Origin: Candidatus Roizmanbacteria bacterium | GTDB taxonomy: Bacteria > Patescibacteriota > Microgenomatia > UBA1406 > GWC2-37-13 | Reading direction: 5' to 3' | Length of the DNA stretch: 64,000 nucleotides | NCBI GenBank assembly: GCA_037444855.1 | Contig: JBBILO010000004.1 | Coordinates: 852-64,851 of the forward strand | The notes under the pieces: model-generated | What the model was told of the DNA's origin: nothing | Database searches by the model: none | Seen by the model: only the letters and a program-made list of their open reading frames with translations | Shown here: positions 1-64,000 of the stretch, in pieces | How positions within the stretch are numbered: the first letter of the stretch is position 1 | Layout of the letters: each line of letters begins with the position of its first letter | Position numbers and translations under genes: made by a program

Positions 1-2
1 TT

Positions 3-539
3 CAGTATCGGTCAAAATTTATTAATATGAATAATTTTAGTTCGTCTGAGGAGTTAATTTTAACTTATGAAATGCCAATGAGTGAGTTGTTTTCAGATTT
101 TTTTGATAATTTAAAATCGGTTTCGTCGGGTTATGCCAGTTTAGATTGGGAATTTTTAAATTATCAAGAAGTAGATGCGGGAAAATTGGAAATTTTGATT
201 AACGGAAATTCAGTGGAAGAGTTTTCGATGATGATTATTAGAGAAAAAGCCTATTTTGAGGCTCAAAAATTATTAGCTAGATTAAGAGAGTTAATCCCCC
301 GTCAGCAATTTGAAGTTCGTCTCCAGGCAAAGTTTATGGGTAAAATCATCGCTTCAGAAAGAATTCCTCCTTTTAGGAAAAATGTTTTAATAAAAAGCGG
401 TAAGGTTTTGGGCACCGGTGATATTGGTAGAAAAAGAAAATTGATTGAGCGGCAAAAAGAAGGTAAAAAAAGATTGAAAATGATTGGTCATGTTGAGGTG
501 CCAAAAGAAGCCTTTATAAAAATTTTTAATAAAAATTAA
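3..539 (+). CDS. lepA: Elongation factor 4 (LepA), C-terminal part; 5' end lies left of the window
   Basis: Frame is open from the window edge. LepA C-terminal signatures LTYEMPMSELFSDFFDNLKSVSSGYASLDWEF, IPRQQFEVRLQA and GDIGRKRKLIERQKEGKKRLK. TAA stop at 537-539. Confidence 0.9.
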   Translation, partial: QYRSKFINMNNFSSSEELILTYEMPMSELFSDFFDNLKSVSSGYASLDWEFLNYQEVDAGKLEILINGNSVEEFSMMIIREKAYFEAQKLLARLRELIPRQQFEVRLQAKFMGKIIASERIPPFRKNVLIKSGKVLGTGDIGRKRKLIERQKEGKKRLKMIGHVEVPKEAFIKIFNKN

Positions 540-724
540 CATAATTTAAGATTAAGACCATCAATTGAAGTTTGCCCCTGAGTTGATGAAGTAATGGACA
601 TTAGTTTTTTATTCAAAGATTCATTGCCTCTAGAAATCAAGAATTTTAAGTTCCACCGTTTTAGTTCTGCCCTCCATACCGATTGATTAACGTTAGGCAT
701 CCCGAAGAGGATCATCATAGTCAA
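536..724 (-). CDS. Orphan 62-aa ORF, doubtful coding
   Basis: ORF only, with a TTG start in the track and internal ATGs at 718 and 715. No recognisable motif, no SD and no -10 box. Confidence 0.15.
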   Translation of the reverse strand: MTMMILFGMPNVNQSVWRAELKRWNLKFLISRGNESLNKKLMSITSSTQGQTSIDGLNLKLC

Positions 725-930
725 AATCCTAAATAGATTTCCTTTAGAATAACTAACAGCAAATAATAAATAGCCTCAAATTTGATGCATTTTAGCAACG
801 GTCGTGATCAAAATGTTTCATGAAAATCTACCCATGAAATGGAGAATTCAGTTAAAATTGAAAATTAAAAATTAGAATCTTCATTATTATAAGTGATTTA
901 AAATTTATTATTGGTTATTAAAAATTATTC

Positions 931-979
931 TACTTTGTAATTTGTTATTTGTTATTTAGACTTTGTAATTTGTGATCTC
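931..979. repeat. Degenerate 7-nt tandem array (about 7 units, consensus TAATTTG) containing a 14-nt direct repeat ACTTTGTAATTTGT (932-945 and 960-973)
   Basis: Read directly: TACTTTG TAATTTG TTATTTG TTATTTA GACTTTG TAATTTG TGATCTC. Lies just 3' of the miaA stop. Confidence 0.6.
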
Positions 980-1003
980 TTTGGGATTAGGCTAATTAGA
1001 AAT

Positions 1004-1903
1004 TTATATTTCTTTCCACTTAATATGCGGATCTTTTTTCATAAAGGTTAACTGTCTTTTAGCATATTGGATTTCTTTTGTTACCCATTGCTCAATCGCT
1101 TCCTCGCGTGATATTTTTCCTTTTAAATAAGCGATAATCTGCTGATAACCAATGGTTTTTAAGCCAAAATTATTTTCATGATAACCGAGCTTTAACAAAT
1201 CTTTCACTTCCTCGATTGCTCCTTGCTCAGTTCTTTTTCTTACTCGATTTTTAATTGTCTTAATTAATTTTTCTTTACTGGAAAATTTTAAACCAATAAA
1301 TTGGTCGATTTCATTTTTTAGATTTCTTGGTGGTGAATTTATTTTACCCCCTTTTTTATTAAAAACTTCAATTTTTCTAATTAACCGTCGTGGATTCTGC
1401 CAATCTGAGGAGTTAATTTCGTTTCTGACATTCGGATTGATTTTTAACAACTCTTTTTGTAATTGACCTAGGGTTAATTTTTCTAATTTTTTTCTTAATG
1501 ACCAATTGGGATTAACTCGGTAGTCGAATCCGCAAAGAAAGTGTTTTAAATAAAAATAAGTACCACCGACGAGAATAGGTGTTTTGTTTTGCTTTTTAAT
1601 CTCATTGACCACCAAATCAGCGAGTTGTGTAAAATAATAAGAAGAAAAATATTGATTAGGTTGGATGACGTCATAAAGCCAGATTTTGATTGAATCAAAA
1701 ATATAGAAACCGATTTGAAAATGATTGATTGTTTTCCATAAAAAAAATTTTTGGTTTTTTTTTAGTTCTTTGCCGGTGATGATATTTAGTTTTTGGTATA
1801 TCTGTCTTGAATCAGCATTAATAATTTCGCCATTGTATTCTTTAGCCAGCTTTAATCCAAGATCAGTTTTTCCTGTAGCTGTTTGACCGGTAATGATGAT
1901 CAT
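1004..1903 (-). CDS. miaA: tRNA dimethylallyltransferase
   Basis: N-terminal P-loop GQTATGKT, INADSRQIYQ motif, 299 aa. 4-nt overlap with upstream folD. Confidence 0.9.
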   Translation of the reverse strand: MIIITGQTATGKTDLGLKLAKEYNGEIINADSRQIYQKLNIITGKELKKNQKFFLWKTINHFQIGFYIFDSIKIWLYDVIQPNQYFSSYYFTQLADLVVNEIKKQNKTPILVGGTYFYLKHFLCGFDYRVNPNWSLRKKLEKLTLGQLQKELLKINPNVRNEINSSDWQNPRRLIRKIEVFNKKGGKINSPPRNLKNEIDQFIGLKFSSKEKLIKTIKNRVRKRTEQGAIEEVKDLLKLGYHENNFGLKTIGYQQIIAYLKGKISREEAIEQWVTKEIQYAKRQLTFMKKDPHIKWKEI

Positions 1904-2778
1904 ATCCTTTGGCTATTATTCTTTTGGATTTTTGGCACTTTAATTAGATTGTAATAAAGATAACCAACATCGATTGGGCCAATGCCGCCAGGAGTTGGTG
2001 TATAAAAAGAGGCAATTTTTTTAATCTCGCTTTCGTCATAATCTCCCTTTAATGATTTTTTTTCTTTTCTTAGGCCTACATTAATCAAAATTACTCCTTT
2101 TTTTAGCATCGATGGGAAAATGACTTTTTTTCCAACAGCACTGATAATAATATCGGCTTCTTTGAGATATTGTTCAGGATTGACGGTTTTTGAATTAATG
2201 GCAATAAAGGAAATTTTAAAATAATTAAAAACTTTTCTGATGGGCCGACCACCTGTTTTTCCTTGACCAACAAGAACAAATTTTTTTTCTTTCAGAAATT
2301 TTTTAAATAATGAATGATCTTTTTTTTCATCAATTAAAATTCTTGTGATATTAGTTGTTTGAAGATAAATACTTTTTAAGATTGTTAGAGCAGCTAAACC
2401 AACTGGGGGTAAAAAAGGACTTTTAGGATGATAACCCTCGATTTCTTTATTTTGAGGGATAAAATCATAAAGAGAAAAGGTATCCAATTTCGGTGGTAGT
2501 GGTTGTTGAATTACTACTCCATGAATTTTTGGATTATGACCAATTTCTTGGATTTTTGTTAAGAACGTTTGAAAGCTAGGCTCAGTTTTAAAATGGTAGA
2601 ATTGAAAATCAATACCAATTTTTCTCGCTACTTGTTGTTTGATTTTAATAAAGGAAAGTTGATCGCTGGCTTGACCAACTAAGATTACTGCCAACGAAAT
2701 TTTTTCTTTTATTTTTTTTCTTTCTTTTTTCAAAAAGGAGTAAAAGGAAGTAGCGATTTTTTTACCATCAATCTTCAT
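1900..2778 (-). CDS. folD: Bifunctional methylenetetrahydrofolate dehydrogenase/cyclohydrolase
   Basis: FolD-like blocks LAVILVG, GVVIQQPLP, LVGQGKTGGRP and PTPGGIGPI; 292 aa. Confidence 0.85.
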   Translation of the reverse strand: MKIDGKKIATSFYSFLKKERKKIKEKISLAVILVGQASDQLSFIKIKQQVARKIGIDFQFYHFKTEPSFQTFLTKIQEIGHNPKIHGVVIQQPLPPKLDTFSLYDFIPQNKEIEGYHPKSPFLPPVGLAALTILKSIYLQTTNITRILIDEKKDHSLFKKFLKEKKFVLVGQGKTGGRPIRKVFNYFKISFIAINSKTVNPEQYLKEADIIISAVGKKVIFPSMLKKGVILINVGLRKEKKSLKGDYDESEIKKIASFYTPTPGGIGPIDVGYLYYNLIKVPKIQKNNSQRI

Positions 2779-2800
2779 TATACTCTAATTATACCATACT

Positions 2801-5269
2801 CTAGACAAAAGTGGCTGAGGCGACCGTGTCGTCTTTTTTTGATAATCTCATAAGAATAACTCCTTTGGCAGTCCTCGAGCGAAGAGGTATTGAACTAACC
2901 GGAATTTTGACCACTTGACCGAGTTTTGAAGTAATAACTAACTCAGTTTTTTCATCTTCAATAATTTCTGCAAAGGCAATTTTTCCAAGTTTTTCATCAA
3001 TTGATGCAATTTTTACCCCTTTGCCGCCTCGATGTTGTCCGCGAAAAAGCGAAAGCGGTGTTTTTTTGCCGATACCATGTTCACCAATAACCAAAATATT
3101 TTTTTCCATTTTTTCCTGCGGAAAACCGTCTGAAGAACAAACACAATCTCCTTCTTCAAGCTCAATTCCCTTGACTCCTATTGAAGACCGACCAGTTGGT
3201 CGAATTTCTTCTTCTTTAAAAATAATCGCTTTCCCATGGGTGCTGACTAAAATGACGTTATTTTTGCCATTGGTGATTAAAGCTTTTATTAATTCATCCC
3301 CTTTTTCTAATTTGATTGCGATAATTCCATTACTTCTGATATTAGCGAACTCTTCAAATAAAGTTTTTTTAACTATTCCTGCCTTGGTTACCATTAAAAT
3401 GAAAAGATTTTTAACCTCTCCAATCTCTTTACCCGAATAACTAAGGAGCGAAGTGATTTTTTCATGCGCCCTAAGATTAAGATAATTAACTAAAGCTTTT
3501 CCTTTTGTTTGCCGTGTTCCTTGAGGTATTTCCCAGACACGGGTTTTAAAAACCCTTCCCTGATTGGTAAAAAATAAAAGATAATCATGACTCATTGCGC
3601 TTAAAATTGTCTGAACATTGTCGCTTTCTTTTCTCTCTAACCCGGTGACTCCTTTTCCACCTCGATTTTGGACCCTAAATGTTCCTTTAGGTATTTGCTT
3701 AATATAGCCTTCCTTGGTTAAGACAACGATTGTCTCTTTATTTTCATAAAGCTGCTCCTCGGTAATCTCGCCGAGTTCTGATTTAATAATCTCAGTCCTT
3801 CTTTCATCGCCATATTTTTCTTTTAAATATAAAAGCTCATCTCTAATAACCTTTAGGATTTTACTAATATTGGCTAATAAAGAATTAAGATGGTTAATTA
3901 ATTCTTCTAACATCTTTAACTCATCTTCAATTTTATTTCGTTCAAGAGCAGTTAGTCTTTTCAAAGGCATATCGAGAATTGCTTGCGCCTGAATCAAAGA
4001 AAGTTCAAAACGTTTCATTAATTTTGTTTTTGCTTCTTCTTCATTAGCTGATTTTTTAATGATTTCAACCACTTCATCGATATGGGAAAGAGCGATAAGA
4101 TAGCCTTCAAGAATATGGGCGCGAGCTTTGGCTTGTTTTAATTCAAATTCTGATCTTTTAGTGATAATATCAACACGGTGATGAAGATAATTTTCTAAAA
4201 TACTTTTTAAAGAAAGTGTCTGAGGAATATTATCAACTAAAGCGACCATATTAACGGGAAAGGAAGTTTGTAGTTCTGTATATTTGAAAAGATTGTTAAG
4301 AATTTTTTTAAAACTAGTGTCTCTTTTTAGCTCAATAACGACACGAATCCCATTGCGATCAGATTCATCTCTCAGATCAGAAATGCCAACAATTTTTTTT
4401 TCTTCTACCAAATAGGCAATTTTTTCTAAGAGTTTAGCTTTATTAACCTGGTAAGGGAGTTCGGTAATCACAATGGCATTTTTGCCTTTACCTAGATCTT
4501 CATAATCGGTTTTCGCTCGAACTAAAATTGATCCCCTACCGGTAGCATAAGAGGTTTTAATATCGGAAAGTCCATAAATAATTCCTCCTGTTGGAAAATC
4601 AGGACCTTTGACAAAATTCATTAGATCATCAAGAACAACGTCAAAATTAATTTTTGGTTTTTGACCATCTTTTTCTATTTGGGCATGATCAATCATGTAG
4701 ACTAGGGCATCCACGATTTCTTTTAAATTATGGGGAGGTATTTTTGTCGCCATCCCAACGGCAATTCCCTCGGCGCCCATTAAAAGAAGATTAGGGAGCT
4801 TGGCAGGTAAAAAAAGTGGTTCTTGAGTTGAGTTGTCAAAATTATTAACAAAAGGAACTGTCTCTTTATCAATATCAACCAATAACTCTTCCGCAATTTT
4901 TGTTAGTTTAACTTCAGTATAACGCATGGCCGCCGGTGGATCGCCATCAACCGAGCCGAAATTTCCTTGCCCATTAATCAAAGGATAACGCATAGAAAAG
5001 GTTTGAGCCATTCTTACCAGCGCTTCATAAACCGGGGCATCACCGTGAGGATGATACTTTCCTAAAACTTCACCGACTACTTTAGCGCTTTTAGCGAATT
5101 TTGCTTGAGAAGTTAACCCCATTTTGTACATGGCGTATAAAATGCGACGATGCACCGGTTTTAGACCATCACGAACATCAGGAAGGGCACGTGAAACAAT
5201 GACACTCATGGCGTAATCAAGATACGCTCGTTTCATTTCATTGGTGATCTCGATTGATTGGGTGGCCAT
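2801..5269 (-). CDS. gyrA: DNA gyrase subunit A
   Basis: [26 protein letters not shown], active-site AAMRYTE, repeated C-terminal beta-pinwheel blades; 822 aa. Confidence 0.97.
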
Positions 5270-5304
5270 AGTAAAAATTTGTTAGACTAATAAGTCAAAA
5301 AGAC

Positions 5305-5811
5305 TTATTTCAGGGCTTTTTTGATTGTCTTGTAAGCCTCCTCTTTGCCTAAAAAGTTTCTCGTCTTGACCCATTTATTAGGTTCAAGTTCTTTATAATG
5401 GTCAAAAAAGTGTTTAATTTTTGCTTTAATATTTTCGTCTAAATCATCAATACCTTCAATCTTTGCCATAAAGGGGTCAACTTTTTTTGTTGGGACAGCA
5501 ATAATTTTTGTATCTATCCCTTCTTCATCTTCCATTTCTAACATACCAATCGGCCTTGAGGGCAAAATTATTCCAGGATGAACTGAAAAAGAAGAAATTA
5601 CCAGAACATCAACCGGATCGCCATCTTCCGACTGCGATTGAGGAATGAATCCGTAATTAAATGGATAAAACATCGCTGTATAACTAAAACGATCAACAAT
5701 GATCACACCGCTTTCCTTATCTAATTCATATTTAATCGATGATCCTTGTGGGATCTCGATAAAAACATTAATTTCGTCAGGCGGATTTTTTCCAGGACTG
5801 AGATTTTTCAT
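5305..5811 (-). CDS. ppa: Inorganic pyrophosphatase (family I)
   Basis: [22 protein letters not shown] and typical 168-aa length. Inserted between gyrB and gyrA. Confidence 0.9.
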
Positions 5812-5844
5812 AAATTTATATAATTTATAACATTGATAACAATT

Positions 5845-7802
<1,958 letters not shown>

Positions 7803-7808
7803 TTAAAT

Positions 7809-8213
7809 TTATTTTAATTCAACTGCTGCTCCTGCATCAGTTAATTTTTTCTTGATCTCCTCTGCTTTCTCTTTGGAAACATTCGTTAAAATTTCCTTAG
7901 GCGCTGACTCGACTAATTTTTTAGCATCCATTAATCCTAAATTCGGTAGAATTTCTCTGACAGCTTTAATTACCGATAATTTATTGGCACCGCTGTTGAT
8001 TAAAACAACAGTAAAAGCGCTTTTTTCTTCCTTTTTTTCTTCTGAAGTATTAGCTTGACTAGCTGCTTGTGGTGCGGCCATAGTCATCGGCACGACTCCA
8101 AATTTGTCTTCTAAATATTTTGCCAAATCAGCCAATTCTAAAATACTTAATTTTTCAATTTCATGAGCAATTTTTTGTAGCTTTTCTGATAATTTATTTT
8201 CTTCAGCCACCAA
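7809..8213 (-). CDS. rplL: 50S ribosomal protein L7/L12
   Basis: C-terminal domain GANKLSVIKAVREI..LGLMDAKKLVESAPKEI..KLTDAGAAVELK. SD AAAGGAGGTG upstream. TTG or GTG start. Confidence 0.9.
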   Translation of the reverse strand: MVAEENKLSEKLQKIAHEIEKLSILELADLAKYLEDKFGVVPMTMAAPQAASQANTSEEKKEEKSAFTVVLINSGANKLSVIKAVREILPNLGLMDAKKLVESAPKEILTNVSKEKAEEIKKKLTDAGAAVELK

Positions 8214-8233
8214 TACCCACCTCCTTTAAATTG

Positions 8234-8773
8234 TTAACTGTTAACTTTATTTGACTGGCCTCTTATAATGGATAGAAATTTCTTATGAGTAAAAGTTAAA
8301 GTATTGATTAACCGAAGCACCGGTGATTTGAATTGAGAAATTAATCGGGCATACAAAACTGTTTTTGACGGTAATTGAGCGATTTTTTGACAGTTTACTT
8401 GATCATAAATTACTTCATCAAAAATTCCAAAAGAAAAGGTTATTGGAGCGCTTTCTTTGATTAATTGATTAATTTTTTGCAATCCTTCAGCCCAATTTTT
8501 TTGGAAGAAAATTACCGCATTTTGATTTTTTATCGGAAAAAATTTTTTTTGTACTTGGTTGACTATTTCTTTCGACGGGTAAAACTTATTGAAAGCTTTT
8601 TCATAAAGGGAATTTTTGATAACGAGGATTTTTGCGAATTCCGATAAGGTTTTTCTGATAGTTTCTAATTGTTGATGAGTCGTTCTTTTTAGGTTAATGA
8701 CTAAAAAATTACGATAAGAGTTTAGATAATTGGCAATTTTTTCTACTTTTTTTTGTTTTTTTATGCTGGTCAT
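8234..8773 (-). CDS. rplJ: 50S ribosomal protein L10
   Basis: Position directly upstream of rplL. L10-like N-terminus with NFLVINLKRTTHQQLETIRKTL..LVIKNSL. Confidence 0.75.
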   Translation of the reverse strand: MTSIKKQKKVEKIANYLNSYRNFLVINLKRTTHQQLETIRKTLSEFAKILVIKNSLYEKAFNKFYPSKEIVNQVQKKFFPIKNQNAVIFFQKNWAEGLQKINQLIKESAPITFSFGIFDEVIYDQVNCQKIAQLPSKTVLYARLISQFKSPVLRLINTLTFTHKKFLSIIRGQSNKVNS

Positions 8774-8884
8774 AAAGTCATCCCCTTTTCTCTTCCATAT
8801 TGGAAAGAGAAATTCCCTTGGGAAATTTAATCCCGATTATTTTGGGAACCCAAGATCTTAGGAAAATTATATTATAACAAATAA
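8774..8884 (-). promoter_or_regulatory. Putative rplJ promoter plus structured 5' leader (L10-leader-like)
   Basis: On the minus strand there are TATAAT boxes (plus 8866-8876), followed by a leader of about 90 nt. It has a CTTGGG..CCCAAG long-range pairing and a bulged hairpin TTCTCTTTCCA-ATA-TGGAAGAGAA before SD AAGGGG. No covariance model was run. Confidence 0.3.
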
Positions 8885-9178
8885 TTAAATTTCTAACAAG
8901 AGTTCTTTTAGTGACTTTGTTTTAAATTCTTTATTTTTTGCTGTTTTTTTTGGTTTCAGATTTTTTTGATATTCTTCAGCTAATTTTCTTTTTTTTTCAA
9001 ATTCGTTGATTTTTCCTTTAGTATCAATAAAATGCTGTTTCCCGGTGTAGTATGGATGGCATTGATGACACACTTCGATCAAAATGTTTTGCTTTGTACT
9101 GCCAACAGTAAATCTATTACCACAAGTGCAACTAACAACAGCCTCATTAAAATATTGGGGATGTATACTCTTTTTCAT
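8885..9178 (-). CDS. rpmE: 50S ribosomal protein L31
   Basis: MKKSIHPQY start, CTCGN..CHQCHPYYTGKQ zinc motif, Lys-rich C-terminal extension. Confidence 0.9.
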   Translation of the reverse strand: MKKSIHPQYFNEAVVSCTCGNRFTVGSTKQNILIEVCHQCHPYYTGKQHFIDTKGKINEFEKKRKLAEEYQKNLKPKKTAKNKEFKTKSLKELLLEI

Positions 9179-9193
9179 AGAAATAGTATTTTA

Positions 9194-9901
9194 TCATAAA
9201 TTTTTATTACTTATCAAGCTAAATATTTTATCCCATTTACCATTATTAATAATTTCTTCGAGATTATAAAAACTTTTGTTAATTCGATGGTCAGTCAAAC
9301 GATTTTGTGGAAAATTGTATGTCCGAATTTTCTCCGCCCGTTCACCGTTACCGACGTTTTTCACTAAAGATTGGAGGACGCCTTTTCTCTTTTCTTCTTC
9401 CAATTGATAAAGTTTTGCCGCTAAAAGGGAAAGGGCGATTTTTCTGTTCGCCTCCTGGTAACGTTCTCTTGAGGAGGAAGCGGTAACCCCGGTTGGCTTA
9501 TGGATTACCCGGACACCGCTTTCTAGTTTATTAACATTTTGACCTCCATGTCCGCCTGAACGGAAAAAATTCCATTCAAGATCTGAAGGATTAATTTTGA
9601 TTTGCGAAGATTCAATTTTTGGTAAAACGACAATAATAGCCGTTGAGGTATGAATTCTTCCTTTTCTTTCAGTTTGAGGAATTCGCTGGACTCGATGAAC
9701 TCCCGATTCGTTTTTAAAGAGGTAATAAGCGTTATCACCACTCATTTTAACAATATTGTCATCGAGATAAACAAATTTGAAGTTTCTTTTTTGAGCGAAA
9801 CGGATATATGATAAAAGTAATTCTTTCATCCAAATTTTTGCTTCATCGCCACCAACTCCAGGAATAGCTTCAATAATGGCTATATGAGGATTAATAGTCA
9901 T
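9194..9901 (-). CDS. prfA: Class I peptide chain release factor, RF1-type, lacking the N-terminal domain 1
   Basis: GGQ motif (SGGHGGQNVNK). RF1-type tripeptide region HRVQRIPQTERKGRIHTSTA (P-x-T). 235 aa against about 360 for canonical RF1. The hisS stop abuts its start, so no upstream exon is possible. Confidence 0.8.
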   Translation of the reverse strand: MTINPHIAIIEAIPGVGGDEAKIWMKELLLSYIRFAQKRNFKFVYLDDNIVKMSGDNAYYLFKNESGVHRVQRIPQTERKGRIHTSTAIIVVLPKIESSQIKINPSDLEWNFFRSGGHGGQNVNKLESGVRVIHKPTGVTASSSRERYQEANRKIALSLLAAKLYQLEEEKRKGVLQSLVKNVGNGERAEKIRTYNFPQNRLTDHRINKSFYNLEEIINNGKWDKIFSLISNKNL

Positions 9902-11120
9902 AAGTGAATAGTAAATTTTTAATTGTTTGAGCGAGATTTGATAAAGGGATAATTGTCTGTTCTTTTTTTTTCATTTTTTTTAGGATCACTGATTGTTTTT
10001 TTAATTCTTCTGGCGTAACAATCACGACCAATTTAATGCCTTTTTTATCAGCATATTTAAGTTGTTTTTCTAATTTTCTTTCTTCGTTGAGATTAATCTC
10101 GGTATTAATTTCTGATTTTCTTAGTTCATCGGCAATTTTTAAGGCATCCTTCATGTTCTCCTTAAAATAGGCAACATAAACTGATGAAAGCGTATTTTCT
10201 TCAGGAAGAAGATGATCATCTTTAATGATATCAATAATTCGGTCAAATCCAAAAGCAAAACCAACTGCTGGAATATTGATACTGGTAAACTGACCAATTA
10301 GATTATCATAACGTCCGCCGCCACCCAGAGATCCTCCTTGATAATTTTCATCAACTAACTCAAAAATAATCCCTGTATAGTAATCTAAACCGCGAGCAAG
10401 GGTTGGCGAAAAGGCAAAATCAACTCCTTCTTTTAGATCAAGATTGGTCAAGAGATTAAATAACTCTTTTATTTTCTTTGTTGGTTTGATTTTTTTTATT
10501 TGAATTAGGATTTTTTTTGCATCTTTTAATCCTTTTTCTTTTAATTCCTCGACTACTTTCTTTTCTCCGATTTTTTCTAATTTATCAATTGAGGTAATGA
10601 CTTTTGGTGAAAAATCTTTAAACACTTCTCGATCATTGATTAACATTCTTGCTTTAGAAAAACCGAGTTTTTTAATTGTTTTTAAAACCAAGTGAATAAT
10701 TTCAACTTCTGCTAAAAGACTATTTTCCCCAACAATATCAATATCGCATTGAACAAACTCTCGATAGCGACCTTTCTGAGTATTCTCAGCTCGCCAAACC
10801 GGCTGAATTTGATATCTTTTGAATGGTTTAATAATATTTCTGTATTGAGCGATAATACGGGCTAAAGGTACGGTTTGATCATATCTTAAACCAATATTTC
10901 TTCCGCCTCGATCCTGAAAAAGATAGATTAACCTATCAACCTCTTCTCCATATTTGTTTAACAAAATATCAGCATACTCTAACGTTGGTGTTTCTAAAGG
11001 ATCAAATCCATAGATCTCAAAACTCTTTTTAAAAGAATTAATCACCTTTTGTCTTAAAATTGCTTCGTTAGGTAAAAAATCACGGAAACCTTTGAGAGTT
11101 CTTGGTTGGATTTTTAACAT
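9891..11120 (-). CDS. hisS: Histidine--tRNA ligase
   Basis: LRYDQTVPLAR, FKRYQIQPVWRAE, GGGGRYDNL. Start moved from the track's 11201 to ATG 11120 (MLKIQPRTLKGFRDFLP). The track's 27-aa extension is translated repeat DNA, and an extended -10 sits 6 nt upstream of 11120. Confidence 0.9.
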   Translation of the reverse strand: MLKIQPRTLKGFRDFLPNEAILRQKVINSFKKSFEIYGFDPLETPTLEYADILLNKYGEEVDRLIYLFQDRGGRNIGLRYDQTVPLARIIAQYRNIIKPFKRYQIQPVWRAENTQKGRYREFVQCDIDIVGENSLLAEVEIIHLVLKTIKKLGFSKARMLINDREVFKDFSPKVITSIDKLEKIGEKKVVEELKEKGLKDAKKILIQIKKIKPTKKIKELFNLLTNLDLKEGVDFAFSPTLARGLDYYTGIIFELVDENYQGGSLGGGGRYDNLIGQFTSINIPAVGFAFGFDRIIDIIKDDHLLPEENTLSSVYVAYFKENMKDALKIADELRKSEINTEINLNEERKLEKQLKYADKKGIKLVVIVTPEELKKQSVILKKMKKKEQTIIPLSNLAQTIKNLLFTYDY

Positions 11121-11135
11121 GAGAAAATTATAGCA
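11121..11135 (-). promoter_or_regulatory. Extended -10 promoter TGCTATAAT placed 6 nt before the hisS ATG (leaderless geometry)
   Basis: Plus strand 11127-11135 attatagca is TGCTATAAT on the minus strand; 6 nt (tttctc) then ATG. Confidence 0.5.
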
Positions 11136-11146
11136 AAAGAGTGGAA

Positions 11147-11190
11147 AGAAATGTGGTAGAAACACGGCAGAAATACAGTAGAAATGTGTC
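11147..11190. repeat. Four tandem 11-nt units AGAAAnnnnnn (helically phased A-tracts) upstream of hisS
   Basis: AGAAATGTGGT AGAAACACGGC AGAAATACAGT AGAAATGTGTC read directly. A weaker fifth unit precedes at 11136-11146. Confidence 0.7.
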
Positions 11191-11196
11191 ATTAAA

Positions 11197-11301
11197 GTCA
11201 AAGTGCAAAAGGTAAAATTAGTATAAAAAGGTGTAAAAGTGTAAAAGTGTAAAGGTTAATTAGTTAACAAGTTGCTGGTTAGCTAGTTTGCTGGTTAATA
11301 A
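11197..11301. repeat. About 100-nt array of GT-initiated octamer words
   Basis: GTGTAAAA GTGTAAAA GTGTAAAG GTTAATTA GTTAACAA GTTGCTG GTTAGCTA GTTTGCTG GTTAATAA read directly. The 3' half is homologous to 45841-45873. Confidence 0.65.
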
Positions 11302-11323
11302 AAAATTTAAAATTAAAAACTGT

Positions 11324-11338
11324 CCTTCGATTCGGAGG
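11324..11338 (-). terminator. Weak hairpin downstream of htrA
   Basis: CCTTCG-ATT-CGGAGG (6 bp including one G-U pair). On the minus strand it is followed by ACAGTTTTT. Confidence 0.3.
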
Positions 11339-11362
11339 ATTTAAAATTTATTTTTATATTAG

Positions 11363-12526
11363 TTATTGATTAGACGATCCAATAGTTAATTGTTTTGTCA
11401 GGGTTTTTCCATCTCTCCAAATTTTTATGCTAACCACTTGGCCGACTTTTTTATTCAAAATGATTTTAGCTAATCCATTTTCATCATCGCCCTTAATTTT
11501 TTGGTCATCAAATTCAATAATGATATCTTCTGGTTGTAAATCAGCTTTTTCAGCCGGTGAGTTATTAATCACCTCGACGATATATGCACCTTCAACAACA
11601 TCATTTAAAATCGCAGTTTGTTTATCAATCATTTTATAACGAACCCCGATAAATGGTCGTTCAAAGACCCCCCCTCTTTCATTAAATGATTTAATTAAGT
11701 CCTTAACGACATTAATCGGAATGGCAAAACCAATGTTTTGGCCTTGTTGGGCAATAGCGGTATTAACACCAATGACTTCGCCTCTTAAATTAATTAATGG
11801 CCCTCCAGAATTGCCAGGATTAATTGCCGCATCGGTTTGAATGACATTATCCAATTTTTCAACATAGCCTTCAAATGGTGAACCGGCGGTTATTCCCCGA
11901 CCAAGTCCTGAAATAATTCCCATCGTTACCGTATTGGTAAATTCTCCTAAGGGAGTGCCAATAGCAATTACCAATTGGCCAAGTTTTAAGTTGTTAGAAT
12001 TACCCATTTTTATTGCAGTTAATTTTTGATTGGGATTAATTTTTATAATCGCCAGATCATTAAGCGGATCGCGGTAGATTTTAACGACATCATATTTTTT
12101 CTTGTTATTGGTCAATATTTGATACTCCGCTTCGGTATCTGAGACAACATGTTTATTGGTGATAATTAGACCATCTTCTGAAATAATAAAACCGCTGCCA
12201 ATATTTTGTTCAACTTCCTTTTGTTGTCCAGGAATCCTTTTAAACGGAGAAAAAAGATCAAATGGGTCAATTGCGTAATAGTCATTCGAAGAAATAACTT
12301 TTTTTATTCCGACAGTCACAACAGAAGGTAAAGAGTCTTCTATCGCTTTAATAATGGCTGACTCTTCATAAACTACAGTTTGTTTCTCATTAGCTTTCTC
12401 TATTTGCAAATTAGTATTTTTCTTAAAAATGTTATTTAGTGGCAGGATAAATGGTAAATTGTTATTTTTATATAGATAAGCTCCAATAATCAGGAAAACT
12501 GAAAATAAAATTAATATTTTTTTCAT
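11363..12526 (-). CDS. htrA: HtrA/DegP-family serine protease with PDZ domain
   Basis: N-terminal TM helix, TNKHVV (His), GNSGGPL (Ser), C-terminal PDZ. Confidence 0.9.
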   Translation of the reverse strand: MKKILILFSVFLIIGAYLYKNNNLPFILPLNNIFKKNTNLQIEKANEKQTVVYEESAIIKAIEDSLPSVVTVGIKKVISSNDYYAIDPFDLFSPFKRIPGQQKEVEQNIGSGFIISEDGLIITNKHVVSDTEAEYQILTNNKKKYDVVKIYRDPLNDLAIIKINPNQKLTAIKMGNSNNLKLGQLVIAIGTPLGEFTNTVTMGIISGLGRGITAGSPFEGYVEKLDNVIQTDAAINPGNSGGPLINLRGEVIGVNTAIAQQGQNIGFAIPINVVKDLIKSFNERGGVFERPFIGVRYKMIDKQTAILNDVVEGAYIVEVINNSPAEKADLQPEDIIIEFDDQKIKGDDENGLAKIILNKKVGQVVSIKIWRDGKTLTKQLTIGSSNQ

Positions 12527-12531
12527 ATGAT

Positions 12532-13776
12532 TTATTTTAATAAAATTTCTAGCGCTTTATCAAGTTGTCTATCATCTTGACGGGTAAGCGTGTTACCTTC
12601 CTTTATCTGATTGTCAATTTTAATTGTTGGTTCAATCCCCTTTTCGTTAATCCAATCGCCGTTTGGCAGGATCCATTTGGCGACGGTGACATGAAGACCA
12701 GCTCCTTGGGCAAGATCAATGGCTTCTTGAACTGAGCCTTTACCAAAAGATTTTTGACCAACTAAAACCCCCTTTTTATTATCTCTTAAGGCGCCGGCAA
12801 AAATTTCTGACGCTGAGGCTGAACCTTGATTAATCAAGACAACTAATGGAAAATTTTGCAATCGGCCATTTTTTTGAGAATAATAAGTTTTATTTTTATA
12901 AGTCGTTGACTCTTGCTTGACAATCGTTTGACCAAAGGATAAAAATTCTGAGGCTAAGTAGATTGCTCCTTCCAGATAACCGCCTGGATTATCTCGGACA
13001 TCAACAATAATCCCTTTTATTGTCTCTTTTTTATTTCTTGCGAGAATCTGATCAACCGCTTTATCCCATTCGTCATAAGTTTTATCTCCAAATTGATTAA
13101 CTTTAATGTAGGCAATATTATTTTTTTCGAATGAAAGTTCAATTGAAGGAACGTTAATTTCATCCCTAATAATTTCAACATCTTTTCGTCGATTATTTCT
13201 TTCAATCGTTAGTTTTACCTTTGTGCCTTTTGGACCACGAATTTTATTCACGGCTTCGGTTAGAGTTATATCAGCAGTTGATTCATCGTTGACTTTGTTG
13301 ATAAAATCACCTGCTTTAAGACCAGCTTTCTCTGCTGGTGAATTTTTGAGAGGAGCGATGACAACGATACGATTGTTTTTCAGACCTAATTGAGCTCCAA
13401 TACCTTCAAATTTTCCAGAAAGATCGTTTTTTGATTTTTTATTTTCATCTGGGGTAAGAAAAAAAGTATAAGGGTCATTAAGAGAAGCAACCATCCCTTT
13501 TATTGCGCCGAAGATCATTTTTTGATTATCGATTCTCTTTTTATCAATATATTTTTTTTCCAGCTTATCCCAAACGTCCCAAAATAAAGAAATGTCGTGA
13601 TTTTTTTTATCTGATGTCACCTCTTTATTAAAAAAAGTTTGAGAAGAATCGATTAAATTTAATCGCTTGCTGAATTTTAATTGTTCTTGATACTGACCAA
13701 GTCGATAACCACTACCAAATAAGAAGATTAGCAACGAAAGAAAAAAAAATATTTTGGTCAGATTTGTTTTAATCAT
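12532..13776 (-). CDS. ctpA: Carboxy-terminal processing peptidase (S41 family)
   Basis: N-terminal TM, PDZ block GIGAQLG..PAEKAGLKAGD, catalytic GSASASEIFAG; 414 aa. Confidence 0.9.
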   Translation of the reverse strand: MIKTNLTKIFFFLSLLIFLFGSGYRLGQYQEQLKFSKRLNLIDSSQTFFNKEVTSDKKNHDISLFWDVWDKLEKKYIDKKRIDNQKMIFGAIKGMVASLNDPYTFFLTPDENKKSKNDLSGKFEGIGAQLGLKNNRIVVIAPLKNSPAEKAGLKAGDFINKVNDESTADITLTEAVNKIRGPKGTKVKLTIERNNRRKDVEIIRDEINVPSIELSFEKNNIAYIKVNQFGDKTYDEWDKAVDQILARNKKETIKGIIVDVRDNPGGYLEGAIYLASEFLSFGQTIVKQESTTYKNKTYYSQKNGRLQNFPLVVLINQGSASASEIFAGALRDNKKGVLVGQKSFGKGSVQEAIDLAQGAGLHVTVAKWILPNGDWINEKGIEPTIKIDNQIKEGNTLTRQDDRQLDKALEILLK

Positions 13777-14482
13777 AAAAAACTATTTTACTCTCATTTT
13801 TTAATATAATACAAGTAGTTTTTTTTTCCTTTTCAATTTCATCAAAATTATCAAGATTTTTTATAATAAAAATTGGTGTTTCTGATTCTTCGGCTTTTTC
13901 ATTGAGACTAATAAATCCTTTAACTCCTAGAGCTTCAGCTTTTATTTGTTCAATAGGAGTAAGTTTTTTAGTAAAAACTATTTTATCGTTAACATCGGAA
14001 GCCGTAAAATTTTGATTTTTCATGTAAAAGATTTTACCACCAAAATAATCAAGAGCGGTCTTATTTTTAAGTGGATAGGCTTTGCCATTAATAATTTTTA
14101 TTCTTAGCGTCTTTTCGTTGACGTTTTCAATTTCTCCTTTAAAAAAACTAAGGAATAAAGATTTTTTAATAACAGTTGATAAAGTGATTATTCCTGACTC
14201 GTGATTAATTTCTTTTACAAAGCCATCAAAGGGAGCGAGAATTTTTTTATGACCGAATAAAGTTTTTTTTAAAGCGAGAATGTCATTTTTTTTTACCTGA
14301 TCATTAATAAATTTTTTCAAGTAGTCAAAAATATTATTTGGTTTTATTTTTAGTTGACGAGCGGCGTCGATTTCAATGTTTTTTGTTTCTTCATATTCCC
14401 ATAACGGTTGTCCGATTTTTACTTTATCTTTTTCTTTGACTAAAATTTTTACTCCTTTTATTAAAGGAACGTCAATAACCAT
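13769..14482 (-). CDS. Hypothetical beta-rich protein with lipoyl/hybrid-barrel-like motifs; function unknown
   Basis: 237-aa ORF tightly packed between mreB and ctpA, overlapping ctpA by 8 nt. KIGQPLWEY and ILAPFDGFVKEI resemble barrel-sandwich hybrid motifs. No TM helix. Confidence 0.5.
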   Translation of the reverse strand: MVIDVPLIKGVKILVKEKDKVKIGQPLWEYEETKNIEIDAARQLKIKPNNIFDYLKKFINDQVKKNDILALKKTLFGHKKILAPFDGFVKEINHESGIITLSTVIKKSLFLSFFKGEIENVNEKTLRIKIINGKAYPLKNKTALDYFGGKIFYMKNQNFTASDVNDKIVFTKKLTPIEQIKAEALGVKGFISLNEKAEESETPIFIIKNLDNFDEIEKEKKTTCIILKNESKIVFYD

Positions 14483-14509
14483 AAAATAAATTATACAATT
14501 TCAAATTAA

Positions 14510-15577
14510 TTATTTTAATAACTTTTTTAAAACAATTGGATTTTGTGAAAGTTTTAATAAACCGGTGATCACGCAGTTTTCTGGTCTTTCAACAGCGACT
14601 ACCTCAATTTTGAGCGTGTCAGCAAAAAATTTATCAATGCCTTTAATGTTTGCAATACCGCCAATTAAATAAATGCCATTTTTATAGATTTCATCTAAAG
14701 TTTCTGGAGGGGCAATTTCGATTACTTCTTTAATTGCATCGAGTATGGTATTAAAAGATGGGATGAGAGCTTCTTTGATATCATAGCTTTTAATCTTGAC
14801 CGATTTAGGCAAGCCATTTTCTAAAGATTTTCCACGAACAAGATAAGTTTTTTCCTCCTGAGTAAAATTAAGGAGAGTTTTTAATAAAAGCTCCAGGCTA
14901 TTTTCACCGAGGATAATTCCATATTTAAGGTAAAGATAATTACTTATTTGTTGTAAAAAATATCCTCCGCCTACTTTTAAAATTCGATCAACGACCACGC
15001 CGCCGCCACTGATAACAGAGATTTCAGTCAGTCCAAATCCAATATCAACAAGAATAAATGGTGAATGAACAAATAAATCATTTTTGATAAAGACCGAGGC
15101 GGCGATTGGGCTTTCTAATAAAAATATTTGACTAAAGCCAACTTTGTTTAATAATTCTTCCAAAGCTTTTCTCTCTATTTCTGTGGCATTACGGGTGATT
15201 GAAGCAATAATTTTCATCGGTGGTCGAAAAAAAAACTTTTTTTTAAGATAAGATGAAAGATATTTATTGATAATTTCATTTAAAAAAAATACCGAAGCAT
15301 CGAAGTCACTGATAACTCCAAAAACGATAGGTTTAATCACCTTAATAAATTCTGGTGTTTTTCCAATGATTGATTTTGCTTCTTCGCCAAAAGAGAGATA
15401 ATTCTTGGTTTTGAGATTGTAGCTTAAACAGGATGGTTCTCGGACGACGATACCTTTATTTTTTATTCCCAATCTCGTTATTGACGAGCCAAGGTCAAGA
15501 CAAAACGTGAGTTCGTCAAAATATTCAATTGTTTTTTGGCTGATATTTTTTATAAAATTAGTAATCATGAATGTCAT
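14510..15577 (-). CDS. mreB: Rod-shape protein MreB (actin-like ATPase)
   Basis: DLGSSITRLGIKNKGIVVREPS.., GKTPEFIKVIKPIVFGVISDF, VDIGFGLTE, IYLIGGIANIKG. Start uncertain: ATG at 15577 or 15568, or TTG at 15583. Confidence 0.85.
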   Translation of the reverse strand: MTFMITNFIKNISQKTIEYFDELTFCLDLGSSITRLGIKNKGIVVREPSCLSYNLKTKNYLSFGEEAKSIIGKTPEFIKVIKPIVFGVISDFDASVFFLNEIINKYLSSYLKKKFFFRPPMKIIASITRNATEIERKALEELLNKVGFSQIFLLESPIAASVFIKNDLFVHSPFILVDIGFGLTEISVISGGGVVVDRILKVGGGYFLQQISNYLYLKYGIILGENSLELLLKTLLNFTQEEKTYLVRGKSLENGLPKSVKIKSYDIKEALIPSFNTILDAIKEVIEIAPPETLDEIYKNGIYLIGGIANIKGIDKFFADTLKIEVVAVERPENCVITGLLKLSQNPIVLKKLLK

Positions 15578-17747
15578 AAACAAAATAATTAATTCACTTT
15601 TTTATCTTCTTTTTTTGACTACTCCTTTAATCGTTTATCCTTACACTTCTGAACTCTTTGAATTTAATAAAATGATTTTTATTTATTTGATAACAACTCT
15701 TATCCTTTTCTTTTGGTTACTGAAAATGATTCTTCTTAAAAAAATTATATTAAAAAAAACACCTTTTGACTGGGTAATCTTTTTATTTTTTTTCTCTCAA
15801 ATTCTTTCCACTGTTTTTTCGATTGATCGCCACACCTCTTTTTTTGGATATTACGGCAGATTTAATGGCGGTTTATTGTCACTGATAGCTTATTTGATTC
15901 TTTATTATGCTGCCGTTTGTAATTTAAATAAAAAATCGCTTGAAAAACTCTTAAAGATATCTTTTGCCTCAGCCATTTTAACAGTTTTAATTGGTATCCC
16001 TGGTAAATTTAACCATGATATACTTTGCTTGATTTTAACCAATCAATTTAGTAACGATTGTTGGACGTCGCAATTTAAACCAGCAGAAAGAATGTTTTCT
16101 ACTCTTGGGCAGCCTAATTGGCTGGGTGCTTTTCTTTCGGTCAACTTTTTTATTGGGCTTTATTGGTATTTGAGAAGATCGCACAAGGACAATAAATTAG
16201 TTTTGTTTTTCAATTTTTTTGCTTTAATTCTTATTTTCCTCGGTCTCTTATTTTCTCGCTCTCGGTCAGCTATTTTAGCTACTGTTATTTGTCTTTTGTT
16301 TTTTATTAGTTGTTCATTTGTTTTATTAAATCAATTTAGATCACTCAAAAAGAAGGTCGTTTATCTTATTTTAAGTATCTTTCTCTCGATGGTTATCTTT
16401 AAAACCGGCATCAGTCAGATTGACCGATTGGTTAATTTCAATATTAATGTTTTCAAGCGATCGAATGACATGATTAAAGAAAATAAAACTCATCAAAAAG
16501 TTTCCCCAATTCTGGTGACGGAGTCATTTGAAATTAGAAAAATAGTTTGGAAAGGAGCAATAGAATTAGCCAAAAGATATCCTTTCTTTGGGAGTGGCCT
16601 TGAGACTTTTGGTTATGCTTATTATTTTGTGAGACCGAAAGAGCATAATTTGACTTCCGAATGGGATTATCTTTATAATCGAGCTCATAATGAGTATCTA
16701 AACTATGCAGCAACAACTGGGTTTTTCGGTTTAGCTTCTTACCTCTTACTAATTGTTACCATAATAATCAGTTTTATTAAAAAGTTATTGATAATCAAAA
16801 ATTCTTATAAGAAATTTGATCTCAATAAAAATTTATCCGAAGGACTTCTTTTTCTCTCTATTTTTTTATCCTTTTTATCAATCCTCATTACCAATTTTTT
16901 TGGTTTCTCAACGACAATAATTAGTCTATTTTTTTATTTAATCATCGCTTTTTTAACTATTTTATCACTCTCAACCTCTGAAGAAAATCAAGAAAAATTT
17001 ATTGTTAAAGATAAAACTGATAAGATAAGAGGAGGGCAAATTTTATTGATTCTTTTAAATACTTTGGTTTCTGCGTTCTTTATTTTATCTATTGCGAGGT
17101 ACTGGTTGGCTGATCGTTATTATAGTCAAGCCGAAATTTATGCTCAGAACGATTATTACCCAAAAGCGATAGAATTAATAAATACCGCTTTGAAACTGAA
17201 ATACGAACATGTTTATCAAGACAAGCTTTCTGGATATTTAGCGCGACTGTCGGTTTTTATTTCTTATCAGAAAGACAATCAGAAAATGATTGAGGTGATT
17301 AAATTATCAAAATCGGTGAATGATCAAACGCTCAAGGCCTCGCCAAAAAATATCTTATATTGGCGAACAAAAGCAAAAAATCACTATCTCTTTTACCAAG
17401 CGACTTTAGATGATAGGGAGATAAAAAAAGGAATTGAAGCCTTAAAATACGCTATGTATTTGGCGCCAAGTGATCCTAAAAATCCTTATAATTTGGCTAT
17501 TTTTCATGGCAGCTTATACGAATCTCAAAAAAATAAAGAAAAAAAAGAACAATTAAAAAGATTAATTTTATTTTATCTTGATCAATCAATCGCTCTAAAA
17601 CCTAATTATCGAGAGGCTTTATTTTTTAAAGGTCAATTTTTAAGCCGGATTGGAAAAAAAGATGAAGCAAGAGCAACATTTGAAATTATCCTTAAAAGAA
17701 TCAATCCTTTTGATCAAGAAGTAATCGAGGAATTAAAAAAAATTTAG
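15567..17747 (+). CDS. O-antigen-ligase-like (Wzy_C) polytopic membrane protein with C-terminal TPR repeats; candidate O-oligosaccharyltransferase
   Basis: More than 10 TM helices. SRSRSAILA and AHNEYLNYAATTGFFGL match the Wzy_C loop pattern. The C-terminal 250 aa is TPR-like. ATG 15567 is preferred over the GTG at 15507. Confidence 0.7.
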   Translation: MNVINKIINSLFYLLFLTTPLIVYPYTSELFEFNKMIFIYLITTLILFFWLLKMILLKKIILKKTPFDWVIFLFFFSQILSTVFSIDRHTSFFGYYGRFNGGLLSLIAYLILYYAAVCNLNKKSLEKLLKISFASAILTVLIGIPGKFNHDILCLILTNQFSNDCWTSQFKPAERMFSTLGQPNWLGAFLSVNFFIGLYWYLRRSHKDNKLVLFFNFFALILIFLGLLFSRSRSAILATVICLLFFISCSFVLLNQFRSLKKKVVYLILSIFLSMVIFKTGISQIDRLVNFNINVFKRSNDMIKENKTHQKVSPILVTESFEIRKIVWKGAIELAKRYPFFGSGLETFGYAYYFVRPKEHNLTSEWDYLYNRAHNEYLNYAATTGFFGLASYLLLIVTIIISFIKKLLIIKNSYKKFDLNKNLSEGLLFLSIFLSFLSILITNFFGFSTTIISLFFYLIIAFLTILSLSTSEENQEKFIVKDKTDKIRGGQILLILLNTLVSAFFILSIARYWLADRYYSQAEIYAQNDYYPKAIELINTALKLKYEHVYQDKLSGYLARLSVFISYQKDNQKMIEVIKLSKSVNDQTLKASPKNILYWRTKAKNHYLFYQATLDDREIKKGIEALKYAMYLAPSDPKNPYNLAIFHGSLYESQKNKEKKEQLKRLILFYLDQSIALKPNYREALFFKGQFLSRIGKKDEARATFEIILKRINPFDQEVIEELKKI

Positions 17748-17749
17748 TT

Positions 17750-18241
17750 TTATGGATTAACGTTTGGGCTAGAAACACCCCAAAAACAACTCATTGTTCC
17801 TCCGCTCTTTTTTTTGCATTGGGTTGAACAGGTGATTGTTGGACTTCCGGATAACGAATCATAAGGTAAGATTTGTTGATTATTTTCTAAACAAGCATAC
17901 AAGCGATATTCTCTTCCGTTTGATTGATATTCGTACGATTTTCCGGCTACGGGATCATTAGGGATTTTTTGCATATAGGTTTTTTCCGGATTACAATCTG
18001 AGGCGATTCTTGTCTCACATAATGAAGAATTATTTGAAGCAAAAATATTAAATGTGGGATATTTTTTTTTATCTTCATAATACATTTCAAGCGCTCTTTG
18101 GATCTGCTCCAAATCAGCTTTTCTCCTAGCATCACGGCCTTTTTTTAAAGAAGTGATGAAATTACCTGCTAATGACGCTGATAATACGCCAAGCATTGAA
18201 ATAATAATCATTAATTCTATTAGGGTAAAGGATTTTTTCAT
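17750..18241 (-). CDS. Prepilin-type N-terminal domain protein (GspG/PilA-like pilin), orphan copy A
   Basis: MKKS/FTLIELMIIISMLGVL class III signal, DARRKADLEQIQRALEMYY block, 6 Cys, C-terminal SSPNVNP. Confidence 0.85.
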   Translation of the reverse strand: MKKSFTLIELMIIISMLGVLSASLAGNFITSLKKGRDARRKADLEQIQRALEMYYEDKKKYPTFNIFASNNSSLCETRIASDCNPEKTYMQKIPNDPVAGKSYEYQSNGREYRLYACLENNQQILPYDSLSGSPTITCSTQCKKKSGGTMSCFWGVSSPNVNP

Positions 18242-18294
18242 CTTATTTATAATATATAAGAATTATTATTTTAATACAAGATTTTAAATTAAAA

Positions 18295-19767
18295 ATGAAA
18301 TTAAAAATTAAAGAATTTATTAAAAGCGAATTTTTTTTTTGGATATTATTTAGTTTTTTATCTTTGTATTTTTTTCTTCATTACTGGAAGAATCAATTAA
18401 CTTTAAATTATATTGATTATGGCGAAGGAAGTTATATTTATGAATCTTTACTTTTTAGTCAAGGAAAGATTCCTTATCGAGATTATTTTCTTCCTCAACC
18501 ACCAGTGGTTTATTTGATTGGTAGCTTGATCTTCAAATTTTTCCACTCATTGATTTTTTTTAAATATTTTTCTTTTTTTCTACTTTTCCTCACTAATTTT
18601 TTATTATCAATTTTGTTAAGAAAATATTTTAAAAGCAACCTTCTCCCTTTATGTTCCATCTTTTCTTCTTTTATTTTTACTTTAACTATCATTTGGTGGT
18701 CGACTTATACCGCAGAGCCTTTTTTAAGATTTTTTTTAATTTTATCGGTCTTTTTTCTTTTTCCGATGAAAAGAAAAAAATCAGTGGAAATCAATTCCTT
18801 TTTTTTATCTTTAATCTTCGTAATAATGTTTTTTACCAAATACAACTCTTTGATTTACATAATTTCAGTTCTTGCTTTTATCTTCTTTACTAACAGAGAT
18901 TATTTTAAACCGTTGCTACTAAAATTTATCGTTTTTTTCCTTATTTTCTTGATTATTTTTTATCATTTTTTTGGGGAGGAATTCATTATTTATACTATGT
19001 GGTATCGAAAAATTCTACCTTTTAAAGAATCAAAAATTATTTTTTTAAATCTCAGTTTATATTTTTTAAAATTTTTCCCTTTTTACATTTTATCCCTATA
19101 CCTTGGTTTAAAATTTTTACACAAAAAGAACTATCAAAAAGCTTTCTTTTTCCTGCTACCGATTTTTTGGCTTCCTAATATTATTGCTCATTTTTTTGAA
19201 GGTACATACTTGTATATCCTTTTTCCAATTGAAATTATAATCACCTTAGGATTTTTTTATCTTGCCTTTAATTTTAAGAAGATCTTCCTTAAAAATAGAT
19301 CTTTCTTTAATTTTCTTCTTGTTTTGTTATTTTTTTGGTCAACGCTGGTGTTAATTTATTATCTTCAAATTTTTCATCAAAATTATTTACATCGTTTTTT
19401 AGAACATGATATTAATTCGGTAAAAGAAATTAGAAATATTATTCAATCATCTAGTGGAAGCAATGAAAAAATCTTTGCCCCACCTTTTTTTCTCGTTTTG
19501 GCAGAAAGAGGAACTATCTCCAACTTTCATGATCCATTTTTTTTATTTAATTATCTTGATAGAAAAGAAAATTTCTCTCCAATTTTTAACAAAGCAATTG
19601 ATGAGATAAGATTGAATAGACCGAGGGTAATTGTTGCTGATTGGCGAATAAAATCTGTTTTGTCCATAATTGATAATAATTATTTAAAAGACTACAAAAA
19701 GATAAAGATGATTCAATTTCTTAATAATGGATCAGAGATGGTAGAAATTTATTTGAGACAAAAATAA
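18295..19767 (+). CDS. Polytopic membrane protein, GT-C fold glycosyltransferase-like (ArnT/PMT_2-like)
   Basis: 490 aa with more than 10 TM helices. First-loop acidic motif YIDYGEGSY..PYRDYFLPQPP and soluble C-terminal domain. Assignment by architecture only. Confidence 0.5.
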   Translation: MKLKIKEFIKSEFFFWILFSFLSLYFFLHYWKNQLTLNYIDYGEGSYIYESLLFSQGKIPYRDYFLPQPPVVYLIGSLIFKFFHSLIFFKYFSFFLLFLTNFLLSILLRKYFKSNLLPLCSIFSSFIFTLTIIWWSTYTAEPFLRFFLILSVFFLFPMKRKKSVEINSFFLSLIFVIMFFTKYNSLIYIISVLAFIFFTNRDYFKPLLLKFIVFFLIFLIIFYHFFGEEFIIYTMWYRKILPFKESKIIFLNLSLYFLKFFPFYILSLYLGLKFLHKKNYQKAFFFLLPIFWLPNIIAHFFEGTYLYILFPIEIIITLGFFYLAFNFKKIFLKNRSFFNFLLVLLFFWSTLVLIYYLQIFHQNYLHRFLEHDINSVKEIRNIIQSSSGSNEKIFAPPFFLVLAERGTISNFHDPFFLFNYLDRKENFSPIFNKAIDEIRLNRPRVIVADWRIKSVLSIIDNNYLKDYKKIKMIQFLNNGSEMVEIYLRQK

Positions 19768-21554
19768 TTTTTGTTAAGATGTTTTTGTTGGCAGAGATTA
19801 CTTTTTTGAAAATAATCTTTAAGTAATTGAGCAAAGTACGAATAACTATCACTAGGATAAATTCTAACCACACCGGTAAGGAATTCGTTTAGCTTGTTGA
19901 TTAATTTGTTGTCTGCAAGAAATAGAACAAAGGAAAACATTTTTTCTTGATAATATTCAGATAATGATTTGTAAAATAAAATTTCCTCAAGATTGTTGTT
20001 TAGTATTATCAATTTTTTATTTTTTAACCAAAATTCGAAATTAATTTTAATAATTTGACCCATATCTTTTTTAAATTTCTCTTTTGAATCATAATATCGC
20101 CAAACCAAACCATAAGGAGCATATAGTCCTAAATTATAAGTCGATTCAGTATAGATTGGAAGAGAGTTTTTTTTTAAAAAAAATTTTAAGTCTCCATTAA
20201 GGGGAATAATAAGCTGGGGATATCTTTTTTTAACTTTTTCTAAATAATATTGTCGTCGAAACATCGCCGGAAACAGTAATACTACTTTTTTAAACTTGGG
20301 AGATTGTTTTAGATAATAAAAATATGAAAAAGGAAAATAGGTTAAATCAGACTTGAGCATTAGAATTGAGTTTTTTTTTAAGGGAAAGATGATGTCATAG
20401 GCTAGTTGATGATATTGATCAGCATTTTTTAATTCCTTTATTATCTTATAAGATTTAAGAAAGTTTGATATAAGCAATAAAGTAATAAATAAATATAGAA
20501 ATATAGAGGAAATTTTTTTATGAAATCTATTCTTGAACAAATTTATGACATAATTTAAACCAAAAGTAAAAGGAAAAATTAAAAGTAAATAAAAAGCAAT
20601 TAAATATCTTTCGAAAGTTGCCAGTGAAAAACTATAAGAAAGATTAAAATTCGTGATGTACAAAAAAATAACATATAAAAAAAACGAAAAAAGAAAATAA
20701 TTTTTGAAAAAAGAATATTTCTTATTATTTTTTATTAGAAGATAAAAGCCAACAATGATTAATAACGCCCCCGTAGGTAAAAAATCTCCAACCACCATTA
20801 AAAAAGTCGAGACCAAAGAGGCAATTTGGTTAATAAAATTAGGAATAGAACCAAAATAGGCTTGTAAAGTACCATAAGAAGAACGCGTAATGAGTCTCAT
20901 TAGGCCATCAATTGTTTTGGCGTTTTCCCAATCAATAGGTGGGTTAAGATATAGGCTCGATAGAAAGGGATAAAGATAAAAGAAAGCGCTTATAAAAGGG
21001 ATAAATAACATATAATTCGTAAAAAATTTTCTATTGAGAATAAAAAAGGGAATAGCAAATAAAATAAATGAGTGGTGATGTGCGATTCCTAAAGCAATAA
21101 AAAAATAAAATAAATAAAGAATTTTTCTTTTCTTATTCTGATTAAATTTTAAACCTAAATAAATTATTCCTGAAATTATTAAATTGTTTAAGGCAAATAC
21201 TTCTGGAACAATTGAATAAAGCCAAACTAAATAAATAAAAGAAAAGTAAGAAATTGAAACCATAGCAATATTTTTATTAATCTTTAGCTCTTTGGTTAAT
21301 ATCAGATAGATAAAGTAAACTGAAGTAATTTGGGAAAAAATTGAGATCAGATTAGCAACGGTTATTGGATTGATAAAAAATAAAATTTTAGTTGAAATTA
21401 CCAGTAGAAAAGAGTATAACGGGTAGCCTGGTGGATGAGGGATGCTAAAGGAAGATTGAGCGACAAGAAATTCGGGCGAATCTCCGCCAAAAAGATACCG
21501 TGATTGGGTCAAATTATAAATTAAAAAAAAAATTAAAAACAGGACTTTGACCAT
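19749..21554 (-). CDS. DUF2723/TMEM260-like membrane protein (putative protein O-mannosyltransferase family)
   Basis: N-terminal GGDSPEFLVAQSSFSIPHPPGYPLYSFLL signature; polytopic with a C-terminal soluble domain; 601 aa. Confidence 0.65.
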   Translation of the reverse strand: MVKVLFLIFFLIYNLTQSRYLFGGDSPEFLVAQSSFSIPHPPGYPLYSFLLVISTKILFFINPITVANLISIFSQITSVYFIYLILTKELKINKNIAMVSISYFSFIYLVWLYSIVPEVFALNNLIISGIIYLGLKFNQNKKRKILYLFYFFIALGIAHHHSFILFAIPFFILNRKFFTNYMLFIPFISAFFYLYPFLSSLYLNPPIDWENAKTIDGLMRLITRSSYGTLQAYFGSIPNFINQIASLVSTFLMVVGDFLPTGALLIIVGFYLLIKNNKKYSFFKNYFLFSFFLYVIFLYITNFNLSYSFSLATFERYLIAFYLLLIFPFTFGLNYVINLFKNRFHKKISSIFLYLFITLLLISNFLKSYKIIKELKNADQYHQLAYDIIFPLKKNSILMLKSDLTYFPFSYFYYLKQSPKFKKVVLLFPAMFRRQYYLEKVKKRYPQLIIPLNGDLKFFLKKNSLPIYTESTYNLGLYAPYGLVWRYYDSKEKFKKDMGQIIKINFEFWLKNKKLIILNNNLEEILFYKSLSEYYQEKMFSFVLFLADNKLINKLNEFLTGVVRIYPSDSYSYFAQLLKDYFQKSNLCQQKHLNKNYFCLK

Positions 21555-21597
21555 TTAGAAATTATACTTTAAAGAATACTAAAAAGTAGAATTTAAT

Positions 21598-22104
21598 TTA
21601 GAGGACACACCAATAACATGAAAATGCAGAAGAATTTGTTGGACCACAAACAGCATCTCCTCTACCTACTTCAATTCCATTAGCATTATATTTAGTATTT
21701 GGATCAGTTCTAAAGGATTTAGATTCGGGTCTAAAGCAAACAGTGACACTCTCTCGAGTCCCAATGACAGTAATTTTTCTTAAGCGATCACCGGCTAATG
21801 TTGAAAAATCAGCTTTTAACTCTCCCGCATTAACAACATTATATAGGCCAACAGCGCTATAACCACTTGAAAGGTCAATTGGTCCAATTGAAGCAGATGG
21901 ATCCCAAGGCATTCTATTGCCTGCCACTGCATAATATCTTATAATAGCATTGTGAACTTCAGAGACGGTATTTCTTATACCGGTATCAGTCCCTTTTTTT
22001 AATTGTTCAAATGGATCTAAAGCAGCCAGTAAACCAACTGCTAGAGCTCCAAGAAGGGCAATGACGATTAAAAGTTCAATAAGAGTAAAACCTTTTTTCA
22101 TCAT
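21598..22104 (-). CDS. Type IV pilin, major-pilin candidate (orphan copy B)
   Basis: MMKKG/FTLIELLIVIALLGALAVG class III signal. Locally GC-richer codon usage, own strong promoter, 4 Cys near the C-terminus. Confidence 0.85.
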   Translation of the reverse strand: MMKKGFTLIELLIVIALLGALAVGLLAALDPFEQLKKGTDTGIRNTVSEVHNAIIRYYAVAGNRMPWDPSASIGPIDLSSGYSAVGLYNVVNAGELKADFSTLAGDRLRKITVIGTRESVTVCFRPESKSFRTDPNTKYNANGIEVGRGDAVCGPTNSSAFSCYWCVL

Positions 22105-22119
22105 TTTATAAATAAATTT

Positions 22120-22148
22120 AATATAAGAAAGAAAAAAATTATTGTCAA
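22120..22148 (-). promoter_or_regulatory. Sigma70-type promoter of the major-pilin candidate
   Basis: Minus strand TTGACA (22143-22148), 17-nt spacer, TATATT (22120-22125), then 15 nt to the ATG. No SD. Confidence 0.55.
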
Positions 22149-22162
22149 GAGGTATTTAAAAG

Positions 22163-23779
22163 TTAAATTATTTCTTCTTTTTTCTTTCTTACAAACGCAA
22201 TCCATTCTTCAATAACTTCAAAAATTAATTTAAACGGAGATTCAATAATGAAATCAAAAATAAAAATAAAGAAATTAAGCCGAGCGACTTCCCTACTCAA
22301 GAAATTACCCAAAGAGAGAATCGGCATAAAGAAAAAATCAATGACTGGGGCAAAAATGCTTTCTTTTTCTTCCAATTTATATTCATTAACAACTTGTTTT
22401 ATTCGGTAAGAGAAAAAAGTTACTAACGAGACAAAAAAAACAAAGATGATTTTTGAGATTAAATTAAAATTTAAAATTGTTAAAATTTCGTTAATTAAAT
22501 CTAAAGTTATCAAAAAGGTTAAACTATAAAAAATTGTAAAACCAAAAAATAACACCGGTTTTTTTGCTTTAACTTTACTTTTAATAATGAACGTTTTTTT
22601 GGAATAGTCCGAATCTTTACTGATAATATCAATAATTCTTTCATATATTTTTTGGGTATTTTTTTGACCTGGAAGTTTAAAAAATAGCAGGATAAGGAGC
22701 ATCAATATCGGAGGAAATACAGTATTGATAAGAATTGAAGTAACATTAACTTCTCCATAAAGATATTGAGACAAAGGAAGCTCAAGTATTAAGGCAAAAA
22801 CCATTTTAGTCAAAAAAATATAGATAAAACTTCGTATCGCTAAATTTATTAGTCGAGAGTGAATACCTTGATATTTTTTTCGACAGAGAAACTCAACTTC
22901 TTCTTCAAGCTTTTCCTTGTTCTCAAGAAGTGTTTCAATTTCATTCATTTTTTCATCAACAAGACTGAATAAGATTAAAAATGGAGGGAGTTGTTTTTTT
23001 AAATAACGAGATATTTTGTTAACATATTGATTATTGAGAATTTGGTTTATCTTATCAACAATTTTGTTAAGTTTTTGGCCAAATTTTTTTAATTCATCTT
23101 TGTCAAAGTCGCCAATATTTTTATAAAAATTAATAAAAAGATGATATCTTTGATAGGCTTTATCACTTCGGCGAAAAACTCTTTCAATGGCGGCTAACAA
23201 ACATAAATCCCTTACCTCTGGCTTTAAATTTTCAATTGTAATTTTTTGGCAAAGAATTTGAAATAAGTAATAGCTAAAATAAGCCATTTTTTGAGATTTT
23301 ACCGGACTTAATTTTTCTTCGATTTCAGCGGTAATAATATGAAGAAGAAACTCCTCGCAGGCTAATTTTTCCTTACCGGAAAGACCAATCAATATTTCTT
23401 TTCTTAAATAGATGAAATTATCAATAATTTTTTGAACAAGAAGGCTGTCTTCGTAACCTAGTTCATCATGATTGAAATATCTTGCCCACAACAATTCACG
23501 GATAAGATTTTCCCCTTCATATTCGCCATCTGGATTAATCATCAAACGCCTTTTTAAGATTCTTTCAATCGCCGCTCGACGGATGAGGTGATCTTCTCGG
23601 TATTCGATTGCATTTCTTATTTTTTCATATAGAAGAGCAAAAAAAGAGACTGTTTGTGAAACATTAATTCTGCTGGCTTCATCGGGTTTAATTTTTTGCT
23701 TGATAGATTTGATTGATTGAACGAGGTATCCAAAATAAGGAGAAATTATTATTTTCTGATTAGAAGGATTATCAGCCAT
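22163..23779 (-). CDS. Unknown two-domain membrane protein (helical N-terminal domain of about 330 aa plus 5-6 C-terminal TM helices)
   Basis: Long ORF. Start set to ATG 23779 (MADNPSNQK). I can assign no catalytic motif. Confidence 0.6.
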   Translation of the reverse strand: MADNPSNQKIIISPYFGYLVQSIKSIKQKIKPDEASRINVSQTVSFFALLYEKIRNAIEYREDHLIRRAAIERILKRRLMINPDGEYEGENLIRELLWARYFNHDELGYEDSLLVQKIIDNFIYLRKEILIGLSGKEKLACEEFLLHIITAEIEEKLSPVKSQKMAYFSYYLFQILCQKITIENLKPEVRDLCLLAAIERVFRRSDKAYQRYHLFINFYKNIGDFDKDELKKFGQKLNKIVDKINQILNNQYVNKISRYLKKQLPPFLILFSLVDEKMNEIETLLENKEKLEEEVEFLCRKKYQGIHSRLINLAIRSFIYIFLTKMVFALILELPLSQYLYGEVNVTSILINTVFPPILMLLILLFFKLPGQKNTQKIYERIIDIISKDSDYSKKTFIIKSKVKAKKPVLFFGFTIFYSLTFLITLDLINEILTILNFNLISKIIFVFFVSLVTFFSYRIKQVVNEYKLEEKESIFAPVIDFFFMPILSLGNFLSREVARLNFFIFIFDFIIESPFKLIFEVIEEWIAFVRKKKEEII

Positions 23780-23799
23780 AAAGAAATTATAGCATAGCA

Positions 23800-25197
23800 C
23801 TAATCTAAAGTTAAGCCTTGATCGATAAGGATTTTTTTAATTTCAAGTAGTTTTTTCCCAAGTAAGTTTTCATTATTGGCTTCAACATTTAGTCTGACTA
23901 GCGGTTCGGTATTTGAACCTCGAAGGTTAAACCGCCAATCTTTATTTTCAATTGTTAATCCATCAATCTCAATGATTTTTTTATTTTGGTATAAGCTTTT
24001 GATTTTTTTAAACAAGTTAACCAGAGGTAGATTTTGAGGTAGATGATAATTAATTTCACCTGATTCATATGAGCTTTGAACTTTTTTCACTAGTTGCGAA
24101 AGAGGAGCATTTTTTTTAGAAATTAAATCCAAAAGAGTGATGATTACTCTGATGGTCGATTCTGCACCACCAGTTTCTTTAAAGTAATAATGACCAGAGG
24201 ATTCACCACAAAAAAAGACATTATTTTCATTCATTTTTTTCGTTATTAGAGCGTGACCAACAGGTGATAAGATAAAAATTCCTCGATATTTCTCAACAAT
24301 ATTTTTAAGATTATTGGTATAACGAACATCGGTCATGATAGAGCTATTAGGATAATGGACTAAAATCTCTTTGGCGATCAGTGATGAGATTAAACTTGAG
24401 GGTATAATTTGACCTTTTTCATCAACAAAAAAAACACGATCTGCATCACCATCGGTAGCGATTCCTAGATCAGCTCGTTTCTCTATCACATTCTTTTGAA
24501 GATCTTTTAAAGTTTCGAACTTTAATGGATTGGCTTCATGGGAAGGCATTCTTCCATCAAGTTGATAATTAAGTTTAATAACTTCGACTTTCAGTCTTTT
24601 CCAAAGTTCTTCAAACATTAAAATACCCATGGTATTGGCTGGATCGACAACAATTTTTAATTTTTTAATATTTGGATTAACCAACTCGAAGGCAAAATCA
24701 AATTCCTTTTTGAGGGCATCCTTAATTTTGTATAAATTGCCTTTTTTTGTTTTTTTTAATTCGATTCTATCACTCAAAACAAGATTTTTTACCTCTTCCA
24801 TCCCCATTTCTTTAGAAGCTTTATAAATTTTTCCTTGATGACAATAAAAAAATTTTATCCCATTCCATTCGGGCGGATTGTGTGAGGCTGAAATTTGAAT
24901 GCCAACATCTAACTGATTGACAATCGTCGAAAAATAAACTGTAGGTGTTGGCACCATTCCAAACGAGTAAACGTTGCCGCCCATTTCTAGGAGAGAATTA
25001 ATTGATTGATCGTAAAGTTTGAATGATGATAATCTCATGTCGTAGCCTATTCCCACCTTCAAGACCTCTTTTTTTAATTTATGAGAAAAATAAAAGTAGA
25101 TTGTTTTAATAATTTTTTTGATTACTTGTTCATTAATATCTATTGGATAAATTCCACGAATGTCATAGGCTTTAAAAATATTGGGATTAATTTTCAT
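23800..25197 (-). CDS. alpha-D-phosphohexomutase (phosphomannomutase/phosphoglucomutase/GlmM family)
   Basis: Active-site loop QISASHNPPEWNGIKF, metal loop ATDGDADRV, GESSGHYYF; 465 aa. Confidence 0.85.
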   Translation of the reverse strand: MKINPNIFKAYDIRGIYPIDINEQVIKKIIKTIYFYFSHKLKKEVLKVGIGYDMRLSSFKLYDQSINSLLEMGGNVYSFGMVPTPTVYFSTIVNQLDVGIQISASHNPPEWNGIKFFYCHQGKIYKASKEMGMEEVKNLVLSDRIELKKTKKGNLYKIKDALKKEFDFAFELVNPNIKKLKIVVDPANTMGILMFEELWKRLKVEVIKLNYQLDGRMPSHEANPLKFETLKDLQKNVIEKRADLGIATDGDADRVFFVDEKGQIIPSSLISSLIAKEILVHYPNSSIMTDVRYTNNLKNIVEKYRGIFILSPVGHALITKKMNENNVFFCGESSGHYYFKETGGAESTIRVIITLLDLISKKNAPLSQLVKKVQSSYESGEINYHLPQNLPLVNLFKKIKSLYQNKKIIEIDGLTIENKDWRFNLRGSNTEPLVRLNVEANNENLLGKKLLEIKKILIDQGLTLD

Positions 25198-25206
25198 ACT
25201 TTTAAA

Positions 25207-25878
25207 TCATAAATAAAAAGCGACAAAAATGTCAAGTGATTCTTTTACTGAGTAGGGCGAGGATGATGTTTTTTGAGATTTTTCGATATTTAATAGGCCC
25301 TGATATGACTTTATTAATTTTTCTAATGGCCAATAATGGCTTTGTGTTTCTATTTTTTTTCTATACCATGTGTTTTTAGTCTTAATATTCCCTTTTGATT
25401 TTACAATTAATAACTCCCTCACCCTTTTTGTTAAAAGATAAAAAAAAATATTTTCGTTTTTTTTGTCGATTATTTTGCTCATGAGTTCTAAAAGTTTATT
25501 TTTATTTTTCGGTATAAAATTATCAAGCAACATAAAAATATCTTCTGTTATTTTAAATTCGATTATGGGAAAGTTATTAAAATATTTGAGATCGTATTTA
25601 CTTTTCTCCTCAAAAATTAAAAGAGCAAAGTTTTTATTTTTATTGATTTCCTCAAGTTTTTTCATTAGTTTTTTGGATTTTGATAGTTTGCTATAGACAA
25701 AATTACTACAATAAATTTTTTTTGATTCAAAAAGAGAAAGATCGGTGTCGTTTAAATCGATAATCGTTTCTGGGGCAAGCTCAATGATGTCGTAGTTTTT
25801 TGACCGATATTGATTTTTTAATTGCTGAAAATAATTTCTTGATGAAATGACATCTTCGCCGCAAATTATTTTAATCAT
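25207..25878 (-). CDS. holA: DNA polymerase III delta subunit-like protein (short)
   Basis: IICGEDVISSRNYF N-terminus. C-terminal block FYLLTKRVRELLIVKSKG..WYRKKIETQSHYWPLEKL resembles HolA domain III. 223 aa. Confidence 0.55.
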   Translation of the reverse strand: MIKIICGEDVISSRNYFQQLKNQYRSKNYDIIELAPETIIDLNDTDLSLFESKKIYCSNFVYSKLSKSKKLMKKLEEINKNKNFALLIFEEKSKYDLKYFNNFPIIEFKITEDIFMLLDNFIPKNKNKLLELMSKIIDKKNENIFFYLLTKRVRELLIVKSKGNIKTKNTWYRKKIETQSHYWPLEKLIKSYQGLLNIEKSQKTSSSPYSVKESLDIFVAFYL

Positions 25879-25887
25879 AAAAAAACC

Positions 25888-25916
25888 TTGTAATTTTTAT
25901 CAATTAATGATATTAT
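25888..25916 (+). promoter_or_regulatory. Promoter of rpmF-nusB-rnc-rpsP with leaderless geometry
   Basis: TTGTAA (25888-25893), 17 nt, TATTAT (25911-25916), 6 nt, ATG 25923. The overlapping inverse TATAAT (25912-25917) could serve holA. Confidence 0.45.
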
Positions 25917-25922
25917 ATAAAA

Positions 25923-26072
25923 ATGGCACCATTACCAAAAAGGAAGCACTCAACACAAAGAAAGGGTAAAAGGATCAAAACAAGAACTGTTTTCCTACCT
26001 CAATTAACTTCTTGTAAACATTGCGGTAAACAAAAATTACCCCATCGTTTATGTCAATTTTGTCAAAAATAA
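25923..26072 (+). CDS. rpmF: 50S ribosomal protein L32 (not in the ORF track)
   Basis: Hand translation MAPLPKRKHSTQRKGKRIKTRTVFLPQLTSCKHCGKQKLPHRLCQFCQK, with a basic N-terminus and CxxC..CxxC. 49 aa. Confidence 0.85.
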   Translation: MAPLPKRKHSTQRKGKRIKTRTVFLPQLTSCKHCGKQKLPHRLCQFCQK

Positions 26073-26075
26073 TTT

Positions 26076-26444
26076 ATGGATAGACGACACCTTCGTCGAA
26101 GGAAAATTGTCCAAATCCTTTATTCTTATGAGATGCAAAAAAATAACCTTTTAGTAGAAAAAGATGAATTTGTTATAAAAATTCTTGAAAAAAAGGACGA
26201 GATCGATCAAATAATTAGTCATTATGCAACAAAATTTCCTATTGATAAAATTCCTAAGGTTGATTTCTCAATCCTGAGATTGGCGATCTATGAATTGGTT
26301 TATGAGAAAAAAAATTCATATAAAGTGATTATTGACGAGGCTGTTGAATTGGCGAAAGAGTTTGGTAGTCAAAAATCTTACTCGTTTATCAATGGTGTTT
26401 TAGGGAGTGTTGTCAAAAATCTCAGTCATGAAAGGCTATTTTAA
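26076..26444 (+). CDS. nusB: Transcription antitermination factor NusB
   Basis: RRHLRRRKIVQILYSYEM start and AIYELVYE..VIIDEAVELAKEFG blocks; 122 aa. Confidence 0.8.
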   Translation: MDRRHLRRRKIVQILYSYEMQKNNLLVEKDEFVIKILEKKDEIDQIISHYATKFPIDKIPKVDFSILRLAIYELVYEKKNSYKVIIDEAVELAKEFGSQKSYSFINGVLGSVVKNLSHERLF

Positions 26445-27144
26445 GCAAATTGTTCGATTAGAAAAGAAAATTGGCTTAATATTTAAAGATAAAAAAATTG
26501 TTTTAAATGCATTCGTTCATCGTTCATTTCTCAATGAACATAAAGATTTTCCTCTTCCCTCGAATGAAAAAATGGAATTTCTTGGCGATAGTATTTTATC
26601 TTTAGCCTGTTCCCTTTTTCTTTTCCAAAATTTTCAATCCTATTCTGAAGGTGAATATACAGAGATAAAAGCTGCGTTAGTGAAGACAGAGACACTCGCT
26701 AAAATCGCTAAAAAATTAGATTTAGATGAATATCTCTTGTTATCAAAAGGTCAAGAGAAAAACGAAGGTCGAAATAACATTAATATTTTAGCTGGTTGCT
26801 TTGAAGCATTTATTTGTGCCATATTTTTAAATTTTGATTTTCAAAACGTTTACGACTTTCTAACACGAGCTTTTTTTGAAAAAGAAGTAGCTTATATCAT
26901 AAAAAATAATTTGTACTCCTCGGCAAAAACAAAATTACAAGAGCAAACCCAAAAGAGATATAGTGCAACCCCTGTGTATCAAGTGGTTGAAGAAAAAGGT
27001 CCACCACACAATAAGACATTTAAAATTAATGTTTTTTTAGGAAAGAAAAATATTGGTACTGGGCTTGGTAAGTCTAAAAAAGAAGCTGAAGAAAACGCTG
27101 CCAAAAAAGCGCTAGATTTTTTAAAAAATAATAGTATAATTTAA
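26428..27144 (+). CDS. rnc: Ribonuclease III
   Basis: Signature NEKMEFLGDSIL and C-terminal dsRBD (GPPHNKTFKI..GKSKKEAEENAAKKAL). ATG 26428 preferred. Confidence 0.9.
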   Translation: MKGYFKQIVRLEKKIGLIFKDKKIVLNAFVHRSFLNEHKDFPLPSNEKMEFLGDSILSLACSLFLFQNFQSYSEGEYTEIKAALVKTETLAKIAKKLDLDEYLLLSKGQEKNEGRNNINILAGCFEAFICAIFLNFDFQNVYDFLTRAFFEKEVAYIIKNNLYSSAKTKLQEQTQKRYSATPVYQVVEEKGPPHNKTFKINVFLGKKNIGTGLGKSKKEAEENAAKKALDFLKNNSII

Positions 27145-27146
27145 CT

Positions 27147-27389
27147 ATGGTAGTAGCACTAAGATTGATGAGATTGGGTAAAAAAAATCGACCATTTTAT
27201 CGAATTGTGGCTATAGAAAAGACAAAAAAAAGAAATGGTAAATATCTTGAAAAGATAGGAACATATGACCCATTTGAAGAAAGTCCGGTTAGAATTGATG
27301 ATCAAAAATTCAAATTTTGGATTAACAAAGGAGCTCAAATCTCAAAAGGTTTAAGGAGAATTCTCAAAAGGCAAAAGCCTATTCATTAA
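27147..27389 (+). CDS. rpsP: 30S ribosomal protein S16
   Basis: MVVALRLMRLGKKNRPFYRIVA..YDP; 80 aa. Confidence 0.9.
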   Translation: MVVALRLMRLGKKNRPFYRIVAIEKTKKRNGKYLEKIGTYDPFEESPVRIDDQKFKFWINKGAQISKGLRRILKRQKPIH

Positions 27390-28092
27390 TGGCTTCAAAA
27401 GGATCTTCTCTGGCTGAAATTTCGATTTCTTTATTTGGATCTAATTGACTTTTTATAATTTTTGTTTTTGATAATATTTCTAAAATTAATCCATTATCGT
27501 TATCATTTATTGTATTTAACGTAAGATTATTAACATAATTTTTTTGACTATAGAAGGTAAGGTAAAGTTTTTTTTCAGCAGTTGAAGTCTGATTTAAATT
27601 TTCAGGGGAATAATCTATTTTATCAATTGTGATTAAACGACCGCTATTAAAGCGATATTTTTTTAAAAATTCTAAAAAAGTATCCATATTGCCTATCCCA
27701 GTAATCGTTAACGAAACTGTTTTTCTGTTCCCATCGATAGGACCGAGATCATAGTTGATAATAATAAATCCTGTTTCATGGCTGAGATTTTCTAAGGCAG
27801 CAGTAATTGAAAAAAAATCTTCAGTATTTGGGATGAGGGAGTTCAGATATTGATTTATTAATTCAATATTAATGTTGCGATTTTTTAAATTTTTGGTGTA
27901 CTCAATTAATGATTTTCTTTTTTCTAGTGATTTAATTTTATCTTCTAAAATTAACTTTTGTTTATTAAATTGATCGATTTTCTGAATATAAAAAAAAATT
28001 ATAAAAAAAATCAAAAGAATATTTATGAAAAAAATCAGTAAAAAAGAGGAGTTTTTTTGCAGTTGTTTTATTAAAAAATAATTAATTTTCAT
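27379..28092 (-). CDS. pilO: PilO-like pilus alignment protein
   Basis: Single N-terminal TM, coiled coil, then alpha/beta domain. Position after pilM and pilN, overlapping pilN by 11 nt. Confidence 0.45.
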   Translation of the reverse strand: MKINYFLIKQLQKNSSFLLIFFINILLIFFIIFFYIQKIDQFNKQKLILEDKIKSLEKRKSLIEYTKNLKNRNINIELINQYLNSLIPNTEDFFSITAALENLSHETGFIIINYDLGPIDGNRKTVSLTITGIGNMDTFLEFLKKYRFNSGRLITIDKIDYSPENLNQTSTAEKKLYLTFYSQKNYVNNLTLNTINDNDNGLILEILSKTKIIKSQLDPNKEIEISAREDPFEAINE

Positions 28093-28666
28093 TATCTATT
28101 TTTTTAAATTGACCAACAAAACTTATTTTATAAGAATTGGATGTATTCAGCAATGATGGTGACTCAACCAAGAATGATTCCAATTTTAGATTAACAAAAT
28201 TATTCAAAAAGGGTTCTTCCTCCACATAATCAAGAAATTCGATTAAATGGTTGGTATTATTAAAAGTTAATGTAAAATTGACCTTTTTGTTTTGATCAAT
28301 TTTCAAAGATTCGATAGTTGGTGGATTGGTTGAAATTTTTAGGGAGTCATTTATTAGATTATAATACGGATAAAAATTAACATCATTATTTAAGTTTTCT
28401 TTTAATTGATTAAACAAATTATTAAATTTTTTAAAATTTTCTTCAACGGGCAAATTATTTTTTATAAATGTTTGTAAATTTTGTTCTTGTTGGATTAATA
28501 CGTCTACCTGATTTTTCTTATAAGTAATAATGAGTAAAGATGTAATTAACAAAACGAAGAATAATCCAGTCGAAAAGAAGACAATTTTTCTAAACAGTAA
28601 AAAATATTTTTGATAAAGAAGATAATTTTTATGATGTGATAAAAGATTTATTTTTTTTATCTTCAT
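28082..28666 (-). CDS. pilN: PilN-like pilus alignment protein
   Basis: N-terminal KINLLS motif (PilN INLLP-like), one TM helix, 194 aa. 4-nt overlap with pilM. Confidence 0.55.
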   Translation of the reverse strand: MKIKKINLLSHHKNYLLYQKYFLLFRKIVFFSTGLFFVLLITSLLIITYKKNQVDVLIQQEQNLQTFIKNNLPVEENFKKFNNLFNQLKENLNNDVNFYPYYNLINDSLKISTNPPTIESLKIDQNKKVNFTLTFNNTNHLIEFLDYVEEEPFLNNFVNLKLESFLVESPSLLNTSNSYKISFVGQFKKIDNEN

Positions 28667-29715
28667 AGTTCATAGTGAGCTAAATTAAAGATAAATTCTT
28701 CGGGATGATTGATCAAGGGTTGGGTTTTAATCGGAAATGGAATAAAATGATACGGTCTTAATCGAGATAAGTATGTCTCAAAATTTTTAATTTTTCCACT
28801 CTGATTAATTAAGTAGATTTTGTTAATCGAAGAAAATTCATATTTTTTTTTAATCGTGTATATGAAGATATCGATGTTTTTCATCAATTCATCGAATACC
28901 GGTAAAAAAATTTTTTCAAAGTCGACAGACGCTTTCTCGGAAAGACCGATATTAATTAGTGTTTCATAAGCTTTTTGATCATTAAAATTAAAATTAAGAT
29001 TTAATTCCTTTAGGAATAGATTGAGACCAACTTTAACTTTGTATAAATCAACAATTAGTTTCAGTTCCGGATGATAAAAGTAAAAAAAACTTGATATAAA
29101 GCCAAAATTAAAAAAAATACAAGGCTCTTTTTCTAAAAAAAAGCGATCATTGTTGATCAATCGCACTAAAGCGCTAATCTCATTTTCTAATACTTCAGGA
29201 ACCAGACCGGCGGCTTCGATAAAATGGGTTAAATATTCAATTAAATCGTAAGTAGAGGCAACAATTAAAATCTTCTTTTTATTTTGTTTTTTATCTTCTT
29301 TTAAAATAGCGAGATCAACAGCGACTTGATCAATTGAGATAGGGATGATTTGATCAGCTTGATATTTTACGGCTGATATCAATTCTTTTTCGGGTAAATA
29401 TGGAAAATCGATGATCTCACTAAAAGTATATTCATCTGGGATAACTAATCGAACGTTATTAATATTAGAATTAATTTTTTTAACGGCCGCTTCAATAAGT
29501 TGTGCTTGATTAACAAGGATTTTTTCTGAAAAATTTAAAAAAAAAGGGGTGTCGTTGTTTGCTTCGTATAATTTATAGATTTTAAACGGATTTTTTTTAT
29601 CAGCTAAATCTACAGAATATTCTGTCAGACGAAATAAATTTTCTGTTAAATGAAGAGATAATTCTGTGGTTTTCATTTTAATATTAAGTATTAAAAATAA
29701 ATCATTGATAGTCAA
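28663..29715 (-). CDS. pilM: PilM-like actin-fold pilus assembly protein
   Basis: 350 aa, cytoplasmic, directly upstream of pilN. The phosphate loops are degenerate. The start may be the internal ATG at 29676. Confidence 0.5.
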   Translation of the reverse strand: MTINDLFLILNIKMKTTELSLHLTENLFRLTEYSVDLADKKNPFKIYKLYEANNDTPFFLNFSEKILVNQAQLIEAAVKKINSNINNVRLVIPDEYTFSEIIDFPYLPEKELISAVKYQADQIIPISIDQVAVDLAILKEDKKQNKKKILIVASTYDLIEYLTHFIEAAGLVPEVLENEISALVRLINNDRFFLEKEPCIFFNFGFISSFFYFYHPELKLIVDLYKVKVGLNLFLKELNLNFNFNDQKAYETLINIGLSEKASVDFEKIFLPVFDELMKNIDIFIYTIKKKYEFSSINKIYLINQSGKIKNFETYLSRLRPYHFIPFPIKTQPLINHPEEFIFNLAHYEL

Positions 29716-30305
29716 TAGCTTCTTAGTTTAACAAAAGTTGAATAAGTCATCTTAGCGTTTTCCTCAACCTGATTCTGATTATTGATACTGCAGTTAGTTT
29801 GATTTTGAGCAGTTTTATAGCAAATAGTAAACAGAATTCCAACAATCGGCGAAGAATAAGACTGGTTTTGATAACAAGTTAGGGTGAAATCACTAATAAA
29901 AGTTTTATCATTGTTTAAAGCAACGATACCGACGCTTGGAAGAGAAGAAGATGAGGCAATATAACCATCTGAGTTATCGCACGTTGTCCCGGAACTTGAT
30001 TGGCAAAACCGAAAATATGTTCCTTGTTTATCAAGAAAATAATTATTAGCGGTGATATCTTGAATTGATAAACAATCGATAGGGCTAGGAGGAGGGTTAT
30101 TGTGAATACTTACCGCTCGATTAATAATTAAATTTTTCATTGTGTTTAAAATATAATCACCCTGGCGTTTGACTTCAAGCGCACGGTAGATTTTTATTTG
30201 CTGTCTTAATAAAACGTAAAAAATATTAAATAAAATAGGAAGGGAAAGACCGATAACACCAATAACGATGAGCATCTCAATTATAGTAAAACCTTTCCCT
30301 TTCAT
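29712..30305 (-). CDS. Minor (pseudo)pilin
   Basis: MKGKG/FTIIEMLIVIGVIGL after trimming the track ORF to ATG 30305; 4 Cys. Confidence 0.8.
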   Translation of the reverse strand: MKGKGFTIIEMLIVIGVIGLSLPILFNIFYVLLRQQIKIYRALEVKRQGDYILNTMKNLIINRAVSIHNNPPPSPIDCLSIQDITANNYFLDKQGTYFRFCQSSSGTTCDNSDGYIASSSSLPSVGIVALNNDKTFISDFTLTCYQNQSYSSPIVGILFTICYKTAQNQTNCSINNQNQVEENAKMTYSTFVKLRSY

Positions 30306-30306
30306 T

Positions 30307-30774
30307 TTAATATTCCCAAATAGAAAAAATAGTATCGATTGGAACCGAAAAAATATTAATACCTTCTTGCCATCTGACGGTAACAGCAACTTTTATCTTG
30401 GTTACTGGATTATTGGTTAAATTGGTTAATGTTACCTCTCTTTTAAAGCGCCAATCTAAATTATAATCAGCGCAATTGCCTGAAGTTGGAAAACTGCTGT
30501 TAAGTGATAGACTGCTATTAAAACAATAAGTGATTCCAGTATTTGAGGATTTTGATACAAATTGATTCCAATCTTTCTCTTTTTGACCTCTTAACCATTC
30601 TAATAATTGTTGGCCATAATTGACAGCAACGAGTTTGTTTTCCTGTGTTTTTAAGTTTCTTAAAGAATAGGTGGTGATTGAGACGGCAGTGATATAAAGA
30701 AGAGAAAGAATGGTTAAAAAAACTAAAACTTCAACTAATGTAAATGATTCTTTATGGTTGGTTGTTATAGTCAT
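30307..30774 (-). CDS. Minor (pseudo)pilin
   Basis: ..HKES/FTLVEVLVFLTILSLL class III signal; 155 aa. Confidence 0.8.
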   Translation of the reverse strand: MTITTNHKESFTLVEVLVFLTILSLLYITAVSITTYSLRNLKTQENKLVAVNYGQQLLEWLRGQKEKDWNQFVSKSSNTGITYCFNSSLSLNSSFPTSGNCADYNLDWRFKREVTLTNLTNNPVTKIKVAVTVRWQEGINIFSVPIDTIFSIWEY

Positions 30775-30793
30775 ATTTAATTATATTAAAGTC

Positions 30794-31330
30794 TTAACAA
30801 GAAGTTAAATTGTTGTCTAAATTTATTAAGCCAAATTTAGAGATATTGATAGAAATGCATTTATTAATATTACTGTTTTTAATGGTTATTGTAAAAGAGT
30901 TAGCGTTGTTACTGAAGTTTATCTCCGAGGCTAAGGGTTGAAACCAAATATAACCGTTGGTTGGAAGAGAAGTGAACGAAAAAGAAATTCGATATGGTTG
31001 AATGTCAAAATAGGGATTACACGTTGAACCGCAACAGAGTCTTAGAGAATATTGAGATTGATTATTTTGATTCTGAAAATAGACTTGATATCCCTTAAAA
31101 TCATTACAAATTCTGTTTGATACATCTTGGGCGAAAGTTTTTCTTTTTGCTAATTCAAGAACGTTGACTAATTTTTTGGCCTCCTCTTTTAATTTTTGTT
31201 CTTGAGTTTGTCGATTGAATGAGGCTAAACTTAAACTAGTAAGAAGAATAACTATACTGACACTAATGATAATTTCAATTAACGTGAAAGATGAAATTTT
31301 AGCATAAAATTTTTTTCTATTTTTGTCCAT
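30794..31330 (-). CDS. Minor (pseudo)pilin, GspH/FimT-like size
   Basis: ..KISS/FTLIEIIISVSIVILL class III signal; 178 aa. Confidence 0.8.
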   Translation of the reverse strand: MDKNRKKFYAKISSFTLIEIIISVSIVILLTSLSLASFNRQTQEQKLKEEAKKLVNVLELAKRKTFAQDVSNRICNDFKGYQVYFQNQNNQSQYSLRLCCGSTCNPYFDIQPYRISFSFTSLPTNGYIWFQPLASEINFSNNANSFTITIKNSNINKCISINISKFGLINLDNNLTSC

Positions 31331-31733
31331 AAGGTCCTAAACAATAGGTACAATTACTTCCGCATTGACCAACGATACAAGGAGTATTTGATGTTTCCAA
31401 ATATGCTCCTAGAGTAAAATCGTTGGGTGAGATATTACAGTAGTAGAAGAATGTTGATTTTGGATCAGTGGGGATTTTTTGAAGATAAATATTTCCGGAA
31501 GTTAAATAAGTCAAAACATTAGAGCAATTACCGCTGTTTGAAGCGCTAATATAACGATTATTATTTGAGCGATACATTTCCAAAGCGGCTCTTATTTGTT
31601 CTAGATCGGCTTTTCTTTTGGCGTCGTGAGATTGTTTAGTGATTTGAGAGTAGGAAATAGCTGCTCCAGCAGCTAATAATCCAATAATAGTTGCGACCAC
31701 TAAAATCTCGATTAAGGTAAAGCTTTTTTTCAT
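31317..31733 (-). CDS. GspG/PilA-like pilin
   Basis: MKKS/FTLIEILVVATIIGLL plus DAKRKADLEQIRAALEMY block; 138 aa. Confidence 0.85.
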   Translation of the reverse strand: MKKSFTLIEILVVATIIGLLAAGAAISYSQITKQSHDAKRKADLEQIRAALEMYRSNNNRYISASNSGNCSNVLTYLTSGNIYLQKIPTDPKSTFFYYCNISPNDFTLGAYLETSNTPCIVGQCGSNCTYCLGPYGQK

Positions 31734-31736
31734 ATT

Positions 31737-32120
31737 TTATTGTTGATTGCTGACACAAGGTGTTGGCTCTGTTTCTGTTGTTGCGCAGATTCGATAACTT
31801 GTATTGGTACAGCCAGAACAAAGATAAGGATTATTTGTTTTTGGGTCAACAGGTACATTGGTAATGATTACCTGAGGAGGCGTAGGACAAGAAATAGTAG
31901 TAAACCTTCCCCCATTAGGGGTTGGGTATTGATAACCGCAGATTGAATAATACTGTTCTAAGGCATTTTGAATTGCTTTTAAATCATTTTTTCTTTTTGC
32001 ATCGCGTGCTTTTTTTTGAGCAGTTGAATAAGAGGTAGCACCTAAACCAAGTAAGACAGCAATAATCCCAATGACCACGAGCATTTCAAGTAAAGTAAAA
32101 CCTTTTTTTATTTTTTCCAT
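31737..32120 (-). CDS. GspG/PilA-like pilin
   Basis: MEKIKKG/FTLLEMLVVIGIIAVL plus DAKRKNDLKAIQNALEQYY block; 127 aa. Confidence 0.85.
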   Translation of the reverse strand: MEKIKKGFTLLEMLVVIGIIAVLLGLGATSYSTAQKKARDAKRKNDLKAIQNALEQYYSICGYQYPTPNGGRFTTISCPTPPQVIITNVPVDPKTNNPYLCSGCTNTSYRICATTETEPTPCVSNQQ

Positions 32121-32123
32121 AAA

Positions 32124-32576
32124 TTATGGTTGATTAACTTGATAATATTTACCTGAAGGACAAATTTCACCACAACTAATAGTACTCGCTTCAGGATCAG
32201 CCTTATTTTCGATGCAAGCACATAAAGTATAAGTGAGATTATTATTATCAACTAAATAATAATATGGAGTTGGAGCAAGAGGATCGCATGGGATTTTAGC
32301 CATATAGACAGTTGTTCCTGAAGCTAGTTGACTGTTACATGTACCAAAACGATTACCGGCAGTGGCTGTAGGATAAGCTATTGGTGATTTGTCTTGTCGA
32401 TACATCTCTAAAGCCTTCTGAATTTGTTTCAAATCAGATTTTCTTTGAGCATCTCTTGCTCTTTCCCTGGCGCCCATAAAATTAGGGACCAAAAGAGTGG
32501 ATAACCCACCAATAATGGCCATCACCACTAGAAGTTCAATTAAAGTAAACGAATTTATAGAATCAAAACGATTCAT
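32124..32576 (-). CDS. GspG/PilA-like pilin
   Basis: [25 protein letters not shown] plus [18 protein letters not shown] block. ATG 32576 or 32588. Confidence 0.85.
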
Positions 32577-33276
32577 TATTTTTGGCATTTCTATCTATCA
32601 TAATTTCTTTTTTAATTAAAATCAAGTAGTTGTCTAGTGCTAGTTGGGGATTGATATTATTATTTTCAATTAAATTGATAAGATTGAGTCCTTCTTTAAT
32701 AATTTCTGAGAGTAATGAGTAATCTCTATTGTTTTTTTGTTTGATTTTAAAAAAAAATTTCCTTGTTAGTTTAATTATTATTAAAAGTAAATAGATCGCT
32801 CTTTCTTTTGTGGTAACTTCAAAGAAAGAATTAGTAAAGTGAGAAGTCAAGTTTGGATCAAGCAAGATTTTTTCTACTTCTGCAACTTCTTTTTTTTGAT
32901 ATTCAAAATCAGGTTGTGATTTATTTAAGTAAATAACTCTAGTTCTTGAAATAATTGTTGGTAGTAATTTATTAAGATTTCTTACTGCTAAAAGAATTAG
33001 ATTATTGGTTGCTTGTTCCTCCAGGGTTTTTAATAAGGCATTTTGAGCCTCAATATTTGCTTTATCAAAATCATAAAAAATTATCAAAGAAATTTCCTTT
33101 TTCACGTATTTGAAAATTTTTGTAATTTCTCTAATTTGATCAACAGTAATCCCTTTTTCTTTAAGTGGTTCGATTTTAGTAATATTAAAGAAATTAATAT
33201 GAAATTTTTTTATTTCTTGATTGATATATTGATCAAGAGTAATTCTATTCTTAAAAATAATTAACTGCGGAATCAT
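32563..33276 (-). CDS. holB: DNA polymerase III delta-prime-like subunit (degenerate, no P-loop)
   Basis: [40 protein letters not shown] matches the HolB sensor and SRC region. Start set to ATG 33276 because a TATAAT lies 6 nt upstream. Confidence 0.6.
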
Positions 33277-33282
33277 TCTAAA

Positions 33283-33317
33283 ATTATATTGCATTTTTAC
33301 GAGACTCAACATATATT
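33283..33317. promoter_or_regulatory. Back-to-back promoters of holB (minus) and pilB (plus), both with leaderless geometry
   Basis: On the minus strand, TATAAT (33283-33288) lies 6 nt before holB ATG 33276. On the plus strand, TTGCAT (33289-33294), 17 nt, TATATT (33312-33317), then 6 nt before pilB ATG 33324. Confidence 0.5.
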
Positions 33318-33323
33318 TTATTT

Positions 33324-35030
33324 ATGTTTAATATCGTACCACAAGCATTGCTTAATTATCTTGTTGAGAGAAAATTCATTTCCAAAGCTCAAGCTAACTT
33401 TTATGAAGTCGACTCTCTTAATACAAACGAACCAATAGTTTTATATCTGTTAAAGAAAGAAGTTGTTAGCAAACAAGTTTTATTAGATGCTATTAGTCAA
33501 ATTTCAAAAATTTCAACAGTTGATATCCTTAATATACCTATCGATCCAGAATCTTTGAGTTTAATTCCCATCTCTCTTGCCCGTAAATATTCAATTTTTC
33601 CCTTTCAATTAAAAAAAGACACCAACGAGCTGTATATCGCCACCAGTGATCCATACGATCTTCATTTAAAAAATTTTTTAGAAAATAAGTCTGGTAAAAA
33701 AGTTATTTTCTTTTTTGCTTTTTTAGATGACATTGTGAAAGCTATTGAAAATAATTATATCCAATCAATCTCTAATGAAGTGATTGAAGCCTTGTCAGAG
33801 TCGTCAAACATTAAAAAGAAATCTCCATCTCCTGAAATGGCTGTAGTCAAAGAGGCACCGATAACGAAAATAGTAAATATTATCCTAGATTTTTCTATAA
33901 AAAGCCGAAGTTCTGATATTCATATCGAACCATCAGCTTATCGAACGAGAGTAAGATATCGAATCGATGGAATTCTTCATGAAAAATTGAGTTTGCCCAG
34001 AGAAATTCATGAGGCGCTCGTTTCAAGAATTAAAATTCTTTCCGGCATGAAGATTGATGAAAAAAGAATTTCCCAAGATGGTCGGTTTAGCTATCGATTT
34101 GGGGATGAAGAGATAGATTTGCGTGTTTCCACATTACCTACTGTTCATGGTGAAAAAATTGTTATGAGACTTTTAAAAAAGACAGGTGGTTTACCTTCGC
34201 TCTACGATCTAGGTTTGAGAGGAAGTCAGTTAAAAGATTTGGAAGAAGCGATTACAAAACCCTATGGTATTATTTTAGTCACCGGTCCAACTGGTTCTGG
34301 AAAGACAACTACCCTTTACTCCGTTTTATCAAAATTAAATAAACCTGGAGTTAATATTGTTACCCTTGAAGATCCGGTTGAGTATCAGATAGAAGGAATA
34401 AATCAGGTCCAAATCAACCCGCAAGCGGGATTAACTTTTGCCAATGGTTTAAGAGCATTTTTACGTCAGGATCCAAATATTATTCTTGTGGGAGAAATAC
34501 GAGATAGAGAAACGACTCAGCTTGCTATCCAAGCAGCGTTGACCGGCCATTTAGTTTTTTCAACTCTTCATACTAACAATGCTTCAACAGCAATTCCTAG
34601 ATTAATAGATCTTGGTGCGGAGCCTTTTTTGATTTCCTCAGTCCTCACTGCCAGTATTGCTCAAAGGATCGTTAGAAGAGTTTGTTCTCATTGCAAGATC
34701 AGTTTTCTCCCTGAATCAGAAGTGATAGAAAATATTAAAAAAATTCTTGGACCATTAATTTCTCAAGAGAAAGAGAGACAACTAAAATTGTACCGTGGAA
34801 CTGGTTGTAGTGAGTGTAATAATACTGGTTATTTAGGTCGAATTGGAATTTTTGAAGTCTTGAAAATTACGCCTAAAATTAATAAATTAATTACTAAACA
34901 GGTGCCAGCGGCTGAAATTGAAAAACAAGCAATAGAAGAAGGATTTATCACCATGCTTCAAGATGGCTATTTAAAAGTTTTAGATGGCATAACTACAATT
35001 GAGGAAGTTTTAAGAGTGGCTGAAATTTAA
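33324..35030 (+). CDS. pilB: Type IV pilus assembly ATPase PilB (GspE family)
   Basis: Walker A GPTGSGKTTT, Asp and His boxes, tetracysteine CSHC..CSEC; 568 aa. Confidence 0.92.
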   Translation: MFNIVPQALLNYLVERKFISKAQANFYEVDSLNTNEPIVLYLLKKEVVSKQVLLDAISQISKISTVDILNIPIDPESLSLIPISLARKYSIFPFQLKKDTNELYIATSDPYDLHLKNFLENKSGKKVIFFFAFLDDIVKAIENNYIQSISNEVIEALSESSNIKKKSPSPEMAVVKEAPITKIVNIILDFSIKSRSSDIHIEPSAYRTRVRYRIDGILHEKLSLPREIHEALVSRIKILSGMKIDEKRISQDGRFSYRFGDEEIDLRVSTLPTVHGEKIVMRLLKKTGGLPSLYDLGLRGSQLKDLEEAITKPYGIILVTGPTGSGKTTTLYSVLSKLNKPGVNIVTLEDPVEYQIEGINQVQINPQAGLTFANGLRAFLRQDPNIILVGEIRDRETTQLAIQAALTGHLVFSTLHTNNASTAIPRLIDLGAEPFLISSVLTASIAQRIVRRVCSHCKISFLPESEVIENIKKILGPLISQEKERQLKLYRGTGCSECNNTGYLGRIGIFEVLKITPKINKLITKQVPAAEIEKQAIEEGFITMLQDGYLKVLDGITTIEEVLRVAEI

Positions 35031-35041
35031 GATTAATTACT

Positions 35042-36094
35042 ATGACAATTTTTGATCTTTTTGATGAGGTGATTGCGAGAAATGCTTCTGATCTTCATCT
35101 GATTTATGATTATCATCCAACTGTGAGAATTAATAACCAGTTATTTTCCTTATCACAATATTCTAGGCTAAACGAAGAAACTTTAAAAAATTTAATTTTA
35201 TCCATTTTAACTCCTGAGCAAAAAGAAAATCTATTCCTCAATAAAGATATTGATTTTGCTTACGAGTATCAGGGATATCGATTCAGAACTAATATTTATT
35301 TTAGTCGTGAAAAGATAGCAGCTGCTTTTCGCTTGATAAATAAAACGATTGGTGATTTAAAAGATCTCAATCTTCCTGAACATCTAAAATCAGTTACTAA
35401 TTTTAATCAAGGATTAATTATCGTAACTGGTCCAACCGGGGAAGGCAAATCAACGACCATCGCCGCTCTTATTAATTTAATTAATCTTAATCAGTTTAAA
35501 CATATAATTACGATTGAAGATCCGATCGAGTATTTATTTCCTAAGGGAAAGTCTATTATCTCTCAGCGTGAAGTCCATCAAGATACTTTATCATGGCGGG
35601 CAGCTTTACGATCAGCCCTTCGTGAGGATCCCGATGTTGTTCTTATTGGAGAGATGAGAGATTACGAAACGATCCAAGCGGTGTTGACAATAGCTGAAAC
35701 AGGTCACTTAGTTTTTTCCTCTCTTCATACTGGATCAGCGCCTGAAGCGATCAATCGGATTATCGATGTTTTTCCTTCACATCAGCAAAATCAAGCGAAA
35801 ACTCAACTAGCTATGGTTTTGCGGACAATCATTGCTCAGCGATTAATTCCTGTTTTTGATAGTTCTTATCGAATCCCTGCATTAGAAATTCTCCATAATA
35901 ATCCTTCCGTCGCCTCAATCATTAGAGAAGGAAAAACACATCTTTTAGATAATGTTTTGGAAACATCTGAGGCTTCTGGGATGATTATTTTTGAAAAATA
36001 CCTCTTAAGACTCTATAATGAAGGGTTGATCACCAAAGAAAATGCATATCTTTATGCCATTAGACCTGACGAAGTGAAAAAATTTATTAAATAA
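35042..36094 (+). CDS. pilT: Twitching-motility retraction ATPase PilT
   Basis: ASDLHL, GPTGEGKSTT, REDPDVVLIGEMRD, GHLVFSSLHT; 350 aa. Confidence 0.9.
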   Translation: MTIFDLFDEVIARNASDLHLIYDYHPTVRINNQLFSLSQYSRLNEETLKNLILSILTPEQKENLFLNKDIDFAYEYQGYRFRTNIYFSREKIAAAFRLINKTIGDLKDLNLPEHLKSVTNFNQGLIIVTGPTGEGKSTTIAALINLINLNQFKHIITIEDPIEYLFPKGKSIISQREVHQDTLSWRAALRSALREDPDVVLIGEMRDYETIQAVLTIAETGHLVFSSLHTGSAPEAINRIIDVFPSHQQNQAKTQLAMVLRTIIAQRLIPVFDSSYRIPALEILHNNPSVASIIREGKTHLLDNVLETSEASGMIIFEKYLLRLYNEGLITKENAYLYAIRPDEVKKFIK

Positions 36095-36097
36095 AAG

Positions 36098-37300
36098 ATG
36101 AAATATCAAGTTAAAATCTCCAAAGACAGTAAAATTTTTACTCGAGTGATCGAATCGGAAAACGAAAAAACATTGATTAATTTTTTAAAAAATCAAGGTT
36201 ATTTTATCATTGATATTAAATCGATAGACTTAAATAAAATTCCATTGTTTGCTAATTTCTTTGATAGAGTGACGTTTGACGATATCGTTAATTTTACTCG
36301 GCAATTGGCAATGATGCTTAATGCTGGGTTAACATTGATCGATGCTCTTAATATTTTAAAACAGCAAACTGTTAAAAAGAGTTATTTTAATTTACTTGAA
36401 GATATAGATAAAGAAATTAGAAGTGGAAATAGTTTCTATAACGCCTTAAAAAAACACAAAAATTATTTTTCTAACTTATATATTGCCTTAGTAAGATCCG
36501 GCGAAGCTTCAGGCAAGCTCAATGAGATTTTGCTTAAATTGGCAGATACCCTTGAAGGAGAAAAAGAATTCAAGAGCAAAATTAGTTCAGCTCTTATCTA
36601 TCCAATTATTATTATCGTGGCGATGTTTGGGGTAATGTTTATCATGGTTGCTTTTGTTATTCCAAAGTTGCTAGGACTCTATAAAGATTTTAATATTGAC
36701 CTTCCTTTTACAACGAAAATTCTTATTTTTATTTCTAACGTAACGGTTAAAATGTGGCCATTCATTTTAACAGTGATCTTTGGTTTACTCATTATTGGCC
36801 AGAGATTACTTAAAATTGAGCCAATACGCTATAAAATTGATGAAAAAATTTTAAAAGTACCAGTTTTTGGTCAGATTATTCAAAAAGCGGCTTTGGTTAA
36901 TACGACAAGAACTTTATCAATCTTAATTAAAAGTGGTATTTCTATTTTGGATGGATTACAAATTGTTACTGATATTGTTGACAATCTTGTTTATAAAAAA
37001 GCATTTCTACGAATTTATAAGGAGGTAGAAAAAGGAATCACTCTAGGCAACGCTTTAAGTAATGCTGGTATCTTTCCTCCAATATTGATTCAAATGACAA
37101 CAGTTGGTGAGGAAACCGGCCATTTAGATGAGACCTACGAAAAAATCTCTAGATATTTTGAGATGGAGTCTGAACTGGCATTAAAATCAGCCACCGCCCT
37201 GATTGAACCGGCGATTTTGGTGTTTCTTGGCATTGGAGTGGGCTTCTTAGTGATTTCAGTCATTACCCCAATTTATAATTTAACAACCTCCTTTAAATAA
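36098..37300 (+). CDS. pilC: Type IV pilus platform protein PilC (GspF family)
   Basis: Two GspF repeats, 3 TM helices, 400 aa, directly after pilB and pilT. Confidence 0.9.
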   Translation: MKYQVKISKDSKIFTRVIESENEKTLINFLKNQGYFIIDIKSIDLNKIPLFANFFDRVTFDDIVNFTRQLAMMLNAGLTLIDALNILKQQTVKKSYFNLLEDIDKEIRSGNSFYNALKKHKNYFSNLYIALVRSGEASGKLNEILLKLADTLEGEKEFKSKISSALIYPIIIIVAMFGVMFIMVAFVIPKLLGLYKDFNIDLPFTTKILIFISNVTVKMWPFILTVIFGLLIIGQRLLKIEPIRYKIDEKILKVPVFGQIIQKAALVNTTRTLSILIKSGISILDGLQIVTDIVDNLVYKKAFLRIYKEVEKGITLGNALSNAGIFPPILIQMTTVGEETGHLDETYEKISRYFEMESELALKSATALIEPAILVFLGIGVGFLVISVITPIYNLTTSFK

Positions 37301-37361
37301 TCTTAAATAAAATTCGCACGAGGACTGGCTAAAAGTTGATTATTTTATGCTAATATTTTTT

Positions 37362-39077
37362 TTATAATTTTTTGTCGACTTTTTTGTAAATTCTGATTAC
37401 CGGATGGTCAAAAACCGTCCAAGTCTCCTCGGCTTCTTCATCAGGAAACTCCAGAAGTTTTTTTCCTAATAACTCGATTTTTGGAAAATTTGAAAAAGTT
37501 TTAATTAATTGGTATTGGCTTGAAAAAAGAAGATTCTGATAATAATTTTGTAAAAGAGGGTATTTTTTTAATATTTCTTTACACCTATTTTTATCGTAGC
37601 TGATGTCATTGGCATTAAAAATGCACGTATAATTATAGATTAATCTTCTTGAAGGGATAATGATATAATCTGCTTTTTTGAGATATTGTTCCAGGTCTAC
37701 CTGAAGCAAACGATCATTATCAAGATCATAAAAATTAAATGCAACATAATCGAATTTTTTTCCATTAGTTTCATCGATTGTAAAGGGAACATCGACAACG
37801 TTAGCGGTTTCTGATAAAATAAAAGCATTATTTTCTAAGTGTTGAAAAATCCATTTAGAAGCTGTAATTCTTATATCCTCATTTTGATAAATTGAAAAAA
37901 ATGTTATCCCGGGGAGAATTGAAACAAACAATAGTAAAAGGTATAAAAAATTAGATTTTATTTTCATCAAAAAAATTACCGAGAAAACTAACATTAAAGG
38001 AAAAATTGGTGCAAGAAAACGGGACCATTTTACATAAAGAAAAGCATTAATCAAAAAATAAGAAATGATACTCATCTTAAGAATTAGATTTTTCTTATCT
38101 TTCCATGAGGTAAGAATAAATCCCAGCAAAAACAAGATAAATAACGGCCAACCAAGTGAATATGGAAAAATTTTAAAAAATTGGAACATTATAGGGATAC
38201 TCTTTTCAAATTGATAAGTATAAAAGACTTTTATTCTCCCAGTCGCTACAGCCGTTTCATAGTTAATTGATGATAAAAATTCGGCAGAGTTTAAAAAATT
38301 ATGTGGTGAAGAAATGAAAAAAAATAATAAGGTATAAAGTAAGAAAATTAATTGGTTGACAAATCTTTCCTGCCATGTTTTTGACTTAAGAAAAAAAGTA
38401 ATTAAAACAGTGATCAAGAATGTTAAACTACTAACTTTTGTTCCAAGAGACAAGCCTGACAACAATCCAAGAAAAAAGACATTTTTTCTGCTTAAGGGGC
38501 GATCTAACATCATTTTAAGACATAAATAGACGATGCCTGTATAAAAAAACATCAAAAGAGACTCGGTAGTGCCAAAGTGAGCGTATTGGATAAAAAAAGG
38601 GACAAAAATAAAAACAGACAAACTTAAAAGAAAACGCCAACTTTTTTCAGGATAAATCAATCTAAAAATATGCAGTAGGAGATAAAAATTTAAAATACTA
38701 GCCAACAAAGAGGTAATTCTTAGAGAAAGGACAGCCTCGGGGTAAGTAATTATTAAATCGGGATATTTTTTTATAAAGTGAATTAAATTTAGCCATATCA
38801 AGCTTAAATAAAGAGGTAATTGTCCGTAGGCATAAAAATGAGGTTGATAACAATTTTTCAACCAGAGGAAAAAATGATTGAAATTTAAGCCTGATGATAA
38901 ATCATAAGGTGGACAGCGAAGATTTTGAAGGGCAACAGCCATATTTCTTTCATCCGGATGCATTGGCAGTGGTAGTCCCCAACTAATATTAGTAATTCTT
39001 GTTAAAATAAGACTGCTAAGAAGAAAAACCCAACAGATAAAAGATATTAATCTCTTGATTTTTTTGAATTTTTTCAT
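37362..39077 (-). CDS. GT-C fold glycosyltransferase (GT39/ArnT/PMT-like)
   Basis: More than 10 TM helices. First-loop motif GLPLPMHPDERNMAV and C-terminal soluble domain. 571 aa, convergent with pilC. Confidence 0.6.
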   Translation of the reverse strand: MKKFKKIKRLISFICWVFLLSSLILTRITNISWGLPLPMHPDERNMAVALQNLRCPPYDLSSGLNFNHFFLWLKNCYQPHFYAYGQLPLYLSLIWLNLIHFIKKYPDLIITYPEAVLSLRITSLLASILNFYLLLHIFRLIYPEKSWRFLLSLSVFIFVPFFIQYAHFGTTESLLMFFYTGIVYLCLKMMLDRPLSRKNVFFLGLLSGLSLGTKVSSLTFLITVLITFFLKSKTWQERFVNQLIFLLYTLLFFFISSPHNFLNSAEFLSSINYETAVATGRIKVFYTYQFEKSIPIMFQFFKIFPYSLGWPLFILFLLGFILTSWKDKKNLILKMSIISYFLINAFLYVKWSRFLAPIFPLMLVFSVIFLMKIKSNFLYLLLLFVSILPGITFFSIYQNEDIRITASKWIFQHLENNAFILSETANVVDVPFTIDETNGKKFDYVAFNFYDLDNDRLLQVDLEQYLKKADYIIIPSRRLIYNYTCIFNANDISYDKNRCKEILKKYPLLQNYYQNLLFSSQYQLIKTFSNFPKIELLGKKLLEFPDEEAEETWTVFDHPVIRIYKKVDKKL

Positions 39078-39140
39078 ATAATAATAATAAATTATAAGAG
39101 TTTTATATTTACTTTATATTTTATTGATATTTTAAAATTA

Positions 39141-39407
39141 ATGAACACATACGAGTTAGTTCTTCTTCTTAGAAATAAAGAAGAAATCAATCAAATCAAA
39201 GATTTTCTAAATAAAAATAAAATTACTCTCAATAAAGTTGATGAATGGGGTGAAAAAGTTCTAGCATACAAAATTAAATCATTGAAAAAAGCATTTTACT
39301 ATCTTCTTGATATTTCAATTGAAAATAAAAATACTTTAAACCTTAGGAAATGGTTAAACTATAATGATAAAGTTATTCGTTATTTATTATTAGTTAAAAA
39401 AAGGTAA
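39141..39407 (+). CDS. rpsF: 30S ribosomal protein S6
   Basis: MNTYELVLLLR start; rpsF-ssb-rpsR synteny. Confidence 0.85.
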   Translation: MNTYELVLLLRNKEEINQIKDFLNKNKITLNKVDEWGEKVLAYKIKSLKKAFYYLLDISIENKNTLNLRKWLNYNDKVIRYLLLVKKR

Positions 39408-39409
39408 TT

Positions 39410-39922
39410 ATGGCTAATCGATGTGTCAACAAAGTGATTTTAATTGGTAATTTAACTCGTGATCCTGAATTGCGATTTACCCCGGAAGGAGTGCCGGTTT
39501 GTACCTTTGGAGTTGCCACCAACCGGAGTTGGTTAACCAGTGATGGACAAAAAAAAGAAGAAGTCCAATATCATCGTATTGTTGCCTGGCAAAAGCTGGC
39601 TGAGCTATGCGCCAAACTTCTTACTAAGGGAAAAAAAGTTTATTTGGAAGGAAGGATTACCTACAGGACTTTTACGGGAAAGGATAATCAAGAGAGAATG
39701 GTTGCCGAAATCGTTCTTGAAGACTTTGTTAGTTGTGACAATCGAAATAAGAAGGGAGAGATGGCGATAGAAAATGAGACGAGTGAAAAATCAACGATAA
39801 ATACGCAAGGTAATGAAAATAAAGAGAAAGAAAAAGATTCACCAGATCAATCTGAACCAAATTTAAGCACTGAATCTTTGACTAATCAAGAAGATGTTAA
39901 CCCTGAAGATATACCATTTTGA
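39410..39922 (+). CDS. ssb: Single-stranded DNA-binding protein
   Basis: NKVILIGNLTRDPELRFTPEG OB fold and acidic tail ending DIPF. TGA stop. Confidence 0.92.
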   Translation: MANRCVNKVILIGNLTRDPELRFTPEGVPVCTFGVATNRSWLTSDGQKKEEVQYHRIVAWQKLAELCAKLLTKGKKVYLEGRITYRTFTGKDNQERMVAEIVLEDFVSCDNRNKKGEMAIENETSEKSTINTQGNENKEKEKDSPDQSEPNLSTESLTNQEDVNPEDIPF

Positions 39923-39946
39923 TCATTTTTAACTTGAAATTAAAAT

Positions 39947-40165
39947 ATGGATTGTTTTTTTTGCAAATTTAAAATTAATCCTAGTTTTAAAGAAATTGAT
40001 AACTTGACTAAATTTTTATCCCCAAGAGGAAAAATTCTTGGTCGAAAAAAATCTGGACTGTGCGCTAAACATCAGCGAAGTTTATCGAAGCAAGTAAAAT
40101 ACGCTAGATTTTTAGCATTGATTCCTTATGTGTCTTATCATTCGCTAAAGATTAAAGAGTCTTAA
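39947..40165 (+). CDS. rpsR: 30S ribosomal protein S18
   Basis: LTKFLSPRGKILGRKKSGLCAKHQRSLSKQVKYARFLALIPY. Confidence 0.9.
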   Translation: MDCFFCKFKINPSFKEIDNLTKFLSPRGKILGRKKSGLCAKHQRSLSKQVKYARFLALIPYVSYHSLKIKES

Positions 40166-40172
40166 ATTGATA

Positions 40173-40715
40173 ATGATTTTTTTATCTTTAACAATACTAA
40201 TTTTATCTCTATCCTTTTTAATATTATTTAATTTTTACTTGATTTCTTTACTGATTTCAACCTTTTATGGCGCTCCTTTTGTTCCAACAGATAAAAAAAA
40301 GATTAAGAGTATTTTAGAGAAAGCGAGGTTAACAAAAAATAGTTATTTTTATGAATTGGGATGTGGAGATGGAAGAATTGTCAATTTCGCTGTTAAATAC
40401 TATCAGGTCAAAGGAATTGGGATTGAAATTAATCCATTCTTCATTGTGGTTTTAAGATTCAAGTCTTGGTTTACTAAAAAAGATAATCCTCAATATTTGT
40501 TTAAGAATTTTTTTAACGTTAATTTACAAAAAGCCGATTATATTTATTGCTTTTTGCTTCCAAAACAGCTTTTTCTTTTAAGAAAAAAGTTTGAAAGGGA
40601 ACTAAAAAAGGGGACAATTATTATTTCACATGGTTTTAAAATTCCTCGCTGGAATAAAAAAATCTATGACCAGATAGTTGACCAACGCTTCTCGACATAT
40701 TTTTATCGATTTTAA
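40173..40715 (+). CDS. Class I SAM-dependent methyltransferase with N-terminal TM helix
   Basis: Motif I YELGCGDGRIV. ATG 40173 preferred over the TTG at 40167. Confidence 0.65.
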   Translation: MIFLSLTILILSLSFLILFNFYLISLLISTFYGAPFVPTDKKKIKSILEKARLTKNSYFYELGCGDGRIVNFAVKYYQVKGIGIEINPFFIVVLRFKSWFTKKDNPQYLFKNFFNVNLQKADYIYCFLLPKQLFLLRKKFERELKKGTIIISHGFKIPRWNKKIYDQIVDQRFSTYFYRF

Positions 40716-40716
40716 C

Positions 40717-40746
40717 TTGATCTTTTTTTAAAAATTTGATTAGAAT
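40717..40746 (+). promoter_or_regulatory. Promoter of the GH73-like gene A with leaderless geometry
   Basis: TTGATC (40717-40722), 18 nt, TAGAAT (40741-40746), 6 nt, ATG 40753. Confidence 0.4.
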
Positions 40747-40752
40747 AAAAGT

Positions 40753-41346
40753 ATGAAAAAGAAATTATTTATTTTCCCCCTTTTTTTTATTGTATTGATC
40801 ATCAATTTTTATATCGTTATGATCCTTAATATTCAAAATAAAAATCAGGATATGGTTCAAAAAATATTTTACGAAATAAATCATATTAACAATCAAAATA
40901 ACTTTTCTGTGCTTCCTTCCTTGGATAAATCATCGGTTAATTTCGAAACAGAATTGGTTTTAGGCGATAGTCGGCTTGCCAACTTAAAATCATTTTTTAG
41001 AAAATATAATTCTCCACTTTATGACTATGCCGAAAAGATTATTGAGGTTTCCGATCGATATCATTTTGACTATCGATTGCTACCAGCAATCGCCATGCAA
41101 GAATCAAATTTGTGTTTAAAAATTCCTGAAAATTCTCATAATTGTTGGGGTTGGGGGATTTACGGAGACAAGGTAACAAAATTTAATTCATATGAGGAAG
41201 CGATTGAAGTTGTTGCTAAGGGAATTAAAGAAGAATACCTAGATAAGGGTTTAGTGACGGCTTCTCAGATAATGAAAAAGTATACTCCACCTTCGACTGG
41301 AAGCTGGGCAAAAGGAGTTAATTTATTTATAAGATTATTGGAATAA
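40753..41346 (+). CDS. Membrane-anchored GH73-like (glucosaminidase-type) peptidoglycan hydrolase, paralog A
   Basis: N-terminal TM. LLPAIAMQESNL..SHNCWGWG fits the ..A.ES..G...N.FG pattern of LytD/FlgJ-type glucosaminidases. Paralogous to 42778-43341. Confidence 0.5.
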   Translation: MKKKLFIFPLFFIVLIINFYIVMILNIQNKNQDMVQKIFYEINHINNQNNFSVLPSLDKSSVNFETELVLGDSRLANLKSFFRKYNSPLYDYAEKIIEVSDRYHFDYRLLPAIAMQESNLCLKIPENSHNCWGWGIYGDKVTKFNSYEEAIEVVAKGIKEEYLDKGLVTASQIMKKYTPPSTGSWAKGVNLFIRLLE

Positions 41347-41347
41347 T

Positions 41348-41875
41348 TTACTGAACTGATCGCGCTGCTTGTAGTTCTTGAGAAAGAGAATATTGGGTTC
41401 CCATTTTCTTTGAACGGGCTAAAAACAAAGAACCTCTTTTTTTCTTTCTTGTAACTAAAGCCTCAAGCCAGGTTTTTGATTCGGTGACTCTTTTTCTTAA
41501 ATTTCTTAAAATTGAAATGATGATTTCTAGGAAATTAATAGTATAAACATTGGGTTTTTCATCTGTTGTGATAAACGTTAGATTCTCAATATCCTTCACT
41601 TCAGTTAATAAATTTTTTTGGGTCGCTTTGATCGCCTCAATCTCCTTTTTTATTACTTCTAATAACTCCTTAATTTTTCTTCTTATAACTTCTTGTTCGT
41701 AATAATGGTGGTAGTTAAAGATTGTATATTCCCTTCTTTGGGTAGTTGAAAGAGTAAAAGATTTTTCTTTGGAAGTTTGGTGCTCACCAGCAATATGCGA
41801 TAATTTTACTTTCTCTAATTCGTTTAAATTTGTCTTTACTCTGTTATTTTGTTTTTGGAATTTTATTGAAAACAT
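41348..41875 (-). CDS. Hypothetical coiled-coil protein with basic C-terminal tail
   Basis: 175-aa ORF tightly packed after tig. No recognisable motif. Confidence 0.45.
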   Translation of the reverse strand: MFSIKFQKQNNRVKTNLNELEKVKLSHIAGEHQTSKEKSFTLSTTQRREYTIFNYHHYYEQEVIRRKIKELLEVIKKEIEAIKATQKNLLTEVKDIENLTFITTDEKPNVYTINFLEIIISILRNLRKRVTESKTWLEALVTRKKKRGSLFLARSKKMGTQYSLSQELQAARSVQ

Positions 41876-41886
41876 AGCTTATCTTA

Positions 41887-42768
41887 CTATAGGTTAAGAA
41901 GAAAGTCAATAGTTTTTTGTTTTCGTAAAAGAGATACATAATAATAAAGGTTTTGTTTAACATTCTCTTTTTTCTTCTCATCTTTAATTTGATTTAACAA
42001 CTCTTCTATTTCTTTATTTTCAACGGTAATTTTTTCTCTTTCAGCAATTTCGCCCAAGGCAAATTCTAATTTATAACTCTCAACAATCTCTTTTTTGTAC
42101 TTTTCTTTTAATTGGTCAATAGTTAATCCTTTAGAATTAAGATAAGTTTCAATTGTTAATCCCAATTTTTGTAACTCATCAACTAGGTTGGCTAACTTTT
42201 TTTGAAGGTCATTTTGAATCAACAATTCAGGGATAGGGCAGTCAATTTCCTTAATAAGAATATTAAAGATTTCATTCAGTCTAGATATTTTTTTTTCTTC
42301 TGTTTCTGCCTCTGATTGATTTGCGTTACTCTCCTCTTTTCCTGGGACCCATATTTTAGATACTTTTTTATTTTTTTTATTATATTCCATTATCTTCTTT
42401 TTATAATTTTTTAAGTCGATCGATGGTAATTCCGCTAAAGTAATTTTAATTATCCAATCATCATCTTCTTTTGCCTTAATAAGGTCAATTTTTGGATTAG
42501 TAATGGGTTTTAAATTCTCTTTCTTGACAAGTTTATCATAAATTTCTGGTAGAACTTTTTGAAGGACTTTTTCATACACCCTGTTTTTATCAAGATATTT
42601 TTCGGCAATATTTTTGGGGACCCTTCCTTTCCTAAAACCTTTTACCTCCAAATCTTTTGTCATTTCGCTAAAAGCTTGTTCATATTCTTTTTTGAGAGTA
42701 TTTTTGTCAATGAGAACCTCAATTTCAGTATTTTTATTTTCTAGGCGGTTAATTTTATAGGCTTTCAT
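41887..42768 (-). CDS. tig: Trigger factor lacking the PPIase domain
   Basis: Ribosome-binding motif GFRKGRVPKNI in the N-domain. The C-domain-like helical region follows directly. No FKBP block (no ..IPGFE..). 293 aa. Confidence 0.75.
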   Translation of the reverse strand: MKAYKINRLENKNTEIEVLIDKNTLKKEYEQAFSEMTKDLEVKGFRKGRVPKNIAEKYLDKNRVYEKVLQKVLPEIYDKLVKKENLKPITNPKIDLIKAKEDDDWIIKITLAELPSIDLKNYKKKIMEYNKKNKKVSKIWVPGKEESNANQSEAETEEKKISRLNEIFNILIKEIDCPIPELLIQNDLQKKLANLVDELQKLGLTIETYLNSKGLTIDQLKEKYKKEIVESYKLEFALGEIAEREKITVENKEIEELLNQIKDEKKKENVKQNLYYYVSLLRKQKTIDFLLNL

Positions 42769-42777
42769 AAGTTTTAA

Positions 42778-43341
42778 TTATAAAGATAAAATCTTATTTG
42801 TAAAGAGATATTCTAATCTTTTTTCTTCGTTGATAAAAATTTCTTTTAAAAATTTTACTCGTTGAGCCCAAGTAGAACTTTCTGAGTAGATGATCCCAAT
42901 TTCATCCTCAGTCTTAGCGCCTTTATTGAGATAGTGTTCCCGAATTCCTTTTCCAACAGCTTCAATTGATTCGTTCCAATCTCGAAACATAACATAACCA
43001 CCTCCCCAACCAAAAGGATTAAAGCTTTGGGGGTAAACAAAACGTCCAAAGGTTGATTCTAAACCGGCAATCGCTGGTAGTAAATAACAATCTAATTGGT
43101 ACTTTTGGCAGACATATATGAATTGATTAACACTGCTGACTAAAGGTGATTGGTATTTAACAAAAACATTTTCAATAGCTTTAATCTTGATAAAAAAATG
43201 ATTTTCAACGGTGATATTATTATCAGATTTAAGTTTAGCCGATGACTCACTCACAGTTTCGGCTTTCGCAAAATAAAACAAGGGTACAAAAAAAAGGAAT
43301 ATCAGAATTAGGATGACATTTTTTTTAAGAAATTGCCCCAT
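42778..43341 (-). CDS. Secreted or anchored GH73-like peptidoglycan hydrolase, paralog B
   Basis: Signal-like N-terminus. LLPAIAGLESTFG..SFNPFGWGGG aligns with paralog A over about 120 aa. Confidence 0.5.
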   Translation of the reverse strand: MGQFLKKNVILILIFLFFVPLFYFAKAETVSESSAKLKSDNNITVENHFFIKIKAIENVFVKYQSPLVSSVNQFIYVCQKYQLDCYLLPAIAGLESTFGRFVYPQSFNPFGWGGGYVMFRDWNESIEAVGKGIREHYLNKGAKTEDEIGIIYSESSTWAQRVKFLKEIFINEEKRLEYLFTNKILSL

Positions 43342-43384
43342 AAAAAAAATCCTAAAGCTTATCCAATAGGATAAACCTTAGGAT
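43342..43384 (-). terminator. Intrinsic-terminator-like hairpin plus U7-8 tract ending at the start codon of the GH73-like gene B
   Basis: Stem ATCCTAA/TTAGGAT (7 bp), internal loop, stem TTATCC/GGATAA (6 bp), loop AATA at 43349-43384. On the minus strand it is followed by T8 (43342-43349) and then ATG 43341. Confidence 0.5.
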
Positions 43385-43470
43385 CTGGATATTATTATAG
43401 CAAATTAATATAGGTAAGTCAATATTATTAGCTACCAAATTTGAGGTTAAAGTCTAGATCTTATTTCTTT

Positions 43471-43671
43471 GTCATCCTATTCTCCGATTCAAAAAATTAA
43501 AATCTATTTAAGGCACTGAAACGAGTTCGGTACGACAGACTACTATTAATTACATCTTAATCTTATCTTACTCTGATCTCGATCCTAGCCTCGTTATGAC
43601 GGGATGAAGTGGAGGGATCTTAAAGATTATTAAGATATTTATCGATTTCGTTTCGTTCCGCTCGGAATAAT
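43471..43671. repeat. Non-coding stretch with 4 degenerate copies of a GTCRTnnCGARC REP-like motif (fifth copy at 45781-45800)
   Basis: GTCATCCTATTCTCCGATTC (43471-43490, plus). On the minus strand: CTGTCGTACCGAACTCG (43518-43538), CCCGTCATAACGAGG (43589-43603) and ATTATTCCGAGCGGAACG (43654-43671). Compare GTCATGCCGAGCGAAGCGAC at 45781. Confidence 0.3.
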
Positions 43672-43715
43672 AGGAAAAAGGAATGTGGGATATTCGAAGT
43701 TGGTCTCAAACGTTT

Positions 43716-43792
43716 TGGCGGGGCCAACGGGACTTGAACCCGCAACCTCTGCCGTGACAGGGCAGCGCTCTAACCAATTGAGCTATGACCCC
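43716..43792 (-). tRNA. tRNA-Asp (anticodon GTC), CCA encoded
   Basis: Hand-folded cloverleaf: acceptor GGGGTCA/TGGCCCC, anticodon arm CTGCC-CTGTCAC-GGCAG, T loop TTCAAGT. 77 nt. Confidence 0.9.
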
Positions 43793-43910
43793 AACAGATA
43801 AAAAATTATAAATCCGAAGTACGAAATCCTAAACCTAAAAAAAACCCTTTGTTATTCTAAATCTTAAAACCAAACACCTCTATACTAAATATTTTATACC
43901 AATTACTTTG

Positions 43911-43985
43911 GGTGACTGAGGGGACTTGAACCCCCAACAACCTGCTCCACAGGCAGGTGCTCTCACCAATTGAGCTACAGTCACC
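43911..43985 (-). tRNA. tRNA-His (anticodon GTG) with encoded G-1
   Basis: G-1 plus acceptor GTGACTG/CAGTCAC, discriminator C, anticodon arm CCTGC-CTGTGGA-GCAGG, T loop TTCAAGT. Confidence 0.9.
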
Positions 43986-44052
43986 AAGATATATAATTTT
44001 AACATAAAATTATAATGTTTATAGCGGTTTTAACGGTTATAATATAATATCA

Positions 44053-44124
44053 GCCCCTGTAGCTTAACGGATAAAGCACTGGTCTTCGGAACCAGTGATG
44101 GGGGTTCGATTCCCTCCAGGGGCA
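44053..44124 (+). tRNA. tRNA-Arg (anticodon TCG)
   Basis: Acceptor GCCCCTG/CAGGGGC, anticodon arm CTGGT-CTTCGGA-ACCAG, T loop TTCGATT. 72 nt, no CCA. Confidence 0.9.
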
Positions 44125-44131
44125 CACAAAC

Positions 44132-44204
44132 GGGCCTGTAGCTCAACTGGTAGAGCAGCGCCCTCTTAAGGCGTCGGTTGGGAGTTCGAGTCTCCCCAGG
44201 CTCA
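44132..44204 (+). tRNA. tRNA-Lys (anticodon CTT)
   Basis: Acceptor GGGCCTG/CAGGCTC, anticodon arm GCGCC-CTCTTAA-GGCGT, T loop TTCGAGT. 73 nt, no CCA. Confidence 0.9.
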
Positions 44205-44211
44205 CTTTTTT

Positions 44212-45510
44212 ATGAAAAAAAAGTTTCTCTCTTTGGCCTTAGGTTGTCGAGTCAATCAGGCAGAAAAAGAACTTTTGGATTATCAGCTAATTAAAAGTGG
44301 TTGGGAAAAATCAGAAGATAATCCAGAGATTATCGTCGTTAATACCTGTACGGTGACTCATAAAGCAGATCGCGAAAGTCGCCAACTCATATATCAATTA
44401 AAAAAAAATTTTCCGAAATCTAAAGTAGTAATTACCGGCTGTGCGGCGACTTATTGGTTAAAAAATAATATTAGTCATAAGCTCCCGATAGATTTAATCG
44501 TTGACAATCAAAATAAAGATCTCCTTTTCAAGAGAATCAATCAGTTGGTGGGAATTAGAAAAACCAGTGATTTATTTTTAAGCGATAGTTTTATTTCTGA
44601 TAAATATCTTTCATCAAAAAGGTTGCTTCTTAAAATTCAAGATGGGTGTCATCGCTTCTGTTCTTTTTGTATTGTTCCCTATCTTCGTGGACTTCCAAGA
44701 TCAATTCCAGAAGAACAAATTGTTGACAAAATTAACTTTTATCAAAATAATTTTTCCATTAAAGAAGTTATTTTAACAGCTATTAATACTGAGGCTTATG
44801 GTTATGATAATGGAAAAAGCTTAAATTCATTAGTGATCTCAATTTTGAATCAAACTAAAATTCCAAGAATTAGCTTTGGTTCCATTCATCCGTGGTCTTT
44901 TAATAGTAGTTTTCTGCAGGTTTTAAAGGTAATAAAAGATACTAATCGATTTGTTTATTTTTTTCATATTCCCATGCAATCAGGTTCGAATGAGATCTTA
45001 AAGTTAATGAAAAGGGGTTATACTACCAGCGAATATGAAGAGATTGTGAATCAGATCAAAAGAATTTATCCCTATGCCTTTATCGCCACCGATGTCATTG
45101 TCGGTTTTTTAGGAGAAAGTGATGAAAAATTTGAAGAAACTTATCAATTTTTAAAGAAAATTCCAGTCGATCGTTTCCATGTTTTTCGCTATTCAAAAAG
45201 AGAAAAAACGGCTGCCTATTATCTTGAAAAACATATTCCCCCAATCACTGAAAAAGTGAAAAAAAATCGGGCACAAGTTTTAAGAGATCTTTCTCAACAA
45301 AAATTTACTTTATTTAAAGAAAAAATGGTCAATCAGAATGACTTAGCGTTAATTTTAAATAAAAAAGTTGATCAACATTTTTATGAGGCGCTTCTCTCTA
45401 ATCAAATACCAGTAATTGTTGAAGCAAAACCAAGTGATGTCGGCGAAATAAGAAAAGTGAAGGTGACCGAGTTTAAAAAGTCATTACTTTTTGGTAAAAT
45501 TATTAATTAA
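44212..45510 (+). CDS. mtaB: Radical-SAM methylthiotransferase, MtaB-type (ms2t6A37 tRNA modification)
   Basis: N-terminal LALGCRVNQAE (MtaB-like), radical SAM CHRFCSFC, C-terminal TRAM. 432 aa. Confidence 0.8.
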   Translation: MKKKFLSLALGCRVNQAEKELLDYQLIKSGWEKSEDNPEIIVVNTCTVTHKADRESRQLIYQLKKNFPKSKVVITGCAATYWLKNNISHKLPIDLIVDNQNKDLLFKRINQLVGIRKTSDLFLSDSFISDKYLSSKRLLLKIQDGCHRFCSFCIVPYLRGLPRSIPEEQIVDKINFYQNNFSIKEVILTAINTEAYGYDNGKSLNSLVISILNQTKIPRISFGSIHPWSFNSSFLQVLKVIKDTNRFVYFFHIPMQSGSNEILKLMKRGYTTSEYEEIVNQIKRIYPYAFIATDVIVGFLGESDEKFEETYQFLKKIPVDRFHVFRYSKREKTAAYYLEKHIPPITEKVKKNRAQVLRDLSQQKFTLFKEKMVNQNDLALILNKKVDQHFYEALLSNQIPVIVEAKPSDVGEIRKVKVTEFKKSLLFGKIIN

Positions 45511-45583
45511 GGACCCTTAGCTCAATGGCTAGAGCGTTCGCTTGACGTGCGAAAGGTTGGAGGTTCGAGCCCTCCAGGGTCCA
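45511..45583 (+). tRNA. tRNA-Val (anticodon GAC)
   Basis: Starts on the nucleotide after the mtaB TAA. Acceptor GGACCCT/AGGGTCC, anticodon arm TTCGC-TTGACGT-GCGAA. 73 nt. Confidence 0.9.
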
Positions 45584-45591
45584 CTAAAAAT

Positions 45592-45626
45592 GGAACGTAG
45601 AACGTGGAACGTAAAACGTAGAACTT
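45592..45626. repeat. Five tandem heptamers (R)RAACGT
   Basis: GGAACGT AGAACGT GGAACGT AAAACGT AGAACTT read directly, 8 nt after tRNA-Val. Confidence 0.7.
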
Positions 45627-45693
45627 AAATTAATGAATAAAGAAATACGATATACATTATTTAATCTCAAACCGCAAAAGGTTAAAATTAAAT

Positions 45694-45780
45694 TAGTGTA
45701 GAAGTAAAAGTTGGAAATGGTTAAAATTAGGTGCAATCAGTGAAATCATTCAAATCGGTTGAATCTACACTACTTTTTTT
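45694..45780 (+). terminator. Candidate structured element or terminator after tRNA-Val
   Basis: TAGTGTAGA (45694-45702) pairs with TCTACACTA (45764-45772). Inner hairpin ATTCAA-ATCGG-TTGAAT (45748-45764). T7 run at 45774-45780. Confidence 0.3.
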
Positions 45781-45840
45781 GTCATGCCGAGCGAAGCGAC
45801 CAATGAGAGCGGAGTCGAAGAAGTTGTTTTAAATCATTTA

Positions 45841-45893
45841 TTTGCTTGTTAGCCAGCTTGCTGGTTAATTAATAATTAAAAATTGAAATTGAT
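45841..45893. repeat. AT-rich 3'-flank module TTGCTTGTTAGCCAGCTTGCTGGTTAATTAATAATTAAAAATTGAAATTG, homologous to 11271-11320
   Basis: About 80% identity by eye to GTTGCTGGTTAGCTAGTTTGCTGGTTAATAAAAAATTTAAAATTAAAAAC. Both copies lie just downstream of a minus-strand stop codon (cysS, htrA). Confidence 0.55.
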
Positions 45894-45901
45894 TTTAATT
45901 T

Positions 45902-47305
45902 TTACTTTCTTTTGATCTTGTATCCAGTTTCACTGTCTTCGATTAAATATCCGAGTGATTCGATTTTTTTTCTTAATTCATCGGCTTTTTGATAATTTTT
46001 TTGTTTTCGAGCTGTTTGCCTCTCCTCTGCTAGTTGAATAATTTTATCTGGAATGATATCTGGAGCAACTTCTTTTAGTTTTAAGCCAAGAACATGATCA
46101 AAATTTAATAAAAGAGAATATTTTTCATCTTTGGGAATATTTTGATCGTCAACCAGCCTCCAAGCAAGAGATAGAGCTTCTGGAATTTTAAAGTCATTCG
46201 AAATACATTCAATAAATTGATTTTGATATTTGATTGTCTGGGTATTTGTCAATTTAGATGTCGATTTGACTTTATCGGCTAGCCAAGATTTTATTTTGTT
46301 GATTAACTTTAATCTCGCTTGTCGTGATGAGAAAAGAGCATTAAAAGTAAAATTTTGTTGTGATCGATAGTGGGCTTGAAGATAAAAATATCGGAGATCT
46401 AAAGGATCATATTCTTTTTTTATAACGTCGTTTAATGTAAAGACATTGCCTTCGGATTTTGACATTTTTTTATTATCGACCAATAAATGTTCATTATGGA
46501 GCCAATAATTGACAAATTTTTTGCCGGTGTATGATTCACTTTGAGCAATTTCATTGGTATGATGAATCGGGATATGCTCGACTCCCCCCATATGAACATC
46601 AATCGTTTCACCAAGAAGTTTGGTGGCCATCACCGAACATTCAATGTGCCAACCAGGAAAGCCTTCACCCCAAGGCGATGGCCATGTCTGAAGGGCATTT
46701 TTATGTTCGCCTTTTTTAAAAAACCAAAGTGCAAAGTCATAGAAGTGTTTTTTTTGAGGATCAGCCACATTCCCTTTACCGGCATTGGGTAATTGGAGAT
46801 TGAGTTTTTGCCGGGAAAGTTGAGTATATTTTTTAAATTTTGTGACATCAAAATAGATTGCTAGATCAGTAAGATAAGCAATATTATCTTTGAGAAGTTT
46901 ATCGATCATTTTAATCATTTCTGAAATGTATTCTGTCGCCTTTGGCTTGTATGTCGGTTCTTTTATATTTAAAAGTTGAGTGTCGTGTTCAAAAATTTCA
47001 ATATATTTTTGAGCAACTTGCTGAGGGGTTAATTTTTCCCTCCTGGCGGCCTTTTCCATTTTGTCCTCGCCTTCGTCCGCATCGGAGGCTAAATGACCGA
47101 CATCGGTGTAGTTTCTAACAAAAATAACCCGATAGCCAAGATATTCAAAGGTTCGTCTAATCAGATCCGCCCAGACCATGGCGCGAAGATTGCCAATATG
47201 TTGGACCCAATAGACGGTGGGGCCACATTGATAAAAGAGTACCCGTTTATCAGAAAGAGTTTTAAATTCTTCTATTTTTCTTGTCAGAGTATTGTATAGC
47301 TTCAT
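45902..47305 (-). CDS. cysS: Cysteine--tRNA ligase
   Basis: HIGN (HIGH) and KMSKS motifs, CGPTVY zinc site; 467 aa. Confidence 0.95.
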
Positions 47306-47308
47306 AGA

Positions 47309-49177
47309 TTAAATTTTTTCTAATTCTTTTTTTGCCTCTTCTTCGGTAATATTTCGCTGATTCGAAGAAAAATAAAATCTTACTGTTAATCGATTTTGGT
47401 ACAAATCAATGACTTCTAATTTTTGGAATAATGGCGATTGCTTAGATTTGTTTAAAATTTTTTCAAAAGTTAGCTCAGGAGACAAGTTAAAGGTTTTGTC
47501 TAATTTAATTACTGCATAAGGATTGATTGGGATATATTTGGGCAAAATACGATATTTTTTTATAAACTGATTTAGGTCAATCTCAACTAAATAAATACTA
47601 TTTTTTTCAATTATTTGAAAATCAAGATCATCGATATGAATCTCATTGATCAATGCTTCAATGATTCCTTTAAGGTCAAAATAATCGGTGTTAACGGCAA
47701 TTCCTAATCGATAAATCTCCTCGGGTAAGTCGTCTTTTATGGGCAGATAAACCTTAGCGATTTCAAAAAATTTTAGTTTCTCTCTTTTTCCTTGATTATC
47801 TTTGATATTTTTATAAAGTGATGGTAAAAGTGATGTTCTTAAATATTCAATTTCTTTAGAAATCGTATTCTTTATCCTTAAATGATTTTTTACCTCTAAC
47901 CCCCATTCTTCGATCATCTCTTTTGAGATCATTGAATAATTAATGACTTCATTTAGTCCAAGATGTTTTAAGAAATATTTTATTTTTAATGAAAGGTTAA
48001 ATAACTGATCATATTCTACTGGTTGAATAAGAAGGGCTGGTGGTGATAAACGATTGGGTAAATTGTCGTAACCATAAATTCGAGCAATTTCCTCAACTAT
48101 ATCTTCAGGGATTGAGACATCATATTTTCGATAAAATGGGATCTCAACTATGACTTTATCTTCCATTGCTTTGGGTTTAAAATTTAAATCTGAAAGAATT
48201 GAAATAATTGTTTTCTTGTCAATCTCCAGACCAATTTTTTGCTTAATAAAATCAAAAGTGGTTTCGATTTTTTTTGGATTATAAGGATTGGGATAAATAT
48301 CAAAAACTTGAGAAATTGGTTTCGCTTTAGCATATTTCTCAAGTAGTTCAACGCCATAAACTAATGTTGGCTCCACTCTTTCTTCATCTAATCCTTTTTC
48401 AAAATAAGTGGCGGCGACTGTTCTCAAACCAGTATTCATCACCGTTTTTCTAATTTTTTCTTTGTTATATGTTTGAACAAAAAGAAGGATCCGTTTTGTT
48501 TTATTGGTAACTGAAGAATTCAAACCGCCCATGATTCCGCAAAGATCGACTAATCTTTCTTCCCCATCTTCGATAACAATATCGCCATCATTTAAAATGA
48601 TTTCTTTTTGATCTAAGGTGACAATTTTTTCGCCTCTCTTTGCTTCTCTCATAATCATTTTTCTCCCTTTTATTTGATCAAAATCAAAGATATGGACTGG
48701 TTGTCCGAATGTAATCATTAAATAATTTGAAATATCAACAACGTTATTAATTACTTTAATTCCAGCCGCTTGGAGCCGATGTTTAATAAATTCAGGAGAA
48801 GAATTAACTTCAACATGATCTAGAATAATGGCAGTAAAACGAGAGCATAAATTCGATTGGTTAATGATTATCTTAAGGTTTTCTTTTGACTCAGTTTTAA
48901 TATTTGAAAAACGATATTTTTTAAAAGGATTTAGTTTTAAAAGAGCTTTTTTGTTAAATCGAGGCAAGATAGCAATGGCCTCTTGGGCGATTCCAATAAC
49001 TGAAGCGGTATCTATTCGATTGCTAATGATTTCGATGTCGTAAATACAATCATCGTTAAATGGTTCAATTTTTTCAATCGAAGGACCGGAGATTGAGAGA
49101 TATTTTTGAATTTCATAAGGGTTGGCGTCTGTATTAAGATAATCTAATAACCATTGATGAGTAATTTTTATGTTCAT
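47309..49177 (-). CDS. pheT: Phenylalanine--tRNA ligase beta subunit (short form)
   Basis: B1-like N-terminus followed directly by IYDIEIISNRID. B3/4, B5 and the C-terminal anticodon-binding domain are present. 622 aa against about 800. Confidence 0.9.
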   Translation of the reverse strand: MNIKITHQWLLDYLNTDANPYEIQKYLSISGPSIEKIEPFNDDCIYDIEIISNRIDTASVIGIAQEAIAILPRFNKKALLKLNPFKKYRFSNIKTESKENLKIIINQSNLCSRFTAIILDHVEVNSSPEFIKHRLQAAGIKVINNVVDISNYLMITFGQPVHIFDFDQIKGRKMIMREAKRGEKIVTLDQKEIILNDGDIVIEDGEERLVDLCGIMGGLNSSVTNKTKRILLFVQTYNKEKIRKTVMNTGLRTVAATYFEKGLDEERVEPTLVYGVELLEKYAKAKPISQVFDIYPNPYNPKKIETTFDFIKQKIGLEIDKKTIISILSDLNFKPKAMEDKVIVEIPFYRKYDVSIPEDIVEEIARIYGYDNLPNRLSPPALLIQPVEYDQLFNLSLKIKYFLKHLGLNEVINYSMISKEMIEEWGLEVKNHLRIKNTISKEIEYLRTSLLPSLYKNIKDNQGKREKLKFFEIAKVYLPIKDDLPEEIYRLGIAVNTDYFDLKGIIEALINEIHIDDLDFQIIEKNSIYLVEIDLNQFIKKYRILPKYIPINPYAVIKLDKTFNLSPELTFEKILNKSKQSPLFQKLEVIDLYQNRLTVRFYFSSNQRNITEEEAKKELEKI

Positions 49178-49178
49178 A

Positions 49179-50216
49179 TCAGAATTGCTCTAAAAAGCGG
49201 ATATCACCGCTATATAAAATTCTAATATCATTAATTTCAATTCCTTCTTTCATTATCATGCAACGTTCGGGTCCAAATCCAAAAGCCCAACCGGAATATT
49301 CATTTGGGTCAATTCCGCCGGCTTTTAAAACATTTGGATGGACTAAGCCAGCTCCAGCTAGTTCTAACCAGCCAGACTTACAAACCTTACACTTTCGACC
49401 GCTAATTTCACCTTTTCCCTGGCACAGACCACAAGAAACATCAATTTCAAATGAAGGTTCAGTAAATTGAAAATGTGCCGGTCTCAATCTGATCGTTCTT
49501 TCTATTCCAAAAAAATTCTTGACAAAAAAATCAATGGTCCCTTTAAGATGAGTAATATTGATATCTTTATCAATGCATAAACCTTCAAATTGATGAAACA
49601 TGGGCGTATGGGTTGTATCCCAATTAGGTCGATATGTTTTGGCAATATTAATCATTCTAATTGGTGGTTTTATCCGGCGCATTTCTCGATTTTGGCCAGA
49701 GGATGTATGAGGAGAGAGAATCATTTTTCCAAATTTTTTATTTTCAGGAAAATCGACAAAAAAAGTTTCAAAATCATCTCTTGCTGGATGACCTTTGGGC
49801 ATGTTTAACGCTTCAAAGGCAAAATATTCCCATTCGACTTCGGGATAGGAAACGCGGACAAAACCGAGTTTATGAAAGATGCTAACGATTTCTTCTATAG
49901 TATAGGTTAATGGATGGAGACTGCCTTTAGGATATTTTTTGCCCGGTAAGGTTGGGTCAAAAAATCGATCGTGTTTTTTGTTTTTAATTAGTTTCACTTT
50001 TTCTTTAATTTGACTTTCGACGAATTGTTTAAATTCATTAATTTGCTTACCAAAAACTTTTTTTTCTTCGAGGGTGAGATCTTTAATTTTTAAAAGGAGA
50101 TTATTTATTATTCCATTTCTCCCAAGGTATGTTAAGCGAATTTCTTCGAGTTGATCAAAATTATTGATTTTTTCCAAAGATTCTAAAAACTCTTTTTTTA
50201 ATTGACTAGGATCCAT
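49179..50216 (-). CDS. pheS: Phenylalanine--tRNA ligase alpha subunit
   Basis: Class II motifs (HPARDDFETFF, FRPAHFQFTEPS, GFGPERC). 4-Cys insert CGLC..CKVC. Confidence 0.95.
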   Translation of the reverse strand: MDPSQLKKEFLESLEKINNFDQLEEIRLTYLGRNGIINNLLLKIKDLTLEEKKVFGKQINEFKQFVESQIKEKVKLIKNKKHDRFFDPTLPGKKYPKGSLHPLTYTIEEIVSIFHKLGFVRVSYPEVEWEYFAFEALNMPKGHPARDDFETFFVDFPENKKFGKMILSPHTSSGQNREMRRIKPPIRMINIAKTYRPNWDTTHTPMFHQFEGLCIDKDINITHLKGTIDFFVKNFFGIERTIRLRPAHFQFTEPSFEIDVSCGLCQGKGEISGRKCKVCKSGWLELAGAGLVHPNVLKAGGIDPNEYSGWAFGFGPERCMIMKEGIEINDIRILYSGDIRFLEQF

Positions 50217-50223
50217 AAAAAAT

Positions 50224-50229
50224 ATTATA
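50224..50229 (-). promoter_or_regulatory. -10 box TATAAT 7 nt before the pheS ATG
   Basis: Plus attata at 50224-50229; 7 nt; ATG at 50216. Confidence 0.4.
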
Positions 50230-50272
50230 CACTAGAATTTTATTAATTATTTTATGGTACAATAAAGAGTTT

Positions 50273-50827
50273 ATGGCAAAAATTGACAATTGGCGACTTA
50301 AAAAAGAGAAAAAAATTTTCACCCATCAAAAATTTGATGTTGTCGACTATTATTTGATAACGCCAGACAAGAGAGAAGTCGCTTTTACATATGTTAGACG
50401 AAGTTATGATTTTTCTTTAATTATCCCCTTTGAAAATGAATACTTCTTTATGGTAAAACAATATCGACCGGCTGCAAGAACATTATCAATAGAATTTCCT
50501 ATGGGTTCAATTAAAGAAATTAAATCACCCTTAAAAGTGGCGCAACAAGAATTAAAACAGGAAACAGGAATCGTAGCAAAAAGTTGGGAGAAACTTGCTT
50601 CGATTTATCCAGCTCCAGGATTTATTGTTCAAAGATGTCATATATATTTAGCTACCAATCTATCATTTAGCAAACAAGAATTAGAACCTTATGAATTTAT
50701 TAAAGTAATAAAAGTAAAGCTAGATGAATTCGACCAATTAATAAAATCCAATAAAATTTTTGATGGAGTAACACTTTCTGCCTATAGTTTATATAGAATT
50801 TACAGGGCTTTGGAAATGCAAACCTAA
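50273..50827 (+). CDS. NUDIX hydrolase (ADP-ribose pyrophosphatase-like)
   Basis: Nudix box GSIKEIKSPLKVAQQELKQETGI; 184 aa. Confidence 0.8.
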   Translation: MAKIDNWRLKKEKKIFTHQKFDVVDYYLITPDKREVAFTYVRRSYDFSLIIPFENEYFFMVKQYRPAARTLSIEFPMGSIKEIKSPLKVAQQELKQETGIVAKSWEKLASIYPAPGFIVQRCHIYLATNLSFSKQELEPYEFIKVIKVKLDEFDQLIKSNKIFDGVTLSAYSLYRIYRALEMQT

Positions 50828-50829
50828 AT

Positions 50830-53418
50830 TCATGTTGGCGATGGCGTCAACGTTGGAAATTCTGTTGGTGTTGGCGTTGTTGTTGGGGCTATCGTTGGTT
50901 CTTGAAAATCCCAAGGCTTATTGACACCAAAACGTATCTCACTTTCTCCTACCTTCCCTTTCTCGTTTTCCGCTCTTATTTTTAATTTATAAACACCATC
51001 ACTTAGTTGAAATTCTTCATCTATTGAGATTTTATTTTCATGCCATTCTTTAAGTTTTTGATTGTTGAGAAAGATTTCCACTTTTCTTATTGGAGATAAA
51101 CTGGTAATTTTTGTTTTAAGTGTAATTTTATTATCATTAATCGTTGATTGATTCGAAGGTTCCTTGATTGAAATAACAACATCTTCACTCGAAGCGTCAG
51201 ATATTTCTGTTGGAGGATGATATTTTGGATCTGATAAACTTTTTACCCATTGATCAATCCCCTCTTGCCATCGATTTTTACCATCGGTTGATACCGGATC
51301 ATCTTCCGTGAAGACAACAAACTCTTTTTCTTCATAATTGCCTGTTTTAATCTCAATCTCATTGGCTAGCTTTCCAGTTGATTTTGAAATCTTTAATTTT
51401 TTGTAGAATGGAGAGAGAGATCTGGGTTCGGTGCCTTCAATAAAATATTCTGACCGTTTTGGATATCCTTCTTTAGGTAATCCACCTAAGTAAGCGTCGA
51501 TTTCTAAGGCTTTGACCTTATTGGGTTTTTCAATAATTCCATCTTGATATTTTTTAAGCAGTTCAATCATCCCGCGATAAAAAATTGGTGAAGCTCCGGT
51601 AACACCTGACGCAATTCTCGGATCCATTTTTGAATTATCATTATTTCCTACCCAAACGCCAACAGTGATATCTTTGGTAAAGCCAACTGCCCAATTATCC
51701 CTTTTATCATCAGATGTCCCAGTCTTAACCGCAACGGTTTTTCCCGGTATTCTCAAATATGAATTAAGACCAAAAACTTCGGCTCTGGCATTGTTGTCTG
51801 ATAAAATATGGGAGATTAAAAAAGAGACTTCTGGTGAAAAAATTTTATTTTCAGCAGTTTTTTTTGATCGATAAATCAGCTTATTATTAAAATCTTTAAT
51901 TTCAAAAATGGCATTAACATCTTTGGCGACCCCACCACGAGCGAAAGTACTCATTGCTTTGGTTAAATCCAAAAGAGTGGTTTCGCCACCGCCAAGAGTA
52001 ATTGATAAACCAAAACGTGTTAAATTTTTTTCATTAGGTTCAAAGGTAGTAATACCCATTTGATAAGCTTTTTGGAGAAAGTTTTTTACCCCTACAATAG
52101 CGAGCATTTTTACTGCTGGTATATTTTCTGAATTCCCAAGAGCAAAACGAATTTGCATGGGTCCACGAAATTTACCATCATAGTTTTGTGGAATGTAATC
52201 AGCTCCTCCCTGTTGAGGAAAGACTGTTTTGACATCCATTAAAACTGAAGATGGGGTATATCCCTTTTCAAAAGCAAGGGCATAGGTGATTGGCTTTAAG
52301 GTAGAACCAGGTTGTCTTAAGCCTAATGCGGCATTAAAATTGCCATATTTTTTATCGTTATAGTCATATGAGCCAATCATGGCGAGGATATTGCCGGTTT
52401 TATTTTCAATAACAACTAAAGCACCATTGGTGGCGTTAAGACTTTTTATTTTATTTATTTCATCTTTAACTATCTTCTCTAATTTATTTTGAAGTTCTAA
52501 ATCAATAGTTGTTTTTATTTTTAAACCTTGATTAAGAATATTAGCACCAAACTCTTTTTCAATTAAATCTTTGACATAAAAGACAAAATGAGGGGCGTTG
52601 ATGCTTAGCTTGGGGTGAGAAAAACTGAGCTTATTCATCTCTTCAAGTGCTTTCTTCTCTTGCTTACTATCGATATAACCATCTTCTCTCATCCGACGAA
52701 GAACATCTTGAGTTCGTCTTTTCCAAGTATCTTTTTTTCCAATAAAAGGAGAATAAATGCTTGGCGATTGAGGCAAACCAGCTAAGAAGGCCGATTCAAT
52801 CAGCGATAAATTTTTTGGCTCTTTGCCAAAATATCCACGAGCGGCTGATCCTACTCCCCAAAATGTTCCTCCATAGGGAGCCTCATTAAGATACATCTCT
52901 AAAATTTGGTCTTTTGTATATCTTCGTTCGACTTCAAAGGCAAGAATAATCTCCTTAATTTTTCTCGAAGGTGTTCTTTTAGAGTCAAGTAAGACATTTT
53001 TAATTAATTGTTGAGTAATCGTTGAGCCTCCTTGCAACTGCTTTCGAAAAATAAATGAATAAATAAAGGCACGAATTAAACCTGTTTGGGAGATTCCTTT
53101 ATGTTGATAAAAATTTTTATCTTCAATGGCAATCGTCGCTTGAACTAAATATTTTGATACGTCATCTAATTTAACAGGGACACGATTTTTATCTTTATAT
53201 AGTTCAAAAAGGATTTTATTATTTTTGTCATAAAAAACAGTTGATTTCTCAGATTGAGAAAGTTTTCCAGGCGAAGGTAGATCTTTAGCAAACCAGGCAA
53301 AGACAATTAATGAGAAAAAGAAACTTGATAAAATAAATATACCCAGAATTATCAATAATTTTGAATAGAGACTTATAACTTGGTAATTTTTCTTAATATT
53401 ATTGGGGTGATAGATCAT
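50830..53418 (-). CDS. Class A penicillin-binding protein (PBP1A-type) with C-terminal extension and Thr/Pro-rich tail
   Basis: Glycosyltransferase EDKNFYQHKGI and RKIKE. Transpeptidase STLK, SEN and KTGT. About 220 extra C-terminal aa ending TIAPTTTPTPTEFPTLTPSPT. Confidence 0.92.
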   Translation of the reverse strand: MIYHPNNIKKNYQVISLYSKLLIILGIFILSSFFFSLIVFAWFAKDLPSPGKLSQSEKSTVFYDKNNKILFELYKDKNRVPVKLDDVSKYLVQATIAIEDKNFYQHKGISQTGLIRAFIYSFIFRKQLQGGSTITQQLIKNVLLDSKRTPSRKIKEIILAFEVERRYTKDQILEMYLNEAPYGGTFWGVGSAARGYFGKEPKNLSLIESAFLAGLPQSPSIYSPFIGKKDTWKRRTQDVLRRMREDGYIDSKQEKKALEEMNKLSFSHPKLSINAPHFVFYVKDLIEKEFGANILNQGLKIKTTIDLELQNKLEKIVKDEINKIKSLNATNGALVVIENKTGNILAMIGSYDYNDKKYGNFNAALGLRQPGSTLKPITYALAFEKGYTPSSVLMDVKTVFPQQGGADYIPQNYDGKFRGPMQIRFALGNSENIPAVKMLAIVGVKNFLQKAYQMGITTFEPNEKNLTRFGLSITLGGGETTLLDLTKAMSTFARGGVAKDVNAIFEIKDFNNKLIYRSKKTAENKIFSPEVSFLISHILSDNNARAEVFGLNSYLRIPGKTVAVKTGTSDDKRDNWAVGFTKDITVGVWVGNNDNSKMDPRIASGVTGASPIFYRGMIELLKKYQDGIIEKPNKVKALEIDAYLGGLPKEGYPKRSEYFIEGTEPRSLSPFYKKLKISKSTGKLANEIEIKTGNYEEKEFVVFTEDDPVSTDGKNRWQEGIDQWVKSLSDPKYHPPTEISDASSEDVVISIKEPSNQSTINDNKITLKTKITSLSPIRKVEIFLNNQKLKEWHENKISIDEEFQLSDGVYKLKIRAENEKGKVGESEIRFGVNKPWDFQEPTIAPTTTPTPTEFPTLTPSPT

Positions 53419-53424
53419 ATTAAA

Positions 53425-53430
53425 AGTATA
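53425..53430 (-). promoter_or_regulatory. -10 box TATACT 6 nt before the PBP1A ATG
   Basis: Plus agtata at 53425-53430; 6 nt; ATG at 53418. Confidence 0.4.
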
Positions 53431-53477
53431 CTAAACAAATCGATTAATTTTAGATGATGGGGTAAAAATAATTTCTA

Positions 53478-54086
53478 TTAATATTTCATTCTTCCCTCAA
53501 GCGATTTTTTAAGAGTCATATAATCGGCATATTCGATACTGGCACCAATAGGCAGTCCGTATCCTATCCTTGATATTTTAATGGACGGATAATTTTTTTC
53601 AATTTTTTCTTTAATAAACATTGCCGTCGCTTCACCTTCTAAATTAGGATTAGTGGCTAAAATTATTTCTTTAATTTGGGATTCTTTTTTAATTCTATTT
53701 AAAAGTTCCGCAATTTTTATATCTTCTGGACCAATATGATTTAAAGGGTCGATTCTTCCATGAAGGACATGATATAGACCATGGTAAATTCTTCCTTTTT
53801 CAAACGATAAAATATCATAGACTTGTTCAATGACAATAATTGTCGTTTGATCGCGAGAGGAATCAGAACATATTTGACAATAGTCGTTTTCAGTTAAATT
53901 AAAGCAACGTCGACAAAGCTTGGTTTTTGATTTTAAATTAGCAATTGCTTGAGAAAACTCTAATAAAACATTCTCAGGAAGTCGGAGCATGTACAGAGCC
54001 AATCTATTAGCGGTTTTTTCGCCAATTCCTGGTAGTTGTTCTAGAAATAAGGAAATTTTTTTTAGATTTTTTGGTAAGTCAAACAT
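53478..54086 (-). CDS. recR: Recombination protein RecR
   Basis: HhH N-terminus, Zn finger CRRC..CQIC, Toprim domain; 202 aa. Confidence 0.92.
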   Translation of the reverse strand: MFDLPKNLKKISLFLEQLPGIGEKTANRLALYMLRLPENVLLEFSQAIANLKSKTKLCRRCFNLTENDYCQICSDSSRDQTTIIVIEQVYDILSFEKGRIYHGLYHVLHGRIDPLNHIGPEDIKIAELLNRIKKESQIKEIILATNPNLEGEATAMFIKEKIEKNYPSIKISRIGYGLPIGASIEYADYMTLKKSLEGRMKY

Positions 54087-54088
54087 CT

Positions 54089-55780
54089 TTAAATATTAAT
54101 GATTTCAACTATCACCAACGGCTTTCTTCCCTTTATCCGAAAATAAAATTCTTCTAATTTATTGATAATTTCACGTTTAATATTGTTTAGTTTGAAGGCT
54201 TTCTCTTTTTTTGGTTTTAAAATTTGAGCGACTATTTTCTTTGATTGCTTTAGCAACTCTTCCTCGTTTTTTTCGTATATGAATCCTCGAGTGACAATTC
54301 TCGGTTGGCTTAACAATCGAAAATTATTATCGAGTGTTAAGATAACGACGACGATGCCTTCGGTGGCTAAATTTTTTCTATCTCGAAGTACGATATTTCC
54401 CACATCTCCGACTCCATAAGCATCTACATAAATAGTTTTTGTTTCGATCTTTCTACCAAGATATAATCGATTCTTTTCGATCCATAACGAGTCTCCTTCC
54501 TCCAATAAAAAGACTGAGTTTTCAGGATATCCTAGCTCTTTAACTATTCGCTGAAACTGTCTTTGATGACGAAGGGTTCCTCCAATAGGAACAAAGTATT
54601 TTGGATTAATGAATCGAATAAGAAACTTTAAGTCGTCAATATTGCCATGACCAGAGGCATGAAGTTGGTCACTAATACTTGGGTAGATTACCTCAGCGCC
54701 TTTTTTTATTAATTCCTCGACCAAATCATAAACCTCAGTTTCGTTGCCAGGAATTGGATCAGAAGAAAAAATAATCTTGTCGCCTTTGGTAATTTTAACG
54801 TTTGGATTATCGCCTCTTGATATTTTTGCCAAGGCAGAATCAAATTGTCCTTGTGAACCGGCAACAATCAGACAAATTTTTTTGGGTGGATAACGATTAA
54901 TTTGTTCTTCTTTAATTAAAATTGATTCCAAGCCTGAGAGATAACCAATTTCTTTAGCCGCTTTAGTATTTTCTTTCATCGACCGTCCAAGAAAAGCAAT
55001 TTTCCGATTTAATTTTTGAGCGACCTCGATACATTGTCTTATCCGAGAAATATTGCTTGAGAACGTGGTCATGATAAATTTGCCTTTGGTGGTTCGCATT
55101 TCTCGCTCAAAGCTTTCCCCAACAACGCTTTCTGACAGAGTTAACCCTTCTCTTTCCGCGCCCAACGAATCTGAAAGCAAAAGATTAACACCAATTTTGC
55201 CTACTTTAGTTATTTCATAAAAATTAGGAGGTGGTCCATAAGGAGGAGTAAGATCAAATTTAAAATCAGCTCCGTGGTAAACATTGCCTGCCGGCGTTTG
55301 AATAAAGATATGAGTGGTATCAGGAATTGAGTGAGTCACGTTAATAAATCTGACTTTAAAATTACTAAATTGATAATCAGTTAAATAACGGATTTCATTC
55401 ACTTTTTTTCGATAGCCAAAATCTTCAAGTTTCTTATTTAAGAAAAGGGCAGTTAGGCGACTACCGTATAAATCAGGTTGTTTTAATCGATCGTAAAGAT
55501 ATGGAATTCCACTGATATGATCTTCATGACCATGGGTAAACAGAATGGCCCGAATTTTACTGATTTTATCTTCTTTAGCTTTATCCTTTTCTGCTAAATA
55601 ACTGATATCAGGGATTATTAAATCAACCCCAAGTGATTTTTCTCTTGGAAAGCCAATTCCGCAATCAACAATTAAAATATCAACCAATTCATCATTTTGA
55701 TAAAGTTCATAAACATACATATTTTTTGTCACATCAGTTACGCCTCCTAAAGGAATGAATTTTAGTCGCCAATTGATCAT
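54089..55780 (-). CDS. rnj: Ribonuclease J
   Basis: Metallo-beta-lactamase HGHEDH, beta-CASP, RNase J C-terminal domain; 563 aa. Confidence 0.92.
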   Translation of the reverse strand: MINWRLKFIPLGGVTDVTKNMYVYELYQNDELVDILIVDCGIGFPREKSLGVDLIIPDISYLAEKDKAKEDKISKIRAILFTHGHEDHISGIPYLYDRLKQPDLYGSRLTALFLNKKLEDFGYRKKVNEIRYLTDYQFSNFKVRFINVTHSIPDTTHIFIQTPAGNVYHGADFKFDLTPPYGPPPNFYEITKVGKIGVNLLLSDSLGAEREGLTLSESVVGESFEREMRTTKGKFIMTTFSSNISRIRQCIEVAQKLNRKIAFLGRSMKENTKAAKEIGYLSGLESILIKEEQINRYPPKKICLIVAGSQGQFDSALAKISRGDNPNVKITKGDKIIFSSDPIPGNETEVYDLVEELIKKGAEVIYPSISDQLHASGHGNIDDLKFLIRFINPKYFVPIGGTLRHQRQFQRIVKELGYPENSVFLLEEGDSLWIEKNRLYLGRKIETKTIYVDAYGVGDVGNIVLRDRKNLATEGIVVVILTLDNNFRLLSQPRIVTRGFIYEKNEEELLKQSKKIVAQILKPKKEKAFKLNNIKREIINKLEEFYFRIKGRKPLVIVEIINI

Positions 55781-55786
55781 ATTGAG

Positions 55787-55796
55787 ATTATATAAT
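55787..55796. promoter_or_regulatory. Palindromic ATTATATAAT providing overlapping -10 boxes for divergent rnj and the DUF59 gene
   Basis: The 22-bp intergenic region is 6 nt + ATTATATAAT + 6 nt. TATAAT reads outward on both strands, each 6 nt from its ATG (55780 and 55803). Confidence 0.55.
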
Positions 55797-55802
55797 ATTT
55801 AT

Positions 55803-56108
55803 ATGAAGAAATTGACAAAAAAAGTGGTTCTCAATACCTTAAAAAATGTTTACGACCCTGAATTGCACATTAATATCGTTGATCTTGGATTAATAAGAAA
55901 AGTCATTATTAAAAAAAGTGAGATAAGAATTGTTATGACATTGACAACCATTGGCTGTCCGCTAATCTCAGTCATTGAAGACGAAATAAAAAAACAATTA
56001 GAAAAAATCGGGCTTGCTGAAGAACAAGTTAAGATAGAACTCAATTTCGATCAACCATGGTCGATAGATGATATGACAGCTTCAGCAAGGGCAATGCTTG
56101 GATTATGA
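55803..56108 (+). CDS. DUF59/MIP18-family Fe-S cluster assembly protein (SufT/PaaD-like)
   Basis: VYDPELHINIVDLGLI signature and conserved Cys in TTIGCPL. Start set to ATG 55803. Confidence 0.8.
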   Translation: MKKLTKKVVLNTLKNVYDPELHINIVDLGLIRKVIIKKSEIRIVMTLTTIGCPLISVIEDEIKKQLEKIGLAEEQVKIELNFDQPWSIDDMTASARAMLGL

Positions 56109-56130
56109 TGAGATTTAATTTAATATTAAA

Positions 56131-56643
56131 ATGACTAAACCAGGATTTTTTGAGGATACCTTTGAAAAATTAGTTGAATTAGGGACAAGCACCGCAAAAA
56201 AAACTGGAAAATCACTGGCTCAAACATTTAGTCCATTAAAACTGTTAGAAAAATCCGTGGGACTAAATAATGGTCAAGATGATCTTCAAGAGAGGGAAAA
56301 GAAAATAAGCAAAGATTCTCATACTCCATTAAATTTTGAAAAATTAAAGGAGAAATATGAGCAACAGGATAAACAAAGGGAAAATGCTTTAAAGAATCGG
56401 CTTTTTCAATTAGTTAAACAAGGCGAAGAAAAAGAAATTGAAATAAAAAAACAAGAAGAAATGAAAAAAAAACAAGAGGAAGAAAGAGAGAGGGCAGAAA
56501 GAGAACGAAGGAAAAAAATTGAGGAAGAGCAAAAAACTCAAGAGTTGATACCAAGAGGAAAAATTAGACGAAGTATATTTAGCCCAAAAAAAGCAGCTCA
56601 ACAAAAGCATGCCGAATTCAAACCGGCTGCGAGTAAAAATTAA
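56131..56643 (+). CDS. Lys/Glu-rich low-complexity hypothetical protein
   Basis: 170-aa ORF with a long charged helix (EEKEIEIKKQEEMKKKQEEERERAERERRKKIEEEQ). TTTAAT lies 6 nt before the ATG. Confidence 0.45.
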   Translation: MTKPGFFEDTFEKLVELGTSTAKKTGKSLAQTFSPLKLLEKSVGLNNGQDDLQEREKKISKDSHTPLNFEKLKEKYEQQDKQRENALKNRLFQLVKQGEEKEIEIKKQEEMKKKQEEERERAERERRKKIEEEQKTQELIPRGKIRRSIFSPKKAAQQKHAEFKPAASKN

Positions 56644-56649
56644 CTTAAT

Positions 56650-56721
56650 CGGGGAGTAGTTCATCGGTAGAACGTCCGGTTCGGGACCGGAAGGTAGCAG
56701 GTTCGATTCCTGTCTCCCCGA
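56650..56721 (+). tRNA. tRNA-Pro (anticodon CGG)
   Basis: Acceptor CGGGGAG/CTCCCCG, anticodon arm TCCGG-TTCGGGA-CCGGA, T loop TTCGATT. 72 nt. Confidence 0.9.
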
Positions 56722-56791
56722 CTATTTTAGAATGCACCGTATTCAAATTTTTAGAGAGGGAATAATTAAGATGAAGATTTTTTTACCCTAT

Positions 56792-57712
56792 TTATTCAAT
56801 CTGCCTTAATTCCTGAGCAATTATCGGAGCCACTGATATTTCTTGCAATTTTGGGAATTTATCGCTGTTTTTCAACTCAATCGTGTTAGTGGTATAAATT
56901 TTTTTAATAATCGAGCTCTCTAAAAATCGATGAGCGTTAGGTGAAAGATCGTGATGAACGATGACAGCATGGACCTCTTTTGCTCCGTTGTTAGCACATA
57001 GATGAGCTGCATTGACTAAAGTTCTTCCTGAAGTGAGGATATCATCAACCAAAAAAACAATTTTATCTTTAACATCTCCATATAAAGCAACCGAATGACT
57101 AATATGAGGATGATTAAGATCGCGCAATTTTTCAATAACGGCAATTGATGTTTCCTTGCCAAAGAGATGGGAACAAAATTTTCTTGCTCTTTCAATTCCC
57201 CCTTGATCAGGAGAAACAATTTTAATTGAATTAAGTTTATTGCTAAAATCTTTTTTTACTGTTTTTGCTAATAACGATAGTGCCGATAAGTTTTTAAAAG
57301 GGATGCTAAATACGCCTTCGGTTGCCTCGTCGTGAAGATCAATGGTGTAAATTTTTGAAAATCCGATTGTTTCAAGAAAACGGACAATAACATTGGCGGA
57401 GACACACTCTCCAGTTCGGTGTTGGATATTTTGCCTGGCATAGCCAAAATAAGGAATCACCCCAACGACTTTTTTTGCCTCACCTCTTTTTAAGGCATCG
57501 GCGAAGAAAAATAATTCCATTAGATTTGTGTCTGTTGGATTGGCGGTTGGTTGGAGGATAAGACAAATCTCGTTTTTAACATTTTCTCTGATCGATACTT
57601 TAACCTCGCTGTTATCAAATCTGATAATTTCCGCTTTTGATAAAGGGATATCCAGTAATCGTGATACTTCTTGAGATAATTTAAGATTCCCTGTTCCAGA
57701 AAATAGCTTCAT
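56792..57712 (-). CDS. prs: Ribose-phosphate pyrophosphokinase
   Basis: MKLFSGTGN start at 57712, GYARQ, DLHDE, PRPP loop VDDILTSGRTL. Confidence 0.92.
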   Translation of the reverse strand: MKLFSGTGNLKLSQEVSRLLDIPLSKAEIIRFDNSEVKVSIRENVKNEICLILQPTANPTDTNLMELFFFADALKRGEAKKVVGVIPYFGYARQNIQHRTGECVSANVIVRFLETIGFSKIYTIDLHDEATEGVFSIPFKNLSALSLLAKTVKKDFSNKLNSIKIVSPDQGGIERARKFCSHLFGKETSIAVIEKLRDLNHPHISHSVALYGDVKDKIVFLVDDILTSGRTLVNAAHLCANNGAKEVHAVIVHHDLSPNAHRFLESSIIKKIYTTNTIELKNSDKFPKLQEISVAPIIAQELRQIE

Positions 57713-57725
57713 ATTATCTTTGACT

Positions 57726-57983
57726 TTATTTTTGTTGAGTGGAAATTTCAATCAGTTTTCTTGCCGCTAATTCTTGGGTTTTTTTTACCGACTCGTTGAT
57801 GGCATCAACCAGTCTTGGTTCAGAAATACCATCAATAACAATTTCCTCAATCACTTGATCACCCCGAATTGTGATCTTTACCCCATTTTTTTCAACAACC
57901 ACTCTCTCGTTTTGAAGGCTTTGCTGCATTTGTTGTGCTTGTTGTTGCAATTTAGCTAAATCACCAAAAGGATTTATCATCAT
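57726..57983 (-). CDS. ybaB: Nucleoid-associated protein YbaB/EbfC
   Basis: LAKLQQQAQQMQQSLQ..VKITIRGDQ pattern, 85 aa, directly after dnaX. Confidence 0.8.
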   Translation of the reverse strand: MMINPFGDLAKLQQQAQQMQQSLQNERVVVEKNGVKITIRGDQVIEEIVIDGISEPRLVDAINESVKKTQELAARKLIEISTQQK

Positions 57984-57995
57984 TTCTAAAAATTT

Positions 57996-59030
57996 TTAAT
58001 TAATTTCATTATAATATTCTATAATTGCAATCTCAAGAGGAATTGATTCAATTGGACTGATTTTTAATAAATTATACGCTTCTAATAATTTTTTCATTAA
58101 AACCGCTATTTGTTTTTTGGTGAAATGGTATTTTACATCTCCTTTTGACAAAGTGATATTAATCAATTGTTCTCTTAATTCTTGGAGTGTATCTTCAATA
58201 AGAATTTTAAAATTACCATTAGTTTGATAAAAATTATTTAACCATTCTAATATTGCTTTTAAATCTTTTTTTTGTATTAGAGTTAGGAAACTATCCTTTC
58301 TCAGGCCTAAATAATTTTTAACCGATTCAACATCATTAAAAATATTTTGAATCACTAACTCCTCAAATAATTTGGCGGCATCTCGGAACGAATTATCGCT
58401 ATGTTGTGCAATTAATTTATAAACGTTCTCATTTATTTTAATATTTTCACCGGTGGCGATTCTTTTAAGCATAGAGACAACGTCATTTTTATCGGCTTTG
58501 GCAAAATTTAAGATAAAAGTCCTTGATCGAATGGTTGGTGGTACTCTTTCAGGATTGGTTGTAGCCAATATAAAATAAACGTTTGGTGGTGGTTCCTCCA
58601 AGGTTTTTAAAAAAGCGTTGAATCCTTCTGGAGTAATCATATGAACTTCATCAATAATAAAAATTCGATTTCGGGCAAGCATCGGTAAAAAGGAGGTATT
58701 TTTTATGATTTGTCTTATCTCATCAATACCTCGATTGGAAGCGGCATCAATTTCAATGACATCAACTGATTGGGAGTTATCGATCGCTTGGCAGTTAGCA
58801 CATTGGTTACAAGCATCTACTGAGTTTGATTTTTGAGCAAAAGAATTGTTTAAACAATTTATTGATTTGGCAATGATTCTTGCAATGGAAGTTTTTCCAA
58901 TACCTTTTGGTCCTGTTAATAAAATGGCATGTGGTATATTTTTATTTTCTAATAATCTCTTAACTTTTCTCTTAATCTCTTGGTTATCAATTTCTTCAAT
59001 CCGTCTTGGACGATACTTTAAGTAAAACAT
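57996..59030 (-). CDS. dnaX: DNA polymerase III gamma/tau subunit (gamma-length only)
   Basis: P-loop GPKGIGKTS, Zn module CNQCANCQ, DEVHM, SRT sensor. 344 aa with no tau C-terminal domains. Confidence 0.9.
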   Translation of the reverse strand: MFYLKYRPRRIEEIDNQEIKRKVKRLLENKNIPHAILLTGPKGIGKTSIARIIAKSINCLNNSFAQKSNSVDACNQCANCQAIDNSQSVDVIEIDAASNRGIDEIRQIIKNTSFLPMLARNRIFIIDEVHMITPEGFNAFLKTLEEPPPNVYFILATTNPERVPPTIRSRTFILNFAKADKNDVVSMLKRIATGENIKINENVYKLIAQHSDNSFRDAAKLFEELVIQNIFNDVESVKNYLGLRKDSFLTLIQKKDLKAILEWLNNFYQTNGNFKILIEDTLQELREQLINITLSKGDVKYHFTKKQIAVLMKKLLEAYNLLKISPIESIPLEIAIIEYYNEIN

Positions 59031-59338
59031 TAAGATAAAGAACTTTTAATACCATGATCGATCAATTGGATGGTCATTTGATCAATCTTTTTATTTTTTT
59101 CTGCTGCTAATAAAACTAATTGTGGGTAGCAGATGAAGATTTCAATCAAATTATTTTCTGGATAAAAGAAGCTTAGTACTGGATGAATAATTTGATCTTT
59201 AAGGTATTTTTTTGATAACTGTTTAATTTTAATCTTACCAACAAAAACAATATTTATATCATAGTTTTGATTTTTAAAATTTTCTTTTATCAATTTTCTA
59301 TTAACTTTATAACGACTTGGACAGAAGACATTAACCAT
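59030..59338 (-). CDS. YbeY-like protein truncated at the metal-binding His triad
   Basis: INIVFVGKIKIKQLSKKYL..HPVLSFFYP..IEIFICYPQL..IDHG aligns by eye with YbeY. It stops 7 aa after the first His. TAATG overlap with dnaX. Confidence 0.55.
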   Translation of the reverse strand: MVNVFCPSRYKVNRKLIKENFKNQNYDINIVFVGKIKIKQLSKKYLKDQIIHPVLSFFYPENNLIEIFICYPQLVLLAAEKNKKIDQMTIQLIDHGIKSSLS

Positions 59339-59350
59339 ATAAAAGAGCAA

Positions 59351-59512
59351 CTACTTTTTTAATTTTTGTTTTTCTTTTTTGATTAACGATGGTTTCTTAT
59401 AAAAAAGCTTATTTCTTAATTCTTCTAGAATATTTTCTTCAATGAAATATTTTGTAAATTTCCTGAAAAGAGATTCGTTACTTTCTCCTCTTTTTTTGAT
59501 GACAACAATCAT
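59351..59512 (-). CDS. rpsU: 30S ribosomal protein S21 (not in the ORF track)
   Basis: Hand translation MIVVIKKRGESNESLFRKFTKYFIEENILEELRNKLFYKKPSLIKKEKQKLKK. SD GGAGGTG lies 6 nt upstream. Confidence 0.85.
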   Translation of the reverse strand: MIVVIKKRGESNESLFRKFTKYFIEENILEELRNKLFYKKPSLIKKEKQKLKK

Positions 59513-59536
59513 TATATCACCTCCTAATGAATTTTA

Positions 59537-60370
59537 TTAAATTTTTTTAATAATTTCAATTACTTGATTGAGCTTTAGAAATGTCGGTTTTTTTAGCGGA
59601 TTTTTTGCTGAGCCATTGATAATAATATTTTTTGACGGATGGAGATACCAATAAGCTTTGGGGTCTAAAGATCGGAGTTTTTCATAAACAGGGCTTAAAT
59701 CAATTTTTTTGCTAGGTTGGGATTTAATTTTAAGATATTTTTTCTTTGGGTCCTTGCGTATCGCTAACCTAAAATTCTTTTTTAAAGCTAATTTTAAAGA
59801 CTCTTCATTTGAGCTAAAAAGAGCAATTGTTAAACCAAATTTCGATTGGAAAATTAATCCCTTTTTTAACTCTTCCTCCGCTTGAACTTTATTTTTAAAT
59901 CCTTGAAAAACAAAATCTAAATTTTCCAAATGAATTTTTATCAATTCCTGATCATCATGAACAATAGTTTTTGAATTTTCGATTATTTGATGAAGCATTA
60001 ATTCGTAACGATCATCGTCAGGTTGAGGAAAAAAAACTTCGCCAAAATGATCAATCTCATTGACGATTTCAACCAGTCTCTCAAGAGCTTGAGCATCTTT
60101 TTTTTTGAGAAAATTTTTTTCTTTTAAAAATTGAAAAACCTCTAAGGCGGCGCAAGTATTTTCATTGGTTTGATGGTGATCAAACTTTCCTAAACCAGTG
60201 TCAACATGAATGACGTTTTGGTCAACATCAGGCGGTTTACCGTCAAAAGTTGACCCTGCTGGAACAAACCTAATCACCGCCCCCTGCCAACCTTTATAAA
60301 ATCTTTTGATAAGCCAAACGGCGGTAATCGCGTCTAAATCAGGAGATAAATGGGTGACAATAATTTTCAT
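59537..60370 (-). CDS. DHH-superfamily phosphoesterase-like protein
   Basis: Motif order THLSPDLDAITA, HVDTG, FDHHQ. No GGGH (DHHA1) motif seen. 277 aa. Confidence 0.4.
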   Translation of the reverse strand: MKIIVTHLSPDLDAITAVWLIKRFYKGWQGAVIRFVPAGSTFDGKPPDVDQNVIHVDTGLGKFDHHQTNENTCAALEVFQFLKEKNFLKKKDAQALERLVEIVNEIDHFGEVFFPQPDDDRYELMLHQIIENSKTIVHDDQELIKIHLENLDFVFQGFKNKVQAEEELKKGLIFQSKFGLTIALFSSNEESLKLALKKNFRLAIRKDPKKKYLKIKSQPSKKIDLSPVYEKLRSLDPKAYWYLHPSKNIIINGSAKNPLKKPTFLKLNQVIEIIKKI

Positions 60371-61629
60371 TCTTGGTGATAGTATTCGCTAATTTTCTTT
60401 AATAACTGGCTTTCGTCGACAAAAACGGTTTTAGAGTTTTTTCTTATTTTAAGTTCTATTTTATCCCTATTCTTTTTTGAGATAATAATTTGAATCGGAA
60501 TTCCAATTAGATCAGCGTCGGTTAATTTTTTTCCAAAAGAGACTTTAGTCCGATCATCAAAAAGGGTAGGAATTGAATTGTTAACCAAAAGCTGATAGAT
60601 TTTATTTGAACGAGAAAAAGTATCATTATCATCTAGATTAAGACCAATGAGATGAGTTTTAAAAGGAGTGACTGTTTTTGGCCAAATAATTCCCTTTTCA
60701 TCATGAAAAACTTCAACTAAAGCTCCAAGAATTCTTGTCACCCCGATCCCATAGCAGCCCATATACAAAAATACTTTTTTCTTGTTTCTATCTTCGACAT
60801 ATAAATCAAAGGCTTGGGAAAATCTTGTTCCTAAATCAAAGATATTACCAATTTCAATGGCTTTTCCAAATCTTATTTCGCCTTTATGACATTTTGGACA
60901 GTTTGAACCCTCCCTTAATTTTGAGATTTCTTCATTTTGAGCAAAAGAGCATTTAGAGCAGTAAAAAAGATTAACTTCACCTGAGGGTGTTAAAACATTG
61001 AATTCATGAGAAAATTTATCACTGAAGGTACCACCAGAGGCTTCAGTAATCTTTATCTCGAAAAAACACAATCGGTTAAAAATTTTTAAATAGGTGCCAA
61101 GGACTTTTTGATAATATTTTTTTAAATCATCTGCTGTTAAATGAAACGAATATAAATCTTTCATTATAAACTCTCTTCCTCTTAAAATCCCAGATTTCGG
61201 ACGGGGTTCATCACGGAATTTGTTTGAAATATGATAAAGAGCTAATGGTAAATCTTTATACGAATTAACAAATTTTTTTACTAAAGGAGTAACAATCTCC
61301 TCATGGGTTGGTCCGAGGGCATATAGTTGACCATATTGACTTTTTGTCTTAAATAAGACATCGACATTTTCCCAACGACCTGTTTTCTCCCAATAGATTT
61401 TGGGATGAAGAGAAGGCATAAGAATTTCGAAAGCGCTAATTTGATTTAATTCTTCTCGGATGATCTCAATAATATTATCAATGACTATTTTTCCAAGGGG
61501 AAGCAAGGTATAAATACCTGAAGCAACCTGATCGATATAGCCTGCTTTTAGTAGCAATTGGTGGTTAATTGAATCGTACTTTTTAATTGGAATATTGAGC
61601 GTTTTTCCAAATAATTTTGAATATAACAT
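60367..61629 (-). CDS. proS: Proline--tRNA ligase (short form without INS editing domain)
   Basis: Class II motifs (FRDEPRPKSGILRGREF, GCYGIGVTR), C-terminal anticodon-binding domain, CSKC..CPKC insert. 420 aa. Confidence 0.9.
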   Translation of the reverse strand: MLYSKLFGKTLNIPIKKYDSINHQLLLKAGYIDQVASGIYTLLPLGKIVIDNIIEIIREELNQISAFEILMPSLHPKIYWEKTGRWENVDVLFKTKSQYGQLYALGPTHEEIVTPLVKKFVNSYKDLPLALYHISNKFRDEPRPKSGILRGREFIMKDLYSFHLTADDLKKYYQKVLGTYLKIFNRLCFFEIKITEASGGTFSDKFSHEFNVLTPSGEVNLFYCSKCSFAQNEEISKLREGSNCPKCHKGEIRFGKAIEIGNIFDLGTRFSQAFDLYVEDRNKKKVFLYMGCYGIGVTRILGALVEVFHDEKGIIWPKTVTPFKTHLIGLNLDDNDTFSRSNKIYQLLVNNSIPTLFDDRTKVSFGKKLTDADLIGIPIQIIISKKNRDKIELKIRKNSKTVFVDESQLLKKISEYYHQE

Positions 61630-62177
61630 TATTTTGTTTTGACATTAAAACCTAAATTATCAAGGACTTTTCCAACTGTTTCTAGCGGCCCAGATGAATA
61701 AGTATCGATAACTAAGTGATAATATTTTTCGTTAAAAAAGTTATAATCTCCGTAAATTTTTTTCCAGGTTTTCAAATTATCCTCTTCCCTCTCTCTAATA
61801 ATCTTTTTAGCTACTTCGATATTAACTTTATCTCGGTTAACAACTCGATCAATTTTAAGTGCTGGATTTGAACAAATAAGTAAAACTCTTAAAGTATCAT
61901 GACGGTTACGCGCTAAAAAACCAGCCAACCACGACTCAATAACTATTTTGCCTTTTTTTAACAAACCAATCGTTCTTTCGTCAATTTGCTCATGGATCTC
62001 TTTTGGCGCTAGGCCGGCTTTTGGATTAACATACTCTTTGAGATAATCACGAAGGATTTGGCCGCTAGAGGTAAAATACCAGCCGAGCGGCTCGAGAAAC
62101 GGTTTGAGATTATTTAATAAAGTATTTTTTCCGGTAGCTACTCCACCGGAAATAGTAATATTCTTGAATTTGAGCAT
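61629..62177 (-). CDS. P-loop nucleotide kinase-like protein (cytidylate-kinase-family fold)
   Basis: Walker A ISGGVATGKNT; 182 aa. Specificity not assignable. Confidence 0.4.
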   Translation of the reverse strand: MLKFKNITISGGVATGKNTLLNNLKPFLEPLGWYFTSSGQILRDYLKEYVNPKAGLAPKEIHEQIDERTIGLLKKGKIVIESWLAGFLARNRHDTLRVLLICSNPALKIDRVVNRDKVNIEVAKKIIREREEDNLKTWKKIYGDYNFFNEKYYHLVIDTYSSGPLETVGKVLDNLGFNVKTK

Positions 62178-62179
62178 AT

Positions 62180-63247
62180 TTATTTTTTGTTGATAATTCT
62201 TATTATATCATTAACAGAGACAGTAATAGCTAAAAGAATAAGAATCAAGAAACCAAAGAAATTTAGGTAGTACTCAATCTTCTTATTTATCTTTTTTTTT
62301 GTAATAGCTTCATACATGACAAAGACAAGACGACCTCCATCGAGCGCTGGAAAAGGCAAAATATTAATAACGGCCAAATTTAGGGAAAGAAGAGCTAAAA
62401 ATTCTAAATAAGCATTTTTTCCAAATTTTATTACCTCTGAAGTGTATTGGGCAATTCCAATAGGACCAGCAACCTCAATTCTCTGTGACTTTTCAAAAAT
62501 TGAGTAATAGGCCAATTTAGAGAACTCAATAAAAATATTCAATATAATTTTAAAACAATCAAAAAGTCCATAGAATGGCGCCTGCCACCAAGGATATTTT
62601 TTTTCAAGAAAATGAGTGATCGTTATCCCTAGAGGTCCTTGATTAGACGGTGGATTTTTTCGAGGTATGATTTCGACAGTTATCTCTTTAGTTTCCCGAA
62701 CCAGAACTAATTTAATTTCTTTACCGGCGTATTTTTTAGTTAAGTTAACTAACTCTTCGGATTTTTTTAGATCAAAAACTTGATGATCAATAACCAAAGC
62801 TTTAATGATATCATTTTTTTTTATTCCCGCCTTTTGGGCTGGCGATTGGCTAATAACATTTTCAACGATGATTTTATTTGCTGGTACCGGTACTCCTTGA
62901 GTAAAGAGATATGAATAAATAATCCAACCAAGAATAAAATTTCCTAAAACACCGCCGATAATGATCATCGCTTTTTCAAGAGGGCTCTTGAAAGCAAAGG
63001 CTATTTTTCTTAAACCCTTTTTAATATCGCCCGATTCATCTTCACCGTAGAGCTTAACAAAACCACCAAAGGGAAGCAAATTAATAGAATACAATGTTTC
63101 GCCAATTTTAACGCCAAAAAATCTTGGGGGAAGGCCTAAACCGAATTCTTCAACTAATACTCCTCTTTTTTTGGCCATAATCAAATGGCCTAATTCATGA
63201 ATGACTACTAATATCGAAAGGGTGGCTATGAAAATTAGTATGTTCAT
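62180..63247 (-). CDS. rseP: Site-2 protease RseP/RasP (M50 zinc metalloprotease with PDZ)
   Basis: HELGH in TM1, internal PDZ (SPAQKAGIKKNDII), NILPFPALDGG motif. Confidence 0.92.
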   Translation of the reverse strand: MNILIFIATLSILVVIHELGHLIMAKKRGVLVEEFGLGLPPRFFGVKIGETLYSINLLPFGGFVKLYGEDESGDIKKGLRKIAFAFKSPLEKAMIIIGGVLGNFILGWIIYSYLFTQGVPVPANKIIVENVISQSPAQKAGIKKNDIIKALVIDHQVFDLKKSEELVNLTKKYAGKEIKLVLVRETKEITVEIIPRKNPPSNQGPLGITITHFLEKKYPWWQAPFYGLFDCFKIILNIFIEFSKLAYYSIFEKSQRIEVAGPIGIAQYTSEVIKFGKNAYLEFLALLSLNLAVINILPFPALDGGRLVFVMYEAITKKKINKKIEYYLNFFGFLILILLAITVSVNDIIRIINKK

Positions 63248-63804
63248 AGAGTCAAAATTTCTTTTTGTTTTGAATTTTTTATAACATCAATTTCATTAAT
63301 CATATTTTTTGTTTTTTCTTCAATCTGCTTCTCTAACCTAAATTTTTGATCCTCTGAAATTTCTTTATTTTCAAAACCGGTTTTAATTTTTTTTCTTGCT
63401 TCATCTCGGTATTTTCTAATCTGATTTTTCCATTTTTCAATGATTTGATTTAAAAGTTTAAGATATTTTAATCGTTGTTCTTGAGATAGAGGTGGAAATA
63501 AAATTTTAAACTGATTATTTTCAAGTTGCGGAGTGATACCAAGCGGTGATTTTAAGAGTGCCTTTTCAACATCACGAATGATTGATAAATCAAACGGTTT
63601 AACGACTAAAGTAAAATTGTCATAGTTGGTAATTGAAGCCAATTCATTGAGCTTTAATCTCATTTGACCCTGATAGGTATCAACAATGATATTTTCGATT
63701 AAAGATGGGTTAACCTTACCGGCGCGAATTGTTTTGATTTCTTCCTTTAATTGAAAAAAAGAGCTTTGAGCTTTCTGGTCAAACCAAGAGATAATGTTAT
63801 CCAT
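63244..63804 (-). CDS. frr: Ribosome recycling factor
   Basis: RRF blocks (IRAGKVNPSLIENI, LGITPQ, PPLSQEQR). ATG 63804 is preceded by AGGTGA. Confidence 0.9.
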   Translation of the reverse strand: MDNIISWFDQKAQSSFFQLKEEIKTIRAGKVNPSLIENIIVDTYQGQMRLKLNELASITNYDNFTLVVKPFDLSIIRDVEKALLKSPLGITPQLENNQFKILFPPLSQEQRLKYLKLLNQIIEKWKNQIRKYRDEARKKIKTGFENKEISEDQKFRLEKQIEEKTKNMINEIDVIKNSKQKEILTL

Positions 63805-64000
63805 GATTATTTTCACCTACCTGCCAACGAATGAATCTTTTAATTTCTATCTTTTCTCCAAATTTTAAATTAGCTTCATTAATTAGATCTTTAATTTTTT
63901 TGGTTGGAGTTTTAACAAACTCTTGTTCTAGTAATTCTTCTATAGTCCGAGGATTCAAAGAGGCAATGTGGATTGCCAGATCATATCCTAAAGTTTTAAA
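63797..64000 (-). CDS. tsf: Elongation factor Ts, C-terminal fragment (5' end right of the window; not in the ORF track)
   Basis: Hand translation ..DLAIHIASLNPRTIEELLEQEF..KIEIKRFIRWQVGENNHG with TAA at 63797-63799. ATGGATAA overlap with frr. Confidence 0.75.
   Translation of the reverse strand, partial: FKTLGYDLAIHIASLNPRTIEELLEQEFVKTPTKKIKDLINEANLKFGEKIEIKRFIRWQVGENNHG

Follow-up and report, generated by a model that had tools for sequence, protein, structure and literature searches.

Sigma-70-type boxes six nucleotides before the ATG suggest leaderless expression of many operon-leading genes in a Roizmanbacteria genome

Canonical sigma-70 extended -10 promoters, as in Gram-positive bacteria, carry the motif TGnTATAAT and are followed by a leader of 20-50 nt. 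Bacterial leaderless genes have a different published signature, namely a box-to-start distance of 6-8 nt (PMC6028130). In group C of the GeneMarkS-2 classification, which includes Actinobacteria (Mycobacterium tuberculosis, Streptomyces) and Deinococcus-Thermus (D. deserti), a Pribnow box is located 6-8 nt upstream of the first-gene starts in 25-50% of operons (PMC6028130). These genes start with AUG and are devoid of a Shine-Dalgarno (SD) site, while the remaining genes are mostly SD-led. Group B follows another strategy: in Flavobacterium johnsoniae (Bacteroidia), bS21/bS18/bS6 sequester the anti-SD, and a strong SD persists only on rpsU (PMC7797042, PMC9976891), an A-rich motif being found before every gene.

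The DNA analysed here belongs to Candidatus Roizmanbacteria bacterium, of the CPR/Patescibacteria. The window is a stretch of 64,000 nt, and 863 first-ATG starts were scored genome-wide in the 938 kb genome. Roizmanbacteria are ultra-small bacteria, and the CPR/Patescibacteria represent a large share of bacterial diversity, with reduced ribosomes; to our knowledge, experimental molecular biology is almost absent in this group. No report of leaderless genes for the group was found among the papers searched on CPR, Patescibacteria and TM7x: a preprint on the TM7x transcriptome says nothing of promoters or leaders, and leaderless genes are undiscussed in a study using RNA-seq-inferred TM7x start sites (PMC12641261). 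The leaderless mechanism itself is not new, since it is already known from group C and well known outside CPR.

The original prediction listed nine genes of the window with a -10-like hexamer 6 nt before the ATG. All nine hexamers lie at the positions and on the strands it gave, each exactly 6 nt from an in-frame ATG, and the TATAAT claimed 7 nt before the pheS ATG is present as well (Table 1). The list is nevertheless incomplete, since four further boxes with a 6-nt gap occur in the window. The gap is defined here as the number of nucleotides between the -10 hexamer and the ATG; gene starts were assigned by us as the first ATG of each long ORF, and a few may be wrong.

Table 1. Boxes and start codons in the window, with two SD-led genes for contrast (window positions)
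Gene	Upstream elements	Gap to start	Start codon	Extent	Strand	Remark
hisS	extended -10 TGC-TATAAT (11127-11135)	6 nt	ATG 11120	11118..11135	-	predicted leaderless promoter/start
TMEM260-like glycosyltransferase gene	TATAAT (21561-21566)	6 nt	ATG 21554	21552..21566	-	absent from the original list
538-aa ORF	-35 TTAACT, 17-nt spacer, TGC-TATAAT (23786-23794)	6 nt	ATG 23779	23777..23814	-	absent from the original list
rpmF (L32)	TTGTAA, 17-nt spacer, TGA-TATTAT	6 nt	ATG 25923	25888..25925	+	
rpsP (S16)	TATAAT	6 nt	ATG 27147	27135..27149	+	absent from the original list
holB	TATAAT (33283-33288)	6 nt	ATG 33276	33274..33288	-	
pilB	TTGCAT, 17-nt spacer, TATATT	6 nt	ATG 33324	33289..33326	+	
571-aa ORF	TATTAT (39084-39089)	6 nt	ATG 39077	39075..39089	-	absent from the original list
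197-aa ORF	TTGATC, 18-nt spacer, TAGAAT	6 nt	ATG 40753	40717..40755	+	originally 'GH73-like A'
pheS	TATAAT (50224-50229)	7 nt	ATG 50216	50214..50229	-	
PBP1A	TATACT (53425-53430)	6 nt	ATG 53418	53416..53430	-	
rnj (RNase J)	TATAAT	6 nt	ATG 55780	55778..55792	-	
DUF59/FeS_assembly_P gene	TATAAT	6 nt	ATG 55803	55791..55805	+	
KE-rich 170-aa ORF	TTTAAT (56119-56124)	6 nt	ATG 56131	56119..56133	+	
rpsU (bS21)	10-nt SD AGGAGGTGAT	3 nt	ATG 59512	59510..59525	-	contrast case
rplL	10-nt SD AAAGGAGGTG	4 nt	TTG 8213	8211..8227	-	contrast case

Genome-wide, exact TATAAT is found at gap 6 before 54 of the 863 starts; when the same 40 nt upstream were dinucleotide-shuffled, the count was 2.0 ± 1.5 and never exceeded 7 in 300 rounds. 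If up to one mismatch is allowed, 116 genes have the hexamer there, compared with 24.7 ± 4.7. The test against background which had been proposed with the nine examples is thus strongly positive. Boxes are also enriched at gaps 7-9, to 5.4-6.6% versus about 2.3%. There is no gap-6 peak at internal ATGs or at all ATGs in the genome-wide scan, nor at in-frame GTG/TTG candidates, which makes the peak ATG-specific. In a genome of 31% GC, such words could be suspected to arise by chance or through the composition of AT-rich intergenic DNA. They could also be suspected to reflect the way in which in-frame stops define ORFs, the TAA of TATAAT being in frame at gaps 2, 5, 8 and 11, with possible inflation there. 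Such an origin is refuted by the shuffles and by the offsets adjoining gap 6, where counts are 3-20 times lower at the same composition. As regards the main peak, the ORF-definition artefact was ruled out, since the TAA is out of frame at gap 6; it may make a small contribution at gap 8.

The surroundings of these boxes have features of a promoter in canonical register. The gap-6 word is the sigma-70 consensus, base for base, and the logo of the 116 sites has TTGA over -35 to -32, followed by T at -17, T at -15 and G at -14. The extended -10 dinucleotide TG at -15/-14 precedes 24% of the boxes versus 5-6% of controls (p = 2e-11), and a -35 TTG at a 17-nt spacer 14.7% versus 2.6% (p = 1e-8), with no excess of TTG at spacers of 13-16 or 19-22 nt before gap-6 boxes. 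A generic E. coli-type matrix, used to locate the best -10 before each of 299 leading genes, places it at gap 6 by far most commonly (68/299), and at each gap beyond 14 nt in only 2-4 genes. The genome has one RpoD gene with a score exceeding the curated threshold. Judged by these features, the gap-6 boxes behave as sigma-70 promoters. They resemble canonical extended -10 promoters in their TATAAT, their TG at -15/-14, the T at -17, the weak -35 TTG at a 17-nt spacer, and the pyrimidine at -1 followed by a purine at +1; the sole difference is that +1 would coincide with the start codon instead of opening a leader of 20-50 nt.

The boxes are moreover concentrated at operon-leading genes, as originally claimed. 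They are found at gap 6 before 20% of these, compared with 3.4% of the genes lying at most 15 nt behind a co-directional gene; the share is 21.6% for divergent genes and 30% for genes preceded by a same-strand gap of 41-100 nt. Divergent leaderless promoters are not paired more often than expected: 7 pairs were counted for 6.4 expected if independent. This distribution is relevant to another reading, according to which the TATAAT-like word is no promoter at all, and guides the translation of leadered mRNAs as a non-SD signal, for instance as an AU-rich enhancer or S1 site comparable to the A-rich motif of group B. An S1-like protein is indeed encoded in the genome, and the rarity of SD sites (see below) implies that another start-selection signal must exist. 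A translation signal would, however, also be expected before internal operon genes, where the word is 6 times rarer; neither the extended -10 TG nor the -35 TTG at exactly 17 nt would be expected, nor would the base-for-base match to the sigma-70 consensus. This reading is thus considered very unlikely.

Conservation was examined by locating the nearest in-frame ATG in orthologues. The start positions of tblastn alignments were dropped as start-codon evidence, being too noisy because alignments extend into translated upstream DNA. Comparison of the N-termini supports the corrected starts proposed for hisS, holB and the DUF59 gene, which match the orthologue ATG positions; in the longest-ORF form these genes are given 27, 12 and 16 codons too many, respectively, and the first ATG of hisS lies 24 codons too early. 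For hisS, the ATG lies within about one codon of the 11120-type start in most of 32 relatives, a TATAAT-like box being found at gap 5-8 in 24 of them, and in the short form the Pfam domain tRNA-synt_His starts from residue 11. For holB, the same-codon ATG with a gap-6 box is found in 3/5 orthologues; for rnj, 12/29 family or order orthologues have a TATAAT-like box 6 nt ahead of the homologous ATG. For the DUF59 gene, 23/26 orthologues have the ATG at codon offset 0 or +1, and a gap-6 box is found in 5/26. The leaderless architecture is thus not conserved from gene to gene, falling to 2/17 orthologues for the KE-rich ORF and to 0/15 more distant ones for pilB, and all these counts come from relatives that are non-independent samples.

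Some local arrangements deserve mention. The DUF59 and rnj boxes overlap by 2 bp on opposite strands, the pilB promoter is back to back with that of holB, and the rpsP box is within the 3' end of the upstream gene. Of the nine examples, the KE-rich ORF is the weakest; its start follows the end of the preceding gene by only 22 nt. The gene identities given for hisS, rpmF (L32), holB (DNA_pol3_delta2), pilB (T2SSE), PBP1A, rnj, DUF59 (FeS_assembly_P), pheS, rpsU and rplL are confirmed by Pfam; the 'GH73-like' label is not supported, the 197-aa ORF having no Pfam match.

When Roizmanbacteria loci are pooled, the boxes peak at gaps 6 and 8, the gap-8 boxes of the relatives being often TGTATAAT plus 8 nt; for PBP1A, the box is at gap 7 in a same-genus relative. 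At class level, the gap-6 peak is found in 4/5 genomes, and the signature is present, if weaker, across the phylum Patescibacteria. As judged from box positions, the leaderless arrangement is common to related Microgenomates and, more weakly, to other Patescibacteria. The start-site choice of RNA polymerase is known to vary by a few nucleotides. The boxes could accordingly be genuine promoters whose transcripts begin 1-3 nt to either side of the A, or the true start codon of some genes could lie downstream, the boxed ATG then belonging to a short leader. The enrichment at gaps 7-9 and the second peak at gap 8 in the relatives speak for such near-leaderless transcripts. In contrast, the peak within this genome is sharp at gap 6, which corresponds to the canonical -12 to -7 register, the base at -1 is a pyrimidine in 74% of the gap-6 sites with A at +1, and orthologue N-termini coincide with the boxed ATGs of hisS, rnj and DUF59. 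This alternative is therefore regarded as unlikely, even if it is the most plausible of the alternatives to strictly leaderless starts.

SD matches of at least 5 nt precede 7% of genes versus 8% of internal ATGs, and they are rare in every gene class. Matches of at least 4 nt are seen on 0-2 of about 115 leaderless candidates, boxes and SD sites being thus mutually exclusive; since SD sites are rare genome-wide, their absence does not single out the boxed genes. The initial statement that an SD is present on internal or leadered genes holds for rpsU and rplL, with their 10-nt SDs, and does not generalise. SDs of this length precede only about 10 genes; other candidates, which we take from their N-terminal sequence alone to be S20, S1, HU, ATP synthase c and MurA, belong to this set. 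A U at -1 is found in all gene classes, including 72% of internal genes with a 5-40-nt gap, and is separate from the TATAAT box. There is no 16S gene in the window's own assembly, and the anti-SD was consequently taken from 17 family relatives, the same genus included. The 16S 3' end reads GGATCACCTCCTTTCT in 17/17 of these, and the CCTCCTTT tail is likewise found in 17/17; the anti-SD is thus retained in these relatives.

Comparison with the two described groups yields a mixed picture. As in group C, a Pribnow box is found 6-8 nt before the first genes of operons, with promoter elements in register, an AUG start and no SD, at about 17-27% of leading genes here. Unlike in group C, where the remaining genes are mostly SD-led, SD-type ribosome-binding sites are unenriched in any class, and the lineage is also different (CPR/Patescibacteria), its GC content being low and its genome smaller than 1 Mb. 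The likeness to Bacteroidia lies in an anti-SD kept (in relatives, as the source of the 16S data), in the rarity of SD sites, and in the long SD of rpsU, an SD of at least 6 nt being found before this gene in 22/30 relatives as well. However, group B uses the same non-SD motif at leading and internal genes, whereas the TATAAT of Roizmanbacteria is a leading-gene promoter motif. About 10 other genes also have 10-nt SDs, so the ribosome is probably not SD-blind.

It is thus very probable, from the sequence evidence, that the boxes are ordinary sigma-70 (RpoD) promoters placed for leaderless mRNAs at leading genes. The -10 hexamer, often assisted by the TG of an extended -10 and by a weak TTGnnn as -35 element 17 nt away, would recruit RpoD-type initiation at the first gene of the transcription unit. 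Given the canonical register of these elements, +1 is predicted, from spacing alone, to fall on the A of the ATG, and the transcript would thus have neither a 5' untranslated region nor an SD site. The ribosome and initiator tRNA would then presumably bind the 5'-terminal AUG directly, by analogy with other bacteria. Where the boxes lie, how far they exceed chance, their promoter register, their dependence on gene class and on ATG, and their conservation are established, and every sequence-level prediction checked is in line with leaderless starts (peak, register, operon position, ATG specificity, SD exclusion and conservation). After background correction, about 17% of leading genes look leaderless when only gap 6 is counted and about 27% when gaps 5-8 are, and 11-19% of all genes may be so. 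Leaderless initiation, originally proposed as a major expression mode, would thus serve a large minority of leading genes without being dominant; the remaining genes are mostly SD-less.

A broader and more doubtful proposal is that Roizmanbacteria, or much of Microgenomatia, combine three start-selection routes in each cell, the anti-SD being controlled by bS21. The first route, taken by about a fifth to a quarter of transcription units, would be the 5'-terminal AUG of leaderless mRNAs. Most other genes would rely on the second, an SD-less 'U-AUG' context, and the third would be a small conserved set of 8-10-nt SDs reserved for rpsU together with some highly expressed genes. If true, this would represent a convergent rewiring of initiation in the reduced CPR ribosome, with anti-SD availability under bS21 control as in Bacteroidia. 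In practical terms, the gap-6 rule offers a means of annotating start codons in metagenome-assembled CPR genomes, and compact native promoters, such as the 22-bp bidirectional rnj/DUF59 region, could serve the emerging genetic systems of Patescibacteria. The leaderless signature, together with the near absence of SD use despite the intact anti-SD of the relatives, points to a probable mode of expression for a substantial share of the genes of CPR/Patescibacteria.

The original prediction held that nine genes of the window are preceded by a -10-like hexamer so placed that their mRNAs would start on the A of the ATG, without any leader. All nine hexamers were located as claimed, on the right strands and each exactly 6 nt ahead of an in-frame ATG (this distance being called here gap 6, and the TATAAT-like hexamer a box), and pheS indeed has TATAAT 7 nt ahead of its ATG. 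Pfam analysis supported the identities of hisS, rpmF, holB, pilB, PBP1A, rnj, the DUF59/FeS_assembly_P gene, pheS, rpsU and rplL; the ORF labelled GH73-like has no Pfam match at all, and this label falls. The list was also short by four gap-6 boxes within the window (see table). One of them precedes rpsP, which starts 2 nt behind the preceding gene, and the rpsP promoter therefore lies inside the 3' end of that gene. Two back-to-back pairs of putative leaderless promoters were also seen in the window. Genome-wide, both divergent genes look leaderless at spacings of 20, 20, 22, 33, 42, 47 and 71 nt; these seven pairs are no excess over the 6.4 expected under independence.

Positions of additional boxes, paired promoters and extended Shine-Dalgarno (SD) motifs; window coordinates, except those prefixed C2, C6 or C10, which are contigs of the same assembly
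Feature	Position	Strand	Detail
Additional gap-6 box	ATG 21554	-	
Additional gap-6 box	ATG 23779	-	
Additional gap-6 box, rpsP (S16)	27135-27149, ATG 27147	+	perfect TATAAT
Additional gap-6 box	ATG 39077	-	
rnj/DUF59 pair	55781-55802		ATGs 22 nt apart; -10 boxes on opposite strands overlap by 2 bp
holB/pilB pair	33277-33323		ATGs 47 nt apart
rpsU (bS21)	59510-59525	-	10-nt SD AGGAGGTGAT, 3 nt ahead of ATG
Example 10-nt-SD genes (AAAGGAGGTG)	C2:33084, C2:66092, C10:17786, C2:77333, C6:36044, C10:6932		

Dense long ORFs are found in the window under translation table 11, which belongs to the genome of a CPR bacterium of the Roizmanbacteria lineage; marker genes put the completeness of the assembly (938 kb, 41 contigs, about 31% GC) at 97%. 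Genome-wide, 914 genes were called by a dicodon model whose training set was the ORFs of at least 300 aa, and 863 starts were analysed, the first in-frame ATG being taken each time because circularity had to be avoided. Set against a background in which the 40 nt ahead of these starts were shuffled with their dinucleotides preserved, the box at gap 6 is strongly enriched, as the original prediction implied. Exact TATAAT occurs there in 6.3% of the starts, versus 1.3-1.7% at gaps 7-9 and about 0.3% at other offsets (54 observed, 2.0±1.5 in shuffles, with a maximum of 7 in 300). With up to one mismatch, the proportion is 13.4%, versus 2-3% far upstream (116 observed, 24.7±4.7 in shuffles). Neither internal in-frame ATGs nor the full set of 23,307 genomic ATGs shows a peak. 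In-frame GTG/TTG candidates likewise lack the gap-6 peak, in keeping with the dependence on AUG that is known for leaderless translation. The peak might have been a product of defining the start as the first ATG after a stop; this is ruled out, since a TATAAT at gap 6 has its TAA in another frame than the ATG.

The distribution of the boxes follows gene arrangement. They lie at gap 6 before 21.6% of divergently oriented genes. Where the preceding gene is co-directional, the figure is 30% at a distance of 41-100 nt and only 3.4% at 15 nt or less. For 451 leading genes (first of their transcription unit), the 80 nt upstream were scored with a generic E. coli-type matrix; the best -10 fell at gap 6 in 68 genes and at gaps 7-10 in another 62, with just 2-4 per gap beyond 14 nt. 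After background subtraction, about 17% (gap 6) or 27% (gaps 5-8) of leading genes look leaderless from their sequence, as do 11-19% of all genes.

These sites also have the character of promoters. In the 116 gap-6 sites, numbered from the A of the ATG, T occupies -17 and -15 in 65% each, G occupies -14 in 28%, a pyrimidine is found at -1 in 74%, and TTGA appears at -35 to -32. Comparison with 18,070 TATAAT-like hexamers from the rest of the genome and with 3,832 intergenic ones gave TG at -15/-14 in 24% of gap-6 sites versus 5-6% of controls (p = 2e-11), and TTG with a 17-nt spacer in 14.7% versus 2.6% (p = 1e-8); the excess is smaller with an 18-nt spacer and absent at spacers 13-16 and 19-22. 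Counted from the A of the ATG as +1, the elements span -12 to -7 and -35 to -30, the textbook positions for sigma-70, and one RpoD gene scores above the NCBIfam cut-off. By this geometry and by comparison with other bacteria, transcription would start on that A and ribosomes would load on the 5'-AUG.

The leaderless interpretation is thus supported, with a correction concerning SD motifs. The three SD cases originally cited as typical of internal or leadered genes are true but unrepresentative: SD motifs are rare everywhere, not just at genes with a box. None of the cores GGAG, GAGG and AGGA exceeds about 1% at any offset, and an SD match of at least 5 nt within 20 nt precedes 7% of starts versus 8% of internal ATGs, so that SD is enriched in no gene class, internal genes included. 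Only 0-2 leaderless candidates also have an SD match. A small class of strong-SD genes stands out in this otherwise SD-poor genome: SDs of 10 nt (AAAGGAGGTG or AGGAGGTGAT) precede about 10 genes, including rplL, rpsU and others that, from their N-terminal sequence only, are candidates for S20, S1, HU, ATP synthase c and MurA. SD pairing thus probably works here, though it is seldom used. The 16S rRNA gene was not found in the genome's own assembly, despite its 97% completeness; among family relatives, the same genus included, each of 17 full-length 16S genes ends in GGATCACCTCCTTTCT. An S1-like ORF (371 aa) and infC are present, an unremarkable content. Tsurumaki et al. (PMC9297842) describe anti-SD loss for some Parcubacteria only, not for Microgenomates. 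Despite the lack of genome-wide enrichment, rpsU has an SD of at least 6 nt in 22 of 30 order-level relatives, a parallel to Flavobacteriales, with their extended rpsU SD and bS21 autoregulation (PMC9976891). Where a gene follows a co-directional one by 5-40 nt, position -1 is T in 72% (C in 1%) and -3 to -5 are A-rich; this 'U-AUG' context may act as a start-selection signal for genes neither leaderless nor SD-led.

Relatives, whose genomes are not independent samples, show the same trait. The box peaks at gaps 6 (10.8%) and 8 (9.0%) in 55 pooled Roizmanbacteria-like loci (881 kb, 657 genes), at gaps 6-7 in 25 more distant Microgenomates loci, and at gap 6 in four of five genomes at class level (7-15%). 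Forty genomes pooled at phylum level give a weaker gap-6 peak (5-6.5% versus about 2%) and a modest SD peak too. By these sequence comparisons, the trait occurs widely across the phylum, though variably. Conservation gene by gene is poor (pilB 0/15 distant orthologues, KE-rich ORF 2/17, DUF59 5/26). Before the homologous rnj ATG, a gap-6 box is found in 12 of 29 family or order genomes, several other orthologues having it 20-35 nt upstream, i.e., short leaders. For hisS, 24 of 32 relatives have a box at gap 5-8, and in most the ATG is no more than about one codon away from window position 11120, usually without an in-frame ATG upstream, which backs the proposed shortened start. The DUF59 and holB starts are likewise favoured, by orthologues at codon offset 0 or +1 (23/26) and 0 (3/5), respectively. 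The second peak, at gap 8, is about as high as that at gap 6 in Roizmanbacteria-like loci (L031-L079), and hisS orthologues with a gap-8 box often have TGTATAAT followed by 8 nt; the window's own genome differs in that gap 6 dominates. Possible sources of this gap-8 peak are a choice of start site specific to the lineage, leaders of 2 nt or, for part of it, an in-frame TAA effect.

Bacterial leaderless transcription has a published signature, a Pribnow box placed 6-8 nt ahead of the start in operon-first genes, as in GeneMarkS-2 group C. This group takes in 90% of Actinobacteria and 97% of Deinococcus-Thermus, and 25-50% of operons are of this kind in it (PMC6028130). At sequence level the present genome resembles this group in every respect but one: SD sites are not used by its remaining genes, which likens it to Bacteroidia and other SD-poor lineages (PMC7797042, PMC9976891). 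Our search found no report of leaderless genes in CPR/Patescibacteria, including TM7x, which is weak evidence, subscription journals lying mostly outside that search. The mechanism is known and the lineage is new for it, which helps both to annotate starts and to understand how CPR genes are expressed.

Follow-up and report, generated by a model that had tools for sequence, protein, structure and literature searches.

A candidate TfpW-like cassette for pilin O-glycosylation with a TMEM260-type transferase in a Roizmanbacteria genome

Does the DNA surrounding two type IV pilin genes of this Roizmanbacteria genome encode an apparatus dedicated to pilin glycosylation? A first-pass annotation of the window, i.e. 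the entire stretch of 64 kb analysed here, had proposed that four transferases and a phosphohexomutase form one such machine. The ORFs it listed are all present at their coordinates, its spacings (2, 53 and 43 nt) hold, and its family calls were upheld by profile, sequence and structure searches. Both pilins are of type IV; the other products are a Wzy_C+TPR protein (726 aa), a TMEM260-like/DUF2723 protein (601 aa), a GT-C protein of 490 aa, another of 571 aa and a phosphohexomutase with four domains. The four putative transferases are the only proteins of the window with at least ten TM helices. The unequal conservation of these genes across related loci does not support the notion of a single machine. 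From sequence comparison, we rather favour a smaller unit, a cassette for pilin O-glycosylation that resembles the TfpW system but relies on another, uncharacterised enzyme family, the TMEM260 type. The relevant features are the following.

14510–15583, minus strand: mreB (MreB_Mbl, E=5e-74), divergent neighbour of the Wzy_C gene and flank of the module
15567–17747, plus strand: Wzy_C+TPR enzyme, 726 aa (PF04932, E=4.5e-20)
17750–18241, minus strand: pilin A, GspG-like second pilin (T2SSG/N_methyl matches)
18295–19767, plus strand: GT-C protein (PMT_2/ArnT-like), 490 aa (PF13231 in homologues; AF2 fold)
19749–21554, minus strand: TMEM260-like (DUF2723) GT-C protein, 601 aa (PF11028, E=1.9e-19)
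21598–22104, minus strand: pilin B, class III signal/N-methyl, major-pilin candidate (N_methyl/TIGR02532)
22120–22148, minus strand: sigma-70-like hexamers TTGACA-17-TATATT 5′ of pilin B (11/12 match)
22163–25197, minus strand: lineage-specific insertion of a 545-aa membrane protein and the phosphohexomutase between pilin B and nusB
23800–25197, minus strand: phosphohexomutase, PMM/PGM or GlmM-like (four PGM_PMM domains)
27379–37300, no strand assigned: type IV pilus machinery block (Pfam PilM_2, N_methyl, T2SSE twice, T2SSF)
37362–39077, minus strand: GT-C protein (PMT_2-like), 571 aa, convergent on pilC (family-level PMT_2 matches)

Pilins A and B had been described as orphans, but they belong to the type IV pilus machinery encoded in the same window. 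This block, at 27.4–37.3 kb, contains pilO/N-like ORFs, pilM, five or six minor pilins, (holB), pilB, pilT and pilC. Pilin B adjoins pilC in 37 related loci, and in loci L003, L008, L089, L091 and L093 the pilus block is contiguous with it. In 33 related loci the gene right after pilin B, in the same orientation, is pilin A. The conservation of pilin B is high, 83–86% identity between genomes whose neighbouring genes are 37–70% identical.

The gene directly 3′ of pilin B encodes a member of the DUF2723 family (PF11028, 70.6 bits with a cut-off of 24.2). Residues 9–453 of the protein align with residues 36–489 of human TMEM260 (9rql_A, E=1e-24), so that homology extends over the whole TM domain. 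D25, which lies in the sequence GGDSPE, aligns with the human catalytic D52, and the motif HPPGYPL is common to both proteins. Exchange of this aspartate in the human enzyme (D52A) abolished activity (PMC10214176). In 41 homologues with 21–76% identity, D25, H40, P42-P45, E118, H160 and R224 are invariant. The human protein, which O-mannosylates the IPT domains of cMET, RON and plexins, is the only characterised member of the family and is protein- and domain-specific (PMC10214176). Its specificity for a beta-rich protein domain is a further point of likeness. The two enzymes differ in that the substrate predicted here is a pilin; the human donor is carried on dolichol-P, for which polyprenyl-P is predicted here given the bacterial setting; and the C-terminal domain of the window enzyme is shorter, with no TPR match in Pfam, while several of its homologues carry such matches. 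In our literature search DUF2723 appeared only in the paper on human TMEM260, and no paper linked TMEM260 with a pilin.

A gene in this position might instead encode a non-catalytic accessory or assembly factor chaperoning the pilin in the manner of TfpY/TfpZ, as non-enzymatic pilin accessory genes are known downstream of pilA (PMC11841053). Given the invariance of the catalytic Asp and of the GT-C active-site residues, as well as the co-occurrence with further glycosyltransferase and sugar-biosynthesis genes, we consider such a role very improbable.

How closely, then, is this enzyme tied to the pilin? In the window, pilin B and the TMEM260-like gene lie on the same strand, and no terminator-like site was found in the 43-nt gap between them. 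Across pilin-B-centred species loci, a TMEM260 gene is located immediately 3′ of pilin B in 29 of 71 (gaps of −55 to 222 nt). This order holds with either pilC or nusB upstream and recurs in loci reached via the 490-aa GT-C protein. All of the distant TMEM260 homologues sampled (5/5) showed the arrangement pilB-pilT-pilC-pilin-TMEM260, and a TMEM260-centred metagenome scan recovered a same-strand pilin directly upstream in 48 of 72 loci (49 with one truncated pilin). The pair is kept through rearrangements and down to an enzyme identity of 22–30%. As unrelated neighbours such as nusB and holB are also syntenic in the clade, adjacency alone is weak evidence; taken together, the observations strongly argue for an operon-like pair. 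The proposal of a lipid-carrier-dependent glycosyltransferase dedicated to a pilin is supported by this conserved pairing. No TMEM260 gene is adjacent to pilin B in 33 of the 71 loci, indicating that the modification is dispensable or encoded elsewhere.

About one third of the TMEM260-like genes, including those on all 7 contigs with a GC content above 0.55, have no pilin upstream. This would fit general protein O-glycosylation of the PMT/PglL kind, in which many secreted or surface proteins are modified, pilins are the most abundant substrates and the locus is not dedicated to them. Both PglL-type Wzy_C enzymes and actinobacterial PMT have broad specificity. Moreover, GT-C paralogues are numerous in Patescibacteria, the family of the 571-aa protein alone comprising 2279 representative clusters. 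Such a general function is argued against by the close linkage to the major pilin in particular, which resembles that in an operon, and by the presence/absence polymorphism of the cassette among related genomes, which is typical of accessory, substrate-specific modification. The domain specificity of human TMEM260 (PMC10214176) points in the same direction, and overall we find general O-glycosylation rather improbable.

Within a cassette dedicated to pilin B, Ser128 is the best candidate for the acceptor, as judged from orthologue alignments. It lies in the motif C-F-x-P-x-S-K-S-F. The position is occupied by Ser in 61/61 pilin B orthologues encoded next to TMEM260 (36/36 and 25/25), whereas among 47 orthologues without an adjacent TMEM260 gene it is Ser in 23 and Ala in 24, counts that ignore phylogeny.

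The pair of pilin B and TMEM260-like gene is always accompanied by a second GT-C gene. This slot for a second transferase is filled here by the 490-aa enzyme and is variable and interchangeable among relatives. The 490-aa gene converges with the TMEM260-like gene, the two overlapping by 19 nt, and a 53-nt interval separates it from the divergent pilin A. Its product itself gave no Pfam, NCBIfam or PDB sequence match; homologues at 41–44% identity carry PMT_2 (PF13231). A GT-C fold is predicted by the AF2 model (pLDDT 83), which in Foldseek best matched ArnT 5f15 (E=8.5e-5, TMq 0.55), followed by ArnT 5ezm, PglB, STT3, ALG3/9/12, DPY19 and AftA. The loop-1 motif YIDYGEG (D41, E44) is nearly invariant. 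Elsewhere, the slot next to TMEM260 holds YfhO-like (PF09586), GT87 or unclassified polytopic proteins instead of the PMT_2-like enzyme, and some loci add GT2, methyltransferase and dTDP-sugar genes (RmlC/RmlD-like).

The YfhO-like partners are reminiscent of the CsbB/GtrB-YfhO systems of Bacillus and Listeria, since relatives of the window carry a YfhO-like GT-C gene after TMEM260, sometimes together with a GT2 gene, and YfhO and GT2 are a known extracytoplasmic glycosylation pair (PMC5836110). In common is the logic by which the cell builds a polyprenyl-P-sugar inside and flips it for use outside. The window itself deviates in having a PMT_2-like enzyme instead of YfhO and no GT2. YfhO-type enzymes are known to act on teichoic acids (LTA/WTA), not on proteins (PMC5836110), while the genes considered here form part of a pilin operon. 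This raises the question of whether the locus is envelope glycopolymer machinery that happens to lie beside pilins, with GT-C and Wzy_C enzymes decorating or ligating teichoic-acid-like or wall polysaccharides and the adjacency to pilins being inherited synteny without a common function. Unrelated genes (nusB, holB) are syntenic as well.

A link to the envelope is suggested for the Wzy_C+TPR enzyme. PF04932 matches over its full length, and weak TPR matches are found at its C-terminus. The protein has an extra TM helix, and the C-terminal TPR domain is predicted to face outward. In the AF2 model (pLDDT 84), the TM core resembles WaaL, a glycan ligase (7tpg_B, Foldseek E=2.5e-4, TMt 0.55), and residues from about 513 to 726 match TPR superhelices, including the TPR of OGT. 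We compared PglL-like and WaaL-like assignments by sequence, profile and fold, all matches being marginal or at the superfamily level: single-sequence matches in the PDB were to 9rmk, an 'Oligosaccharyltransferase' (E=0.009), and to WaaL (E=0.5), and a profile search, dominated by TPR matches, retained only WaaL (E=0.006).

The idea that this enzyme is a PglL/TfpO-like pilin transferase would agree with its convergence on pilin A in 37 of 40 loci, but the gene is equally tied to mreB, from which it diverges in 35 of 35. It also adjoins mreB in L089 and L091 and stays with mreB where pilin A is absent. The Wzy_C gene is highly conserved and probably core. A link to pili is plausible, and a function in the envelope equally so. 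TfpO/PilO of P. aeruginosa and Acinetobacter and PglL of Neisseria are likewise Wzy_C enzymes, acting as pilin O-oligosaccharyltransferases, and like the TfpO gene the window gene abuts a pilin gene. Pilin A has a conserved C-terminal tail, C-x-W-G-[VI]-S-S-x-N-x-x-P, whose Ser-Ser pair is kept in most orthologues convergent on Wzy_C and recalls the C-terminal Ser targeted by TfpO; here the Ser residues lie 5–7 residues from the C-terminus and are not terminal. Further differences concern gene order, conservation and architecture. The window gene is convergent on the pilin gene and not co-transcribed with it, whereas that of TfpO is downstream of pilA; its conservation far exceeds that of accessory pilin transferases; it has no Und-PP-glycan assembly genes nearby; and its product carries the extra TM helix and a TPR domain of about 210 aa absent from TfpO/PilO/PglL.

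For the locus as a whole, we nevertheless regard envelope glycopolymer synthesis as unlikely. It does not readily account for the TMEM260-like gene lying co-directionally within tens of nucleotides of pilin B in two different upstream contexts and among highly diverged enzymes, for the covariation of Ser128 with the presence of TMEM260, or for the protein specificity of the single characterised TMEM260 member (PMC10214176). In addition, recognition of proteins is suggested by the TPR domains that Wzy_C and some TMEM260 homologues carry.

Pilin glycosylation by a TfpW-like cassette is the reading we consider most probable, and the likening of the locus to TfpW in the first-pass annotation was apt. 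TfpW is a GT-C enzyme with a periplasmic TPR domain whose gene directly follows pilA and which glycosylates the pilin (bioRxiv 10.1101/2020.04.19.049825). Like the product of the window gene, this arabinofuranosyltransferase/oligosaccharyltransferase of P. aeruginosa group IV is a polytopic GT-C protein of approx. 600–650 aa encoded immediately 3′ of the major pilin on the same strand. Both proteins have an acidic catalytic motif in the first outward loop, and a lipid-phosphate-sugar donor, as used by TfpW, is predicted for the TMEM260-like enzyme. A C-terminal outward TPR domain is present in TfpW and some TMEM260 homologues, and none is detectable in the window protein. The likeness drawn here concerns gene order and protein features. 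The window enzyme falls into Pfam TMEM260-like/DUF2723 as a clear homologue of human TMEM260, and no TfpW-named protein appeared among the 120 homologues listed for it. Genes for D-arabinofuranose synthesis (DprE1/DprE2-type, the TfpW donor pathway) were found neither in the window nor in the related loci. Unlike the TfpW locus, the cassette has a second, swappable GT-C gene alongside and resides in a monoderm CPR bacterium.

The core unit would thus consist of pilin B, co-transcribed with the TMEM260-type GT-C gene, and a second, interchangeable GT-C gene alongside. While gene identities, folds, the conservation of catalytic residues and gene-order statistics are shown by the comparisons above, we infer the substrate, the site, the sugar and the order of action as follows. 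Prepilin B would insert into the cytoplasmic membrane, its globular domain exposed on the outer side. The TMEM260-like enzyme, by means of Asp25 in loop 1 and a polyprenyl-phosphate monosaccharide, may then O-glycosylate a Ser or Thr of this domain, presumably Ser128 in the Cys-bounded C-terminal region. The partner GT-C protein might draw on a second lipid-linked donor to add or extend a sugar, or it might serve pilin A, and the glycosylated subunits would be assembled by the PilB/PilC/PilM machinery. The Wzy_C+TPR protein would be a separate outward-facing transferase of lipid-linked glycans, which may glycosylate the Ser-Ser tail of pilin A in a TfpO-like manner and may equally serve the cell envelope. 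It speaks against the model that, the non-conserved mutase aside, genes for a polyprenyl-P-sugar synthase (GT2), a flippase or nucleotide sugars are missing from the window.

Patescibacteria depend on type IV pili for their life as episymbionts, yet glycosylation of these pili is known only as a prediction from sequence and was termed unexplored (PMC11623550). In the present case, an enzyme family without a known bacterial role probably provides the pili with a sugar coat: to the bacterial DUF2723/TMEM260 homologues, which are without an assigned function, the locus offers the major type IV pilin as a candidate substrate, Ser128 as a candidate site and Asp25 as a candidate catalytic residue. 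More speculatively, Microgenomates might possess a two-tier extracytoplasmic pilin glycosylation, in which a prokaryotic relative of the metazoan disease gene TMEM260 primes Ser128 of a near-invariant pilin and a swappable GT-C enzyme sets the glycan, so that surface variation for host recognition by an episymbiont or for phage evasion is moved to the sugar coat. We put this forward tentatively. By combining swappable partners with a near-invariant pilin, such a cassette would diversify the pilus surface in a novel manner, and it could supply new protein-specific O-glycosyltransferases for glycoengineering.

Not all genes of the proposed island belong with the pilin B–TMEM260-like pair. The 571-aa protein is a real GT-C enzyme, although it lies outside the conserved pilin module. 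It gave no Pfam match of its own, and NCBIfam and PDB sequence searches returned nothing usable, but 29 members tested from its family (2279 representatives) matched PMT_2 (10/29, best 1e-14), Glyco_transf_22 (6) and PMT (3), and the motif HPDE (H40-P41-D42-E43) is invariant. As had been noted, its gene adjoins pilC, on the minus strand and in convergent orientation; this linkage is not conserved, as an orthologue occurs in only 1 of 86 related loci (L003), where it lies beside mreB and rpsF-ssb-rpsR rather than pilC. The phosphohexomutase and the 545-aa protein (the 538-aa protein of the first-pass annotation when counted from ATG) are missing from all 86 and can no longer be counted as island members. 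The 545-aa protein found no match in Pfam, NCBIfam, PDB or plasmids, and in L001 and L005 nothing lies between pilin B and nusB. The best NCBIfam matches of the mutase (PMM/PGM, archaeal GlmM) are all below cut-off; we rejected the view that it feeds the glycosylation pathway specifically, as it is absent from related loci and could equally be GlmM-like, and it may simply be a housekeeping enzyme.

Two expression signals had been ascribed to pilin B. The hexamers TTGACA-17-TATATT do exist on the minus strand at 22148–22120, but promoter-like matches in the region are at chance level (55 found, 54 expected from shuffling), so that they are weak evidence and we discarded them as a significant one. 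Codons richer in GC were likewise not confirmed: pilin B has the highest overall GC content (0.377) and the lowest GC3 (0.189), so no expression signal follows, and its GC excess is due to amino-acid composition, not codon choice.

The best-supported interpretation of this region is that pilin B, the TMEM260-like enzyme and a second GT-C enzyme form a TfpW-like pilin glycosylation cassette. What has been observed in its favour is the identity of the genes, the protein folds, the conserved catalytic residues and the statistics of gene order. The relevant features of the window are:

15567-17747 (+), Wzy_C enzyme, 726 aa (Pfam Wzy_C, E=4.5e-20), weak TPR matches at the C-terminus
17750-18241 (-), pilin A, GspG-like pilin (Pfam)
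18295-19767 (+), 490-aa protein, unmatched in direct searches of Pfam, NCBIfam and PDB sequences
19749-21554 (-), TMEM260-like/DUF2723 enzyme, 601 aa (Pfam, E=1.9e-19)
21598-22104 (-), pilin B, N-methyl pilin (Pfam)
22163-23800 (-), 545-aa protein (538 aa from the first ATG)
23800-25197 (-), four-domain phosphohexomutase (Pfam)
27.4-37.3 kb, complete type IV pilus (T4P) locus with pilM, five or six minor pilins, pilB, pilT and pilC
37362-39077 (-), 571-aa protein, likewise unmatched in direct searches of Pfam, NCBIfam and PDB sequences

The ORF positions of the first-pass annotation exactly match the ORFs found, and its Wzy_C, DUF2723, phosphohexomutase and two-pilin calls were confirmed by Pfam profile search. 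According to a crude hydropathy count, the Wzy_C, 490-aa, TMEM260-like and 571-aa proteins are the only ones with at least ten TM helices in the 64 kb. The GC content of the window is about 31%. Its remainder consists of housekeeping genes and the T4P locus; GT2, flippase and nucleotide-sugar genes are absent from the whole window. The pilins had been called orphan; they are not left over from a missing system, and both belong to the adjacent T4P locus (27.4-37.3 kb). The hexamers of the TTGACA-17-TATATT promoter assigned to pilin B are present (22148-22120, -), but in this AT-rich DNA such pairs occur at chance frequency (55 found, 54 expected). Its supposedly GC-richer codons did not hold up: overall GC is highest in pilin B (0.377) but GC3 is lowest (0.189), and the extra GC stems from its Gly, Ala and Pro residues rather than from the codons used. 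Downstream of pilM, two single-TM ORFs of 237 and 194 aa (27379-28666, -) are probably PilN/PilO-like; neither these nor a pilin-like 178-aa ORF (30794-31330, -) had a significant Pfam match. A prepilin peptidase (A24) was not identified among the window ORFs scanned; relatives carry PilD within the locus.

The TMEM260-like enzyme matched the structure of human TMEM260 (9rql; E=1e-24, residues 9-453). In the alignment, both proteins have the HPPGYPL motif and Asp25 (GGDSPE) pairs with human Asp52, whose replacement by Ala abolished O-mannosylation (PMC10214176). Residues D25, H40, P42-P45, E118, H160 and R224 are invariant across 41 TMEM260 homologues, down to 21% identity. Given this conservation of catalytic residues, the enzyme is expected to be an active GT-C.

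Relatives of pilin B were found in 314 species-level genomes, all of them Microgenomates (Roizmanbacteria, Gottesmanbacteria and others), from which 80 loci were fetched and mapped at the ORF level. Downstream sequence was sufficient in 71 loci, where pilin B was followed by a same-strand TMEM260-like gene (29 loci), pilin A (33), the prepilin peptidase gene pilD (6), Wzy_C (1) or another gene (2). The pilin B-TMEM260 pair is kept with either upstream gene, pilC (37 loci) or nusB (26 loci). Loci retrieved via the 490-aa GT-C (37-44% identity) all keep one gene order: mreB, Wzy_C, pilin A, the GT-C, the TMEM260-like gene and pilin B. In one of them, the related locus L003, pilin B abuts pilC-pilT-pilB. 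As pilin B directly abuts nusB in two others, the 545-aa protein, the phosphohexomutase and holA of the window appear to have been inserted in this lineage specifically. Among 86 related loci, none had the mutase or the 545-aa protein and one (L003) had the 571-aa GT-C; all three were rejected as members of the module. Of the proposed island of pilins, transferases and mutase, the pilin B-TMEM260 adjacency is thus conserved, whereas the mutase and the 571-aa enzyme fall outside. In the 545-aa protein, a soluble N-terminal half (some 300 residues) is followed by about six C-terminal TM helices; searches of Pfam, NCBIfam, PDB sequences and plasmids gave no match.

The same order was seen from the TMEM260 side. 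Five of the most distant TMEM260 homologues listed, picked for long contigs and not for context, all lie in a pilB-pilT-pilC-pilin-TMEM260 arrangement. The genes that follow differ between locus types: GT87, a sugar methyltransferase, RmlC/RmlD-like genes and GT2 in one, a YfhO-like GT-C, a methyltransferase and GT2 in another, and a YfhO-like GT-C and PilD in a third. Scanning metagenomes with TMEM260 motifs as seeds yielded 80 loci (22-49% identity), 72 of them with enough upstream DNA. A same-strand pilin ORF, mostly less than 100 nt away, lies directly upstream of TMEM260 in 48 of these 72, and in one further locus the upstream pilin is truncated by the contig end. All seven contigs with a GC content above 0.55 are without an upstream pilin, one having PilD there instead. 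A convergent YfhO-like gene of 7xx aa occurs in about 33 metagenome loci, the window's 487-aa type in one only. As the pilin-TMEM260 order is kept and the next gene varies, the conserved unit consists of a pilin, a TMEM260-like enzyme and a variable GT-C. The predicted pilin-transferase adjacency recurs in relatives for the pilin-TMEM260 pair (29/71, 5/5 and 48/72 loci).

The slot after TMEM260 also holds polytopic proteins without a Pfam match (approx. 400-460 aa in L017, L018 and L041; approx. 420-450 aa in L040 and L049), which may represent unclassified GT-C families. One group carries a D-x-Q-W-Y-L-x-I-A-x-x-G-Y motif reminiscent of PIG-V-type mannosyltransferases. On metagenome contig L152 (Ga0180434_10002975, GC 0.55, non-CPR-like), the TMEM260-like gene lies directly downstream of a prepilin peptidase with a PilD-like N-terminus, not of a pilin, which hints that the pilus link may extend beyond Patescibacteria.

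Position 128 of pilin B (C-F-x-P-x-S-K-S-F) is Ser in all 36 orthologues with an adjacent TMEM260, and Ser (23) or Ala (24) in the 47 without one (Fisher p=4e-8, uncorrected for phylogeny). In the independent metagenome sample, Ser128 was present in 25/25 alignable pilin orthologues upstream of TMEM260. The pilin B peptide at this site reads FRPESKSFR. Ser128 as the acceptor site is a lead, not proof. In the proposed mechanism, the TMEM260-like enzyme would transfer a hexose from a polyprenyl-P-hexose donor to pilin B, with Ser128 as the candidate site, and the partner GT-C would extend the glycan.

Pilin-adjacent glycosyltransferases such as TfpO/PilO, PglL and TfpW are well known. TfpW, whose gene comes immediately after pilA, modifies pilin; this GT-C of 646 aa combines 11 TM helices with a TPR domain in the periplasm (bioRxiv 10.1101/2020.04.19.049825). 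The pilin B-TMEM260 pair follows the same logic of a GT-C gene directly after a pilin gene. The window enzyme shows clear homology to human TMEM260, and a second, interchangeable GT-C accompanies it. Our literature search found no description of a DUF2723/TMEM260-family enzyme in pilin glycosylation or of its pairing with swappable GT-C partners; within it, the paper on human TMEM260 (PMC10214176) was the only one to mention DUF2723, and none connected TMEM260 with pilin, or O-antigen ligase and pili with the candidate phyla radiation. A study of Saccharibacteria pili called glycosylation in that group unexplored (PMC11623550). What appears to be new here is a TMEM260-family enzyme as a predicted pilin-adjacent transferase with a swappable GT-C partner, supported by comparative evidence.

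The window's own partner had been described as GT-C-like, which was borne out through its homologues and an AF2 model. PMT_2 (PF13231) is present in those of the 20 homologues of the 490-aa protein at 41-44% identity, and one homologue in a Patescibacteria MAG is annotated as GT39-family. The model, built from the homologue alignment (pLDDT 83, pTM 0.86), is closest to ArnT 5f15 (E=8.5e-5, TMq 0.55), followed by PglB, STT3, ALG3/9/12, DPY19 and AftA. Together with the nearly invariant loop-1 motif YIDYGEG, these matches identify the protein as a GT-C enzyme. The 571-aa protein belongs to a family of 2279 representative clusters; among 29 aligned members, PMT_2 was found in 10, Glyco_transf_22 in 6 and PMT in 3, and an H-P-D-E motif is conserved, marking it by sequence as a GT-C enzyme. 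Of its earlier description as a GT39-like protein flanking pilC, the GT-C identity stands but not the pilus linkage, the only related copy lying beside mreB and rpsF-ssb.

The AF2 model of the Wzy_C+TPR enzyme (pLDDT 84, pTM 0.85) has two parts, a transmembrane core matching the WaaL ligase 7tpg_B (TMt 0.55) and a C-terminal superhelix (approx. residues 513-726) matching both consensus TPR proteins and the O-GlcNAc transferase TPR domain. The large loop 290-375 bears the invariant residues R324, H360 and H374-N375-E376, and a Lys-rich segment (468-488) precedes an extra helix (489-512). Judged from these elements and the helix order, the TPR domain would face outward beside the catalytic loop. 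Searches by sequence, profile and fold do not tell whether it is PglL-like or WaaL-like. In pilin-B-centred loci, Wzy_C is convergent on pilin A in 37 of 40 full-length genes, and the pilin A orthologues concerned have a common C-terminal tail, C-x-W-G-[VI]-S-S-x-N-x-x-P. The pilin A sequence ends in GVSSPNVNP. The Ser-Ser of this tail brings to mind the Ser that TfpO modifies at the C-terminus, although the Ser residues of pilin A are not terminal. The Wzy_C+TPR enzyme may act on pilin A as a transferase; a function in the cell envelope fits equally well, as Wzy_C is divergent from mreB in 35/35 genes with a readable 5′ flank, is retained in loci without pilin A and is highly conserved (44-55% identity over the best 120 matches).

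Between the window (14.5-39 kb) and L003 (1-21449), one block, comprising nusB-rnc-rpsP, pilO/N/M, minor pilins, holB and pilB-pilT-pilC, is rearranged or inverted; the 571-aa GT-C stays on the rpsF-ssb-rpsR side in both. Few pilus proteins usually vary as much as the major pilin. For pilin B, identity between genomes is 83-86%, compared with 66-70% for the PilB ATPase, 59-66% for PilC and 47-49% for MreB (window versus loci L001, L003, L005, L007 and L008); by these identities, its conservation reverses the normal pattern. The low-GC Microgenomates-type pilus locus also occurs in dozens of MAGs that serve as GTDB representatives under the title 'uncultured Gammaproteobacteria bacterium' (L013-L083; binchicken/SRP co-assemblies), which looks like a mislabel. 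A DUF5660 protein adjoins trigger factor in both the window (41348-42768, -) and L003 (846-2255), which suggests a conserved pair.
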